Origin: Mobula birostris
Lineage: Eukaryota
Assembly: GCF_030028105.1 (NCBI RefSeq)
Contig: NC_092374.1
Coordinates: 31,195,016-31,259,015, forward strand
Direction of reading: 5' to 3'
Length of the DNA stretch: 64,000 nt
Shown here: piece after piece, positions 1 through 64,000 of the stretch
Layout: every line of letters starts with the position of its first letter
Numbering within the stretch: position 1 is the stretch's first letter
Program-made: the position numbers and the translations under genes
The notes under the pieces: generated by a model
Seen by the model: the letters and a program-made list of their open reading frames with translations, nothing else
Told to the model about the DNA's origin: nothing
The model's database searches: none

Positions 1-1179
1 TCAGTATTACAGTAGAGTAACTGAAATGATTGGAAAAGAACACTGGCGGGGATGATGGTAGAGCAGAAATGGTCAGAATTTCTGGAAGCAATTCGGAAGT
101 ACAGAATATATACATACCAAAGAGGAAGAACTATGGCTGATGAGAAGTCAAAGCCAACACAAAAGCCAAAAAGAGGGCATATAATAGAGCAAAAATTAAT
201 GGGAAGTTGAAGGACTGGGAAGCTTTTAAAGAGCAACAGAAAGCAAGTAAAAAAAGCCATAAAGAAGGAAAAGATGGAAAACAAAGCTAGCCAGTAACAT
301 TAAAGAGGATAATAAAAATTTCTTCAGGTATATAAAATGGAAAAGAGATGCAGGAGTGGATATTGGACTGCTGGAAACTGATGTTGAAGAGGTAGTAACG
401 GGGGGAGGATGGGGAGGGACAAGGAAATAGCGGATGAACTGAGTAAGTATTTTGCATCAGACTTCACTATGGAAAACACTAGTAATATGCCAAAGTGTCA
501 GGGGGGCAGAAGTCTGTGAAGTTGCCATTACCAGGGAGAAGGTGCTTGGGAAACTGTAGGGTATGAATGTAGATAAGTTACCTGGACAAGATGGTATGTA
601 CCCCAAGGTTCTGAAAGGGGTGGCTGAAATGGAGGTGTTAGTAATGATCTTTCAAGAATCAATTGATTATGGCATGGTTCCAGAGGTGTGGAAAATTGCA
701 AATGTCACTCCACCCTTGTAGAAGGGAGAGAGACAAAAGAAAGGACTGTTATAGACCTGTTAGACTAACTTCAGTGGTTAGAAAGATGTTGGAGTTGATT
801 GTTCAGGATGTGATTTCAGGGTATGTGGAGGCATATGATAAAATAGGCCATAGTCAGCATGGTTTTCTTAAGGGAAAATGTTGCCTGTCAAATCTACAGA
901 CTCAGCATAGAGGGCAACCTTTTAGAATGGAGAAGGGGATTCTTTAGCCAGAGAGTGGTAAATCTATGGCATTCATTGCCACAGTCAGCTGTGGAGGCCA
1001 AATCATTGGGTATATTTAAGGCAGAGTTTGATAGATTCTTGATTAGTCAGGGCATAAAGGGATACAATGAGAAGACAGGAGATTGGGGCTGAGAGGGAAA
1101 ATGGAGCAGCCATGATGAAATGGTGGAACAGACTTGATGGGCCAAATGGCCTAATTCTGCCCGTACATCTTATGGTCTA
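1..1179 (+). mobile_element. CR1-clade LINE (HER1-like), decayed, with large internal deletion of RT
   Basis: ORF 663-947 has CR1 RT N-terminal motifs (YRPVRLTSVVRKMLE...SQHGFLKGKCCLSNL). At ~897 it jumps to the CR1 C-terminus (FFSQRVVNLWHSLPQSAVEAKSLGIFKAEFDRFL). Typical 3' UTR ends ...cttatggtct. Confidence 0.9.
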
Positions 1180-1419
1180 AAATATTTTTTCCTCTGGTTC
1201 TTGCGGCAGTCAGTACAAACCTGATTATCAATGCTTAAATCAGAAGAATCTTCTTTAAATCTGTCTAACCAGCTCAGTCAGCATCTCTGGAGAAGCAAAT
1301 CAATGTTGTTTCCCATTAATAATCTCAGCAGAACTAGGAAAATGAAAACATAATTATTGTATGTTTTAACTTGTAGGAAAGGACACAAAAGGAAAATTGC
1401 TGGCCAAGCTTGTTCACAT

Positions 1420-1682
1420 GCTTCTCACGCTGTCTGTGGACCGCAAGGAAAACTCAACCCAGCCTACAGGTTCACTTGCAAGGACTTTTTACAATTCAAG
1501 TTTTCAGTATTTTATTTGCATGATTTGTCATCTTTTTGCACTTTAGCTGATTGTCAGTCTTTGTTTAGGTATAATTTTTCATAAATTCTATAATATTTTT
1601 TATTTTCCTGTAAATTCCTGCAAGAAAATGAATCTCAAGGTGGCATATGTTAATATAAGCAGACATTACTTTTAATTTTGAA
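1420..1682 (+). mobile_element. 3' UTR remnant of a Rex1/Babar-type LINE family
   Basis: Carries cctgcaagaaaatgaatctcaagg...tactttt, shared with the 3' ends at ~14790-14850, ~59560-59637 and (minus) ~16277-16340. Confidence 0.5.
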
Positions 1683-1739
1683 ACTAAGAGAAGATAGAAT
1701 TAGAACTGGCCAGTTCTGACATAAATAGGAAAGGGAGTG

Positions 1740-2940
1740 CACCTGAAATTTTTGAATTCATTATTGAATCTCGAGGGAAGCAACATGCCTAGATGGGAAA
1801 TGACTGCTGTTCCTCAAGCTTACTTCAGCTTTGTTGGAAGATTGCAAGAGGCCAACAACAAAAGGTGAGAGTGGGATAGAGAATTGAAACAACGGACAGT
1901 TGGAAACTCTGAGGCACCCTTCCAGACTGAACAGACGTATGCTGCAGAGTGGTCATCCAATCTGCACTTGCTTTAGGCAGATCATAGAACCATAGAAACC
2001 ATAGAAAAACTACAGCACAGAAACAGGCCTTTTGGCCCTTTTTGGCTGTGCCGAACCAATTTCTGCCTAGTCCCACTGACCTGCACACGGACCATATCCC
2101 TCCATACACCTCCCATCCATGTATCGGTCCAATTTATTCTTAAATATTAAAAAAGAATCCTCATTTACCACATTGTCTGGCAGCTCATTCCACACTCCCA
2201 CTACTCTCTGTGTAAAGAAGCCTCCCCTAATGTTCCCTTTAAACTTTTCCCCCCTCACCCTTAACACATGTCCTCTGGTTTTTTTCTCCAGTGGAAAAAG
2301 CCTGCTTGCCTTCACTCTATCTATACCCATCATAATTTTATATACCTCTATCAAATCTCCCCTCATTCTTCTACGCTCCAGGGAATAAAGTCCTAACCTA
2401 TTCAACCTTTCTCTGTATCTGAGTTTCTCAAGTCCCGGCAACATCCTTGTAAACCTTCTCTGCACTCTTTCAACCTTATTTATATCCTTCCTGTAATTTG
2501 GTGACCAAAACTGAACACAATACTCCAGATTCGGCCTCACCAATGCCTTATACAACCTCATCATAACATTCCAGCTTTTATACTCAATACTTTGATTAAT
2601 AAAGGCCGATGTACTTATGACGCCACTTTTAGGGAATTTTGTATCTGTATTCTGATTATATTGTGAATATCAAATATAACACAATAAATTAGCTGAAGCT
2701 TCATCTGGAAGAATCAGTTGAGTCACTGGATGATGGGAAAGACAGAAAAAAGGACAGGCATTGCCTCTGCAGTTTCATGGAAATGAACCAGAGTCCCAAA
2801 GGTAGCATCACATTACAAGTGTCAAATATTAGACATGATGGTCCATTGACTTTGGATGTTACTGAGATGGAAAGTGAACAAAGGGATCCTTTCCTTGCTC
2901 TGGCTGTTTAAAGAGAGGGTGATAGCAGATGTGATGGCGA
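1740..2940 (-). mobile_element. Old Penelope-like element fragment (GIY-YIG region), split by a CR1 insertion
   Basis: 1740-1980 and 2655-2940 resemble the reverse complement of the PLE endonuclease region at 8090-8420 (tgttcctcaagct..., gcttcatctggaaga). Confidence 0.45.
1983..2654 (-). mobile_element. CR1 LINE, 5'-truncated 3' end
   Basis: ORF 2067-2564 (LYKALVRPNLEYCVQFWSP...LERRRMRGDLIEVYKI...FFTQRVVGVWNELP). Tail repeats catagaaccatagaaaccatagaaaa. Confidence 0.92.
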
Positions 2941-2984
2941 TCTTAACTCAGTTTTTCGCTTTCTACCAGATCTGCTGAATGTTT

Positions 2985-3102
2985 AGATTCACATTTATTT
3001 ATCACATGTTTGCACATTGAAGCATACATTGAAATGTGTCACCTGCATTAACAACCAACACACCTAGGGATGTGCTGCGGACAGCCCACAAGTGTTGCCA
3101 CA
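2985..3102 (-). repeat. Short interspersed repeat of unknown class (core tgtggcgacacttgtgggctgcccccagcaca)
   Basis: Related copies on + at ~11255-11515 (split by an insertion at ~11322-11450) and ~41872-42030. Confidence 0.55.
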
Positions 3103-3624
3103 GCAATTTATTTTTTTAAATTAACAATTTATGATTTAAAAATTAGAAAAAAAATTGTTTCCAGCATTTCCTTAACTTTCAGATTTCCAGCAACTGCTCT
3201 GTTTGGCCTCTCACTCTAATGGTTCTCTCTCTTATTGCCCTGCCTAATAACTAGATGGTCCTGAGTGCAATGTGTCAGCTGGACAATCTGGTTTCCATCC
3301 CTTTTTTGTTCTATCCGCTCACTCCACTATTCAATTTAAACCGCATTTGTTTCCTCACGCTGGCAGTTGTAATGACGTGAAACGTTAACTTGGTTTCTCT
3401 CCGCACAGATGCTGCCAAGCCTGCTAAATGCTTCTTGTATTTTCTGCTTTTATTTCAGACTTCCCACATAAGCAGTTTTTATTTATTCTTAGCATTTTAC
3501 AGAGGTTGAGTTTAGCTTCCTTGCTTTTCTTTATTAACCTCTCCTACAATCTCTTATCCCCTTTAAAAATGCATCACTTTGCATGCTTTTTAATTCATCC
3601 TACTGGAATGTCGAACCTTACACT

Positions 3625-3868
3625 TTTTTAATTTAGTGCAGAGTAGATCCTTTGAGCCAAGATGCCCCAGCAACCCCCCACAATCCCGATCATGGGGCAA
3701 TTTACAATGACCAATTAAATACCTGGTATGTCTTTGGATTGTGGGAGGGAACTGGAGGAGACCCACACATTCCACATGGAGGACGTACAGAGGCTCCTTA
3801 CAGGACAACATCAGAATTGAACTCTGAACTCTGGAAATCCCCGAGCAGTAATAGCGTTGCACTAACCC
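3625..3868 (-). mobile_element. tRNA-derived SINE (HE1/V-SINE-like)
   Basis: Reverse strand shows B-box gagttcaattctg, central ctccagttccctcccacaatccaaagacatacc and an A-rich tail; homologous to 31529-31778 and 54423-54692. Confidence 0.8.
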
Positions 3869-4275
3869 GATTTTAACTTCATCCGTCTTGTAACCAATCA
3901 GTCAGCTTGACACTGCTTCAACAAGCTGCAAAAAAAATTAAGCTTATTCAGTTTTCTAAGGAAAAAATGCCCACACAAGTATTTGGCTAAGAAACATTCA
4001 AAAGTAATATACTGTCTAAAAAAAAGACTGTTAGAAGATCATGTATCATTATTCGTAAATTACGAGTATTTACTGTTCCTTCTGCATTGTGCTGTTCTCA
4101 CACCTTTCTCTGCAATACCTCTATATTAGTTATTGTTTAATTAAAGTAAAACTGCAACATTTACTACCACCTGGTGGAAAACAAAAAGCTTGCAGGAGGA
4201 CATAAGAGACTGCAGACAACACACACAAAAGGCTGGTGCACGCAGCAGGCCAGGCAGCACCTATAGGAAGACGTA

Positions 4276-4312
4276 CAGTCGACGTTCCCGGCCGAGACCC
4301 TTCGTCAGGACT
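4276..4312 (-). ncRNA. Minimal hammerhead ribozyme motif in inverted pLTR (GAAA mutated to GGAA)
   Basis: Minus strand reads agtc-CTGACGA-agggtctcggccg-GGAA-cGTC-gact. Confidence 0.65.
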
Positions 4313-4657
4313 AACTGAAAGAAGAGATAGTAAGAGATTTGAAAGGGGGAGGGGGAGGGGGAGATCGGAAATGATAGGAGAAGACAGGAGGAGGAGGGAT
4401 GGAGCTAAGAGATGGACAGGTGATTGGCAAAAGGGATACAAGGCTGGAGAAGGGAGAAGATCATGGGATGGGAGGCCTAGGGCAAGAGAAGGGGGTAGGG
4501 GAACACCAGAGGAAGATATAGTGAGAGGGACAGAGGGAGAAAAAAGAGAGAGAAACAAGGGGGGGGATATTAAAATAATAAATAAGGGATGGGGTAAGAA
4601 GGGGAGGAGTTTTTCAATGATTCTAAGTTCCCTGGCCCCCACCGCTTTATTTTCATC

Positions 4658-5334
4658 ATGGATGTCCCGTCCCTATATACTTCCATCCCCCATCAGGAAG
4701 GTATCAAAGCTCTCCACTTCTTTTTGGATTCCAGACCTAACCAGTTCCCCTCTACCACCACTCTGCTCTGTCTAGCGGAATTAGTCCTTACTCTTAATAA
4801 TTTCTCCTTTGGCGCCTCCCACTTCCTCCAAACTAAAGGTATAGCCATGGGCACCCGTATGGGTCCCAGCTATGCCTGCCTTTTGTCGGCTTTGTGGAAC
4901 AATCCATGTTCCAAGCCTATACTGGTATCCATCCCCCACTTTTCCTTCGCTACATCGATGACTGCATTGGTGCTGCTTCCTGCACGCATGCTGAACTCGT
5001 TGACTTCATTAACTTTGCCTCCAACTTTCACCCTGCCCTCAAATTTACCTGGTCCATTTCTGACACCTCCCTCTCCTTTCTTGATCTTTCTGTCTCTATC
5101 TCTGGAGACAGCTTATCTACTGATGTCTACTATAAGCCTACGGACTCTCACAGCTACCTGGACTATTCCTCTTCCCACTCTATCTCTTGCAAAAATGCCA
5201 TCCCCTTCTCGCAATTCCTCTGTCTCCACCAAATCTGCTCTCACGATGAGGCTTTTCATTCCAGGACGAAGGAGATGTCTTCCTTTTTTAAAGAAAGGGG
5301 CTTCCCTTCCTCTGCCATCAATTCTGCTCTCAAA
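4658..5334 (+). pseudogene. PLE reverse transcriptase (frameshifted)
   Basis: MDVPSLYTSIPHQEG...FLQTKGIAMGTRMGPSYACL (ORF 4658) and FLRYIDD...LSFLDL...VYYKPTDSHSYLDYSSSH (ORF 4894). Confidence 0.9.
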
Positions 5335-7737
5335 CTGGGTGCAAAGAAAAGGCTGGGAATATCAATAACTGTGGCGCTTCTCTTCCTGACAAACTTAACG
5401 TATTCTACGCAAGATTTGAACAGAAGAGAAGCGTCCTGCTCCCTCTTGATGAACCGGACCTGGTGGCATCGAGATTCATCGTCACTGGGGAGAACGTTAG
5501 AAGGGCCTTCCTGAAGATAAATCCAAGGAAGGCAACGGGCCCAGATGGCATCCCAGGATGGGTTCTCCGGGCCTGTGCAAGCGAGCTAGCTGGAGTGTTT
5601 GCTGACATCTTCAACTGCTCCTTGCTTCCGTCTAAGATCCCCTCATGTTTTTTTTAGATTATGAAGATACGTAGTCCTCTTTTATTGTCATTTAGTAATG
5701 CAAGCATTAAGAAATAATACATTATTTCCTCCAGTGTGATATCACAAAACACAGGACAGACCAAGACTGAAAAAAACTAACAAAACCACATAATTATAAT
5801 ATATAGTTACAAACAGTGCAACAATACCATAACTTGATGAAGAAGTCCATGAGCACAGTAAAGTTCAAAGTTTCTCAAATGTCCCACATCTCACGCAGAC
5901 GGGAGAAGGAAGAAAAACTCTCCCTGCCATGCCGACCGCAATCCGACTGAGTCATCTGAAAACTTTGAGCTCTGATCAGCTCTATGACACCGAGTACTGA
6001 GCACCATCTCTGTCCGAACGATTCGACCTCCTTCTCGGTCGCCAAAAGCAGGCAAGGTCGGGGATTTTGAGGCCTACCCTCTGAAAGATTCCCGACCACA
6101 CAGTGACGACAGCAGCGAACGGGCGTTTCAGAAATTTCTCCAGATGTTCCTCTGGGCTTTCACATCCATTCTCTATCAAATCAGAATTGTCCACAGCCCC
6201 TATTTAACAGATACGATACCACTTCTCACTGGAGGGCTGCACACACGCAGGCACACCGCCATCTTCTCCTCCCACCAGAGAGAAGGTAACGATAAGAAGG
6301 CAACAATAATCCTGGGGCTGAAGAAGAGCAAGGTGGCATGCCTGAATGACTATCAACCTGTGGCTCTGACATCAATTGCTATGAAGTGCTTCGAGCGATT
6401 GGTTATGGCACACATCAGCCACAGCCTACCGGTCAACCTCAACGCTTTACAATTTGCCTACTGGAGCAACAGGTCAACGGCAGATGCCATCTCTCTGGCC
6501 CTACATTCCTCCTTAGAACACCTGGAGAATAAAGATGCATACTTAAGGCACCTTTTCATTGACTACAGCTCTGCTTTTAATACCATCATTCCAAATAAAC
6601 TAATTCCTAAGCTCCGAAACCTGGGCCTTAGCACTCAGATCTGCAGTTGGATCTTCAACTTCCTCACAGACAGGACCCTGGCTGTAAAAATAGGGGGCAA
6701 GCTCTCCTGTACAATCACTCTGAGCACCGGTGCCCCACAAGGCTGTGTACTCAGCCCCCTGCTGTACTCACTGTACACCCATGATTGTGTAGCCAAGTTT
6801 CCATCAAACTCAATATGTAAGTTTGCTGATGACACAACAATTGTAGGCTGTATCTCAGGTAATGATGAATTTGAGTACAGAGAGGAAATTAAGAACCTGG
6901 TGGCATGGTGTGAAGACAAGAACCTATCCCTCAACGTCAGCAAGACGAAGGAATTGGTTGTTGACTTCAGAAGGAGTAGCGGACCGCACGACTTAACTTA
7001 CATCGGTGGTGCGCAAGTGGAATAGGTCAAGAGCTTTAAGTTCCTCGGGATCAATATCACAAATGACCTGATTTGGTCTAACCAAGCAGAGTCCACTGCC
7101 AAGAAGGCCCACCAACACCTTTACTTCCTGAGAAAGCTAAAGAAATTTGGCCTGTCCCCTAAAACCCTCACTAATTTTTATAGATGCACCGTAGAAAGTA
7201 TTCTTCTAGGGTGCATCACAACCTGGTATGGAAGTTGTCCTGTCCAAGACCGGAGGAAGCTGCAGAAGATCATGAACACAGCCCAACACATCACACAAAC
7301 CAATCTTCCATCCTTGGACTCACTTTACACTGCACGCTGTCAGAGCAGTGCTGCCAGGATAATCAAGGACACGATCCACCCAGCCAACACACTTTCTATC
7401 CCTCTTCCCTCGGGGAGAAGGCTTAGGAGCTTGAAGACTTGTATGGCCAGATTTGGGAACAGCTTCTTTCCAACTGTGATAAGACTGCTGAATAGATCCT
7501 GACCCGGATCTGGGCCGTACCCTCCAAATATACGGACCTGCCTCTTGGGTTTTTTTTGCACCAGCTTACTTTCCCATTTTTATTTTCTATTTATGATTTA
7601 TAATTTAAATTTTTAATATTTACTATCGATTTCTAATCCAGGGAGTGCGAAGCGCAGAATCAAATATCGCTGTGATGATTGTACACTCTAGTATAAATTC
7701 TTTGGCGACAATAAAATTCAGTAAAGTTAAGTAAAGT
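5335..7737 (+). mobile_element. Rex1/Babar LINE, 5'-truncated, inserted in the PLE ORF
   Basis: RKATGPDGIPGWVLRACASELAGVFADIFN; [18 protein letters not shown]; [11 protein letters not shown]; [19 protein letters not shown]; KFADD; (GTAAA)n tail. The PLE rejoins as tctgctctcaaa|tgcatctctccc with a possible AAA duplication. Confidence 0.93.
5654..6290 (-). mobile_element. Non-autonomous ~0.63 kb retroposon (GGGAGGAGAAGATGGCG family), copy 1
   Basis: Reverse complement aligns end to end with 18573-19207 and 49771-50444. It splits Rex1 between cctcatgtttt and aagaaggcaac. Confidence 0.88.
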
Positions 7738-8129
7738 AAATGCATCTCTCCCATTTCACGTACATCTGCTCTCACCTCATCCTCTTGCCACCCCACTAGG
7801 GATAGGGTTCCCCTTGTCCTCACCTACCACCCCACCAGCCTCCGGGTCCAACATATAATTCTCTGTAACTTCCGCCACCTCCAACAGGATCCCACCACCA
7901 AGCATATCTTTCCCTTCCCCCCCTTTCTGCTTTCTCCAGGGATCGCTCCCTACGTGACTCCCTTGTCCATTTGTCCCCCCCATCCCTTCCAACCGATACC
8001 TCTCCCAGCACTTATCCTCGTAAGCGGAACAAGTGCTACACATACCCTTACAATTCCCCCCTCACCACTATTCAGGGCTCCAGACAGTCCTTCCAGGTGA
8101 GGTGACACTTCACCTGTGAGTCGGCTGGT

Positions 8130-8423
8130 GTGATATACTACGTCCGGTGCTCCCGGTGCGGCCTTCTATATATTGGCGAGACCCGACGCAGACTAGGAGA
8201 CCATTTCGCTGTACACCTACGCTCTGTCCGCCAGAGAAAGCAGGATCTCCCAATGGCCATACATTTTAATTCCACGCCCCATTCCCATTCTGGTATGTCC
8301 ATCCACGGCCTCCTCTACTGTCAAGATAAAGCCACACTCAGGTTAGAGGAACAACACCTTATATTCCATCTGGGTAGCCTCCAACCTGATGGCATGAACG
8401 TTGACTTCTCTAACTTGTGTTAA
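8130..8423 (+). pseudogene. PLE GIY-YIG endonuclease
   Basis: IYYVRCSRCGLLYIGETRRRLGDHF...RLEEQHLIFHLGSLQPDGMNVDF. Confidence 0.9.
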
Positions 8424-8737
8424 TGACCCTCCTCCCCTTCTTACCCCATCCCTTGTCTATCTATTTATTTATTTATTCCCCCCTTTCTTTCTCTCTCTTT
8501 TTCCTCCCTTTGTCCCTCTCACTATATTTTCCTCTGGTGCTTCCCTCCCCCTTTCTCTCTCCCCAGGCCTCCTGTCCCATGATCCTCTCCCTTCTCCAGC
8601 CTTGTATCCCTTTTGTCAATCAACTGTCCAGCTCTTGGCTCCATCCCTTACCACCCCCCCCCCCCGTCTTCTTTCATTTCGGATCTCTCCCTGCCCTCTC
8701 CCTCCTTTCAAATCTCTTACTCTCTCTTCTTTCAGTT

Positions 8738-8774
8738 AGTCCTGACAAAGGGTCTTGGCCTGAAACGTCGACTG
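8738..8774 (+). ncRNA. Minimal hammerhead ribozyme motif in 3' pLTR (CTGACGA mutated to CTGACAA)
   Basis: agtc-CTGACAA-agggtcttggcct-GAAA-cGTC-gact. Stem I is agtc/gact; stem III is the palindromic ACGT. Confidence 0.7.
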
Positions 8775-8883
8775 TACTTCTTCCTATAGATGCTGCTTGG
8801 CCTACTGCGTTCACCAGCATTTTTTGTGTGTGTTGCTTGAATTTCCAGCATCTGCAGATTTCCTCGTGTTAAGAGACTGCAGA

Positions 8884-9960
8884 GCTGGAATCTGCTGCAA
8901 CAAATAGTTCTTCACATGCACTTTCTCCAACCTTGTCCACAGCATTCAGTGTGTCCACTGTGGTCTCCTCTACTTTGGCAAGACCAAGCACAGACTCAGC
9001 AACTGTTTTACAGGCACCTACACTCTGCTTGCAATGGTCATCCCAAACCCCCAGACAAATGTCGTTTCAATTCCACTCCCCACTCCCACATTGACCTGTT
9101 CATCCTCAGCCTTCTCGCTGTCAAGGTGAGGCCACATGCAAGCTCAAATTATATTCCACTTGGGTAGACTGCCATGCAATGCATTGAATTTGCTCATTTT
9201 ATGTAATCTTCCTCTGTGTTGTTTTCTCTCCCACTTACATGCCTCCGTAATTTTGAGAGTACCTTGCCCTCTTGGTTTCATTCACCAATTAGGCACTCAA
9301 TTCTCCCCTGCTTCCTTCCCACCTCCGATTCAGGATCCATCTGCCATTCACTTTTCCACTAATGGTTCCCATCATCACCTGCTTTAGCACAGGTACCCCT
9401 TTGTGTTCTGGTTTACCTCCCTCCAGCTGATGTCCCCAACCCTCACAATCCACCCCCCTAGCACTCATCTCATTCCATTTTCTCCTCATTTTTATTTCTT
9501 CTTAATCCGCTAATACCCAGAGTCTAGACTGACACCTACATCATTTATTATTGTATTGAAATTGTCCTCTACTGTGCCTATTGTCTTGTTTATTATTTAT
9601 TGTACTGCCCTGCACTCTTTTGTGTACTTTATGTAGTCCTGTGTAGGTCTGTATTCTAGTGTAGTTTTTGTGTTGTTTTACGTAGTCCAGTGTAGCCTTG
9701 AGTCGTCTCACTTAGTCTAGTGTAGTTTTGTGTTGTTTCATGTAGCACCATGGTCCTGGAGGAACATTGTTTCATTTTTACTGTGTACTGTACCAGCAGT
9801 GTATGGTCAAAATGACAATAAAAAGCAACTTGACTTGACTTGATCTATTATTCACTTGTCCCTGCCTACCAACTTCACTACCCCCTCTTCCTCTACTTGA
9901 CATAATCTGCCTGCCATCTTTCACTCTCCTCAGTCCACCAATCACCTTGAATTCCTGTCT
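8884..9960 (+). mobile_element. Older degenerate Penelope-like element (target of the younger PLE)
   Basis: Decayed GIY-YIG (tgtggtctcctctactttggcaagaccaagcacagact) followed by pyrimidine-rich pLTR. Its terminus aagagactgcaga(t)gctggaatctg supplies the TSD of the younger element. Confidence 0.7.
9525..9843 (+). mobile_element. 3' UTR of a Rex1-type LINE with internal ~31-bp tandem repeats
   Basis: Ends ggaggaacattgtttcatttt...aatgacaataaaaagcaacttgacttgacttga; repeated tagtgtagttttgtgttgttt units. Confidence 0.6.
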
Positions 9961-9989
9961 CTCTACCGCATACCCTGGCAGCCTCCAAT

Positions 9990-10620
9990 GCACCCGAACC
10001 CACAGTCACCATTATAGACATAAAAGTCTGTGGAAAACATCTGACGAGGATGATGTCCCCGTCTGTGTCCTTGGATGCTATGCAGATCAGCTAGTGGGAG
10101 TATTTGCAGAAATTTCTAACCTCACCCTGCTTCAATCTCTGGTTCCCACCTGCTTTAAGAAGATCCTGGTACCTAGGAAAACCAAAATGTGCCTAAACAA
10201 CTACCTCTCAGTTGCTCTGACATCTACCATCATAAAGTATTTTGAGAGGCTGATTATAACAAGTATTAACTCTTGCTATCCAGATTACCTCAACCCATAG
10301 TAACACACCTACTGCCGAAATAGATCTACAGCAGATGTCCTCTCCCTGGCCCTAGTCTCATCTCTAGAGCGTCTGAACAATATAGACACCTCTGTCAGAT
10401 TATAGTTTATTGATTACAGTTCTGCTTTCAATAATATAATTCCAAAGAAATTCAAAAACAGACTCTACATCTCACAGCAACTGGATCCTTGACTTCCTGA
10501 CCAATAGACCACAAGTAAAGGCAGCAACACCTCTGCCACAGTTATTCTAAGCACTGGTGCTCCACGAAGCTGTCTTCCCTGCCTCTGACTCTACACCCGG
10601 CACACTCATCACTGCATAAC
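9990..10620 (+). mobile_element. Rex1/Babar RT fragment, decayed
   Basis: ADQLVGVFAEISNL...NNYLSVALTSTIIKYFERL (ORF 9947); tttattgattacagttctgctttcaat (FIDYSSAFN). Confidence 0.8.
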
Positions 10621-10624
10621 CAGA

Positions 10625-11090
10625 GATCATCGTGGCAGAGATGTTATTGTCTATTCTTCTGACTGCAGTCTGTTGGTCAGGAAATCAAGGATCCAGTTGC
10701 AAGAGGGAGGTGTTGACTCCCAGAGTCTAGAGTTTGGTGATGACTTTCCTTGGGATTATGGAATGAAAGTGGAGCTATAGTCAATAATCAATAGTCTGAT
10801 GTAGGTGTCTTTACTGTCTAGATGCTTCAAGGATGAATATAAGACCAGGGAGGTGGCGACCACCGTAGACCTGTTTCAACAGTAGACAAATTGATATGGT
10901 TCAAGTTTGTCTGGAGGGCTGGTGCCATGCCCAGCCTCTCAATGCCCTCCATGATGGTAGATGTCAAAGCCATTGGATGGTAGCTGTTAAGACATGTTAC
11001 CTTGTCTTTCTTGGGTACCAGGATGATAATGATCTTTTTCAAGCAGACTGAAACAGAGGTTTAAAAATGTCTTCAAATACCTCCAAACAA
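10625..11090 (-). mobile_element. Rex1/Babar RT fragment, decayed, opposite orientation
   Basis: ORF 10827-11042 (ILVPKKDKVTCLNSYHPMALTSTIMEGIERL). Confidence 0.8.
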
Positions 11091-13743
11091 GCCCCTTTCT
11101 CCTTCTGTCTTGTGCGCACGTGTGCATGCACACGCACACACACAGAATCAGACTTCAGTTTCCCATGTTACTCTTTCACTGTCGTCGTTTTGTTGCTTGT
11201 TGTTTTTGGGTTCTTGCGATCTGTGTTGTTCTATTGAACATTCTGGGCCTACAATGTTGGCTCTGGAATGTGTGGCGACATTTGTGGGCTGCCCCCAGCA
11301 CACCCTAGGTCGTGTTGGTTGTTCAAAGTAAACTTACTGTCAAAGTACATACAGTATATGTCACCATATACAACACAGTGATATGTTTTCTTGCAGGCAT
11401 GCACAGTGAATTCAAGAAACACAACAGAATGAATAAAAGATCTGGAAATGTTAACAAACTAAACATTTCAATGTATGCTTTGATGTACAGTACATGTGAT
11501 AAGTAAATCTAATCCTTGATAGAAGCTGGCTTCTTGGGTGCAATGATCCAGATGAAAGGCAACATTGTTTTTTTGTATTCAGTCTTGTAAATGATGAAGA
11601 TGATTTGGTTTCACTTGTAACTGTAGTGCTGTCACAACTGGTCGGTTGAACTTGTGGACATGGCAGATTGCAAATTCTTGTGATGGCAGGGGGTTTAAGG
11701 ATGGTGGCGCCTCTGAGGGTTGAGAGGAGATGGTTTTTATGATGGGTATTTATGATGCAAACACTAATTGTCACGAGACAACTCAGGTCTTGATAAAATC
11801 CAGATCCTGCTGCTGAGAGGCACAAGCTGTTTTCTTTTCAGGAAAGGTGTGAATGAAGATTAACGTTGATGGAAGCATGTACACCTTGGACAGAAAGTCA
11901 CCAGTAAGACAGCTAAAGATGAAATGCCCTGTGATGCCTTCTGGAAAGGATTTATTGGATTCCTGCAAGCACAGTTGTGTTTTTTTACATTGGCCATGAC
12001 TCTAGCAACTGGCCGAATCATGTCAGAGGATCACAGAACACATATGACACAGGAAGAGTCCATACAGTTTTCAAGTACAACAGTTGCTAATTCTGGACAG
12101 CAGAAATCTATTGGAAAACAAACAAAACTGCAGAGGCAGCTTTGAAAATTGTAAACCCTCCACGTTCCATCCAGTTAGGAGGAAGAGTCATGACCCAAAA
12201 TACTGACTTTTTTTTTAGCATCGCTGGTTTTTAGTGTGCATCATAAATCTATTGGAATACTTCTAAAAGGAATCAATATTCCTGCTACATCTGAACTGGT
12301 GTAATTGGTGATGGAAGACGGGGAGTATACAGTTAGTCAGGTGATGCACATTGTGGATATCAAGGCTGTAGCAGGGCGAAAGGGTATATCGACTTCCTTA
12401 AGTCCTTAGTGATTACTGACAGGAAACTCGAAAGGGAAATTTTTTGGCATTGATGATTAATTCTGATGCCAAAGATCATTCTTTAACATTTCCATGAGAT
12501 TGGATTTGCTTGTTTTTTCACTAGTTCACTTTCATTTCATTCAGATACTGTTCATCATCCAAAACATTTTCTTTAGAGGGTCCTTGATTGAAGTAAATTA
12601 TTGTCTTCCGCAGAGTATCAAATGAAGAATGAAGTGAAAACTGATTTTTAAAATTCTTCTTATAATCTTAATTCCCGATGTTAATAATTTGAACCCAATT
12701 TCTATAAGAATAAGCCTTCACCGTGTCCAGTGAGAGAAGCCGGATTCACAATCTTTCTAAGTGGGTTCATTCTTACAAATATTCTCATCACTTCCTGCCA
12801 AGAGTTTGACATTAGATTGGCAAAAACCTTGAAAAGTAACTTGATTTTTATTTCTGCTAATTCTTAGGGTATCTTCTTCTACTGCAGTTAGGCAGAAGAA
12901 AGAAAAGAGAACTATAGAATGACTGAAATCATTGCAAACCCAGTTAAGTACTTTGAGAGTTCTTCTCAGACAGTCCCTTGGGACAAAGGGTGACCCAAAT
13001 CCTGTCCATTTCTCTCTCTCAGCAGTGACTGATGAGCCACCATGGGAAAACTGTAGACTCTTCCATCAAATGAGGCAGGAAGTACCCAATAGGATATTGA
13101 CGGTTGGTCGTAGGTATGCTCCTTCCGTTTTCACAGGGCTGCTCCGAGCTCCCAGTGCATGGACTGGAAGATTTTGACACCGTTCTGAATGATTCTTCAC
13201 CACTTTGTGGGCTAAGGATTCCCACGAGGGGTATTGCATTTTCTCATGGAAATTCTGGGCACATTCTTGAACCTTTTCCTCTGTCCACCTAGTAATTTCT
13301 TCCCACGACAGAACTCAGAATAGAGTGTTTATTCCATTGCCTAGTGTTGGACATGTGAATGATGTGCCCAATATAGTCGATTGAACAAAACAGGAACTTT
13401 ATGATTGGGTGCTGGTGATGTTGGCCTGGAAGAGGATGCAGTTCTTAGTTTACTTATTCCAGAGAAAATGGAGGATTTTACAGAAATAATATTGTTGATA
13501 TCTTGAGGTGCCTGCTGTACTCCTGGTCTCAGAAGTATAAAAGAGGGCAAGCATCCTTGCTGCCCTGTGGACCATGAATTTTGTGGCAACTCTGAGCTCT
13601 CAATATCAATGCATTCGTTTCCACAATTGGCCAAAGACTGTTCTGCTACACTGAAGGAGACTGTGAATTTCATCACTGAGGTGAGCCTTCATCAGTGGAG
13701 ATTTCTGAGATGTGAGAAACTGTCCTCATTTTCACGTTCCCGG

Positions 13744-14850
13744 CTTCCGACTTAAGATGGCACTGGTGAAGCACGGTGATGACTTGAGGGCAGCAAACAA
13801 AACAAAAATCACTGTATTAATCATACACAAAATGCTGGAGAAATGCAGCAGGCCAGGCAGCATCAATGGAAAAAAGTACAGTCAGCATTTCAGGATGAGA
13901 CCCTTCATCAAACTCCCGTCGAAGGGATTTGGCCAAAAACACTAACTGTACTCTTTTTCCATAGACGTTGCCTGGCCTGCTGGGTTCCTCCAGCGTTTTG
14001 TGTGTGTTGCTTGGATTCCAGCATCTGCAGACTTTCTCGTGTTTGTATTAATCGCACTTTCTCTTGAATGTGGTCACTGCAATCAGCAGCCTGTAACTTT
14101 CCTTTTGGAGTTGAGCTGTTGAGTCACCTGTACCGCTTGGCATTTTTGTGGCGTGAACTGGAGTCTTGAAGGTGCAGGACAGTTGCAGTGTGGCATTCAT
14201 GGGCTGTACTGAGGTGAGTTGGCACAAGAGTGGGGAATGGGCCAATGCTTGGCCAATGCTGGAGCGGACATGGCAATTTGAAATGGCAGAACTGAGTCGA
14301 GGCGGGTGGAGGTGATGTTAGCGACGAGGCAGCATGGCTTGTGCCCAAGCCAGAGAATGAGGAAAGACCTGAGGGTTGATCGGTTTAAACGCTAGGTTTC
14401 ATTTGAGCTAAATTGAGGCGGCGGGGCCTGGGACCGAGAGCAGGAAGTGACTGAAGGTTTAGATGATTTAAGCATCAGGCTAGATTAAAAATGTCAGGGT
14501 GTCAGGGCTGGAGGCAAGGGATGGGTTCGTGCTCAGCTGTCTGCTCTGCAAGGTTTACTGATCTCTGTGTCGAACTGGGGCTATGACCTGCAACTAATGG
14601 GCACCTGAATCGGCAGCAGTGATACTGTGTCTGTGGACTCACTTTTGTGAACTTCAGTTCTGAATATTATTTGCTTGTTTTTATTGTTTGCATGATTTGT
14701 TTTTTTTTTCTGTCCTGCACATCGAGTGTTGCACAGTCTTCTTTTTTTAATTGGTTCTTTTGGGTCTCTTTGGTTTGTAGCTGCCTGTAAGGAGGCAAAT
14801 CTCAGGATAGCATACATACTTCGATAATAAATATACTTTGAACATGAACG
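13744..14850 (+). mobile_element. Non-coding LINE-derived element (AAGATGGC head plus Rex1-type 3' end)
   Basis: Starts cttccgacttaagatggcac and ends aatctcaggatagcatacatacttcgataataaatatactttgaacatgaac. No coding capacity. Confidence 0.55.
13823..14043 (+). mobile_element. Fold-back PLE mini-insertion (head-to-head pLTR ends) with 10-bp TSD
   Basis: TSD tgtattaatc at 13813-13822 and 14044-14053. Arms acacaaaatgctggag...gcagcaggccaggcagcatc and gacgttgcctggcctgctg...ctccagcgttttgtgt. Confidence 0.88.
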
Positions 14851-16276
14851 TGAGGTGCAATAGGAGCAAGTAAGGCCCATCCTCCTATGAGCTTGGAGGT
14901 TGGCACATTGTAGCTCTACTACTGAAGTTCGGTTGATCTCGGTTCAGGAGTGCAATTGCCTTATGTTGAATAGTTTTCTTTTTTTGCTGAAGATTAGTTC
15001 CACTTCTGTGACAAGCTTATTGAAGTGAAGTACAATATTGCAGTGAAAAAGAATGGGGTTGGGGCGATGACATAACCCTGTTTGATGCTGTTCTTCAGGA
15101 AAATAGTTCTATTGTAGATCCATTAGTGAAGATCATGACTTGTATGCCATCCTAGAGCCAATGTAAGATGGAGACAATTTTTTGTGGGCAGCTGATTTTG
15201 AAGGGGGCTTCCATTTGATGCATTGAAAATTTTAGTGAGGTTGAAGAAGGCCATGTACAGTGGATGGTGCAGCTCTTTTCATTTCTCCTGGTAAAATCCA
15301 TACAGAAATTTGGGGAACTTCTCTCTAGCCGCTGGGAGGAGGTGGGCGAGAAGGACTCTGGTGATGAATATCCCACAGGCAGACCCTACGGTTATCATAG
15401 TTGGAATGATCTCCTCTCTTGAAGATGGTGTGGATGCAGATATTGGCAGAAAGATTGAAGATTCATGACTGAACATCTTCTCTGCTGGGTTTCATGGTTT
15501 CAGCATGGTTATCTTCTGTTCCAGGTACCTTGCTATTTTCAGTCAGAATACCTGTACCATCCTTTTGACCTTGTCAGTCAGGCATGGCAACAAAGCTGGA
15601 TTGATTAAACTGCTGTGGGTTGGACTACAGGGTGCTTGCCTCAAGCACAGAGAGATGGTCAAGGAGAACTTTGAAGTCTTCCTGTCAGCAAGTATTGATT
15701 GCTTTACTGTTCTTGATAGGTTCACATCTCCTCTAGGCCTTAGTGAGGTGAAGCCTTGGGTGTCTGGGCTGCAGCGGATCTTGGCAGTGTTAACAACCCA
15801 TGAATGTCATGGCTGTTAGTGAGATCCTGGGCCTTTTTACTCCACTTACCATCTGAACCTTATGTTCCAAGTTTTCTGCTGGATCTTTGCCTTCACAGGC
15901 TTGTAAAACTGTCTCTCTTCCCTTGCGGAATAGTGAAGCATCCATACGGGGAATTTATTATACTTGTGAGTCATTGGCTTCACCATCCCCTAGTAAATTT
16001 CTCCAAAAAAAATGTACCTGGTTCCTCACAAATGGAATTTTTTTTCCAAAGATGTCAATTATGATGACCTCAGGGCAACCCTGAGTGGTGGGCGCTGTGC
16101 AGCTCCTGCTGACAGGCAGTTGAAAGGTCATCTGTGATGTGTTGTTTACCTCTGAGGGCTATTTGGGAGTGTTGACGTTAGCCATCTTGCAGCACAGTTT
16201 CTATGAGTGATGTTTTGCAGCTTGGTTGATAGAGATGATAGCTTAGGCAGTAGTCTGTCCAACAGACATCATTAAC

Positions 16277-16870
16277 GGTTCAAAGGACCATCTTATTATC
16301 AAAGTATGTATGCAGAATACAACTCTGAGATTCATCTTCTCCAGACAGCCATAAAATAAGGAAAAAGTATGGAAGTCATTGAAAGAAAATACATCAACCC
16401 CCCCCCGCATGAAAAAGAAACAAAACCTGCAAGCTCCAAACCCCCGAACCCTTTCCTTGTACAATAACTAACAGATTGCCCACCTAGACAAAGCAGCTAA
16501 AATATCAAACCCTGAGCCCCCTCCACACAAAAATAAAACAGTGACAATAACATCAAACCCCCAATCACTTGCTCGCACACAAAAATCTACAGGTCACTCC
16601 CATGGAAAAACACCAACACAAATATCAGACCCCAAATCCCCAACCCCTCACTCACCCAAAAAAGTAACATATCACCCACCCACAAATCTGTAACAAGAAA
16701 GAAAACACAGAAAACCAAAGGAGACCAATATAAACTACAGCCCACATCAATATTCACATGTGCCTTGGAATTTCAAAAATAGCCTTCATCAACATCGAGA
16801 ACGGCAGCTCGAACTCAGACCTTCAGTGGGACCTTCATCTGCTGAGATGCGGCCTCCCGACCTCTGTCCA
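16277..16870 (-). mobile_element. Rex1-type 3' end / non-autonomous element with degenerate internal tandem repeats
   Basis: ttattatcaaagtatgtatgcagaatacaactctgagattcat is the reverse of the shared 3' end. About four blocks begin a(c/t)atca(a/g)accc. Confidence 0.5.
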
Positions 16871-17100
16871 TTATGTTGAGGGCAAAGTGGTTAACCCTGC
16901 AGTTCTTTGCTCAGGTGTTGTATTATCTTAACAGGTGCTAGTGCTTGGATGGGGTGGGGAACTGCCACTGGATCTTCTGATTTGTTTATGTGACAAAACA
17001 GTGTTGTTCATAATGAGGCTCTGCTCCAAACACTTTGTCAGGAGAAGAACCCTTTCTGAGCTACCCTTTCCTAATCCTACATTCAAATTGCCCAGGAGCT

Positions 17101-18390
17101 GTGTACATACATCTATTGATGCTTCTGGACGCATCTTCAGTGATGTTCCTGGAATCATCGGGTGTTTCGGGTCTTTCAACATCATACAACCTCCTCCAGG
17201 TGACCCAGCCAGGGCTGATCAGACCCCAGCTTGTGTCCAGATGGCTAGCTACTTATGAGTCGATGGCTCCCCTCTTTGGAGCCACAGCCATCTTGAGGTC
17301 CTCTCTGCTGCATCAGTGGTACTGCGGATGGCTCTCCTCTTCCCCTCTCCCTCGATGCCCAAAATGCTGAAGGCTCTAACTAAAGAATGGGCTACGAATC
17401 CTCTACAACCAACCTCCACTGGGAGACACCTCGATCTCCATCCAGCCTGCTGACAGTTGCTGACCAGTTCTGCGTACTTGGAGAGCTTCCTTTCAAAGGC
17501 CTCTTCCAAGCTATCTTCCCATGGGACTGTCAGCTCCAGCAGCACCACTTGCTTAGTAGACTCAGACACGAGAACAATGTCTGGTCGCAGGGTGGTGGCT
17601 GCGATATGGTTGGGGAACTTCAGCTGCCCTTCGAGGTCCACCAACAGCTGCCAGTCCCTTGCAGAGGTCAGAATGCCTGCAGATGTCCTTTTGGCAGGTA
17701 TTGGCTGCTCCCCAGCTCTGACAAAGGCAATGGTCTGCTTGGAGGGTCGGGACCGCTTTGCCCACTCAACTCCTGCGCTGATGGCTTCAGCGATGGTCTT
17801 CAGGACCTGATCATGCCTCCACCTGTACCGTCCCTCACCAAGTGCCCTTGCACAGCCACTGAGGATGTGCTCCAGGGTTCCTCACTTGGAGCACAGTGGG
17901 CACGCAGATGACTCTGCGTTGCCCCATGTGTGCAGGTTTGATGGGCTTGGAAGCACATTGTACATACCTGGATGAGAAATTGGATGCGGTGTGGTTTGGC
18001 TTTCCAAAGATCAGCCTGGCGAAGGACCCTGATCTTCTTTCGTAGTATGCACATCAGCTGGGCCAAGCCAATGCGCTCCTCTTCTCCTGCCTCCTTGTAT
18101 TGGGACTTCAGTGCTTTCATCTCCTGCCTGATGTTGTGGATCCTCGATGCTCTTTGGTTCTTCAAGTAAGATGTTTTGGAGCCTTCCTTCTCCTCTTCTC
18201 CGAACCGTTCAGCTGCGATACTGACGATAATTGTTGTCATGGCTTGCAGCTTCCTATCAACCCCTCCCTTCGCCGTTGCCTCCAGAATCTGGTTAACATC
18301 TTCATCAAACTGCTTCCACAGTGAAGTCATGTTAGCTGCAGGCCATTTGATCCGCCTCCTGTTAGACTTCATGTTTGAGGGATTAGAATT
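17101..18390 (-). mobile_element. HERO-type (restriction-like endonuclease) non-LTR retrotransposon, internally deleted
   Basis: C-terminus LRPDIVLVSESTKQVVLLELTVPWE...KLSKY...PVEVGCRGF...RWLWL. Zn-knuckle CPLCSK*GTLEHILSGC then RYRWRHDQVL. N-terminal RRIKWP...W.QFDEDV block. No RT between. Confidence 0.85.
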
Positions 18391-18572
18391 AATTTGCAGA
18401 TTAGTTTTTGTAATACTGGGAATTGTGGAGATTATTTTTAGGCAACGTAACGAAACACCAATATAAATGTTCAGAAAATTTGCAATAGTGATGTTGGTTG
18501 AGAGCTCAACATTGGTCAGAATTCTGGGAGAACTCAGCTCCAGTTCTTCTCATAATTCGTGAGGATTAGTGA

Positions 18573-19207
18573 GGCGGGAGGAGAAGATGGCGGCGCGGCA
18601 CAGTGCGCGCAGCCTCTCCGGTGAAATAATATTGTATTTGTTAAACAGGGTACCGTGCACAATTCTGATTTGATGGAGACAGCCATGAGAAGCACAGAGG
18701 AACAGCTGGAGAAACTTCTGAAATGCCTGGTTCACTGCCGCTGCTAATGTGTGATGGAGAATCTCTGGAGGGAAGGCCCCAAAATCCCCAGCTTTGCCTG
18801 CTGCTGGTGGCCAGGGCTGGAATCAAAGCGCTCAGCGGAGATGGTGTTTGGTGCTCAGTGTCGGAGGGCTGGTCAGAGGCTCGAAGTTTTCGGATGACTC
18901 AGAGTTGGACTGTGGTCAGGCATGGCAGGGAGAGTTTTCTTCCTTCTCCTGTCTGCGTGAGATGTGGGACTTTCGAGAGACTTTGAACTTTTTTACCGTG
19001 CTCATGGCCTGTTCTTCATCAAGTTACGGTATTGCTTGCACTGTTGTAACTATATGTTATCATTATGTGTTTTTTTTTCAGTTTTTCAGTCTTGGTCTGT
19101 CCTGTGTTTCTGTGATATCACACCGGAGGAATATTGTATCATTTCTTAATGTATGCATTACTAAATGACAATAAAAGAGGACTGCGTGTCCTCATAATCT
19201 AATCTAA
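18573..19207 (+). mobile_element. Non-autonomous ~0.63 kb retroposon (GGGAGGAGAAGATGGCG family), copy 2
   Basis: Head ggcgggaggagaagatggcggcg; end aatgacaataaaagaggactgcgtgtcctcataatctaatctaa. Confidence 0.88.
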
Positions 19208-19479
19208 TTCCAGTTCACACCCATATAACGGCTAGAATAGAGCAGCAGTCTCCGAGTGCTAAGGTGGAATGCCCTCCCAGATGACATGCTCAAATTTCTG
19301 GAGTGAGGAGGAATTCATAACCTTCTGACCCTGTGGAAAAATGCCATCCATCTCCTTTCTGTCATCCTCCATCAGTCTCTCCTCATTTTCCCCAGGGAAA
19401 GTTTAAACTTTCATTCAAACAGACATAGGCTAATCAAGGACAATCAACACAGATTTGTTTTCTGGCTAACTGGCTAACA

Positions 19480-19940
19480 AAGCCGAGGAAAGAGGACCGG
19501 GTGGAGACAACAGAGACTTTTGGAGAAGAGGAGTTCGGTGGGTAATACCGCTCCAGCTGACCGGAAGTGCACCAAGAGCGGTAAGCGTAAATGAGTTTCG
19601 TGCTTACTGATCTGGTTAACAACGGATGGTGCAATCCGGGGTATATTATGATCGAGGAACGTGTTTGTAGACTGGATATTGAACTTTTTACTGTTGGACT
19701 TTGGCCACATTCCACCGTGATACAACACTGGCAGCACGGGAGGTCGTTCCTGCCTGTGGCCATCGAACATGCAGCTCCTCCCGTGGAGGGTCAGACACCC
19801 TGAGCCAATAGACTGGTCCTGGACTTATTTTCCTTCTGGCATAGTTTGCATTTTGTTGTTTGATTGTTTATGGTTTTTGTATTGCTATATTTACACTCTA
19901 TTCTTGGTTGGTGCGTCTGTAACGAAACCAAATTTCCCTG
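19480..19940 (+). mobile_element. Internally deleted Rex1-like LINE (endonuclease fragment joined to ORF end and 3' UTR)
   Basis: ORF 19591: VNNGWCNPGYIMIEERVCRLDIELFTVGLWPH (APE-region-like) runs directly into GRSFLPVAI (C-terminal motif), then a T-rich UTR. Confidence 0.55.
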
Positions 19941-21619
19941 AAGACTCCACAGACTGCAGAAGTTGGAATCTGGAGTGAAAATAAAACAGGTGAAAGAAGT
20001 CTATTTGAGAACGTAGCAAGTAGTATCGACAGGGACGGTGAGTTTGATGTGGCTATATAGATTTCAGAAAGGTTTTTGATGAAGCTCCACAAGACAGTAT
20101 TGTCAACAAACAAGTAAAAGTCCGTGGGATCCAAGGGAGAATTGTTGCCAAGGAACATAAAGTAATGACTGACAGTTGATTCTGTGACTGGAAGACTGTT
20201 ACCAGCGGGGTTCCACAGGGTTCAGTAAGTGTTACTTAGATAAGTATAAGGGCTTAGTAAAGAAACTTGCAGATGACGTAATAATGAAGTTGACAGTGAA
20301 GTGGAAAATTTTGGACTGCAGGAAGTTGTAGACAGTCCATTTTCAGAAAAATTGCTATCGGAATTTGCAATTGAAGAAAAGCTGCTGAAGGCTGCAAACT
20401 CAGCCAGATCCACTATGGGCACTAGCCTCCCCGGCACTGAGGACGTCCTCAAAAGGCAATGCTTCAGAAAAGCAGCATCCATTGTTAAGGATCCCCATCA
20501 CCCAAGACTTTCTGTCTTCTCATTGCTACCATCCTTCAAAGAGAAAATCATTTACCCCAGTATAGACTAGAACAAAAGAAATAATCCAGCAATTAGCTTT
20601 ACTATTTCAATTTGAGAGTCTTTTACGCTATTGAACAGATAAAGAGCAACATTCTCCTAACTGCACATCAGTGAAATATCACAGAGGCTCCATCCATTAG
20701 CCTGATCTGCTGCACCCTTCTAGCAGTGTACGTTACCATTTCACTCTCCCAGTTAAACTTTTCAATCATTGAAATGGCGACACTGTGAAACAGTAACAAA
20801 GAAAGCAGCCGTCCCCTGAAAACAGAGAGAAGTTTACAGACCATTCCCTGGGGAGGAGTTTCTACTGGTTTATAGAAACAATCAGCCACGTTAATTTTGA
20901 CGTGACTGGGGGCAAAAACAAACAGCTGAAGATCGGTTTAAAAATGTTGTTCAGGTGACGGTATTAGTTTTTGCTTAGAACTATATGCATGCGGATATAC
21001 AGGAAGCAGGCAAAAATTCCTCTGGAATTTGAAGTGGGATGATCAACTTTCTGAAGGGACTCTGATAAATACACAAATGAGAAAATGGCAAAAGGATGTG
21101 ATGTATCGTCATCGATAGATGCAACATTTTTGGAGGGCTTAAGTGGGTAGATGCTGGCTGGAACAGGTAGAAAATAGTAGAAGTGGTCAAGGATAATTGG
21201 TTCATGTAAATTTATCTTCTGCCAGAAGGCCATTCGGCCCATCCTGCCTGATCTGGTAAAAGTTTCTTTGTAATCAAAATAAACTATACATAATAAAAAA
21301 TTACAAGAATAAAGCATGCAATAACTTTTGTTCCTGATATTCATAGTCAATGCTTTCAGTAGTGTACTATTACATTCCTACATGTCAATAGCACCACTGC
21401 CTCTCATATAGTCCTCCAGTCAAAAAGAGCTACCTGGCCCAATACTACCTTCGAGTACTTGTTCTATAGCTCTGCAGGACACAGCTATTCAAGAGCACAT
21501 TAAAACACATTTAATTAATGAGAGTTTCTTTCTCTAACATACTTTCAGGTAGTGAATGATTACAGGAAGGATGTTTCCTTGACTAAGTAAACCAGAAGTA
21601 AAAGTTACAGGTCCTATAT

Positions 21620-23569
21620 AAAGTTTTATTGTTTTACAAAATTGAATCACAGTAGATTTAACTTGGCTTTTATTGAGACTAATCAACAGAAAAAGATTAT
21701 TTCGTGTCAAAGTGAAAACAGATCCCTACAAAGTGATCTAGGTTAATTAGAAGTAAAAAACACAAAATAATTGATTGCCTAAGTATTCACCCCCTTTAAT
21801 CTGGCTCAACAAATCATCACTATGCAGCCAGTTGGTTTTCGAAGTCACATCGTTAGTTAAACGGAGATCACCTGTGTGCAGTCAGGAATTTCAACTGATT
21901 GTAGTAAAACAGTGCCTGTATCTGAAAGGTCCAACAGCTGGTGAGTCAGTATCCTGGCAAAACCTACACCATGAAGAGAAAAGAACATGCCAAGCAACCC
22001 CATGAAAAGTGCAAATCTGGAGATGAATACAGTACAAGAAAGTTTCCAAGTCACTGAATATCCCTTGGAGTACAGTAAAGTCAATCATCAAGAAATGGAA
22101 AGAATATGACACAGCTGTAAATCTGCCTTGAGCAGGCTGTCCTTTAAAAACGGAGTGACTGTGCAAGAAAGGGACTAGTGAGGGAGGCCACCAAGAGATC
22201 TATGACAACTAAACGTGAAGTAGTTCATTTCGGTAGGTCAAATTTGAAGACAGAATATAATATTAATGGCAAGACCCTTGGCAGTGTGGAGGATCAAAGA
22301 GATCTTGGAGTCAATGTCCATAAAACACTCAAAGCTGCTATGCAGGTTGACAGTGTTAAGAAGGTGCACAGTGTGTTGGCCTTCATCAACCGTGGGATTG
22401 AGTTCAAGAACCGTGAGGTAATGTTAACTTAGTTAGACCCCACCTGGAGTACTGTGTTCAGTTCTGGTCACCTCATTACAGGAAGGATGTGGATACTATA
22501 GAGAGAGTGCAGAGGAGATTTACAAGGATGTTGCCTGGATTGGGCACGAGGGGACATAGTTTTAAGGTGTTTGGAAATGGGTACAAGGGGGATATCAGAG
22601 GTAACAGAGTGGTGGGTGTGTGGAATATGCTGCCAGTGAAGGTGATAGAGGTGGATACAATAGGGTCTTTTAAGAGATTCCTAGATAGGTACATGGAGCT
22701 TAGAAAAATAGAGCGCAATCCGGTAGGGGAATTCTAGGCAGCTTCTAGAGTAGGTTACATGGTCGGCAAAACATTGTGGGCCGAAGGACCTGTAATGTGC
22801 TGTAGATTTCTATGTTCTAACTCTGGAGGAGTTACAAGCTTCAGTGGCTGAAATGGGAGAGATTGCGCATTCAACAACTGTTGCCTGGGTGCTTCACTAG
22901 CCACTGCTTTATAGGAGAGTGGCAAAGAGAAAGCCACTATTGGGGGGGAAAAAACTAACATAAAATCTCAACTAGGTTTGCCAGAAGGCATGTGGGAGAC
23001 TCAGGAGTCAGCTGGAAGAAGGTTCTATGGTCTGATGAAACCAAAATTAAGCTTTTTGGCCATCAGACTAAATGCTATGTTTAGTGTAAGCCAAATACCA
23101 CACATCATCAAAAAACACACCATCCCTACTGTGAAGCATAGTGGTGGCTACATCATGTGCTTCACTGCAGCAGGCCCTGAAAGGCTTATGAGGGTAGAGG
23201 GTAAAATGAATGCAGCAAAATACAGGGAGATCTTGGAGGAAAACCTGATGCAGTTTTGCACCTGATGATCAGATGTGCAAAGCTGACAGAGGCCTATCCA
23301 CACAGACTTAAGGCTGTAATTGCTGCCAAAGCTGCATCTACTAAATACTGACCTGAAGGAGTTGAGTAATTATGCAATCATTTTTTTTGTGTTTAGGAAT
23401 TGTAATAAATTTAGTCCAATTTGTATAAATGTGTTTTCACTTTGACACAAAAGAGTCTGTACTGTTGATTGGTGTCAAAAAAGCCAAATAAAATTGGCTG
23501 TGATTCAATGTTGTAAAACAGTAAAGCATGAAAACTTCCAAGAGGAGTGAATACTTTTTATAGGCTCTG
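21620..23569 (+). mobile_element. Tc1 DNA transposon (Passport-like, IR/DR), decayed, left TIR eroded
   Basis: Colinear with 48749-51024. Right TIR ends gtgaatactttttataggctctg|TA. Transposase remnants ([14 protein letters not shown]...[16 protein letters not shown]). Confidence 0.88.
22211..22818 (+). mobile_element. CR1 3' fragment inserted in Tc1
   Basis: VVHFGRSN...RDLGV; PHLEYCVQFWSP; RRFTRMLPG. 4-bp duplication aact at 22207-22210 and 22819-22822. Confidence 0.88.
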
Positions 23570-23600
23570 TACATAAGGAATTTTAGGACCAAAATGAGGA

Positions 23601-24400
23601 ATCAGAATCAGGTTTCATATCACCAGCATATGTCATGAAATTTGTAAATTTTGCGGTAGCAGCATAATGATAATAGAGAGAAAAAACTAAATGTCAAAAA
23701 GTATAATATAAAATAGTTAAATAAGTCGTGCAATAGAAAAAAAAAAGTAGGGAGGTAGTGTCCATAGGTTCAATGTCCGTTCGGAAATCGGGTGGCAGAG
23801 GGGAAGAAGCTGTTTGTAAATTGCTGAGTGTGTGCCTTCAGGCTTCTGTACCTCCTTCCTGGTGGTAGCAATGAGAAGAGGGCATGTCCTGGGTTGTGGC
23901 GGTCCTTAATGATGGATGCCACCTTTCTGAAGCACTATTCCTTGAAGATGTCTTGGATACTATAGAGGCTAGGCCCATGATGGAGCTGACTAGTTTTACA
24001 ACTCTTGCTTCGATCCTGTGCAGTAGCCCTCAACCACACCCCTCCCTCCAATACCAGAGAGTGATGCAGCCAGAAGAATGCTCTCCACAGTACATCTGTG
24101 AGTGTTTTGGAGACTTAACAAATCTCCTCGAACGCCTGATGAGATATAGCCGCTGTATTGCCACCATTATAGCTGCATCAATATGTTGGATCTCGATTAG
24201 GTCCTCAGAAATATTGACTCTCAGGAACTTGAAATTGCTCACTCTTTCCACTTCTGATCCCCTTATGAGGACTGCTGTGTGTTCCTGTGCCTTACCCTTC
24301 CTGGAGTCCACAGTCAGTTCGTTTGTCCTACTGACGGTGAGTTGCTGCGACACCACTCAACTAGTTGGTATATCTCACTCTTGTATGCCCTCTCGTCACC
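23601..24400 (-). mobile_element. Rex1/Babar 3' part
   Basis: ORF 24030-24356 (VSRTNELTVDSRK...EVERVSNFKFL...QRLYLIRR). Tail reads atcagaatcagg on +. Confidence 0.82.
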
Positions 24401-24531
24401 AGCTAAGGAGAAATTTCTTCAGAGGATTGCCAACCTCTGGGATTTTCTGTCCCAATGAGTCACATTCAAAGAGGAAATGGGTGGAATTCTGGTAGGATAT
24501 GGGGCAGGGCAGTAGATGTGTGTGTTAACAC

Positions 24532-24955
24532 CATAAGACATGGAAGCCAAATTAGGCCATTTGATCCATCAAGTCCGCTCTGCCATTCCATCATGGCTGA
24601 TTTATTATTCCTCTCATCCCAATCTCCTGCCTTCGCCCCTTAACCTTTAATGCCATTACTAATCAAGAATCTAACAACTTCTGCTGTAAATATACTGAAT
24701 GTCTTGCCCTTCACAGCTGTTTGCGACAATGAGTTCCACAAACTTATCACCCACTGGCTAAAAAAAATCCTCCTCATATCTGTTCTAAAGGGATGTCCTT
24801 GCATTCTGAGGCTGTGCCCTCTGGTCCTAGACTTCCCCATACAGAAAAATCCTCTCTGTCTATGCCTTTCAATATTCGATAGGTTTCAATGAGAGTCCCC
24901 TCATTCTTCTAAATTGCAGTGAGTACAGTCCTAGAGCCATCAAACACTCCTCATC
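24532..24955 (-). mobile_element. CR1 3' end
   Basis: ORF 24640-24840 (SRTRGHSLRMQGHPFRTDMRRIFFSQWVISLWNSL). Confidence 0.88.
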
Positions 24956-25959
24956 AGTCCCGTTCTTGTTGAAAAATGGGCAAGAGGCCTGTTCTTATAA
25001 AACATATCGTCTTTACTCATCTTCAACAGAAGCTGCAAATCTGAAAGCTATGTGGCCTATTGAAAATTATAACCTTTGAAGCAAAATAGCAGGTTCCAAA
25101 CTTTAAGGCTAAAAATAATGATATAGAAAAATTATGGATCTGGATAGAGATTGGCCTCAATAATTACTTTTAGAAATAAACTCAGCTGTTTTTGAAATAA
25201 AAGAAACTCAGAAGATGAGTTAAACTTTGAAATCTTGTGATGGACTATGATCCACTACCTACCACCTTCCTAACATTATGCTCACACATACGGCAGTCTA
25301 AAGAAAGGTACCAAACATAAGATCTTAGATTGTGTAGACAGAGAGAAAGCTGTGGATTTAGGATAAGCAAGTATTGTGAGTTCTGATTGCATGCTTTGTA
25401 TGCATATGCGTGAGCTGTTTAGACCATAAAACAATACGACCATAACGCTTCTTATGTGAGCTGTTTCGTGTCAGCAGCAGAAATTATCTGTGGTTCAATA
25501 GTTCATTGGTCTTGTGTTCTGTTACATATCTGTGTGGGTCAACAGGGATATACTTATATAATAACAATGGGAGGGTTCTTAGTGCTCTGCCTGGACTTTC
25601 CAGAAACGCACTGGCAGTCACGCTTATGTGGGTGGTTTGCGCTTCAGAAATGGCATTTGAGTGGATCTAGTGAATTATACATAAGGCTTTGAAGTAACTA
25701 GTTGGGGATAGTGTTCATTTGAAGGGAATTTTTGAAATTTGAAAAGGAAAGAGAAGGAGATAGTGTAGTGTATTGTAATAGCCAGTGCTAAGAAGTGTGT
25801 GACAAGATGAGATAGAATCAGTAATGAAAATCATATAGTAATAAAACAGGGCCAAAGCAGGGAAGGAAAATGGTAAAGTCAAAATTAAGGGCTCTTTATC
25901 TCAATGCATAAAGCACTCATTACAAAAATAGATGAATAAGCAGCTCAGATATAAATTAC

Positions 25960-26093
25960 ATATATAAAAATAAGCCTGAAACGTCGACTGTACCTCTTCC
26001 TATAGATGCTGCCTGGCCTGTTGCGTTCACCAGCATTTTTTGTGCACGTTGCTTGAATTTCCAGCATCTGCAGATTTCCTCGTGTTTGCGTTT
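25960..26093 (+). mobile_element. Very short PLE pLTR insertion with 15-bp TSD
   Basis: tcagatataaattac (25945-25959) and tcaaatataaattac (26094-26108) flank gcctgaaacgtcgactgt...gcatctgcagatttcctcgtgtt. Inserted in an old CR1 endonuclease remnant. Confidence 0.8.
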
Positions 26094-26189
26094 TCAAATA
26101 TAAATTACTCTATTTTATCTAATAGTTGTTACAGAGATGTGAATGCAAGCTAACTAGTGTTGGGAACTGAGTACATTCAGCAACAAGAT

Positions 26190-26443
26190 TTTTTTTCAGA
26201 GATGCAGCTCGGGAACGGACCCTCACAGTGCAACAAGCACAAGCCACCCAGTTGCACGCATGTGACCAACTAACCCACTAACCCATATCTCTTTGGAATG
26301 CAGGAGGAAATTGGAGCGCCCGGAGGAAATCCACACGTTCACGGAGAGAACATAAGAACTCTTTGCAGGCAGTGGCAGGAAGTGAACCTGGATTGCTGGC
26401 ACTGCAAAGCATTGTGCTACCCACTATGCTGCAGTGCCGCCCA
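26190..26443 (-). mobile_element. tRNA-derived SINE (HE1/V-SINE-like)
   Basis: Minus strand starts gggcggcactgcagcatagtgggtag...caggttcacttcc; V-domain-like ttcctccgggcgctccaatttcctcc. Confidence 0.82.
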
Positions 26444-26764
26444 TAATCTGCCGGAGAAACTCAGGGGTCTGAGCAGAATTTGTGGGAGGAAAAGAATTGT
26501 CAAGGTTTTGAGTTGAAGTCTCTGAGTTTCTCCAACTTGTTGCTGCAGATTCTAGTATCTGCAGACTCTTGTGTCGCAGTGGGAACTGAATATTCTAGTG
26601 CTGTAATAGAGACAGAAAGAATGGAAAAGGAGGATGATGGAGAAGGCACTGATAATAAAGGAGGAGATGAGAATACTGGTGAGATATGGAATAATGGGCA
26701 ACAGGATGTACTGGTGTCCTCAGTAAATTATTCCGCAGTCCATCAATCCAAGAGTAATTCTGCA

Positions 26765-28500
26765 AAGTTCAAGGTAAATTTATTATCTAAGTACATTTAT
26801 TTCACCATACACACAGGCATACTCAGTAACTCTATAATACCCGTAATAGAATCAATGAAATACCATAACAACTTGGCCAATACCGAGAACATGAACAAGA
26901 GTCTTTGAAGGTGAGCCCAAAGGTTGTAGGAACATTTCACCGATGGGGCAAGAGCCTGATAGCTGAGGGGTAATAACTGTTCCTGAAGCTGGTGGTGGTG
27001 TGAGCCCTGACACTCCTGTACCTTCTTTGTGATAGCAGCAGCGAGAGGAGAGCTTGTCCTGGGTGGTGGGGGTTCCTCATGATGGATGCTGCTTTCCTGG
27101 TGTAGATGTGCTCAGTTGTGGGGAGGGTTTTACCTGTGCTCAGTTGTGGGGAGAGTTTTACCTGCGCTCAGTTGTGGGGAGGGTTTTACCTGCGCTCAGT
27201 TGTGGGGAGGGTTTTACCTGTGCTCAGTTGTGAGGATGGTTTTACCTGTGCTCAGTTGTGGGGAGGGTTTTACCTGTGATGGAATGGGTCCTATCCACTA
27301 CTTTTAGCAGGGTTTTACATTCAAAGGCATTGATGTTTCCATACCAGGCTGTGATGCAACCAGACACTATACTCTACGCTATATATCTATAGGAGTCTGT
27401 CAAAGTTTTAAATGTCATGCTGAATCTTTGAAAACCCCTGAGGAAGGAAAGGAGCTGCCGTGCTTTCTTTGTAATTGCTCTTACAAAGGAAGTGCTGGGC
27501 CCAGGACAGGTCCAGCGAAATAATAATACCAAGGAATTTAAAGTTGCTTCCCCTCTCCATCTCTGATCCTCTGAGGACTGACTCAGAGACCTCTGGTTTC
27601 CTTCTCCTGAAGTCAATAATCTGTTCCCAGGACTTGCTGACGTTGAGTAAGAGGTTGTTGTTATGGTACCACACAACCAGATTTTCAATCTCCCTCATAC
27701 ATCCTGATTCGTCACCACCTTTAATTTGGCCTACAATCAGCAAACTTGAATATGGCATTGGAGCTGTGCAGAGCGAGTAGAGCAGGGGGTTAAGCACACA
27801 GTTCTGTGGTGCACCAGTGCTGATGGATATTATGGAGGAGATGTTATTGCCAATCTGACCTGATTGGGATCTACAAGTGAGAAAATCAAGGATCTAATTG
27901 CACAATGAGGTATTGAGGCCAAGGTCTTGAAGCTTATTTATTAGCTTTGAGGGGACACTGGTATTAAATGCTGAGCTGTAGTTGATAAAGAGCATCCTGA
28001 TGTATACACCTTTGCTGTCCAGATATTCCAGGGTTGAGTGAAGAGCCAGTGAGATGGCATCTGTTATGGACCTGTTGCTCTGATAGGCAAACTGGAGTGA
28101 TTCTAGTCACTTTTCAGGCAGGAGTTGATATCTTTCATCACCAACCTCTCAAAATACTTTGTCACTGTGGATGCTTCAAGAAGATGGTCAATAAGGCAGG
28201 TTACCATTTTCTTCTTTGGCTCTGGTATAATTGAAGCCTGCTTGTAGCAGGGGGGTACCTCAGACTTCTGAAGTGAGACTTTAATGTTCTCAGTGAACAC
28301 TCTAGCCTGTTGATCAGCACAGGTCTGTAGTACTTGGCCGGGTACCCCTTCTGGGCCGTATGCTTTTTCTGGGTTCACCCTCCTGAAGGTTGCTCACATG
28401 TCAGCCTCAGAGACTGAAATCACAGGATCATCGGGCGCAGTGGGAGTTCATGTTGGTTCCTCCAAGTTTTGATGGTCAAAGCAAGCACAGGAAGTTCATC
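26765..28500 (-). mobile_element. Rex1/Babar LINE, 5'-truncated
   Basis: KAYGPEGVPGQVLQTCADQ (ORF 28103); LNPLLYSL...NNLLLNVSK...IIDFRR...FKFLGI (ORF 27408). Confidence 0.88.
27107..27278. repeat. 28-bp minisatellite, 6 copies plus 4 nt, inside the Rex1 ORF
   Basis: Unit tgtgctcagttgtggggagggttttacc, 0-2 substitutions per copy, no spacers. Confidence 0.95.
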
Positions 28501-28944
28501 TGTCAGTGAAGCCGTTGTTTGATAATGTTTATCAAAATTATTGTGATAATTATAAGAGCTTCTCTTTGGTTAAAGAATGCAAATCAAAGTAGGCAAAGTA
28601 ATCTTCTCCATGTATTGGCGGAATTTATTAAAAGCAATTGCTTAGAGATGTACACTGTGGACCCAACTTGGGAAGAAGTCATTTTAAATGTGGTCAAGTA
28701 TAAAGAGATAGAATTAATTAGTGTCTTCTGGAGGTGAATAATTGGATATGATGGAATTTTAAAAAATAAGTTCAAGAGTGACCAAGTTATTTGTGTAATC
28801 AGTCTTCAATAACAGCCAGATACATGGGTATGATCGATGAACTGGTCAGGAAAGATTACTTGGAAAGGTGTTGTGGTAGAAAAGCAATCAAGTCTAGTTG
28901 AGTTTGTATAAACACGTAAAAACACTTATCTATACGTATGTGCA

Positions 28945-29775
28945 CAATGGATTCTGGGTAATTGGGCCATTGGTTAATTGATGCAGCTGCTTCTTTGGGA
29001 CAACCTTTGAGGAACAAAAACAAATCAAGTAAATAGCTGGAATTCCCATTGTTTATTTGGGACACTGTGGATCAACTGGGGCAGGGAATTGTTGCTAACT
29101 AGCGTCAGTTGTGTGCACCTCGTGTGGGTGTTAGGCATTACACTGTGCTTGGAGTAAACAGTTTTTAAATAGTGTCACTTATGTGTTTGTATTCAAAAAG
29201 CAGTGATTTTTTTTTGGTCACTAATCATTGGCAAATAATAAACAGTAAGACAATTCAGAACTGTTTAGCTCATTGTGGTTTCAAGCACTCAGGCTTGGAG
29301 ATGCCAGAAATGGCCAGGAGTGAAAATGAAACAATTTCACTGCTTTAGCAAGTTAGGAACTATGAAGAATTTGAAAGTTTCAACAATTACCTTGAATGTT
29401 ACAATTAAAATGAAGATTTTGGAGGATGCAATCATCAAAAGCACCGTTTGAAAGCAGCCCACTATCTGTACTAGGTGTCTGGACTGATTTTCTTCATTTG
29501 CAGTTAATCACAAGAACACGCCAGCGTATACTGAATGAATTCCTTCTTCGATAACTGTTCAGATCTAATATATAGCTTTATAGTACCGTAGTAGTTTTGA
29601 TAATGGTCTAATTTATTCTGTATTTCATTTAAATACCTAATTTTTTTACTTAGTTAAATGATAGTTTGTCTTTTTTATACTTTTTTTAAACCTATTTCCA
29701 TGAAACTTTGGCTAATTGGAGCAGCCGCTTAATTGGACCAGAATGTACTGGTCCCGATGTGTCCCAACCAACCAA
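28945..29775. mobile_element. Tigger/pogo-like non-autonomous DNA transposon
   Basis: Left caatggattctgggtaattgggcc...ggttaattg; right ctaattggagcagccgcttaattggacc...gtcccaaccaacc (repeated subterminal taattgg motifs). Confidence 0.5.
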
Positions 29776-30099
29776 GGTAATGCAGCAACTCTGCCGTTGG
29801 CTTTCCAATGAACCAGTGAACTAGACTTGCAATATTCTACATTTACCAACGCCTGGCAGAGTCTTGCGACCACAAGAAAAACATCCAAAATAATCACTCG
29901 CACTGTCATGGACTTGTGTACAGTTGTTGTGCCAAGTAAAACAGTGCAGAGCTCCAGCTCCATTGCTATCAAGCAACTCACTGATGGGGTAGACCTGCAG
30001 GACTTTATGTTCTTAACATCCAACCGAATCTTATGATCTTAGAAAAGATATAAAGTATGAACACTTACACTTTTGATTGGACCTGACGTGGCCGCTGCC

Positions 30100-31270
30100 T
30101 GAAAATGCTGAAATTAATTATTAAAAACATGATGACAGCACTTGGAAAGACTGAGTACAGTTACATTGAAAACATGGTATTACAAAGGGAAATTATATTT
30201 ACCAAATTTTTTCGAGCTTTTTCATCTTGTATTGGTGAGATGAATAAAAAGCGACCCAGTAGCCACAGTGTGTTTGGATTTCCAAAGGCTTTTGAAAAGG
30301 TGCCACATGAACGATTAGTGCAAAAAGTAAGAGTTTAGTGGGCTGATGGAAACATGAGTAGTGGGTTGGTTAACGCACTGAAAACAAGGGTTAGAAGTGA
30401 ACAGGCCATTTTCAATATACAAAGTCGTAACTAGTGGGATGATTTCATGATCAGAGCTGTGCTCTCAGCTATTAATGACTAGGGTGAGGATTAAGTACAA
30501 TAAATGCACGATGTATCCAAATGATCAGTAATCTGATAAACAGTAAGCTCCAAGGAGAACACATGAATAAATAATAATAAATAAGGCAAGAAAGCAGATT
30601 AAATAGAGATGGCCAAAGGACTATAATACAGGAAATGTATGAGGATAACTATTTTGGTGGAAGTGGAACACGTTTAAGTGGTGCAAAAGATTTAAGCGTG
30701 AGTGCCCTTGAAGATTAAACATGGAAAGTTAGCATTTCAGGTTCAACAAGTAACTGGGAAGCAATTGAAATGTTGGTCTTTGTTACAAAAGAGATAGAAT
30801 GCAAGAACGGGGAAGTTTTGCTGTAACAGTACATGATGACATTGAAAGCACAGCTGAATTATTGTATTTGGTTTGATCTCCTTATTTAAAGGGCATACCT
30901 TCCTTTAAAATAGTACATTGAAAGTTGTCTTATGTGGAGAGATTGAACAGAATGGGCCTATGTTCTCAAGACATTAGAATAATAAGAGTTGAACATGCTG
31001 AGGCTGAGTGGCCTGTCAGGTCTAGGGGAAGAAAATCTCAAGACTTATTTGCACTTGGAATTCTTTTTCACAGACTATTTGGAAGTTTTGGAATTTTTGT
31101 TCGTCCCAAAGAGTTATGAAGGCTGAGTCATTAAGAATATTCAATGGTAATCAAGAGTTCCGGGAATCAGGCAAATAAATGAACATGAGGCCAAATATCA
31201 GATCAGACAGAATGACTGAGAAGGAACTTTGTGGCCTACACTTCTCCTGATATTTTTATGTTATGATCTT
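30100..31270 (+). mobile_element. Old CR1 LINE (RT to 3' end)
   Basis: ttggatttccaaaggcttttgaaaaggtgccacatgaacgatta (DFxKAFEKVPHERL); SYVERLNRMGL; 3' UTR ending ttatgttatgatctta. Confidence 0.75.
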
Positions 31271-31462
31271 ATAGAATGCTCATAAACCCAGTTCCATGAT
31301 AAATTATGGTTCTTGTGGCATCATCTGTCTTTCAATTAACTTAGACCTACACCCTCTGTGCTCTCTGCACTGAGGTAAATTGGTCTTTGCTGTTTAGCCT
31401 GGGCCTCTCACAATTCTGAAGACCTCAGTTAAATCCTTCTTCAGTCTCCAATCCCACCCTGG

Positions 31463-31524
31463 ACCGTTTCTCAGCCTTTTGGCTAGGATCAAGTGTAGTA
31501 TTTGTTCTTATAAATTTAATACCT
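31463..31524 (+). pseudogene. U2: U2 snRNA 5' fragment (nt ~1-62)
   Basis: accgtttctcagccttttggctaggatcaagtgtagtatttgttcttataaatttaatacct matches vertebrate U2 nt 1-62 as recalled (54/62 by manual alignment). Includes branch-point-pairing GTAGTA; no Sm site. Confidence 0.92.
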
Positions 31525-31528
31525 ATCA

Positions 31529-31778
31529 GGGCAGCATGGTACTGTAGCGGTTAACGTAATGCTACTACAGCGCCAGCGATGCAGGTTCAATTCCCGCTGC
31601 TGCCTGTAGGTTCTCCCTGTGATCGTGTGTGTTTCCTCCACATGCTCCGGTTTCCTCCCACATTGCATGGATTAGTAGGTTAATTGGTCACGTGGGTGTA
31701 ATTGGATGGTGCGGGGTTCACTGGGCCAGAAGGTTCTGTTACCATACTGCTTCTCTATAAATAAAAAAAATAAAATAA
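31529..31778 (+). mobile_element. tRNA-derived SINE (HE1/V-SINE-like), full length
   Basis: Head gggcagcatggtactgtagcggtt, B-box ggttcaattccc, ctccggtttcctcccaca core, tail ataaataaaaaaaataaaataa. Confidence 0.88.
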
Positions 31779-34700
31779 TTCCCCAGGTCCAATACCATCT
31801 TCATAAAGCTTCTCTGCATCATCTTGAGTACTGTGACTTTCCAGATTTCCAGTGTCCTCTGAGAGAAAGAAAAAGATGTTAGCAAATCTCTATAATAAAC
31901 TTCATGAAATTACATTCCTATATTTGGTGTTCTTGTTGAATAGTTTGCTAACTTCTGCTTTATCTGTCCCGTTCATTGTTCTATGGTTCCTATCGTACAT
32001 TCTCTCAATTTTCTTTTACCATGTGATGTTTGAGTATTCTCCAACCTTCACACATACCTTTAAAACCTTTGATATTTGCAGATCGTGTTGATTAGGATAC
32101 TGACAAAGGGATACTGTAGCAATGGCTTTGTTAGCAGAAATATAAATTATAAAATTCAAGGAAGTTAAGCCAAATCTTGGGCTTTCCATCGAGACAGAGA
32201 ATCACCTGATTCCACTCCAGTTTTGTCAGTTCTGAATTGGACTAACGTGACCAACATAGGAACTGTAGACCCTTCCATAGATGGGATAGAAGGAGCCTGA
32301 TGGGGCAGGTGAGTGAACTTCCGCATTCACCCATGGGTAGCCTTGAGACTCTCAACACCATTCCGAATGCTCATTTGCTACTTTGAGCTGTCATAGGAGA
32401 AGGTTTCCCAGGAGTCAGTAGGGTTGTTGTATTTTCTCAAGGAGACTTTCACCACATCCTTGTCACCTTGTGAAGTAAAAAACAGAAAGTGCAGTAAACA
32501 CTTGCCAGGTGCAGCAGGTTGGGCAGCATCTGTGGAAAGACAAACAGTTCATATCTGAGGTCCAGGACCCTTCGTCAGAGCTTTGAAGGGGGGGGGGGGG
32601 ATAAAAACAAGTTGGTTTTCATTAGGAGAGATTGTGGGGGAAAGACAGGTGAAACAAGGAAAATCTCAATGATAGGATAAATTTACGTGGGCTCATGAGT
32701 GTAGTTACTGGTGCATTAAACTTATTTGTCTATGTAATATGTTGTTAATGTCACTCCCTCACTCCCTCACGCTGGATGAGCCCTGCTAGTCAGGCAGTAT
32801 CCATGGAGGCATTGACGTTTTCATACCGAGACCCTTCCTTAGGACTTCCTTCCAATTCTTATGTTAAAGTGGTAAAGACAGCAATTATGTTACAGAAGGA
32901 GACATTGTAATGGAAGTGAGGAACTGAGATCATGCAAATCAGAATGCAAGAAGTGCCTTTCCTCTACTTGGAAACACAAAGTATCATCAAGAATATTTAG
33001 GATTCTGGATGGATTCCAAATAGAAGGTGAAACTTCAGCTATGATCTTTTTGGAATGAATTCAGATTGGGTGCATGCACTGAGCAATCAGATCTGGCTGT
33101 AAATGTGGGTCTTACCAAATATACCAACACAAATAAAGACAAAAAGAAGTAAATAAAATGGAAAAGACAAAAGGTAAAAGAGAGTGTTGTGTTGAGGGGA
33201 TGAGGACTGATTTTTTTATCAAATGCAAAAGAAACAACAACTCTGAATGCTGAAAATCTAAAATAAATGTAGAGCTTATATATAAATATTTAACCAGTCA
33301 CTTGGCTTCTTTGAGGGAAAATATTCTGATATTCAGCTCTGAATATATTTGGTGACTCTGCTTCCACTGCATTCTGGCATAGAGAATTCCTAAGGTACAT
33401 ACACAACAACTTTTCAGACAGCTGGAAAATCATATCTGCATCTGAAACAGCAACTTCCCATTCTTTGCTAAATTCTGGATTCCTGCTTGACAGCTGATGA
33501 TCTGTCAGCATCAATCACAGGGTTATGGAGTAATACAGTACTTAAACAGACCTTTCAGTTCAACTCATCCACGCCAACCAAGATGCCCATCTAAGCTGGT
33601 CCTATCTGGAGGGACACACTGAACCTCAGTGGGGTACAACCACAGTATAGTTGGAGTCAGAACTAAACTCTAAAAAAGAACAAAAACATCAGATCCAGAC
33701 TTTCATCTTCACTTGAGGAATGGCTAGTATTTATTTACTTGAATGGGGTTCCAAGCCTACATGGAAAAGCTGAGTGCAGACATTTTTTCTTTGATTTACT
33801 TACACTGTTTACTTAGACTTAACAGTTTTGTTAATTTCCAGCAATTAAGCTTTCTTTCCCTTAGTAATTTATTCTTTAATCATTTTAATTATTAAATGGT
33901 TTTGAACTCTTTGTTTTTAAATGCAGCATAAAGTAAATGCTGCTTTAGAAACAACATTTGGATGCAGCCACGATCAAGTATGATTTGGCCCAATAAATCG
34001 TATGGAGAAATTACACTTGGTCTATCAGTTGAAGTTAAATGGTTAGAATAGGACAAAGGAACACAGATTTAAACCAGTAATGGGCAAATCTAGGACTGAT
34101 ATATCTCAATTTTTTCACACAGAGTAATCATGACCCAGACGGGATTCCAAATAGAATGGTGAAGATGAGAAATGAAAAAGAAAATTGGAATGGTGTGGGT
34201 CGTTCTCAATAAGTGAACTGAAATAGGTCGAAAAGACTTCATCATCACATAGTCTCCCTTAATAGAATTGACCAGAGCTGCTTTCTGCTAGAGTGAGTTC
34301 CAGATTCACACTGCTGTCTATGTAAAATAATTTCTTTGAAATCTATGTCTGATTTTTGCTATGGCTCTTCTAAACTGTTGGGTTCCCAAAGTAGAACCAC
34401 ACTTTATCTATGCTGTATATATTTTTTTTTAAAACTTTTGAAGAGCCTTATTTGGACGTGTCTCCACCTCTTCAGAAGGAAGGATAGTGGAACAAGCTGC
34501 CAGAATGAATGGTAGAAGTAGGCATGATTATAATATTTAAAATCGATTTGAAAAGGTACATGAACACAAGATTCTGCAGATGCTGGAAATCTAAAGTACA
34601 CACACAAAGAGCAGGAGGAATTCAACAAGTCAGGGAGGGGAACAAACAGAAGTTTTGAGTTGAGACACTTCATCAAGAAAAAGAAGCAATAAAAAAACAT

Positions 34701-35087
34701 TGCAAGTTCTAGAGCAATTCATTTTGTGTGTGTGTGTGTGTGTTGCTGTAGAACTTGAGATGTCTTTTTATTGACAGATCAGTAATTTGTGCATTTGAGC
34801 TCCTAGATCTCTCTGCTTCTTTACTCCTTTTAAATTCCAGTAATATATGACTTCCATTGTTGTCTTACTAAAGTTTATGTAATTCCTCACACTGCTTTTT
34901 TCCAAACATTGTGCCCACCTGTTAATTCTTCTTTGCAGTTCTTGACCTTGACTGTCTCTGTGCCCCTTTTATTTGCTGCTATCTGCAAATTTAGAAAGTA
35001 TGTTTTTGATTCCAGCGTTTAAATACTTTCAAATTGTGAACAGAACTGATCCTAGTTGGACCTCAGTTTTCTCACTTTGCCACTTAG

Positions 35088-35392
35088 TATCAGGCCTGCT
35101 CAGGCAGACACCTCCCAGCTAACAGGAGTCACCTGCCATTCATTTCCAACACATCACCTGCAGCCTATTTAAACACAGCTTTCATCCACAATCCTTGTTC
35201 ACTCTGTCAAACCTGCCAGCCTTAACCAGTTGCTCCTAGCTTTCAGTTATCCTGTTGCCTTGTCATGTTAAGTATCTGTTCTCTTTTGTTTTGTGGCCCC
35301 TCATGGCTTGTTATTTTGCAACTTATTATTAAAATTATTGCTCAGTGCTAAATCATCTCCAGTGGATCAAGCTTCCTCTACATTTCCTGACA
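35088..35392 (+). repeat. 5' LTR
   Basis: tatcaggcctgc...tatttaaa...attaaa...acatttcctgaca. Confidence 0.9.
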
Positions 35393-38024
35393 GAGTGAGT
35401 GAACCCACAATTGATCCATCAGAGTTTGCTCTCCTAAAGTAAGTTCTTGCTGACATGAGTCTGTGATCCAGAATCAGCAGGAAACAATTGACTATCTGCT
35501 CACCACTCTCCATCAACTCTCCATCTCATTACTCTCTTAGCAATCCTGAGCCAGTCATCCTCCTCCCTTGGAGCCCTGGATTCAGCTATCCAAATGCTTT
35601 GATGGAATCACCAACCCAGTACCACAACTCCCCGTCCCAGAGGGGGCAGTGGATAGCATACTTTGGCAGCATCAAGACTCGCGCTCGGTGCTGGATTACC
35701 CCATGTAATTCAGGACCCTTACAGTAGACTGTGGCTGGAATGCGGAACTGCTGCACACTATTACCATCACAGCTTCTCAGAGTGTTTGACACTTCGTCTC
35801 ACACTTCGAGCTCTCGCTGTCTCTGTATGCTGTGGACCAAGCCAAAATTGCCTTCATCATATCTCTCTTGACAGTGTGAACCCTGATCTGGGCTGCTACT
35901 AACTAGGACAATAAAACCACCATCTTGCAACAAATATGAGGAACTCACCACTGAGCTATACTGGGTTTTCGACTATCCGGGAAGTGGAAGGGGACAGTGG
36001 ATCGGATACTTTAGCAGCATCAAGTCTCGCGCTCGGTGCTGGATTACCCCATGTAATTCAAGACCCTTACAGTGGACTGTGGCTGGAATGCAGAAGCACT
36101 GCTGGCTCACACCATCATGACCTCTCAGAGTGCTCGAAAGACAAGCTGTCTACCTGGGAGATGCCCACCGACCTTGAAAGCCTGTGTGGCCCTCTGAATT
36201 GAGAAGTGTCTTATGGAACAACCCATCAAATCATCAGCCAGAGCCCCAGTTCTATTCACAAACCACTTCAGGCTGCAGCACCCTAAGCACCAGAACCCAT
36301 GCAGGTAGAGAAAGCTTCCTAAACCACCCCAAGACCATGAGCATTGGTGGAGAAGTAACTGTGCACTTATTGCACAGCCACTGATCACCCACCCATCAAA
36401 TGCACACGTGTCCGGGAAAATGGCACCACTGGGTAGAGGTGAGGGGCATTCTATCTGCTAAGCACCCCCGGTCTCTTGTTCCAGTACCACAGCCCAATTC
36501 TCACACTACAACCCAGCTTCATTTGACCATCCCAGTCTCCAGTGGTGCAGGATTCTTCTTTGTCAAAAAGAAAGATGGTGGTCTTTATCCCCGCATTGAT
36601 TACCATGAACTCAACAAAATCACCATTAAGAACTGGTACCATCTCTCTTTGCTGGATGGTGCATCCAAAACTCTCCACAGGGCTCAAATCTTCACCGAAC
36701 TGGAGCATGCACAACCTGATCTACGTCCTCCTGGGGGATGAGTGGAAGACAACATTCATAACACCTATTGGCCACTGTGAATACTTGGTGATGCCTTTCA
36801 GACTTTTTCAACAGTCTAGCTGTCCTCCAAGCCTTCATCAATGAGATCCTCTGTTATATACTACACAGGTATGTGTTCGTCTACCTCGATGACATCTTCA
36901 TCTCCTCCAAGGACCCCAAAGACCATGTCTGTCGTGTCTGGTTATTCATTCAGTGTATCCTTGAAAACCAGCTGTCCTGCTCATTAGAAAAATGCCAGTT
37001 CCACACCTCTGTCATTCCCTTCCTGGGTTATGACCTTTCACCCCAAGGCCTAACCCACTTTATTGCCTTCCCCAAGCTTCCATGAACCACTGAGACAGCG
37101 GGGACCTGGTTCTCCAATATACACTTCACTTTTGCGGTTTCCCTCTGGGCATTGTATCCGACCGGGGCCCACAATTTGTCTCCTGGTTTTGCAAAGCATT
37201 CTGCTCCCTCCTCCACACCTCAGCAAATTTGCTCACTGGTTATCATCCACAGATCAAAGGTCCGTCAGAAAGAGCCAGTCAACAAGTGGAGACGTTTCTG
37301 CGATGCTTCACCGCCTCTAACCTTCCCACGTGGAAGAGGTATCCGCTCTGGGCTGAGCTGTCCCACAATCCACACACCTCCTCTGCCACAGGTATGTCAC
37401 TCTTTGAAGTGTTTCACAGCCACCGATCCGCAGTGCTTCTCATGGAGGAGCCAACGGCCGATACTTTGTCAGCTCGGGCCCTGCTGCGCCGATGCTGGAT
37501 TCCTTGGAAGGCCATCCTAGCTGCGTACCGAGCCTGCTGCTTCCGCATTAACCACCATCAGTGCCCAGCCAGACTGTTCCAACCTGGGAGCTATACCTGG
37601 ATGTCCACCCAAGATCTGCCCCTGTGCACTGACTTCTGCAAGCTCTCACACTGGTTCATTGGTCTCCTTAAGATTACCTATCACATCAACCATCTTCAGC
37701 AGCCACCATCTCTCAGGTTCACACCTACCTTCCATGCGTCCTGCCTCAAGCCTGTTGTCCATGGACCACTTAACTCACCTGAGCCTGAACCTCTGGAATG
37801 AAGGGTGGCGAAAGGCGGTCCAGTGTACACAGCTCTCCAGTTGATGTATTCGTGCTGCCGTGGATGGGGTATGCAGCACCTGGTTGACTGAGAAGGGTAT
37901 GATCCCAAGGAGAGGCCTTGGGTATCATCCAGTTTATTCTTGGATCCAGCACTCGCTGAGCAGTTCCACTGAACCCGTTTGGATCATCTTAGGCCTTGGA
38001 TCTCGGCTGTAGGAGTGAGGGTCT

Positions 38025-38307
38025 TATCAGGCCTGCATGGGCAGGCATCTCCATCCAGCTAGAATGACCACCTGCAGCTGATTTTAAACCCAGCTCTCAT
38101 CCACAGTCCTCATTCTCTCATATGAACCAGCCTGCCTCCAGTTGCTCCTAGCCTTCAGTTACCTTGTCATGTTAAGTATCTGTCCCCTCTTGTTTTGTGG
38201 CCCCTCATGGCTTATTATTTTGCAGTTGATTATTAAAGTTATCGCTCACTGCTAAGTCGTCTCTGCTGCTCTGTGTTTGGGTCAAGCCTCCTTTACATTT
38301 CCTGACA
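38025..38307 (+). repeat. 3' LTR
   Basis: tatcaggcctgc...attaaa...acatttcctgaca; colinear with the 5' LTR. Confidence 0.9.
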
Positions 38308-39899
38308 CTCAGAACAGATGAATTTTAACCCTGTACTAACTCTATTTTGGATCCAGCAGTGCCTTTTCTGGAAGATGTACTATCCACAGGCTGTAAGGGT
38401 TCTCTGGACTTTATTCACCATATCACACTGCGCTTTAGCAAATAATTGGTTAATATTTTTACCAGTGGTAGCCCATAGTATTATTAATTCTTTGTGATTC
38501 TGTTCATATCTTAACTTTATAGTCTTCTATCTACATGCCTGGAGGAAGTTTTATTATTTTGTTTGATGTTCCTATTTTTACATTAACTTTGTGATTTTGT
38601 CAGATGGTTAAATTGCAACAGTTTCTCTTGACAACTGTGGTTATAAAAGATTCCTCTAACTCATTGCAGTTCTTCATCACCACACAAGAAATATGTTTGT
38701 TCTATGTGATGTTATCTGGTTCCCTTTCTGGAAGGAAAGAGTTCACTCTCTTTATTGCTTAGTTCTTGCCAATTCATTGTACAGAACTTGGAAGTGAATT
38801 TAAAGATATTGGCTCAATTTCCTGAGATACTCTGAGTTTTTGGAAAGAGTTCAAGAACCGGAGTTCAAATTCTCAAGCTCGCCTATTCTCAATTGCCTGT
38901 GAGAAGCCAAGGCTTGTGCTCCACAGCTAAGCACCTAGAGATGAATCATCGAGTGGAATATTACATGAACCGTTTTCCTTACCATGAAAAATAGCTACTT
39001 CGCAATTTTCCGTTATCCTTTGGCCACCTATTTGAATTATAACAACACTCACTTGCCTTTAATTAGTGTTTTTAACGTTGAATAAAATTTTCAGGGCAAA
39101 TCATAAAGGCATGAGAAATGTAAGCATTCTCACTGTACAATATAATGAGCTCTTGCCTATGATAAGAATAAATAAACTAAAAGCTTCTTGATTCAAATTT
39201 GTCACGGATCCAAAACTTTAAGTACTTTTAAATTAACTAAATTATTTATATTGTTTAATTGGTATTGCTGAATAAATCAAATTAGTAATATATGAAAAAA
39301 ATCTGTGTTATGTGAGCATTATCAGTGCCACCATATTCTGTCTCATTCAAGAGGTTTGTTGTGACTACTGCAGGAGCATCCGACTCCAATATTTCCATTA
39401 AAAAAAAATTCAAGAAACATACTTTGGTAACACTTTAGAAAAATAAAACAATATCTTCCATGCAAAGGTAGGGGATTATTGGTTTAGCAGCTCAGTTTTG
39501 TTCAACAGGCCTGAGAAATACTTGCTCCCCAGGTGCAAGGAAGAGTAAAAATGCGAAGAGAACTGTGACCCCATATATATTCCACCTCTAGCACAGTCTT
39601 GTGCTTTCCACTCATTGATACACTTGTTCACCTACTCCCACACTCTCTTCAAACTGACTGGGCTCCCATTTCCCCTGATCTGTTTAATTTTACTGGGTTT
39701 ACTGGGAAATATGCTATAATACATTCTAATATACAAAAAGGTGAATTTTTCAAGTATTATTTATAAGCGGATTTAAAATGGGTTATTAATAGGAAAAACA
39801 TTTAATAGCCTGGAAAATCTGCTTCTCCAGCACCAGCTAAGCCACTAGTGTGTGAGCCTATGTAATTACAGGCCAATCGGTTTATGTTGGTAAGAACAA

Positions 39900-41150
39900 T
39901 GATAAGTAACAGATTTTTTCATTACTAGAATAATGTGGATTGATTAGAGAAAGCATCTTGAATTTGTAAAAGACAAATTGGGCCTACCAAATTAGATAAT
40001 GTTTATTTTTGTGAAGTAATGGAGAGGTTTGAGGAGGGAAGTATGGTTTGATTACTGTACATATTTAAAATCTTTTGAATAGGTGCCACATAATGGGCTT
40101 ATGATAAATATATAAGGCCATAGTTTAAAAGATGCTGTAACAGCATAAATAACAGGAGATAAAGCATAGTACTGTTAACATAGAAACATAGAAAATAAGC
40201 TGCTTTTCACACTAGAGGGAAGTTTTCAGTGTCGTGCTCTACGAATCTATAATAGTAGTAAATCACAAACATGAGAAAGTCTGCAGATGCTGGAAATCCA
40301 AAGCAATACACACAAGGTGCCGAGTTCCTCCAGCATTTTCTGTGTGTTGCAATATTGGTAGTGCTGCACTTCTTAATAAATGTTAATATTTTGGACTTGG
40401 ATGTGCAGGTACAATTCTCTAAGTTACAGATGACATAGAACTTGCAGTCGTAGTGAACTGTGAGTACTGCAAGAAGATAGGCTGGTGCAATGTGCAGACG
40501 GATGGCAGATGAAGTTTAACGTGTTACATTTTAGCAAGAAGAGGGTGAGAGGAGATAAACTAGAGGATGCAGTTCTAAAAGGGAAACTGTACTGTTCTAT
40601 GTTCTTAATGGAAGAGTTCTGCATTTGAAGCCGGCAAGCCAGGTTGAGATAGTAGTTATCAAGCCATATAGAATCTTGGGCATTATCCGTAGGGGCACTG
40701 ACTGCAAAAGCAAGGAAGTCACAAAGAATGTCAATATGAAGCATTGGTTCAACCATAATAAATAATGAGTATTATGTTAATTTCTTGGCATCACATTTAA
40801 GAAAGACATAAAGGCTTTGGGGAGGCCACAGAGGAGACTGACTGAGATGATTCCAGAGATTAGGGGCTTTGATTATAGGTATAGTCTGAAGAAGTGGCTT
40901 GTCCACCTTGGAACAATGGAGTTTTTGAGGAGACAGGTAGTGCAGATAGTTCTTGACCTGGTGGAGAGGTCAAAACTATGGGGGGTAAAATGAAGGAAAG
41001 TAGCAAACAGGCCGAAACTGACACCAAAATTTGTTTTATCGAGTCAGAAGTACACTGCCAGGAATAGTACGCAGGTTAATTCAATGTAGAATTCAAAAGG
41101 GAGTGAGATAAGGGACTCATTGCAGGGTGGTGTGGTGATATAACTAAATG
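39900..41150 (+). mobile_element. Old CR1 LINE
   Basis: tttaaaatcttttgaataggtgccacataatggg (KAFDKVPH-like); tctctaagttacagatgac (SKFADD-like); tggcagatgaagtttaac (WQMKFN). Confidence 0.7.
40261..40350 (-). mobile_element. Collapsed fold-back PLE mini-insertion
   Basis: gcaatacacacaaggtgc and gcattttctgtgtgttgc inverted arms; pLTR tail on the left arm only. Possible degenerate TSD (tataatagtagt / aatattggtagt). Confidence 0.65.
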
Positions 41151-41549
41151 TGCAGTTCTGATTTTCACAGGTCCTCACTGATTTTCTCTGGACATGTCGA
41201 AAGTTTACTGTGCTATGTTATTAAATTACTGAGTGTGTTATCCAGTTCACTAAGGATGCAATCCTCTCAATAAAATGAATCCCATTGCTGAGCACTGCTT
41301 AAAGCATTTATCCAAATCAATGTGTTTGGAGAAAACAGACAATCGTCAATTTGTCCCTGCATGAAACAACAGCTCCAGGAAAGTGGATGTGTGAGCACAA
41401 ATATACTTTCTTGTCTGAGAGACTGGGGATCATTAAAAAGGCCATCTTCAAGGCCCTCTTTGTTAACCCCTCTAAAGACGCTGCCTGACCTGTTGAGTAT
41501 TTTCAGAACTTAATGTTATGTTTCAGATTCTCAGTATCTATTGCCTGGT

Positions 41550-42450
41550 AGTATTACTGATGTCCTCCACATCAGTGAGATGGCTTTGCCAAGCACCAAC
41601 TCTCCATCCACCATGGAACTCCCAGCTGCAAGCTAGTTTAATTTCCCTCCCATTCCCACACAAACCTAATTGACCTCTGCCTCCTCCATTGCCAAGTGCA
41701 AACTAAAGGAACAGCACTTCATATGGCACTTGGGTAGCAGACGGCATGGACATTGAATTCTCCAGTTTGTCCCGCAGTTCAATTTCTGCCACTGGCTGTA
41801 AGGCATTTGTACACTTGCCTCTAGCTTCCAGTTTTGTCCCATGTTCCAAAACATAAGACGTACGGGTGAGTAAGTTGTGGGCATGTTATGTTGGCTCTGG
41901 AAGCAAGGCGACACTAGCGGGTTGCCCCATCACATGCAGAGACGTTGTTGGTCGTTAATGCAAATGATGCACTTCACTGCATGTATCATTGTTTCGATAA
42001 ACAGACAAATAAAGCTGATTCTTGTAATCTTATCTCTTCTCTTTCTACTCCAACTACCTATCAACCACTCATTCTACCCACAGAATCCCACTGCTTTCCT
42101 TGATAGTTTCTATCAACCCCACCTCCCTTATTTGGTTTCATGATCCTCCCTCTCTTCTTATCGGGTTCTACCATCTGCAGCCCATTGTTGTGGCCATTTA
42201 TCCCTTCCCAGCCTTTGTTGCTACTTCCATACTTCCTTTCTCCATGTGCCTATCATGCCTCCTCATCTGCATCCACCTATCACTTGCCAGCTTTTGCACC
42301 ATCCTCCACTCCCTTTGCTCTTTGTACTAGATTATTTCTCCTCTTTCAGTCCAGAATGAAGGGTCTCGACCCAAATTATCAGCTATCCATTTGACTCTAC
42401 AGATCCTGCCTGACCTGTTGAGTTCTTCCAGCAGTTTGTTTCTTGCTCAG
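41550..42450 (+). mobile_element. Degenerate PLE (GIY-YIG end plus pLTR), split by SINE-like insertions at ~41775-42030
   Basis: ggaacagcacttcatatggcacttgggtagc...catggacattgaattctcc (EQHLIF.LG.L...GMNIEF-like). pLTR tttcagtccagaatgaagggtctcgaccc. Confidence 0.65.
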
Positions 42451-43229
42451 TGTAATGAAAGGGTGTGCTTCACACAGTACAACCCTTGATAGTGGTTTCC
42501 ATCAGCAGCCTTGGAAAATGAGTGTTCTGAGAGGTAATATATGAATAATGATATTATTCATCCTTTTTAGTATCTTCAATGGCTTTAATCTTTGAGTTTA
42601 TGAGTACCTGAACAATGGCTCTTGTCCAAAGAGAACTTTTACTTCACTGCAAACATGTGGATGAATAGCAATTTTTTGTGATTGATGTTTATTATCATCT
42701 GGGTTCAAAACAGGCCCAGGTTGAGCTGGACACAATTTTCCACTTGTTCCAATTATCTGCAGCACTTCCAGATGTCTGGCATCGATCCCATTCATCCATA
42801 ACTAATTGTATCCGCATGGTTTCTCAGAATCTATTGACACCACAGCAAATGAGTTAATTAACTAATAAACTGAAGAAGCAAACTTGGGTAAAGACATGAT
42901 ATAGACTTCAAAAGAACAAAAATAAACACATGGTTACAATTAATTTTAAAAAGTTTAGGAATATAAGGATAATAATCTGAATTGAAATATGTTTGTTTGT
43001 ATTGTCTAAATAATGGCTGAAGAGATTTATTCTGTATCATAACCAAGTCAGTGTAGAAGCTATTTCTGTCCCCGTGATAGATGAAGATTTGTTTGAAAGT
43101 ACATTCTGTGCTGACACGCCACATTTTCAGGCCTTGTGACCTGAAACCTATTTCTTTTGCTTCTTTTTCTTAACAGAGTTGAGAAAGACTTGTTTTCACT
43201 TCAGTTCTGTAGGCTCTGAAGTGGATATA

Positions 43230-43800
43230 GGCCAATGCGGGATGGAGCAGTTGTTGCTTGACTGGTTGCACAGGTGGGTTGCAAGGGTTCTCCCCACCTA
43301 TCAATCCCTGTCTTATGGCAGTTTCCCTTGCAACCACAGAAGATGCAACACCAGTCTTTCACCTCTCCCCTGCCCAACATCCAGGGATCCAAATAGTCCA
43401 ATGCAACACATACAAAATGCAGGAGAACTCAGTAGGTCAGGCAGTATCTGTGGAAATGAGTAAACAATCGACGCTTCAGGTCACGACCCTTTAGGACTTT
43501 CACCAAAGCAGCTATTGACTTGAATTTCTTCCAGTCAGAGTATAGTTCAAAACGTGATCTCCTCTACACAGGACAAACCAAACTCAGCTTGGGCAAATGC
43601 TTTGCAGAGCACATGTGGTAGTCCACAGGAGAGAGACTGATCTTCCAGTTGCCTGTCACTTTTATTTCACCATCCCACTCCCACTCTGACTTGAGGGGAT
43701 CCCTTGTGATCCCTCTTGTTATCACAAGGCCCAATACAGGCATGAAGGACACCACCTCATCTTCGGGCTGGCAATGTTGCAGCCTTCTAGACTCAATTTT
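43230..43800 (+). mobile_element. Degenerate PLE GIY-YIG region with an inverted pLTR piece at ~43404-43497
   Basis: cccttgcaaccacagaagatgcaacacc; ctcctctacacaggacaaaccaaactcagcttggg (LLYxGxT-like). Confidence 0.6.
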
Positions 43801-44044
43801 TTTTATTCCCCAACTTAAGAGAGCTTACTCAATTTCTGACCATTATCACATTGGTTTAGATTTTCATACTTGGTGTGTATGGTTTGGCCTTTTGGGCATG
43901 TCCCACAGCCTCACCTTTTGCAACACAGTACACAGATAAAGAAGTTTAATGTGCTGCTAACTGAACCCATTAAACCACTAGGACTCACTTTTTAGAGATA
44001 TTCCCATTGTTCTATCCATCCTCTCAAACCCAAAAACTGACTTA

Positions 44045-44537
44045 CGAGAATGATTCCGGGAATGAAAGGGTTACCATATGAGGAATGTCTGGCAGCTCTT
44101 GGTCTGTATTCCCTGGAGTTCAGGAGAATGGGGGGGGGGGGGGGGTCGGGAATCTCATTGAAACATTCCAAATGTCAAAAGGCCTGAACAGATTAGATAT
44201 GGCAAAGTTATTTCCCATGGTAGGGGAGTCTAGGACAACAGGGCACAACCATAGGATTGAAGGACGTCCATTTAGAACAGAGATGCGAAGAAATTACTTT
44301 AGTCAGAGGGTGGTAAATCTGTGGAATTTGATGCCACGAGTGGCTGTGGAGGCCAAGTCATTGGGTGCATTTAAGGCAGAGATAGATAGGTTCTTGATTA
44401 GCCGGGGTATCAAAGGGTATGGGGAGAAGGCAGGGGAGTGGGGATGACTGGAAGAATTGGATCAGCCCATGATTGAATGGCAGAGCAGACTCAATGGGCC
44501 AAGTGGCCTGCTTCTGCTCTGAATGTTATGGTCTTAT
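44045..44537 (+). mobile_element. CR1 3' end
   Basis: ORF 44085 (GNLIETF...FSQRVVNLWNLMPRVAVEAKSLGAFKAEIDRFL); UTR ending ttatggtcttat. Confidence 0.9.
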
Positions 44538-44866
44538 AACTGACTTGTATTTACCTCTTTCCCAATCCACTTCTGAACCTCAAACACTAATAGTTTCTCC
44601 TTCCACAGACGCTGCCTGACCAGCTGGGTGTTCCCAATAGTTTCTGCTTTCTCTATGCCATTTTCACTTGGTTTCTGTTTACTTCTGAAGGGATCACAGT
44701 TCAGAATAGAGTTCCTTTTTTTTGGACTATGATGGTAGGCACATGGATAATATGGTCCAAGTATTAGAGCTGGATGAAAGCAATCAGGGCCTCAATACAG
44801 AGTCTTTGTTCTGGGAGTGGTTGTTGACATTGATTCATTTATCCTGTCAATGAGTTTGGAGGATTT

Positions 44867-45053
44867 CATACAAAATGCTTGAGGAATTCAGCAGGCCAGG
44901 CAGCATCTATGGAAAAGAGTGACAGTTGACATTTCGGGCTGAGGCTCTTCATCAGGACAGGTATTAGATCCTCAGCCTGAAACATCGACTGTTTACTCTT
45001 TTCCATAAATGCAGCTTGGCCTGCTGAGTTCCTCCACCATTTTGTGTGTGTTG
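44867..45053. mobile_element. Fold-back PLE mini-insertion with degenerate ~19-bp TSD
   Basis: Arms catacaaaatgcttgaggaattcagcaggccaggcagcatctatggaaaagagt / actcttttccataaatgcagcttggcctgctgagttcctccaccattttgtgtg. Flanks aatgagtttggaggattt and aatgaatttcagagggttt. Confidence 0.82.
44923..44959 (-). ncRNA. Minimal hammerhead motif with intact core
   Basis: Minus strand: gtc-CTGATGA-agagcctcagccc-GAAA-tGTC-aact; stems partly mutated. Confidence 0.6.
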
Positions 45054-45537
45054 TAATGAATTTCAGAGGGTTTTACAGAGAAAGACCATGCCTCTAAAGC
45101 ATACAGGAGGTCAGAGGCCACTGCCACTCAAAAACCATGAGCTTAGTGCTGAGCGTCAGGTCCTCATCTTCGAATGATCTTTTCCTCAGGTAGTCAGAGG
45201 ATATGCTTGTGCATTAGGAGTGGTGGTGAATTTCATCAACAGTGTCAAGTGCTGATACCTCCTGAGAAATGGAAACTGATCCATATTTTCCACGACCCTG
45301 TGGCACATAAAATTGACCATTATCTTTCACTACACTTCACCTTCTGTAAAATACTTTCTCATGCCATAAGATCATAAGGAGCAGAATTGGGCCATTTGGC
45401 ACTTAGATTATGGAAGGTGCCATAACAATACAAACCTTCTTAGATCATATTTTAATAACTTGATGGTACTTCCATGTATTTTGATCGCCTGAGCTACACT
45501 ACAGTTACTCAATGCCATTATTAAAAGAATGCCATCC

Positions 45538-46372
45538 ACAAAAGTACCTGCAGATGCTGGATATCCAAAGCAACACACGCAAGATACTGAAGGAACTCAG
45601 AAGGCCAGACAGTATCTATGGAAGAGAATAAAGAGTCGATGTTTCAGGCTGATACCCTTCATCAGGACTGGGAAGGAATATGAGGTCAGAGTAAGAAGGT
45701 GCAGGGAGGGGAGGAAGAAGTGCAAGGTGGTAGATGATAGGTGAAACCGGGGGAAAGAGGTGAAATAAAGAGCCGAGGAGTTGATTAGTGAAAGAGATAA
45801 AGGGCTGGAGGAGGGGGAATCTCACAGGAGGGTGGGTAGAAGACCGTGGGGGAAAAGGAAGGAGGAGGAGCACCAGAGGGAAGTGATGGGCAGGTAAGGA
45901 GATAAGGTGAGAGAGGGAAACAAGAATGGTGAAGGGGGGGGGGCAGTTACCAGAAGTTCAAGAAATCATTGTCCATGCTATCAGGTTAGAGGCTCTCAGA
46001 TGAGATATTAGGTATTGCTCTTTCAACCTGAGTGTGGCCTCATCGCGACAGTAGAGGAAACCATGGACTGACATGTCAAAATGGGTATGAGAAGTAGAAT
46101 TGAAATGAGTGGCTACCAGGAGATCCCGCTTTTACTGGTGGACAGAGTGTAGATGCTCGGCAAAGTGGTCTCCCAAAGTACGTTGGGTCTCACCAATATA
46201 CAGCAGACCACACCAGGAGCACCAGATTATAGTAGATGATCCCAACAGGCTCACAGGTGTAGTGTCACCTCACCTGGAAGGACTGTTTGGGGCCCTGAAT
46301 GGTAGTGAGGGAGGAGGTGTAGAGGAGGTGTGGCACTTGTTCCACTTGCAAGGGTAAGGACCAGGAGGGAGA
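45538..46372 (-). mobile_element. Penelope-like element 3' part (GIY-YIG plus pLTR)
   Basis: Reverse complement parallels 8020-8869 (ctgtatattggtgagacc = LYIGET); terminal tccagcatctgcag tail. Confidence 0.85.
45634..45669 (-). ncRNA. Minimal hammerhead motif with intact core
   Basis: Minus strand: agtc-CTGATGA-agggtatcagcct-GAAA-cATC-gact. Confidence 0.68.
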
Positions 46373-46696
46373 GAATACCGTGGCTTTGCTCTCAACTCAG
46401 AAATATTAGTCAGTTCTTTCATTGCATCTCTTAGTAATAAAGCTGAGATTATGTAGAAATCTGGAACTACTTTAACAGAAAAATGCCAAAATGAGCAGGA
46501 GTTAAGCTAGTTCTTGGCTGCAGGCTGCCCTGGAAGATAGGATAAAGAGAATTCCTTATGAATTTAAATGATGATCTCAAGCTTCTCCATTTCCTCCCCA
46601 GCTGCCCAGGCCTCGCGTTTGTCCGGGAAGGAAGTCCCATGGCAGAATGCCACTGATACATAAGGCAGAGAGGGGGATCATTCTCTGGGAAATAAG

Positions 46697-47205
46697 ATCA
46701 TAAGACCATAATATATAGGAGCAGAATTAGGCCATTTGGCCCATTGAGTCTGCCCTACCGTTTCATCATGGCTGATCCAATTTTCCTCTCAGCCTCAGTC
46801 TCCTGCCTTCTCCCTGTATCCCTTCATGCTCTGACCAATCAAGAATCTATCAACTAATGTCTTAAATATACATAAAGACTTGTCTTCCACAGCTGCCTGT
46901 GGCAAAGAATTCCACAGATTCACCACTCTGGCTAAAGAAATTCCTCCTGTTCTCTGCTCTAAAAGGACACCCCTCTATTCTGAGGCTTTGTCCACTGGTC
47001 TTAAACTCTCCCACCATAGGAAGCATCCTCTCCACATCCACTCTGTCAAGACCTTTTACCAATCGATAGGTTTCAATAAAGTCAGCCCTCATTCTTCTGG
47101 ATTCCAGTGAATACAGGCCCAGAGCCATCAGACACTCTTCATATAACAAGCCAGTCAATTCTGGAATCATTTTTGTGAACCTCCTTTGAACCCTCTCCAG
47201 TGCTT
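46697..47205 (-). mobile_element. CR1 3' end
   Basis: ORF 46862-47170 (LGLYSLESRRMRADFIETY...RRNFFSQ); tail cataagaccataa on +. Confidence 0.9.
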
Positions 47206-48110
47206 TAGATTTGCCTACATCCAGTTTGTTTTCTTTCTAATGTTGTGTTGCCCGAAAGGCTTTCTATGTGTGTTTTTTGCTCTGTTTTGCATCAATATCC
47301 CTGAATGTATTGGAAACAGAACAATAATTGAAGAGTCCGTTGTGTCATCCTGTTACTGTCTATGCTCGGCACAACATTGGGTGTTGGGGAAAGGTGGATT
47401 TAATGTCCCAATAATGAAGAGCGCCTTATGCAATTAATGACAGGACCTCACTTAAATTTACTTCCTATGCGTCCTGTCCAACTACCAAGGCAGAAAGGGA
47501 GCAACCTAAAAAGTGAACAAAAGAAAGATTTAAAAGCAATGGATCAGAGAATTTCTCAGGTCTTGGAAACAAATCAGACACTGAAATCTTTTAACTCGAA
47601 GAGCCCAAGACTTCCAGGAATCATGGCAGCTAACGGAAGTTAAAAAAGGGCAGGATCTAGGTGGCAAGGGCTTGACCTTCCACCCCCGACCCCTGAGACT
47701 AAAACATAACTACTGTAGCTACACACAATCAGATCCCCATATTTAGCCAAACATACAATTATTCATTGTTTACTCATGTCCTGCAGAACGTTTCACCTTC
47801 AATACACATTTCTCTTTGTTCTTTTCGCCTGATCTGGGCATTGACAAGGCCAATAATAATTACCGCTCTTGAAGGAAGTGAATCACTCAGTTAACAGTTA
47901 AATGGCATAGGTGGGGATTGGGTTCAATGAATAGGCCACACTAGGTAAAGATGGTAGATTTTCTCACATATATTCAGAGTTTTTATAACAACTTAGTAGA
48001 TTTGTGGTCATGATTACTATCATTATTAGTTACTTTTCTAAAATTCATAACAGTAACTGAATTTAACTTCATCAGCTGCATTTGTGTGATTTGAACTCAG
48101 GTCTTTAGAT

Positions 48111-48253
48111 CAACACACATAAAAATTGCTCAGACCAGACAGCATCTATAGGAGGAGGTACAGTCGACGTTTCGGGCCGAGACCCCTTGTCAGGACTAAA
48201 TGAAAGAAGAGATAGTTAGTCCTGACGAAGGGTCTCGACCCGAAATGAACTGT
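48111..48253. mobile_element. Fold-back PLE mini-insertion with back-to-back hammerhead motifs
   Basis: Minus-strand motif 48161-48197 (agtcctgacaaggggtctcggcccgaaacgtcgactg) and plus-strand motif 48218-48252 (agtcctgacgaagggtctcgacccgaaatgaactg). Confidence 0.8.
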
Positions 48254-48748
48254 AAAACTATAAAACAAACTGAGTTTCAGATTAGGAAATTCATGGCTAT
48301 TCCAGAGCACAGGTGCTCCCCAGGTTTTGAATAACCAACTTGTGCACATACAAATTTGGGAGACCAGTGGGATGGATTTCTTGGTGTCTGCAGGGTGGAA
48401 AGAGGACTTCCACATGCCTTATACCCTACCTCCTCCCCCTCCCCAGAGTCTCAGCATTTGGGAGTTGGGTTGAGTTGACCATTGCAAGGAGTCCTTGGTA
48501 AACTCACTCACTCACTCAGTCAATGAGGTTGGCTGGTGGCTGTTCTTCTCATGCCTGCTCACTTTCTCACACAGCTGTCTATGATCCTCCTCCACGTACT
48601 GTTTTTGTTCATTTCTGACTTGTGAACAATTGAGGTTGTGAACAGTTCTCAGGTATAGATCTCCAAGTGGACCACAACCTTGTCGTGGTTTGGAAGGTTG
48701 CGTGCCTCAAGGACCTGGAGAGCTATGTTCGCTGGAGTCAGGGCTTTA

Positions 48749-51024
48749 CAGTGCTTATAAAAAGTATTTAACCCCCTTGGAAGTGTTTTATAGCATTGAA
48801 TCACCCCCAGTGTATTTGACACTGATCAACAGAAAAAGATTCTTTCATGTCAACACGAAAACAGATCTCTACAAAGGGATCAAAATTAATTACAAATATA
48901 AAACACAAAATATTTGATTGCATGGGTATTCACCCCCTTTAATATAACACACCAAATCATCACTGTTGCAGCCAATTAGTTTTAGAAGTCACACAATTAG
49001 TTAAATGGAGATCTGTTTCAGAGACTTGTGTCCAGTCAAGGTGTTTCAACTGATGATAGTAAAACTACACCTGTATCTGAAAGGTCCATCTGCTGGTGAG
49101 TCAGTATCCTGGCAAAAACTACACCATGAAGACAAAAGGTCACTCAAGCAACTTCACAAAAAGGTTACTGAAAAGCTGGAATCAGGAGATGGGTACAAGA
49201 AAGTTTCCAAGTCACTGAATATCCCTTGGAGTACAGTTAAGTCAATCATCTAGAAATGGAAAGAATATGGCACAGCTCTAAATCTGCCTAGAGCAGGTCG
49301 TCCTCAAAAGTTGAGTGACCATGAAAGAAGAGGACTAGTGAGGGAGGCCACCAAGAGATCTATGACAACTCTGGAGGAGTTACAAGCTTCAGTGGGTGAG
49401 ATGGGAGAGACTGCGCATACATCAACTGTTGTCTGGGTGCTTCACCAGCCGCAGCTTTATGGGAGAGAAAACCACTGCTGAAAAAAACCTCACATGAAAT
49501 CTCAGCTAGCTTGCCAGAAGGCATGTGGGAGACTCTGAAGTCAGTTTGAAGAAGGTTCTATGGACTGGTGAAACCAAAATTGAACCTTTTGGCCATCAGA
49601 CTAAATGCTATGTTTGCATAAGCCAAGCACCACACATCATCAAAAGCAGACCACCCCTCTGAGAAGCATGGTGGTGGCCGCATCATGCTGTGGGGATGCT
49701 TCACTGCAGCAGGCCCTGGAAGGCTTGTGAAGGTAGAGAGTAAAATGAATGCAGCAAAATACAGGGAAATACAAGGTGGGAGGAGAAGATGGTGGCGCGA
49801 CGCAGCGCACGCGGCCTCTCCGATGATGAATATCTATTATCTGTCAAGTAGGATGCCGTGCACAATTCTGATTGGATGGAGACAGACATGAGAGCACGGA
49901 GGAACATCTAGTGAAACTTCAGAAATGCCTGTTTCGCTGCCACCGCTACTGTGTGATCCGAAATCTCCCGAGGGGAAGGCCCCGAATCTTCGGCTTTGCC
50001 TGTTGCTTGAAGGCCGGGGTCGGGGTCGAAGCGCTCGGCAGAGATGGTGCTCGGTGTCGGAGGGCTGGTCGGAGGCTCGAAGTTTTCAGACGGACTCAGA
50101 GTCGGACTGTGGTCGGGTGTTTCCAGGATGCTGCATCGGCAAGTTTGCGGCGCTGGAATCTCATGGCAGGGAGAGTTTCTTCCTTCTACCGTCTGCGTAA
50201 GATGTTGGGGCTATCGGGACTTCGAATCTTTTTTTTACCGTGGTCTGCTCTTATCAAATTATGGTATTGCTTTGCACTGTTGTAACTATATGTTCTAATT
50301 ATGTGGTTTTTGTCAGTTTTAGTCTTGGTCTGTCTTGTGTTTCTGTGATATCATACTGATATCATTGTATCATTTTTTTAATGCATGCATTTCTAAATGA
50401 CAATAAACGAGGACTAAGTGTCCTCATGATCTAATCTAAATCTAAAATCCTGGAGGAAAACTTGATGCAGTCTGCAGGAGAACTGTGACTTGGGAGAAGA
50501 TTTGCTTTCCAGCAAGACAATGACCCTAAGCATAAAGCCAAAACTACACAGGAATGGCTTAAAAACTACCAAGTTAATGCCCTGGAGTGGCTGTGAAAAT
50601 CCAGACCTCAATCCAATTGAGAATTTGTGGCTGGACTTGAAACGGGCAGTCAGTCATGATCCCCATGCAGTCTGGCAGAGCTTGAGCAGTTTAGTAAAGA
50701 AAAATGAAGAAAAATTGCGGTATCCAGACGTGCAAATCTGATTGAGACCTAACCACACAGACACAGGTGTGTAATTGCTGCTAAAGATGCAACTACTAAA
50801 TACTGTCTTGAAGGGGTGAATACTTATGCAATTGATTATTTTGTGTTTTAGATTTGTAGTTAATTTAGATCACTTTGCAGAGATCTATTTTCACCTTGGC
50901 ATGAAAAATTCTTTTTCTGTTGATCAGTGTCGAAAGAGCCAAATCAAAATCCACTGCGATTCAATGATATAAATCAAAACATGAAGACTTTCAAACGGGG
51001 GGTGAATACTTTTTATAGGCACTG
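48749..51024 (+). mobile_element. Tc1 DNA transposon (Passport-like, IR/DR), full-length but disabled
   Basis: TA|cagtgcttataaaaagtatttaaccccc ... ggggtgaatactttttataggcactg|TA. Inner DR gtattcaccccctt at ~48926. Transposase remnants atgaagacaaaa..., [32 protein letters not shown], ttccagcaagacaatgaccctaagcat (FQQDNDPKH), PDLNPIENLW. Confidence 0.93.
49771..50444 (+). mobile_element. Non-autonomous ~0.67 kb retroposon (GGGAGGAGAAGATGGCG family), copy 3
   Basis: Head ggtgggaggagaagatggtggcg; tail gaggactaagtgtcctcatgatctaatctaaatcta. aaat duplicated in the Tc1 target (49767-49770 / 50445-50448). Confidence 0.9.
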
Positions 51025-51716
51025 TATGCTCCGGCTCTTGGTAGGGTCACCCATGCCAAACAGGTCAAAGGGTAGACTTCAGAGTAAGAGTGGTGCACCG
51101 GTCCGTCGGTTCGGAGGTTCAGCTCAGAGCTAACAACCCTGACTGGTAAAACAAATTTGTTATGGGAACAGCAATGCCTGAGTGTGATGGTATTCCTGAG
51201 TCTCTACTTGGGACTTTGACAGTAGCGAAAACCAAGAGGAAGCTACTGACATGATGAAGGAAGCCTTGAACATCACCAGAGATGGAGGACCTTCATTGCT
51301 GCCCTAAACACCAGTGGTGTAATGGACATAAATAAATAATCAGGAATGGAGCTCTGTGGTAACCTGGAGACTGCCTGTAGATTAATTTCATGAATATCCC
51401 TTTGGCAGTCCCAGTCGCACACAATGCACTTCCATGGATTTCACATCCCATCTACTTAGTGACAAAAGGAAACATTTTTCCCTTTTTGTTAACACGGAGG
51501 AAATGGAATCACCAGTTTGGAGGTTTGATTCTTGGCTATGCATGTTCCTGTAGCAGATCCTTTCTGGGCTGACAGTTTGGGCATTCTCTTCTCCTAACCA
51601 CAGGTAGAGGAGAGTTCCAGACAAAACTATTTATAGCTTACACTTCAACTGCTTGTTATGATATTTCTCTGGCCTAGAGGCAGGAAATCTAAACACCTAC
51701 AGTAATATAAAATATG

Positions 51717-52228
51717 AACTTAGTGCCCACTTTATTAGGCACCTCTGTATCTAATAAAATGGCCGCCGAGTTTACATTCGTAGTCTTCTGCCGGTACTGC
51801 CCATCAACCTTTAAGGTTTGATGTGTTGTGCATTCAGAGGTGCTCTTCTGCACATGGTCATTTGACTTGCTGTCACCTTGGAAAACCAGTCTGGCTCTTC
51901 TCCCCTGCTTTTTCTCATTAATAATGTGATTTCGCCCACGGAACTACCACTCACTGGTTGCTTTTTGTTTTTCCCACCATTCTCTGTAAACTCTAGAGAC
52001 TTGTGCATGAAAATCCCAGAAAATCAGCAATTTCTGAGATACTCAAGCCACCGCATCTGGCACTAACAGTCATTCCGTGGTCAAAATCACTTGGATCAAA
52101 TTGCTTTCCCATTCTGATATTTGGCCTGAACAATAACTGAACCTCCTGACCATGTCTGCATGCTTTTATGCTTTGCGTTGCTGCCAGGATTGGCTGATTA
52201 GGTATTTGCAGTAACATAGAGGTGTAAC
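51717..52228 (-). mobile_element. Tc1-like element remnant (different family), N-terminal HTH only
   Basis: MGKQFDPSDFDHGMTVSARCGGLSISEIADFLGFS (ORF 51993). Terminal motif agtgcccactttattagg...ctaataaaatggcc. Confidence 0.7.
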
Positions 52229-52514
52229 TATTTCAGTTGTCCTTTTAGCCTTGCACTTCCTATCAGCAATGTCTTCTGAATAATCACTATAACGCTCTTC
52301 CACGTTCCAGGGAAGGAATCAATGACAGCTTGGAGATGGATCTCTGAGCGTGCACATCATTTGTGAAAAATTGATGATAAAAGATGAGGATGGTTTTGGT
52401 TCTGGAGAGGAGAGCATTTTCCAGTTTGTCTCTTGGCAGGAGGTGAGGTGCAGTATAGCCGAGAGGCAGACAGAGAAAAGGACTGCAGCAATGATACGTC
52501 CATGTTTAATTAGG

Positions 52515-52945
52515 GATCAAGGATCAACCTTATATGCTATATTCATTTATATGTATTAGGAATTTGATGTGGCGTGTTGGTCAGGATGCGACATGCAACA
52601 AGAAGCAAATTTCAACAATTGTAAAGAATAATGAATTATATAAAAATATAAGAGTATGGCTATGGGTTAAAAATATACCTAAATACATCAATACCACATG
52701 TATATGCAATGTAAACAGCATTATAAATGTGTGTTAAAATGTTGACAGTGTGTGTAGTGACTGAGGCAATAAACAGAGGGGGCTGGGGTGGGTTAACTAT
52801 AATAGTCGATCAGATTAACTGCCTGGGGGAAGAAACTTCTAAAATGGGGTGAAGTTTTTGTTTTTAAAAACCCATGAGCACTTTCCAGGAGGCAACTTTT
52901 AGAAAAGGTATTTTGCAGGGTGAGTAGCACCCGCAATGATCACCC
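52515..52945 (-). mobile_element. Rex1-type LINE 3' end
   Basis: Tail gatcaaggatcaa on +; ttaactgcctgggggaagaaact is the reverse of SFFPQAV. Confidence 0.55.
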
Positions 52946-53694
52946 ACACAAATACTGAACTTTTTGGCTGAATTGGTAGGCCACTGTGCCAGTTTGTATA
53001 TGGTAAAGGCTTTCTGCTAAGCATGAAGCATATTGCCACTTGGATATTGCCAGTGGTTCTGTCCACTCATTTGTGAGCGATCATAAGCAGTAAATCATTC
53101 AGATTAATATTTAATCCTTGTGGAGGTCTGGATGTTTTTGGGGTGTTGCTACTGTATTTCAAACACCACAGGGCAGTTCCTGGGCATCCACTGAAGAACG
53201 CTTCTGTTTTACAACCCACATTCTTGTGCTTAGTAGGGATAATGTCACCACAATGGGGCAGACCACAGGACGCTGAATCAGAGGGCACTGTGCCTGGGCC
53301 AGTCTGCAAGAACTCTCCAGAGTTCATCTTTCAAATCCCCAAAATCTAGGAGAGAACAGGTCTTGCTCTGATCAACTAGTCCAGAATCTGAGGTCATGGA
53401 ATATGAGGAAGTAGGACGAAGGGGTGTAAGAGGAAGGGAGGCAGTACCAGAGGCAGCTGCTTTCCACCTTTGCTGCCTGTGAAGAAGTAATTCGTATGCC
53501 GTGCCAGTAGCCTCAACATCAATTCCCCTTTCACATACAGCCCATAATCTCTACCTCCTCCTTGCCATTGGCTTTGACCACAATGCATCAAGGACAGGGA
53601 ACCTTCCAAACCATAATTAATGTAAGAAAGTGTGTGCTTGCACCTTCCACAGCAGAGAAATGAGGAAGAAGTAGAATAGGCTGAAGGAGATAAC

Positions 53695-54085
53695 AGAAAA
53701 GCAGAATATTGAACCACACGCCCCGGCCGCTCCCCATTTGACCTGCTGCCGTCCAGCAGAAGGTTCAGGGCACTAAAAGCCAGAACAAATAGACTGAGGA
53801 ACAACTTTTATCCCAGAGCTGTGGCCTCCATCACACCACTCCCACAGAACAATGACTGAAACTGTGAGCACACACATGCACACACAAGGACTCAAATACT
53901 TGCACTAACAGCACTTTGTGCATTACAGTGATATTCTGGTGCTGCTGCAGCTTATTTTCTGCTACTTATCTATTTAATACTGTTTTTCTATTACTACCAC
54001 TTTATTTAATTGTTTGAGAGGAAGCCAAACAGAGTTTCATTGTACCTATGTATAACGACAATAAAGATAATTCGATTAAAAAAAA
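53695..54085 (+). mobile_element. Rex1-type LINE 3' end
   Basis: cacgccccggccgctccccatttgacctgctgccgtccagcagaagg (HP..F.LLPS.RR), aacttttatcccagagct, then a UTR ending acgacaataaag. Confidence 0.65.
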
Positions 54086-54422
54086 AATTCAATTCAGTTC
54101 ATCCTATGGTACTACTTCAGCAATGGCCTGTTGTTAGATCCTTTGCATTATCTTTTCCACAGGAACGCGCAGGTGCCATTCCCCACCGATGGAAGCACAA
54201 GTCCTCATTGAGGGGTCTACAGTGGAAAGGGTGAGTACCTTCAAGTTCTTGGGTATCAACATCACAGGGGAACTATCCTAGGCCCAGTCCTTAGATGCAA
54301 CATTGAAGAAAGTGCATCTGTGTCTCAATCTTCTTAAATGTTGAAGGGTTTTTATTCTCAGAAGTTGAAGGAAATTAGGCATATCATCAAAGACTCTGAC
54401 AAACTTCTGCAGATGTATGATT

Positions 54423-54692
54423 GGGGTGCCATGGTAGCGTAGTGTTTAGTGTCATGCTATTACGGCCCAGGGTGTTCAATTCTGACACCGTTCTTTAATG
54501 AGTCTCTGTACATCCTGCCTGTGGGCTTTCCTGACTGCTCCGGTGTCCTGCCACGGTCCAAAGATACACCAGTAGGTGAAATGTCCTGTGATTAGGTCAA
54601 GGTTAATCGGGGTTGTGGGGTTGCTGGGACGGCGAGGCTAAAAGGGCTTTAAGGGCCAACTCCATGCCATATCGCTAAAATAAATAAATAAA
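54423..54692 (+). mobile_element. tRNA-derived SINE (HE1/V-SINE-like) inserted in a Rex1 fragment (~54160-54770)
   Basis: ggggtgccatggtagcgtagtg...tgttcaattctg...ctccggtgtcctgccacggtccaaagata; (TAAA)n tail. Confidence 0.82.
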
Positions 54693-55729
54693 TACAGTGG
54701 AACCCATTCTGACAGGCTGCAACCAGTTCCATCGTGGGTACAGCTCTCCTCACTGTCATGTACAAGAGGAAATGTCATCTACCATGTTCCGATGTTTTGA
54801 CGTATATGTGACAAATAAAGCTAATCTTTTAAATCATTACTGAGTCTAGTTTTTTTTTGTTTTAATTCCAGAAACATTTAAAACCTCCAGCTGCCATTGT
54901 GGGATTCAAACTCAAGTTCCAGGATCACGGCTTCAGATTATCTTGCTAGTCCAGTAACTAAGCCATTATGTTGCTGTGCTCTTTAATTAGAATCAATGAT
55001 GAGGACATTAAACTCTGTCCAACATTATTAGTCCAACATCTGGTAGCACATGGCATTTGACATTAACCTCTCAAGTTTGGCCATTGAATTTTAAAATATA
55101 GCACAGAACTGCACCCTTGTCCTTCCAACTGAATTCTTTCTTTCAACCTCTTTGTCTACTTTCTCCCTAGGTTTTTATTAACAATGTCCCCTTGGGGTTG
55201 TGGATTGAGAATATCTCTCCTCCTCCGACCTTGAACAAAACTTCCTCAGGTCAGTACTGGAAAATTGGCTCCTGCCTCTCCATTCTTCAATCATTCTTCT
55301 GCTTTACAGGGTCAGGTTAATCTCACACGGGGCACTAAAAAGAGATAAGGTAGCTTTAAGCAGAGCAAGCCAGATCTATGTAGTGCTGGTTGATTTTGGA
55401 TCCCCAACTGATATATCCATCCAAAGAACAAACAAAGTTCTGGCTGCAAGTCGAACTCATGCTGACTGCAAGCAGGAATCAAACAGAAAGAGGGTTGTAT
55501 TTCATTATAGTTGGATCTTTGCCTTAGCTAACATCATGCTAAATGATCAAATATTTTGTTTTCTGATAACAAAGGCCTTGAATTTTTTGAGAAATATACA
55601 CCGCTAGCATTTCCCTCTATTACTGTTTGGAAGCATGAGAGTTTCGTACAGTTACAACTCAAAATGAAAGCCCCACTCTTCCTGACAGATGCTTATCAGT
55701 GATTTTGAAGAAAGGTGGAAGTACAGGGA

Positions 55730-56060
55730 ACAGAATTAGGAGTGGGCCATTGGAATCTTCAAGCCTCCCAGCCATTCAATATGATCAAGTCTCTGTATGA
55801 TCTTCTCATCACATCCTTATTTACTGAAGCCTAAGATTCTTAAATATATTTCATGACTTGGGCTCAACTGTCTTCTGTGGGACAGAATTCCACAGGTTTA
55901 CCACTTTCCTCATCTCAGTCCTGTGTAGCTTACCTCTTATCCTTAGAAGGCGATTTAGGGGGCTTGGGCTTCCCCACCATTGGAACTGTCCTTCCAGCAT
56001 CTAACCTAGCCAGTCCTATAAGAATTTGTAAGTTTCATTTAGGTTCTCTCTAATTCTTCT
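55730..56060 (-). mobile_element. CR1 3' end, decayed
   Basis: tctgtgggacagaattccacaggtttaccac is the reverse of VVNLWNSVPQ. Confidence 0.7.
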
Positions 56061-56900
56061 AAACATTGTCAAATATCAAATTTAATTTCTAATTATCATT
56101 CAACCATGCATGAATATAGCCTCTGGGGCCAAGGTGCAAAACACATTACCCACAGCGTACAGCACACTGCAAATAGGACATAGCACAACTATCACATATT
56201 ACAGAAAAAATATGTCGTCACAAAGAAAAAAATAATAATATAGCCCAAGTCCCTGAGTGGCATGACCAGAGATTGTCCTGGTCCAGCTTGTTCTTCCGCG
56301 GAGCAAACACAGGAGGGCAACACTAAGCGAACACCGGAGGACAGCATCAAGTGAATACTGGAGTGCTGCACTGATAGGAAGGACCAGCTGCCAACTCAGC
56401 ATGATTCCAGCAGGCTCAGGAGAGGTTCCCGCTCTCTCTCCTGGGTGGCTGCAACAGGCTGCTGTGTCCAAGGTGACCCCATGGCCGAGGCCTAGTCCTC
56501 GCTACAACTGAGGCAATGCGGCTCCCCACAGCTGGTTTCACCAACAAATGGACTTGCAGTATTCTACATTACCAATGTCCAATAGGATCTTATGATCTCA
56601 ATAAAAACATCCAGGATAATCACTTGCTCTGTATGTTGGATCAGTCATTGTCTCTGCACAATGGTATGCCGAAAGTCCAGGTCACAACACAATGATACGC
56701 AATAAGTCTACCTCCATTCACAAGTTGATCAAACTTGCTGTGTCTCAGCATGCCGCCGTCCTTCCAGAAGACAATATAAGCTCAATTGTCCCACTCTCTT
56801 TTTATGGATCAATCTTGCCATCCTACGGATGGCTCCCCTCTCTCCAAGGGACGAACATTCTTCTTGCCGTAAGTAGGCCATGACTTTATCAATCTTAGTG

Positions 56901-57048
56901 TAACACACACAAAAAACTGGAGGAATTCAGCAGGTCAGGCCACATTTATGCAGGGATATAGCCATAGATGCTGCCTTACCTGTTCAGTTCTTCCAGCTTT
57001 TTGTTCTTGGTGCTCAAGATTGCCAGCATCTACAGAATCTGTTGTGTC
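56901..57048 (+). mobile_element. Collapsed fold-back PLE mini-insertion
   Basis: acacacaaaaaactggaggaattcagcaggtcaggc / gctgccttacctgttcagttcttccagcttttt plus tail ccagcatctacagaatct. Confidence 0.7.
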
Positions 57049-58054
57049 ATAGTTCTCAGGGAGTGGTCTCACCAAGACACCTTGCAAATACATTAAGATA
57101 TCCCTACTCCAGCACTCAAATCCTCTTACTATGAATGATAGTACACTATTTGCCTTAATCACCTGCTGTATCAGTAGTCTTAGTTTCATTGACTGGTGTA
57201 CAAGGACATCCTGGTCTCAAGGCACTTCTCCCTTTCCTAATCCATCACCATTCAGATAATAATGGTCTTCCAACTTTGCCACCAAAGTGGATAACATCAC
57301 ATTTATCTGCATTACACTGCATCCACCACGCATACACCTAGTCATTCAACCTGCCAGTCACACCGGACCCGCTTTACAATCTTCCCATAGCTCTCGCTCC
57401 CATCCAGCTTTGTGGTATCTGCAAACCTATTGATATATATTTAATTCCCTTGTTAACTCATTAATCTGAATAGCTGTGTTCAAAGCACTGAATACTGCAG
57501 TGCTTGACAATATTTCCTCTTTTTATCTCCTGTATGCCAACCAGTTCATTAAGTTATCCCTTATACCACTGTTTTAATTTCACATACTTATCTCTTATGT
57601 GGGTCTTCAGGTCCAAATACACCACATCAATTCATTCTCTTCAATACACCTGGAAGTTACAGTACATCTTCAAAATATTTCAGTAAATTTGTCAAGTATG
57701 AGCTTCCCTTTATGAAGTCATGCTGACTTTGACTGATGCAGTCATTGTTTTCCGAATACTCTCCGATTGTATCTTTAAGAGTGGAGTCTAGCATTTTCCC
57801 CAACTCTGTCTTTACTTTTATGTTTTAGTTCTCCCTTTTGTAAATAGTGGAGTATATCTGCTACTCTCCGATCTGTGGTAACTGATGCAGAGTTTAAGTA
57901 ATGTTAGAAAATGATGACCAATGCATCCAATATTTCTTGGGACACTTTCATAAGATCTCTGGGATGCAGAATATAAGGCCATGGGGGATCTATTGGCTTT
58001 CAATCCTATCAATTTTTCCAGCACCTCCTCTCTACTAATAAAGGCTTCTACAAG

Positions 58055-58259
58055 AGGGAAAAAAACAACTTCCAGAGGATCTCAATGGTTTTGGCCACAT
58101 CCGTAGAGCTAAATGGACAGTCACCATTTCAGTGTGAATCGTTCATCAGCCAGATGAATGGTCTCAACTTGAAACATTGACCATCCCTTTGCCTCTGCAG
58201 ATGTTGCTTGACTTGCTGTATTCCTCCAGCAGTTTGCTTCTTTTTACTCCTGATTCCAG
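58055..58259 (+). mobile_element. Older fold-back PLE mini-insertion
   Basis: Centre ttcatcagccagatgaatggtctcaacttgaaacattgac holds back-to-back decayed hammerhead motifs; arms are diverged. Confidence 0.6.
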
Positions 58260-59125
58260 AATCAACACAACCATACCTCAAGGCTGTGTCCTTGGCCTAC
58301 TGCTCTACTCTGCCTACACTCATGACTGTGTGAATAGGCACAGCTCAAACACCATCTATAAATTCACAGATGGCACCACTTTTGTTAGCAGAATCTCAAA
58401 TCGCAATGAGGTGTACAGGAGTGATTTAGATCAGCTGGTTGAGTGGTATCACAACCACAACCTTGCATTCAACATCAGCAAGACCAAGGCATTGATTGTG
58501 GACTTCAGGAATGGAACACCCACCGGTCCTCATTGAGGGGTCAGTGGTGCAAAACGTGATTAGCTTCAATGTCCTGGGTGTCAACATCTCACAGTATCTA
58601 TTCTGGGCCCAGCACGTTGATGCAATCATGAAGAAGGGATGCCTGCAGCTATACTTCATTAGGAGTCTGAGGAGCTTTGATATGCCACCAAATACTCTGG
58701 TAAATTTCTACATATGTACAGTGGAGAGCATTCTGACTGGTTGTATCACAGACTGGTATGGAGCCTCCAGTGTGCAGGATCAAAGAGAGACACCTCGCTC
58801 CATCATGGGCACAACCCTCTGTACCACTGAGGACATCTTCAAAAGGCAGTGCCTCAACAAGGTGTCATCCATCATTAAGAAGCTTTATCATCTGGGGCAC
58901 AACCTCTTTTCATTACCAGCCTCAGGGAGGAAGTACAGAAGCTTGAAGACCCACACTCAATGTTTTAAGAACAGTTTCATCCACTCTGCCTTCAGATTTC
59001 TGAGTGATCTATGACCTCAGTATACCTCTTTTGTACTATTTATTTTTGGTAATGTTTAGTAACTTCTACCTTGCACTGTACTGATGCCACAAAACTACGA
59101 ATTTCATGACATACATCACTTAATT
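58260..59125 (+). mobile_element. Rex1/Babar LINE 3' half
   Basis: IPQGCVLGLLLYSAYTHD...YKFTDG; NFYICTVESILTGCITDWYG; SGRKYRSLKTHTQCFKNSF. Confidence 0.9.
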
Positions 59126-59214
59126 ATAACTTCCTTTGTGAATGCAGAACTAAAATATTTGCTGAATGTGTCTGCCATTTCTTTGTTCCCTATTATAAGT
59201 GCTCTTCCTGACTG

Positions 59215-59637
59215 ACCATCCAGGTCATGCTCGCTTCTTGGTGTTACCATCAGGAAGGAAGTATAGGAAACTCAGGACCCATACCATCAGTTTCAGGAAT
59301 AGTTAATACCCTTCAGCCATCAGGCTCTGGAACCAGAGGGGTGACTTCACTCACCCCAACACTGAACTGTTCCCACAACCTGTGGGCTCACTTTCAAGGA
59401 CTCGTCATATCACGCTCTCGAGATTTATTGCTTATTTATTTGTTGTTATTATTTTATTTTTGTTTTCTTTTTGCATTTACACAGTTTATTGTCTTGTGCA
59501 CATTGGTTGGTCACGGTTTTTCATTGATTCTATTGTGTTTCTTTGTATTTACCTTGAATGCCTACAAGAAAGTGAATCTCAGGACAGAATATGGTGACAC
59601 ATAAGTACTTTGATAATAAATATACTTTGAATTTTGA
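59215..59637 (+). mobile_element. Rex1-type 3' end
   Basis: ccatccaggtcatgctc...ccatcaggaaggaagtatagg; UTR ending aagtactttgataataaatatactttgaattttga. Confidence 0.75.
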
Positions 59638-60587
59638 AGTGACTGAATCTTTAGAACTGTGCATAGTAGTCTTTTTTCTCTCTGCATATCTATAGAAGCT
59701 TTTATGATCAGTTTTTATGTTTCCTGCAGGCTTCACTCTCATACTCAGCTTTCCCCCTTTCAATTAATCTCTTTGTCTAAAATTATACTAAACTATTCCC
59801 AGTCGTCAGTTGCTTTTCTCTGCCAACTATATCCTTGTATCTAATACTATCCCTGAGTTTTCTTGTTAGCTATGGATGAACCACCCTTCCTGCTTATTTT
59901 TGTGCCAGACAGGAATGAGTAATTATTGTAGATTATCCATGCACAGTTTAAGAGTTTGATGAACTCTCAGCCTCCAAAGTAATAGTCTCCAATGTATCTT
60001 AGCCAACTCCGGCCTCATATTATAGTTTATTTTAATTAGATTCAGGACCCAACCCTCAGACTCCACATCAAAACTCTCCATCTTACTGATGAATTCTATC
60101 AGATTATGGTCACTCCTCCCCAAAGTGTCTCACCTAACAAGACTGCTAAGTACTAGTCCTTTTGGCTTGCTCCCTAGTTGAGTTTTCAATGCATTGTTTG
60201 AGAAAACCATCTTGTATATGCTCCATGAATTCTCATTTACAGTGTTATTACTAATTTAGTTTGCCCAATCTATACCTTTAATTTTCCTGTTTAATGCCAT
60301 CCCTAACATTAGCAGTATTGTTTGGGATTCTGTATAAACTCCTTTGTGCATTCTCAGTGCCCTTGGTATTTATTAGCTCTCCCTGCACAGTTTCTATATC
60401 CTTCCTCACCTTTCTGTTGTTTGTACCTTAACCAGCTTTGCAGCCACCACACTGCTCCCCCACCCACTTCCTTCTTTTTGCCTTTGTTCCTAAATACTGA
60501 GTACCAGTGGGAACTCAGTTCCCAAACTTGGTTCCGTTCCAGCCATGTCCCTATAATCCCACTTATATCATACCTGTTGCATCTATT

Positions 60588-61004
60588 TGTTTGATTAAAG
60601 TGAATTATATCTCGATGAATTTTGGTGAAATTCACCATCAACACACGCCCTATTTGCAAGAACAACCTTGGCTGGCAGAAAAAGGGAGCTTGAAGTCCAA
60701 GGTTTGAAAAACAAACTTCTGGCTGACTGAGCAGCCATGAGTCAATTCTGTCCAGGTTCAAAGGCAAGTTCAATGTGCAGTGGCCATCTCAGAGCAAAGC
60801 AGAAATACCATCAATGTTCTGTTGTGGCTGTGCACAACTACATATCAATTAAATAAATCCATGCACATGGGAGATGGCTTTAACTAGGGTTGTCACATGA
60901 GAGGGAAAGGGGTAAACAGTGCATATGCAGACAACAGATCAATATGTAGTGCAAAGGTGGGGGGGGGGGTCATTATTCTAAAAGAAATAGATCCATACGT
61001 TACA
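60588..61004 (-). repeat. Probable 3' LTR of the Gypsy element at 62750-64000
   Basis: Removing the RTE joins minus-strand ...ttaatctaaaggtgaggaag|TGTAACG (polypurine tract then TG). The likely end ...aatcaaaCA abuts the CR1. Confidence 0.55.
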
Positions 61005-61022
61005 CTTCCTCACCTTTAGATT

Positions 61023-62639
61023 CTTCGTCTTCTTCGGTTGTCCATCGAAATCCGATGACAACGTCCATTCCTTTAGCGGTGAGATCTTTGATGACTATAC
61101 AGTCCTATCCTGGACCCACGAGCTCTATTGCAGGTGGGACACATATATGTGGTAGTGATGGCAACCATGGCTGCATTTCTCCTGGATCTCTTCTGCTGCC
61201 TTCTGGTTGTTCTTTCCATCTCCCAAATATGAACCCTGTCCCTACACAGCTGTCGCCAAGTGGTATGGTCAGCAGCAACCTCCTCCAGGTCCTCGGGTCT
61301 GACCTTGCACTTCCTTGAAGCATTCTTCATCTGATCCTTATAGCGCTTCTTCAGCCCTCCAGCTGAGCGTCGACCATGATGTAGCTGGCCGTATAACACT
61401 CTGCGGGGTAGCCGACATGGGGGCATTCTTATCACATGCCCCAGCCACTGCAGCTGACGCTGGGTGATCATGGCCTCAATACTTTGCAGTTGGTCTTTAC
61501 AAGTATTTCAGTGTGAGGCATCCGCTCACGCCAGGTGATTCCCAGGATGTGCTGGAGGCAGCTTATGTGGAAGCGCTCCAAGGACTTGATGTGATGGCTG
61601 TAGGTTACCCAAGCTTCACAGCTATAAAGGAGGATGGTAACACAGACCACTTGGTATACGGCGACCTTTGCGGAGGGACGAAGGCTCCTGTTCTGAAAGA
61701 CTCTACGCCGAAGTCTCCCAAAGGCAGCTGATGCCTGTTTAATGCGGCTCTGGATGTCGTTGTCAATGCCACTATCCACAGAGAGAATGCTCCCCAGATA
61801 TTTGAAAGATGGCACTACTGAACAGCTTTTCATCACCAACAGTGAAGGCAAGTAGAGTGGTACACTGGTACTCCATTGGCAAACCACTATTGTCTTTGTG
61901 TTATTGACAGTCAGCCCCATCCTGCTGTACACTCTCACCACCACAGCAAAGACACTCTGAAGATCCTCCGGAGTGTGGGCCACAAGAGTACAGTTGTCTG
62001 CATACTGCAGCTCCAGGGACCCGCTCTCTACGGAATCTGGTGGTTGTGTGGAGCCTCCTGATGTTAAAGAGGTTGCCATCTAATCTGACGTCCACTGCCA
62101 CACCGCTGCTGTCTTCAATCTCATTGTGAAGAAGCTTGGTAACACACAAGAGTAAGATGTTAAAGAGCACTGGCGCTAGCACACACCCCTGCCTCACCCC
62201 TGTGCGTACAAGGAAGGGTTCAGACTCTTGTCGTCCTCTGGTCACCCGAGCAGTCATCCCATTATGGAACTGGCCGAGGATGTTAACAAATTTATTGGGA
62301 CAGCAAAACCTGAGGAGGATATCCCATAAGAGCTCTCTTTGCACAGTGTTGAATGCTTTGGAGGGGTCGACAAAGGCCATAAACAGGTCCTGATGTTTCT
62401 CCAGGCACTTTTCCTGAAGCTGCCGGGCTGTAAAGATCATGTTGTTCTTAAGGGAATGGACAGCTGATAGAACCTCCTGGAAGGTTGGTGGTAGACTGAG
62501 GTCGTGGATAGGAGGAAGTTCAGGCAGTTGTCCGGGATGGTGGGGTCTGTGTCAGAGTCCTGATTAAGCAGGGTGTTAAAATGCTCAGTCCACCTCAGCG
62601 GAATGGTATTCTGATTCTTCAGAAGTGTTAGACCATCTG
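61023..62639 (-). mobile_element. RTE-clade LINE, 5'-truncated, with 9-bp TSD
   Basis: MIFTARQLQEKC...AFVD.SKAFNTV; GVRQGCVLAPVLFN; LQYAD; FKYLGS; QLQWLGHVIRM; CPTC...IGLYSH. (GAA)n tail. TSD ctttagatt at 61014-61022 and 62640-62648. Confidence 0.93.
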
Positions 62640-62749
62640 CTTTAGATTAACGCAACTTAAATATGTATATGTACAAAACATTCAATTTCCCTTTCATAAA
62701 CCCATATTCCAAATAAGCATGCTTTCACAATAACAGTCCATAACAGTTC

Positions 62750-64000
62750 TAAAGATTCAGTCTTTTGGATGGTGCTCTGTTTTTTTTTTCATGATAGTGC
62801 CTCTGGACCTGTGGAGTGGCATCAGGTTTGGTAAGCGTCTTGTCTAAGACAACATTCGCGGTTTCTGGTGTCAGTGACATCGTCACTGAGAGATAGGTCT
62901 GGTGCCACATGACATCTCCATGTCTGATCTCCAACATCCACTGTGTACATCAGTGGTCCAGTTCCTGTAGCTGTCCTACCGGGTGTCCACTTGTCTTCTC
63001 AGTAATCACGCGTAGGGACTTCCTGTCCAATCTCGGAGCTCCTTGCTGCTTCACTTGGCAACTGGCTGAACTGTTTATTCTGCACTTCCCTTCGTAGATC
63101 TGCTTTCAGGAGGTCTATGCGAGATCTCAGATTCCTGCTCATGAACAGCATTGCAGGAGTTAGATTTGTCATCATATGGACAGAGTTCCGATATACAAAA
63201 AGGAAGTTGTCCACCTTGTGTGTTGTAGAGAAATGTCCTCCTTGTCCATCACTTTGATGGTCTTTGTGAAGGTTTTGTCAGCTAACCAATTCGTTGCTGG
63301 GTGGTGATGAACTGACTTGAAATATCTGATGCCATTTTTTTTTCATGAACAGTTGGAATTCTTCTGATGTGTACTGTGGTCCGTTGTCACTCACAATTTG
63401 TTCTGGTAAGCCATTTCTGACGAAGATAGACCACAGACAGGAGACAGTCTTTGCTGAGGTGGTTGACTTCACTGGTATAACCTCCAGCCACTCCGAATGA
63501 GCATCCACAGCAAACAGAACCATGGAGTCCATGAATGGCCCAGCAAAGTCAATATGTACTCATTGCCATGGTGACAACGGCCACTCCCATGTGTAACAGT
63601 GCCTATGGGGGTCCATTTTGAATGTTTTGGCATCCCGAATAGCTTTTGGCCAAGCCTTCAATCTGTTTATCTATTCCCAGCCACCGCATGTATCTCCGGG
63701 TGAGACTCTTCACCTTGACAGTACCCAGGCGTCCTTCATGCAGATTCCCTAAAATTTGGGTGTGCAGTTTAGAGGGAACCACAACACGAGATCCACACAT
63801 CAGCGTTCTTTGACATACTGGTCCACCAATGCTGTATGGAACACCTCTGCTGGGTCACAGCACGAAGACCTTTCTCCTTCAGTTGCCAATAGTGGAAGAT
63901 ATGACAAGCCATCGGCATTGCTGTGTTGTTTGGTACCCTTGAACACTATGTCATAAAAGTCAGCTCCTAGAAATAGTGCCCAGTGTTGTAACAGGTAGCA
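62750..64000 (-). mobile_element. Gypsy (Mag/K02A2.6-like) pol remnant: integrase zinc finger and core
   Basis: GSRVVVPSKL..QIL..LHEG.LG..K.KSL.R.Y..W.GID; VDAHSEWLEV...GLPEQIVSDNGPQYTSEEF; DNFLFVYRNS.H..TN.TPA.LF. Runs off the window. Confidence 0.88.

What the first reader, a model, noticed from the sequence alone, without database searches (positions are those of the whole stretch)
4203..58259. Hammerhead-ribozyme-bearing Penelope system that spawns short fold-back mini-elements with long TSDs
Seen: the pLTR consensus agtc-CTGAYGA-a-gggt(ctcg)rccc-GAAA-cGTC-gact has the hammerhead core (CUGANGA, GAAA, NUH), a 4-bp stem I (agtc/gact), a 4-bp stem II and a palindromic ACGT stem III. The motif recurs, variously decayed, at ~3385, 4276, 8738, 13880-13945, 25975, 32550-32582, 42345, 43465, 44923, 45634, 48161/48218 and 58130-58180. 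Several are 90-220 bp insertions made only of two head-to-head pLTR ends (13823, 40261, 44867, 48111, 56901, 58055). TSDs are 10 bp perfect (13823), 14 bp perfect (4217), 15 bp with one mismatch (25960) and ~19 bp degenerate (44867). Established: PLE pLTRs carry minimal hammerheads thought to cleave as dimers, and PLEs often have inverted 5' pLTRs. Inference: these palindromes are either extreme 5'-truncation products or a non-autonomous, retrozyme-like family with a ribozyme on each strand. Either way they scatter long hairpins (dsRNA, editing or siRNA substrates) every few kb. No single copy here matches the consensus perfectly, mostly through CpG decay.
Basis: partly seen in the sequence, partly recalled or inferred. 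Interest (0 to 1): 0.75.

Follow-up and report, generated by a model that had tools for sequence, protein, structure and literature searches.

The report
Head-to-head Penelope retrotransposon stubs, ray genome
These short mirror-image insertions are real, decayed stubs of a very abundant jumping gene of a known type (Penelope-like) whose end carries a known small ribozyme motif; each was likely built anew on landing by copying the element's RNA from both cut DNA strands, so they are likely by-products and not a self-spreading ribozyme family.

Summary
A profile of the pLTR end finds 28 arms at 21 loci (0 in the reversed window), and all four quoted TSDs are confirmed. The parent is a Neptune-type Penelope-like element (RT, linker zinc finger, GIY-YIG; 85-90% identical to ray proteins). 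Its terminal motif fits the published minimal, dimer-type PLE hammerhead; cleavage is untested and 0 of 22 aligned arms keep every feature. The retrozyme-like-family option is not supported. The 9 two-armed insertions have different junctions and span at least 2-3 subfamilies, two of the six named ones hold no hammerhead, the long hairpin sequesters the ribozyme, and public contigs list no dominant shared junction. The layout (inverted truncated pLTR, ~34-nt tail on one arm, variable TSD) is the published PLE insertion structure. Best model: both nicked target strands prime reverse transcription at the element's two start sites and the two cDNAs join head to head. Seven of 20 arms stop within 6 nt at the hammerhead's 5' edge and none at the cut site, suggesting run-off from the 5' end of an uncut RNA. 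The scan has noted this before, in this genome and at least 28 others.

The parts
4203..4216 (.). left TSD of the long copy (14 bp; partner 8870-8883)
   Evidence: 14/14
4217..4609 (-). inverted pLTR arm without tail; covers reference 8429-8835 at 89%; hammerhead motif 4277-4312 (core 10/11)
4610..5336 (+). 5'-truncated PLE reverse transcriptase (motif A to thumb), one frameshift
   Evidence: RVT_1 weak, E 0.031; 85-90% identity to ray proteins
5337..7740 (+). nested non-LTR (LINE) fragment interrupting the PLE ORF; borders approximate
   Evidence: RVT_1 E 4.7e-26; PLE relatives align up to 5331 and resume at 7744
7744..8426 (+). PLE linker (CX2-5CxxC zinc finger, two Cys lost in this copy) and GIY-YIG endonuclease with CxxC; frameshift and stops; ends TAATGA
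   Evidence: GIY-YIG E 0.0052, below cutoff; 87% to P0003
8427..8835 (+). 3' pLTR, used as reference
8738..8773 (+). minimal type I hammerhead motif; stems I and II 4/4, ACGT palindrome, G8 mutated; predicted cut between 8769 and 8770
8836..8869 (+). ~34-nt tail, found on one arm only
8870..8883 (.). right TSD of the long copy
13813..14053 (.). 221-bp fold-back stub with 10-bp TSD; tailless minus arm 13823-13913, tailed plus arm 13914-14043; both arms end at ref ~8738-8740
25945..26108 (+). single tailed arm starting inside stem II (ref 8758), 14-nt AT-rich filler, 15-bp TSD
   Evidence: (I5)
40260..40351 (.). 92-bp fold-back with no hammerhead; tail on the minus arm
44849..45073 (.). 188-bp fold-back, both arms tailless, ~10-nt filler, 19-bp degenerate TSD; motif whole on the minus arm only
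48111..48254 (.). fold-back with junction at ref 8722/8733; outer end of plus arm lost; no TSD
56900..57048 (.). 149-bp fold-back with no hammerhead; tail on the plus arm
58055..58262 (.). old fold-back; both arms end at ref ~8741-8742
45543..45882 (-). single pLTR of a second subfamily; the only copy with 11/11 core and both stems (45634-45669), but stem III is ACAT, not palindromic
43399..43499 (-). single arm ending at ref 8738
42332..42447 (+). single pLTR end, oldest subfamily
32473..32588 (-). single divergent pLTR end
32769..32846 (-). single arm ending at ref 8738
3373..3479 (+). decayed arm with only the 3' half of the motif

Best explanation
The palindromes are short, decayed head-to-head insertions of a Neptune-type Penelope-like retrotransposon, likely made anew at each landing and likely not a family that copies itself. 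Shown: the parent ORF, the motif in the pLTR, the TSDs, two fixed outer ends 34 nt apart, variable inner junctions, several subfamilies. Inferred steps: (1) the RT-endonuclease nicks both target strands 6-19 bp apart; (2) each 3'-OH primes reverse transcription inside the RNA, usually one at the tail end (ref 8869) and one at the pLTR end (ref 8835); (3) each cDNA stops early or runs off the RNA's 5' end, which likely lies at the front edge of the hammerhead (ref ~8738), giving arms of about 98 and 132 nt; (4) the two cDNA ends are joined head to head, sometimes with filler, and gap filling makes the TSD. The hammerhead is carried passively on an uncut RNA; it is predicted to cut only as a dimer or with protein help in transcripts of intact tandem elements, and the stubs here are predicted inactive.
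For: Tail on exactly one arm in 6 of 9 two-armed insertions, on neither in 3, on both in 0, as described for PLEs (PMC3846280, PMC8557442). A purified Anolis PLE protein cleaves and extends both strands, starts RT at two internal sites that bound the tail, is predicted to be a dimer, and uses uncut RNA (PMC11167929). Junctions differ among the 9. Arms fall into an oldest group (95/96 support), a youngest group (86/85) and an unresolved rest, each also holding single-arm copies. Public contigs: summed arm depth is about 1e5 times flank depth, yet the listed arm-to-arm joints all differ and reach at most depth 138 (15 of 1052 joints and 12 of 259 filler rows shown); the 15 of 49 joints shown rest on 1-2 contigs. 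Seven of 20 arms end in one 6-nt window at 8738-8743 (p 0.005; 5 of 13 insertions, p 0.026); 0 of 21 end within 4 nt of the cut site. The tailless arm reaches further inward than the tailed one in 3 of 6 (26437, 40262, 56901) and the reverse in 2 (4217, 34563), so one arm is not simply a copy of the other.
Against: No mechanism step was observed; no genome was held, so the sample is 9 two-armed insertions. Inner ends were read by eye from decayed copies, two arms of one element are not independent, and homology between subfamilies also drops at 8738 (loose ends there have only 0.38-0.42 agreement), which can inflate the cluster for single arms. No transcription start was mapped. 44867 has two tailless arms. 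Contigs break at palindromes, so a common symmetric junction could be under-reported. Later deletions at hairpin centres could erase the polarity that self-priming predicts. Arm-shared rare variants were inconclusive.
Confidence: 0.72

Rival explanations
1. Self-priming (snap-back): one cDNA folds back at a small palindrome and copies itself, and the endonuclease resolves the hairpin at the pLTR end, leaving one arm tailless. Still independent by-products, but from one RT start.
For: Proposed for Adineta PLEs from palindromes at inverted junctions (PMC3846280). Near-symmetric junctions at 13823, 56901 and 58055. The 34563 junction holds an inverted copy of its own right end and flank, which looks like fold-back synthesis.
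Against: The second arm cannot contain sequence absent from the first, yet the tailless arm reaches 5-50 nt further inward in 3 of 6 tailed elements; in 44867 each arm has sequence the other lacks.
Confidence: 0.14
2. A non-autonomous palindromic family (retrozyme-like or SINE-like) that is transcribed as a unit and spread in trans by the PLE protein.
For: TSD-flanked ORF-less units; very high copy number; a recurring ~210-230-bp size class (13823, 58055); a few joints at several times single-copy depth (137.6 in X10, 81.6-93.8 in X5). PLE-derived non-autonomous retrozymes exist in vertebrates (bioRxiv 2026.07.22.740005).
Against: No two of 9 junctions are identical; 13823 and 58055 belong to different subfamilies; 2 of 6 named elements lack the motif; the two motifs lie on opposite strands so cannot release a unit-length RNA, and stem II probability is 0.0 in 4 of 4 hairpins; retrozymes are head-to-tail tandem arrays.
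Confidence: 0.06
3. Stubs arise after insertion: longer inverted-pLTR copies (like 4217-8869) lose their interior by hairpin-driven deletion.
For: The long copy has the same outer ends and TSD type; inverted repeats are deletion-prone (established knowledge); 48111 has lost one end.
Against: Does not explain the clustering of inner ends at 8738-8743 or the junction fillers; no long empty-centre intermediate was seen.
Confidence: 0.08

Closest known systems
EN+ Penelope-like element insertion unit: pLTR, adjacent inverted 5'-truncated copy, 30-40-bp tail at one end, variable TSD (PMC3846280, PMC8557442; passages read)
   Same: Inverted truncated pLTR, one-sided 34-nt tail, head-to-head junction, TSD of 10-19 bp, heavy 5' truncation.
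   Different: Here both arms are often cut down to under 135 nt, giving ORF-less 90-220-bp palindromes; the passages read describe longer units.
Minimal type I hammerheads of metazoan PLEs, including fish Xena, Poseidon and Neptune (PMC4209133, parts 1-2 of 4 read; PMC6765202, passages)
   Same: CUGANGA and GAAA core, extra nucleotide between 9 and 10.1, G10.1, short stem I, palindromic 15.2-16.2, location in the pLTR, many dispersed single copies.
   Different: Stem II is 4 bp (7-8 bp in Schistosoma); this ray family was not found by name in my searches; no copy here is fully intact.
Poseidon_Ac (PAc) of Anolis carolinensis (PMC11167929, parts 1-2 of 4 read)
   Same: Two RT start sites bounding the tail; both strands cleaved and extended; hammerhead dispensable for insertion.
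   Different: Poseidon clade, no linker zinc finger; its ORF starts at stem II, whereas the ORF start of this family was not located.
Non-LTR retrozymes (bioRxiv 10.64898/2026.07.22.740005, parts 1 and 3 of 5 plus passages read)
   Same: ORF-less, pLTR-derived, hammerhead-bearing.
   Different: Retrozymes are head-to-tail arrays with two or more same-strand hammerheads; these are single head-to-head pairs.
LINE-1 twin priming (recalled, no call)
   Same: Both target strands prime cDNA, giving an inverted 5' piece.
   Different: In L1 the second primer anneals upstream so the pieces do not overlap; here both arms copy the same terminal sequence.

Membership tests
EN+ Penelope-like element | PLE-type RT followed by C-terminal GIY-YIG in one ORF | tested here: met
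   pieces align colinearly to relatives of 800-890 aa with RT and GIY-YIG; ORF broken in this copy
EN+ Penelope-like element | CCHH motif, two Cys between GIY and YIG | tested here: met
   CxxC between the two half-motifs at 8106-8420, later His residues aligned with relatives
EN+ Penelope-like element | pLTR, inverted truncated copy, one-sided tail, TSD | tested here: met
EN+ Penelope-like element | partial-tandem arrangement | tested here: inconclusive
   none in the window; 'goes back' joints in public contigs suggest head-to-tail ends elsewhere
Neptune clade | CX2-5CxxC zinc finger in the RT-EN linker | tested here: met
   present in close ray relatives and in 44 of 50 hits that reach the EN (of 120 listed); two Cys mutated in this copy
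Neptune clade | RT phylogeny with reference Neptune versus Nematis | not tested
   no labelled reference set held
Minimal type I PLE hammerhead | core C3-A9, G12-A15.1, U16.1, H17 with stems I and II | tested here: met
   family majority; 1 of 22 window arms passes core and both stems (descriptor 1 site against 3 in 20 shuffles)
Minimal type I PLE hammerhead | palindromic stem III for dimer formation | tested here: met
   ACGT in the youngest copies, 4/4 intermolecular pairs; lost by CpG decay in many, including 45665
Minimal type I PLE hammerhead | covariation in stems | tested here: not met
   13 copies: covariation 0.200 against shuffled 0.221; 77.5% of cells paired against at most 52% when slid
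Minimal type I PLE hammerhead | self-cleavage after position 17 | not testable with these tools
   needs an in vitro assay
Non-LTR retrozyme | two or more same-strand hammerheads in head-to-tail tandem units | tested here: not met
   0 of 9 two-armed insertions
Non-LTR retrozyme | circular RNA intermediate | not testable with these tools
   no RNA reads could be laid
Self-propagating non-autonomous family | shared internal junction and diagnostic sequence across loci | tested here: not met
   9 different junctions in the window; no dominant joint listed (partial tables, contigs only)

The most novel reading that the evidence does not exclude
The stubs are a fossil readout of the unresolved PLE integration step: a dimeric RT-endonuclease primes both cut strands at the two internal start sites near the 5' end of an uncut RNA, both cDNAs run off a transcription start that coincides with the first base of hammerhead stem I, and they are joined head to head. 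That would explain the inverted pLTR, the one-sided tail and the ~230-bp size class in one step, and place the ribozyme at the very start of the RNA.
Probability: 0.4. Interest if true: 0.55.

Novelty: new member of a known kind. Interest (0 to 1): 0.3.

Why it matters
The element class, its hammerhead and its inverted-end layout are published, so this is mainly annotation. The value is mechanistic: how PLEs make inverted ends and a one-sided tail is stated as unresolved (PMC8557442), and a very high-copy family of short two-armed stubs makes the double-priming and run-off model testable by a genome census, 5' end mapping and the existing in vitro PLE assay. Long hairpins every few kb could feed editing or siRNA pathways (siRNAs from Penelope inverted repeats are reported in Drosophila, PMC3681739, passages read), but nothing here shows that.

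Tried and rejected
Whole-genome census: no genome held. Rfam: no hammerhead match at E<=1; the mir-789 hit on 44908-45007 (32.7 bits, gathering 100) only reflects the hairpin and is rejected. Expression, editing, small RNA: no RNA holder listed. Covariation: none above shuffles in 13 copies. Cleaved RNA as template: 0 of 21 arm ends within 4 nt of the cut site. Same-template test by arm-shared rare variants: shared letters were mostly subfamily or CpG positions, inconclusive; a possible shared stem II variant in 44867 was seen by eye but not recovered by the aligner. Empty site for 13823: a 270-nt skip (13803 to 14074) in 3 of 4 runs on 1-3 contigs resembles uninterrupted copies of the host repeat but is not exact; no paralogue in the window. 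ORF start inside the pLTR: no significant hit of three frames of 8736-8870 to the 120 proteins. TSDs for 48111, 56901, 58055: not above chance. Lunse et al. (PMC5785218) was not held; its dimer result is taken only from the review PMC6765202. Literature: 7 searches; those on shark or elasmobranch PLE hammerheads, palindromic non-autonomous PLEs and PLE twin priming listed no paper on these stubs by title or abstract start; subscription papers and Repbase/Dfam were not searchable, and no supplements were read.

Full report
Setting. The window is repeat-rich vertebrate DNA. The RT fragment at 4894-5334 is 85-90% identical to proteins annotated in Mobula and Hypanus, so the source is likely a ray. 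No assembly was held; genome-wide evidence comes only from public contigs of four coded runs.

Observation. A profile from 12 arms finds 28 hits at 21 loci and none in the reversed window. The four TSDs are confirmed at 14/14, 10/10, 14/15 and 15/19; 48111, 56901 and 58055 have none above chance. Five of the six named fold-backs form significant hairpins (z -3.3 to -16.6); 40262 does not. Two more fold-backs lie at 26437 and 34563.

Parent element. 4217-8869 is one TSD-flanked insertion: an inverted pLTR arm (4217-4609), a 5'-truncated RT, a nested LINE fragment (5337 to about 7740), linker and GIY-YIG, pLTR and a 34-nt tail. Pfam scores for the PLE pieces are below cutoff, but relatives of 800-890 aa align colinearly across the LINE. 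The CX2-5CxxC linker finger in close relatives points to Neptune type (definition); no tree against labelled clades was made.

Hammerhead. The motif at 8738-8773 has the features listed for metazoan PLE minimal hammerheads. In public contigs the family majority restores G8 and the stem II loop, and no variant is listed at most core and stem I positions among 40 of 50 rows shown. In the window, 3 of 22 aligned arms have 11/11 core positions, 1 also has both stems, and that one has lost the stem III palindrome. Rfam finds nothing and 13 copies show no covariation above shuffles. So the family carries a known type of ribozyme motif; activity is untested and the window copies are predicted dead. 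Published assays find low activity, only as multimers or with protein help, and cleavage was not needed for insertion.

Family or by-product. Nine insertions have two arms. No two share a junction. A tree of 17 arms (the two 56901 arms were left out as too short) separates an oldest group (95/96) and a youngest group (86/85) from an unresolved rest, and each also holds single-arm copies. 40262 and 56901 lack the motif entirely. In the four hairpins folded, hammerhead stem II has probability 0.0, and the two motifs are on opposite strands, unlike retrozymes. In contigs, summed arm depth is about 1e5 times flank depth (the tool warns this is no copy number), but the listed arm-to-arm joints all differ and peak at depth 138 (15 of 1052 joints shown); the 15 of 49 joints shown rest on 1-2 contigs. 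Contigs break at palindromes, so this is supporting, not decisive. One contig of organism D runs from the unique flank 56 nt into the 13823 arm with 74 differences in about 947 nt, so that insertion is old.

Mechanism. Outer ends fall at two places, ref 8835 and 8869. The tail is on exactly one arm in 6 of 9, on neither in 3, never on both. This is the published PLE layout and matches the two internal RT start sites and two-strand extension of the Anolis protein. Self-priming requires the tailless arm to lie within the tailed one; it reaches further inward in 3 of 6. Inner ends, read by eye, cluster at 8738-8743 (7 of 20 arms, p 0.005; 5 of 13 insertions, p 0.026) and none of 21 lies within 4 nt of the cut site; 3 of the 5 opposite-strand joints shown in table 5 also have one end there. 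I noted the cluster; reading it as run-off from the RNA's 5' end comes from earlier scan notes and is consistent with a transcription start inside the pLTR of Drosophila Penelope, but no start was mapped here, and subfamily homology also drops at 8738. Run-off from both start sites predicts 98 + 132 nt, close to 13823 (221 bp) and 58055 (about 208 bp).

Novelty. Element class, motif and layout are in print. My 7 searches listed no paper on such short stubs or on double priming in PLEs, within the limits of the library. The scan has recorded the same thing many times: 146 notes in at least 29 genomes by words and 187 notes fitting in this genome; these are unchecked AI notes, not independent evidence. 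Verdict: new member of a known kind, interest 0.3, with a mechanistic lead worth a genome-wide test.

Papers seen: PMC4209133 parts 1-2 of 4; PMC11167929 parts 1-2 of 4; bioRxiv 2026.07.22.740005 parts 1 and 3 of 5 and passages; PMC3846280, PMC8557442, PMC6765202, PMC2377424, PMC3681739 passages only; others as search listings; no supplements. L1 twin priming and hammerhead numbering are recalled.

Noticed in passing
window 34563-34773: Fold-back whose junction holds a 31-nt inverted copy (87%) of its own right end and flank, suggesting flank-templated synthesis at a free cDNA end.
   Followed up: partly
window 8774-8792 and homologous arms: A pyrimidine tract ending in YAG followed by ATG sits about 19 nt after the predicted cut site in all subfamilies; it resembles a splice acceptor. 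PLEs are known to keep 5' UTR introns; not tested.
   Followed up: no
window 31463-31570: 5' part of a U2 snRNA (53.9 bits, gathering 46), likely a pseudogene.
   Followed up: no
window 45997-46395 (-) and 8911-9009: Further PLE endonuclease remnants; the first lies upstream of the 45543-45882 pLTR. The 43400 arm appears by eye to sit inside another old PLE endonuclease remnant.
   Followed up: partly
window 26087-26094: The 25960 copy runs about 8 nt beyond the usual tail end; loose ends after 8870 begin similarly, so a third, rarer outer end may exist.
   Followed up: no
window 10477-10700: An unrelated inverted repeat (33 nt at 94% plus 30 nt at 77%) in LINE-like sequence.
   Followed up: no
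window 5680-6240: The nested LINE ORF is itself interrupted by about 560 bp of other sequence (borders approximate).
   Followed up: no
window 36385-37798 and 17252-18549: Decayed LTR-retrotransposon-like and non-LTR-like ORF fragments, judged by eye from translations.
   Followed up: no
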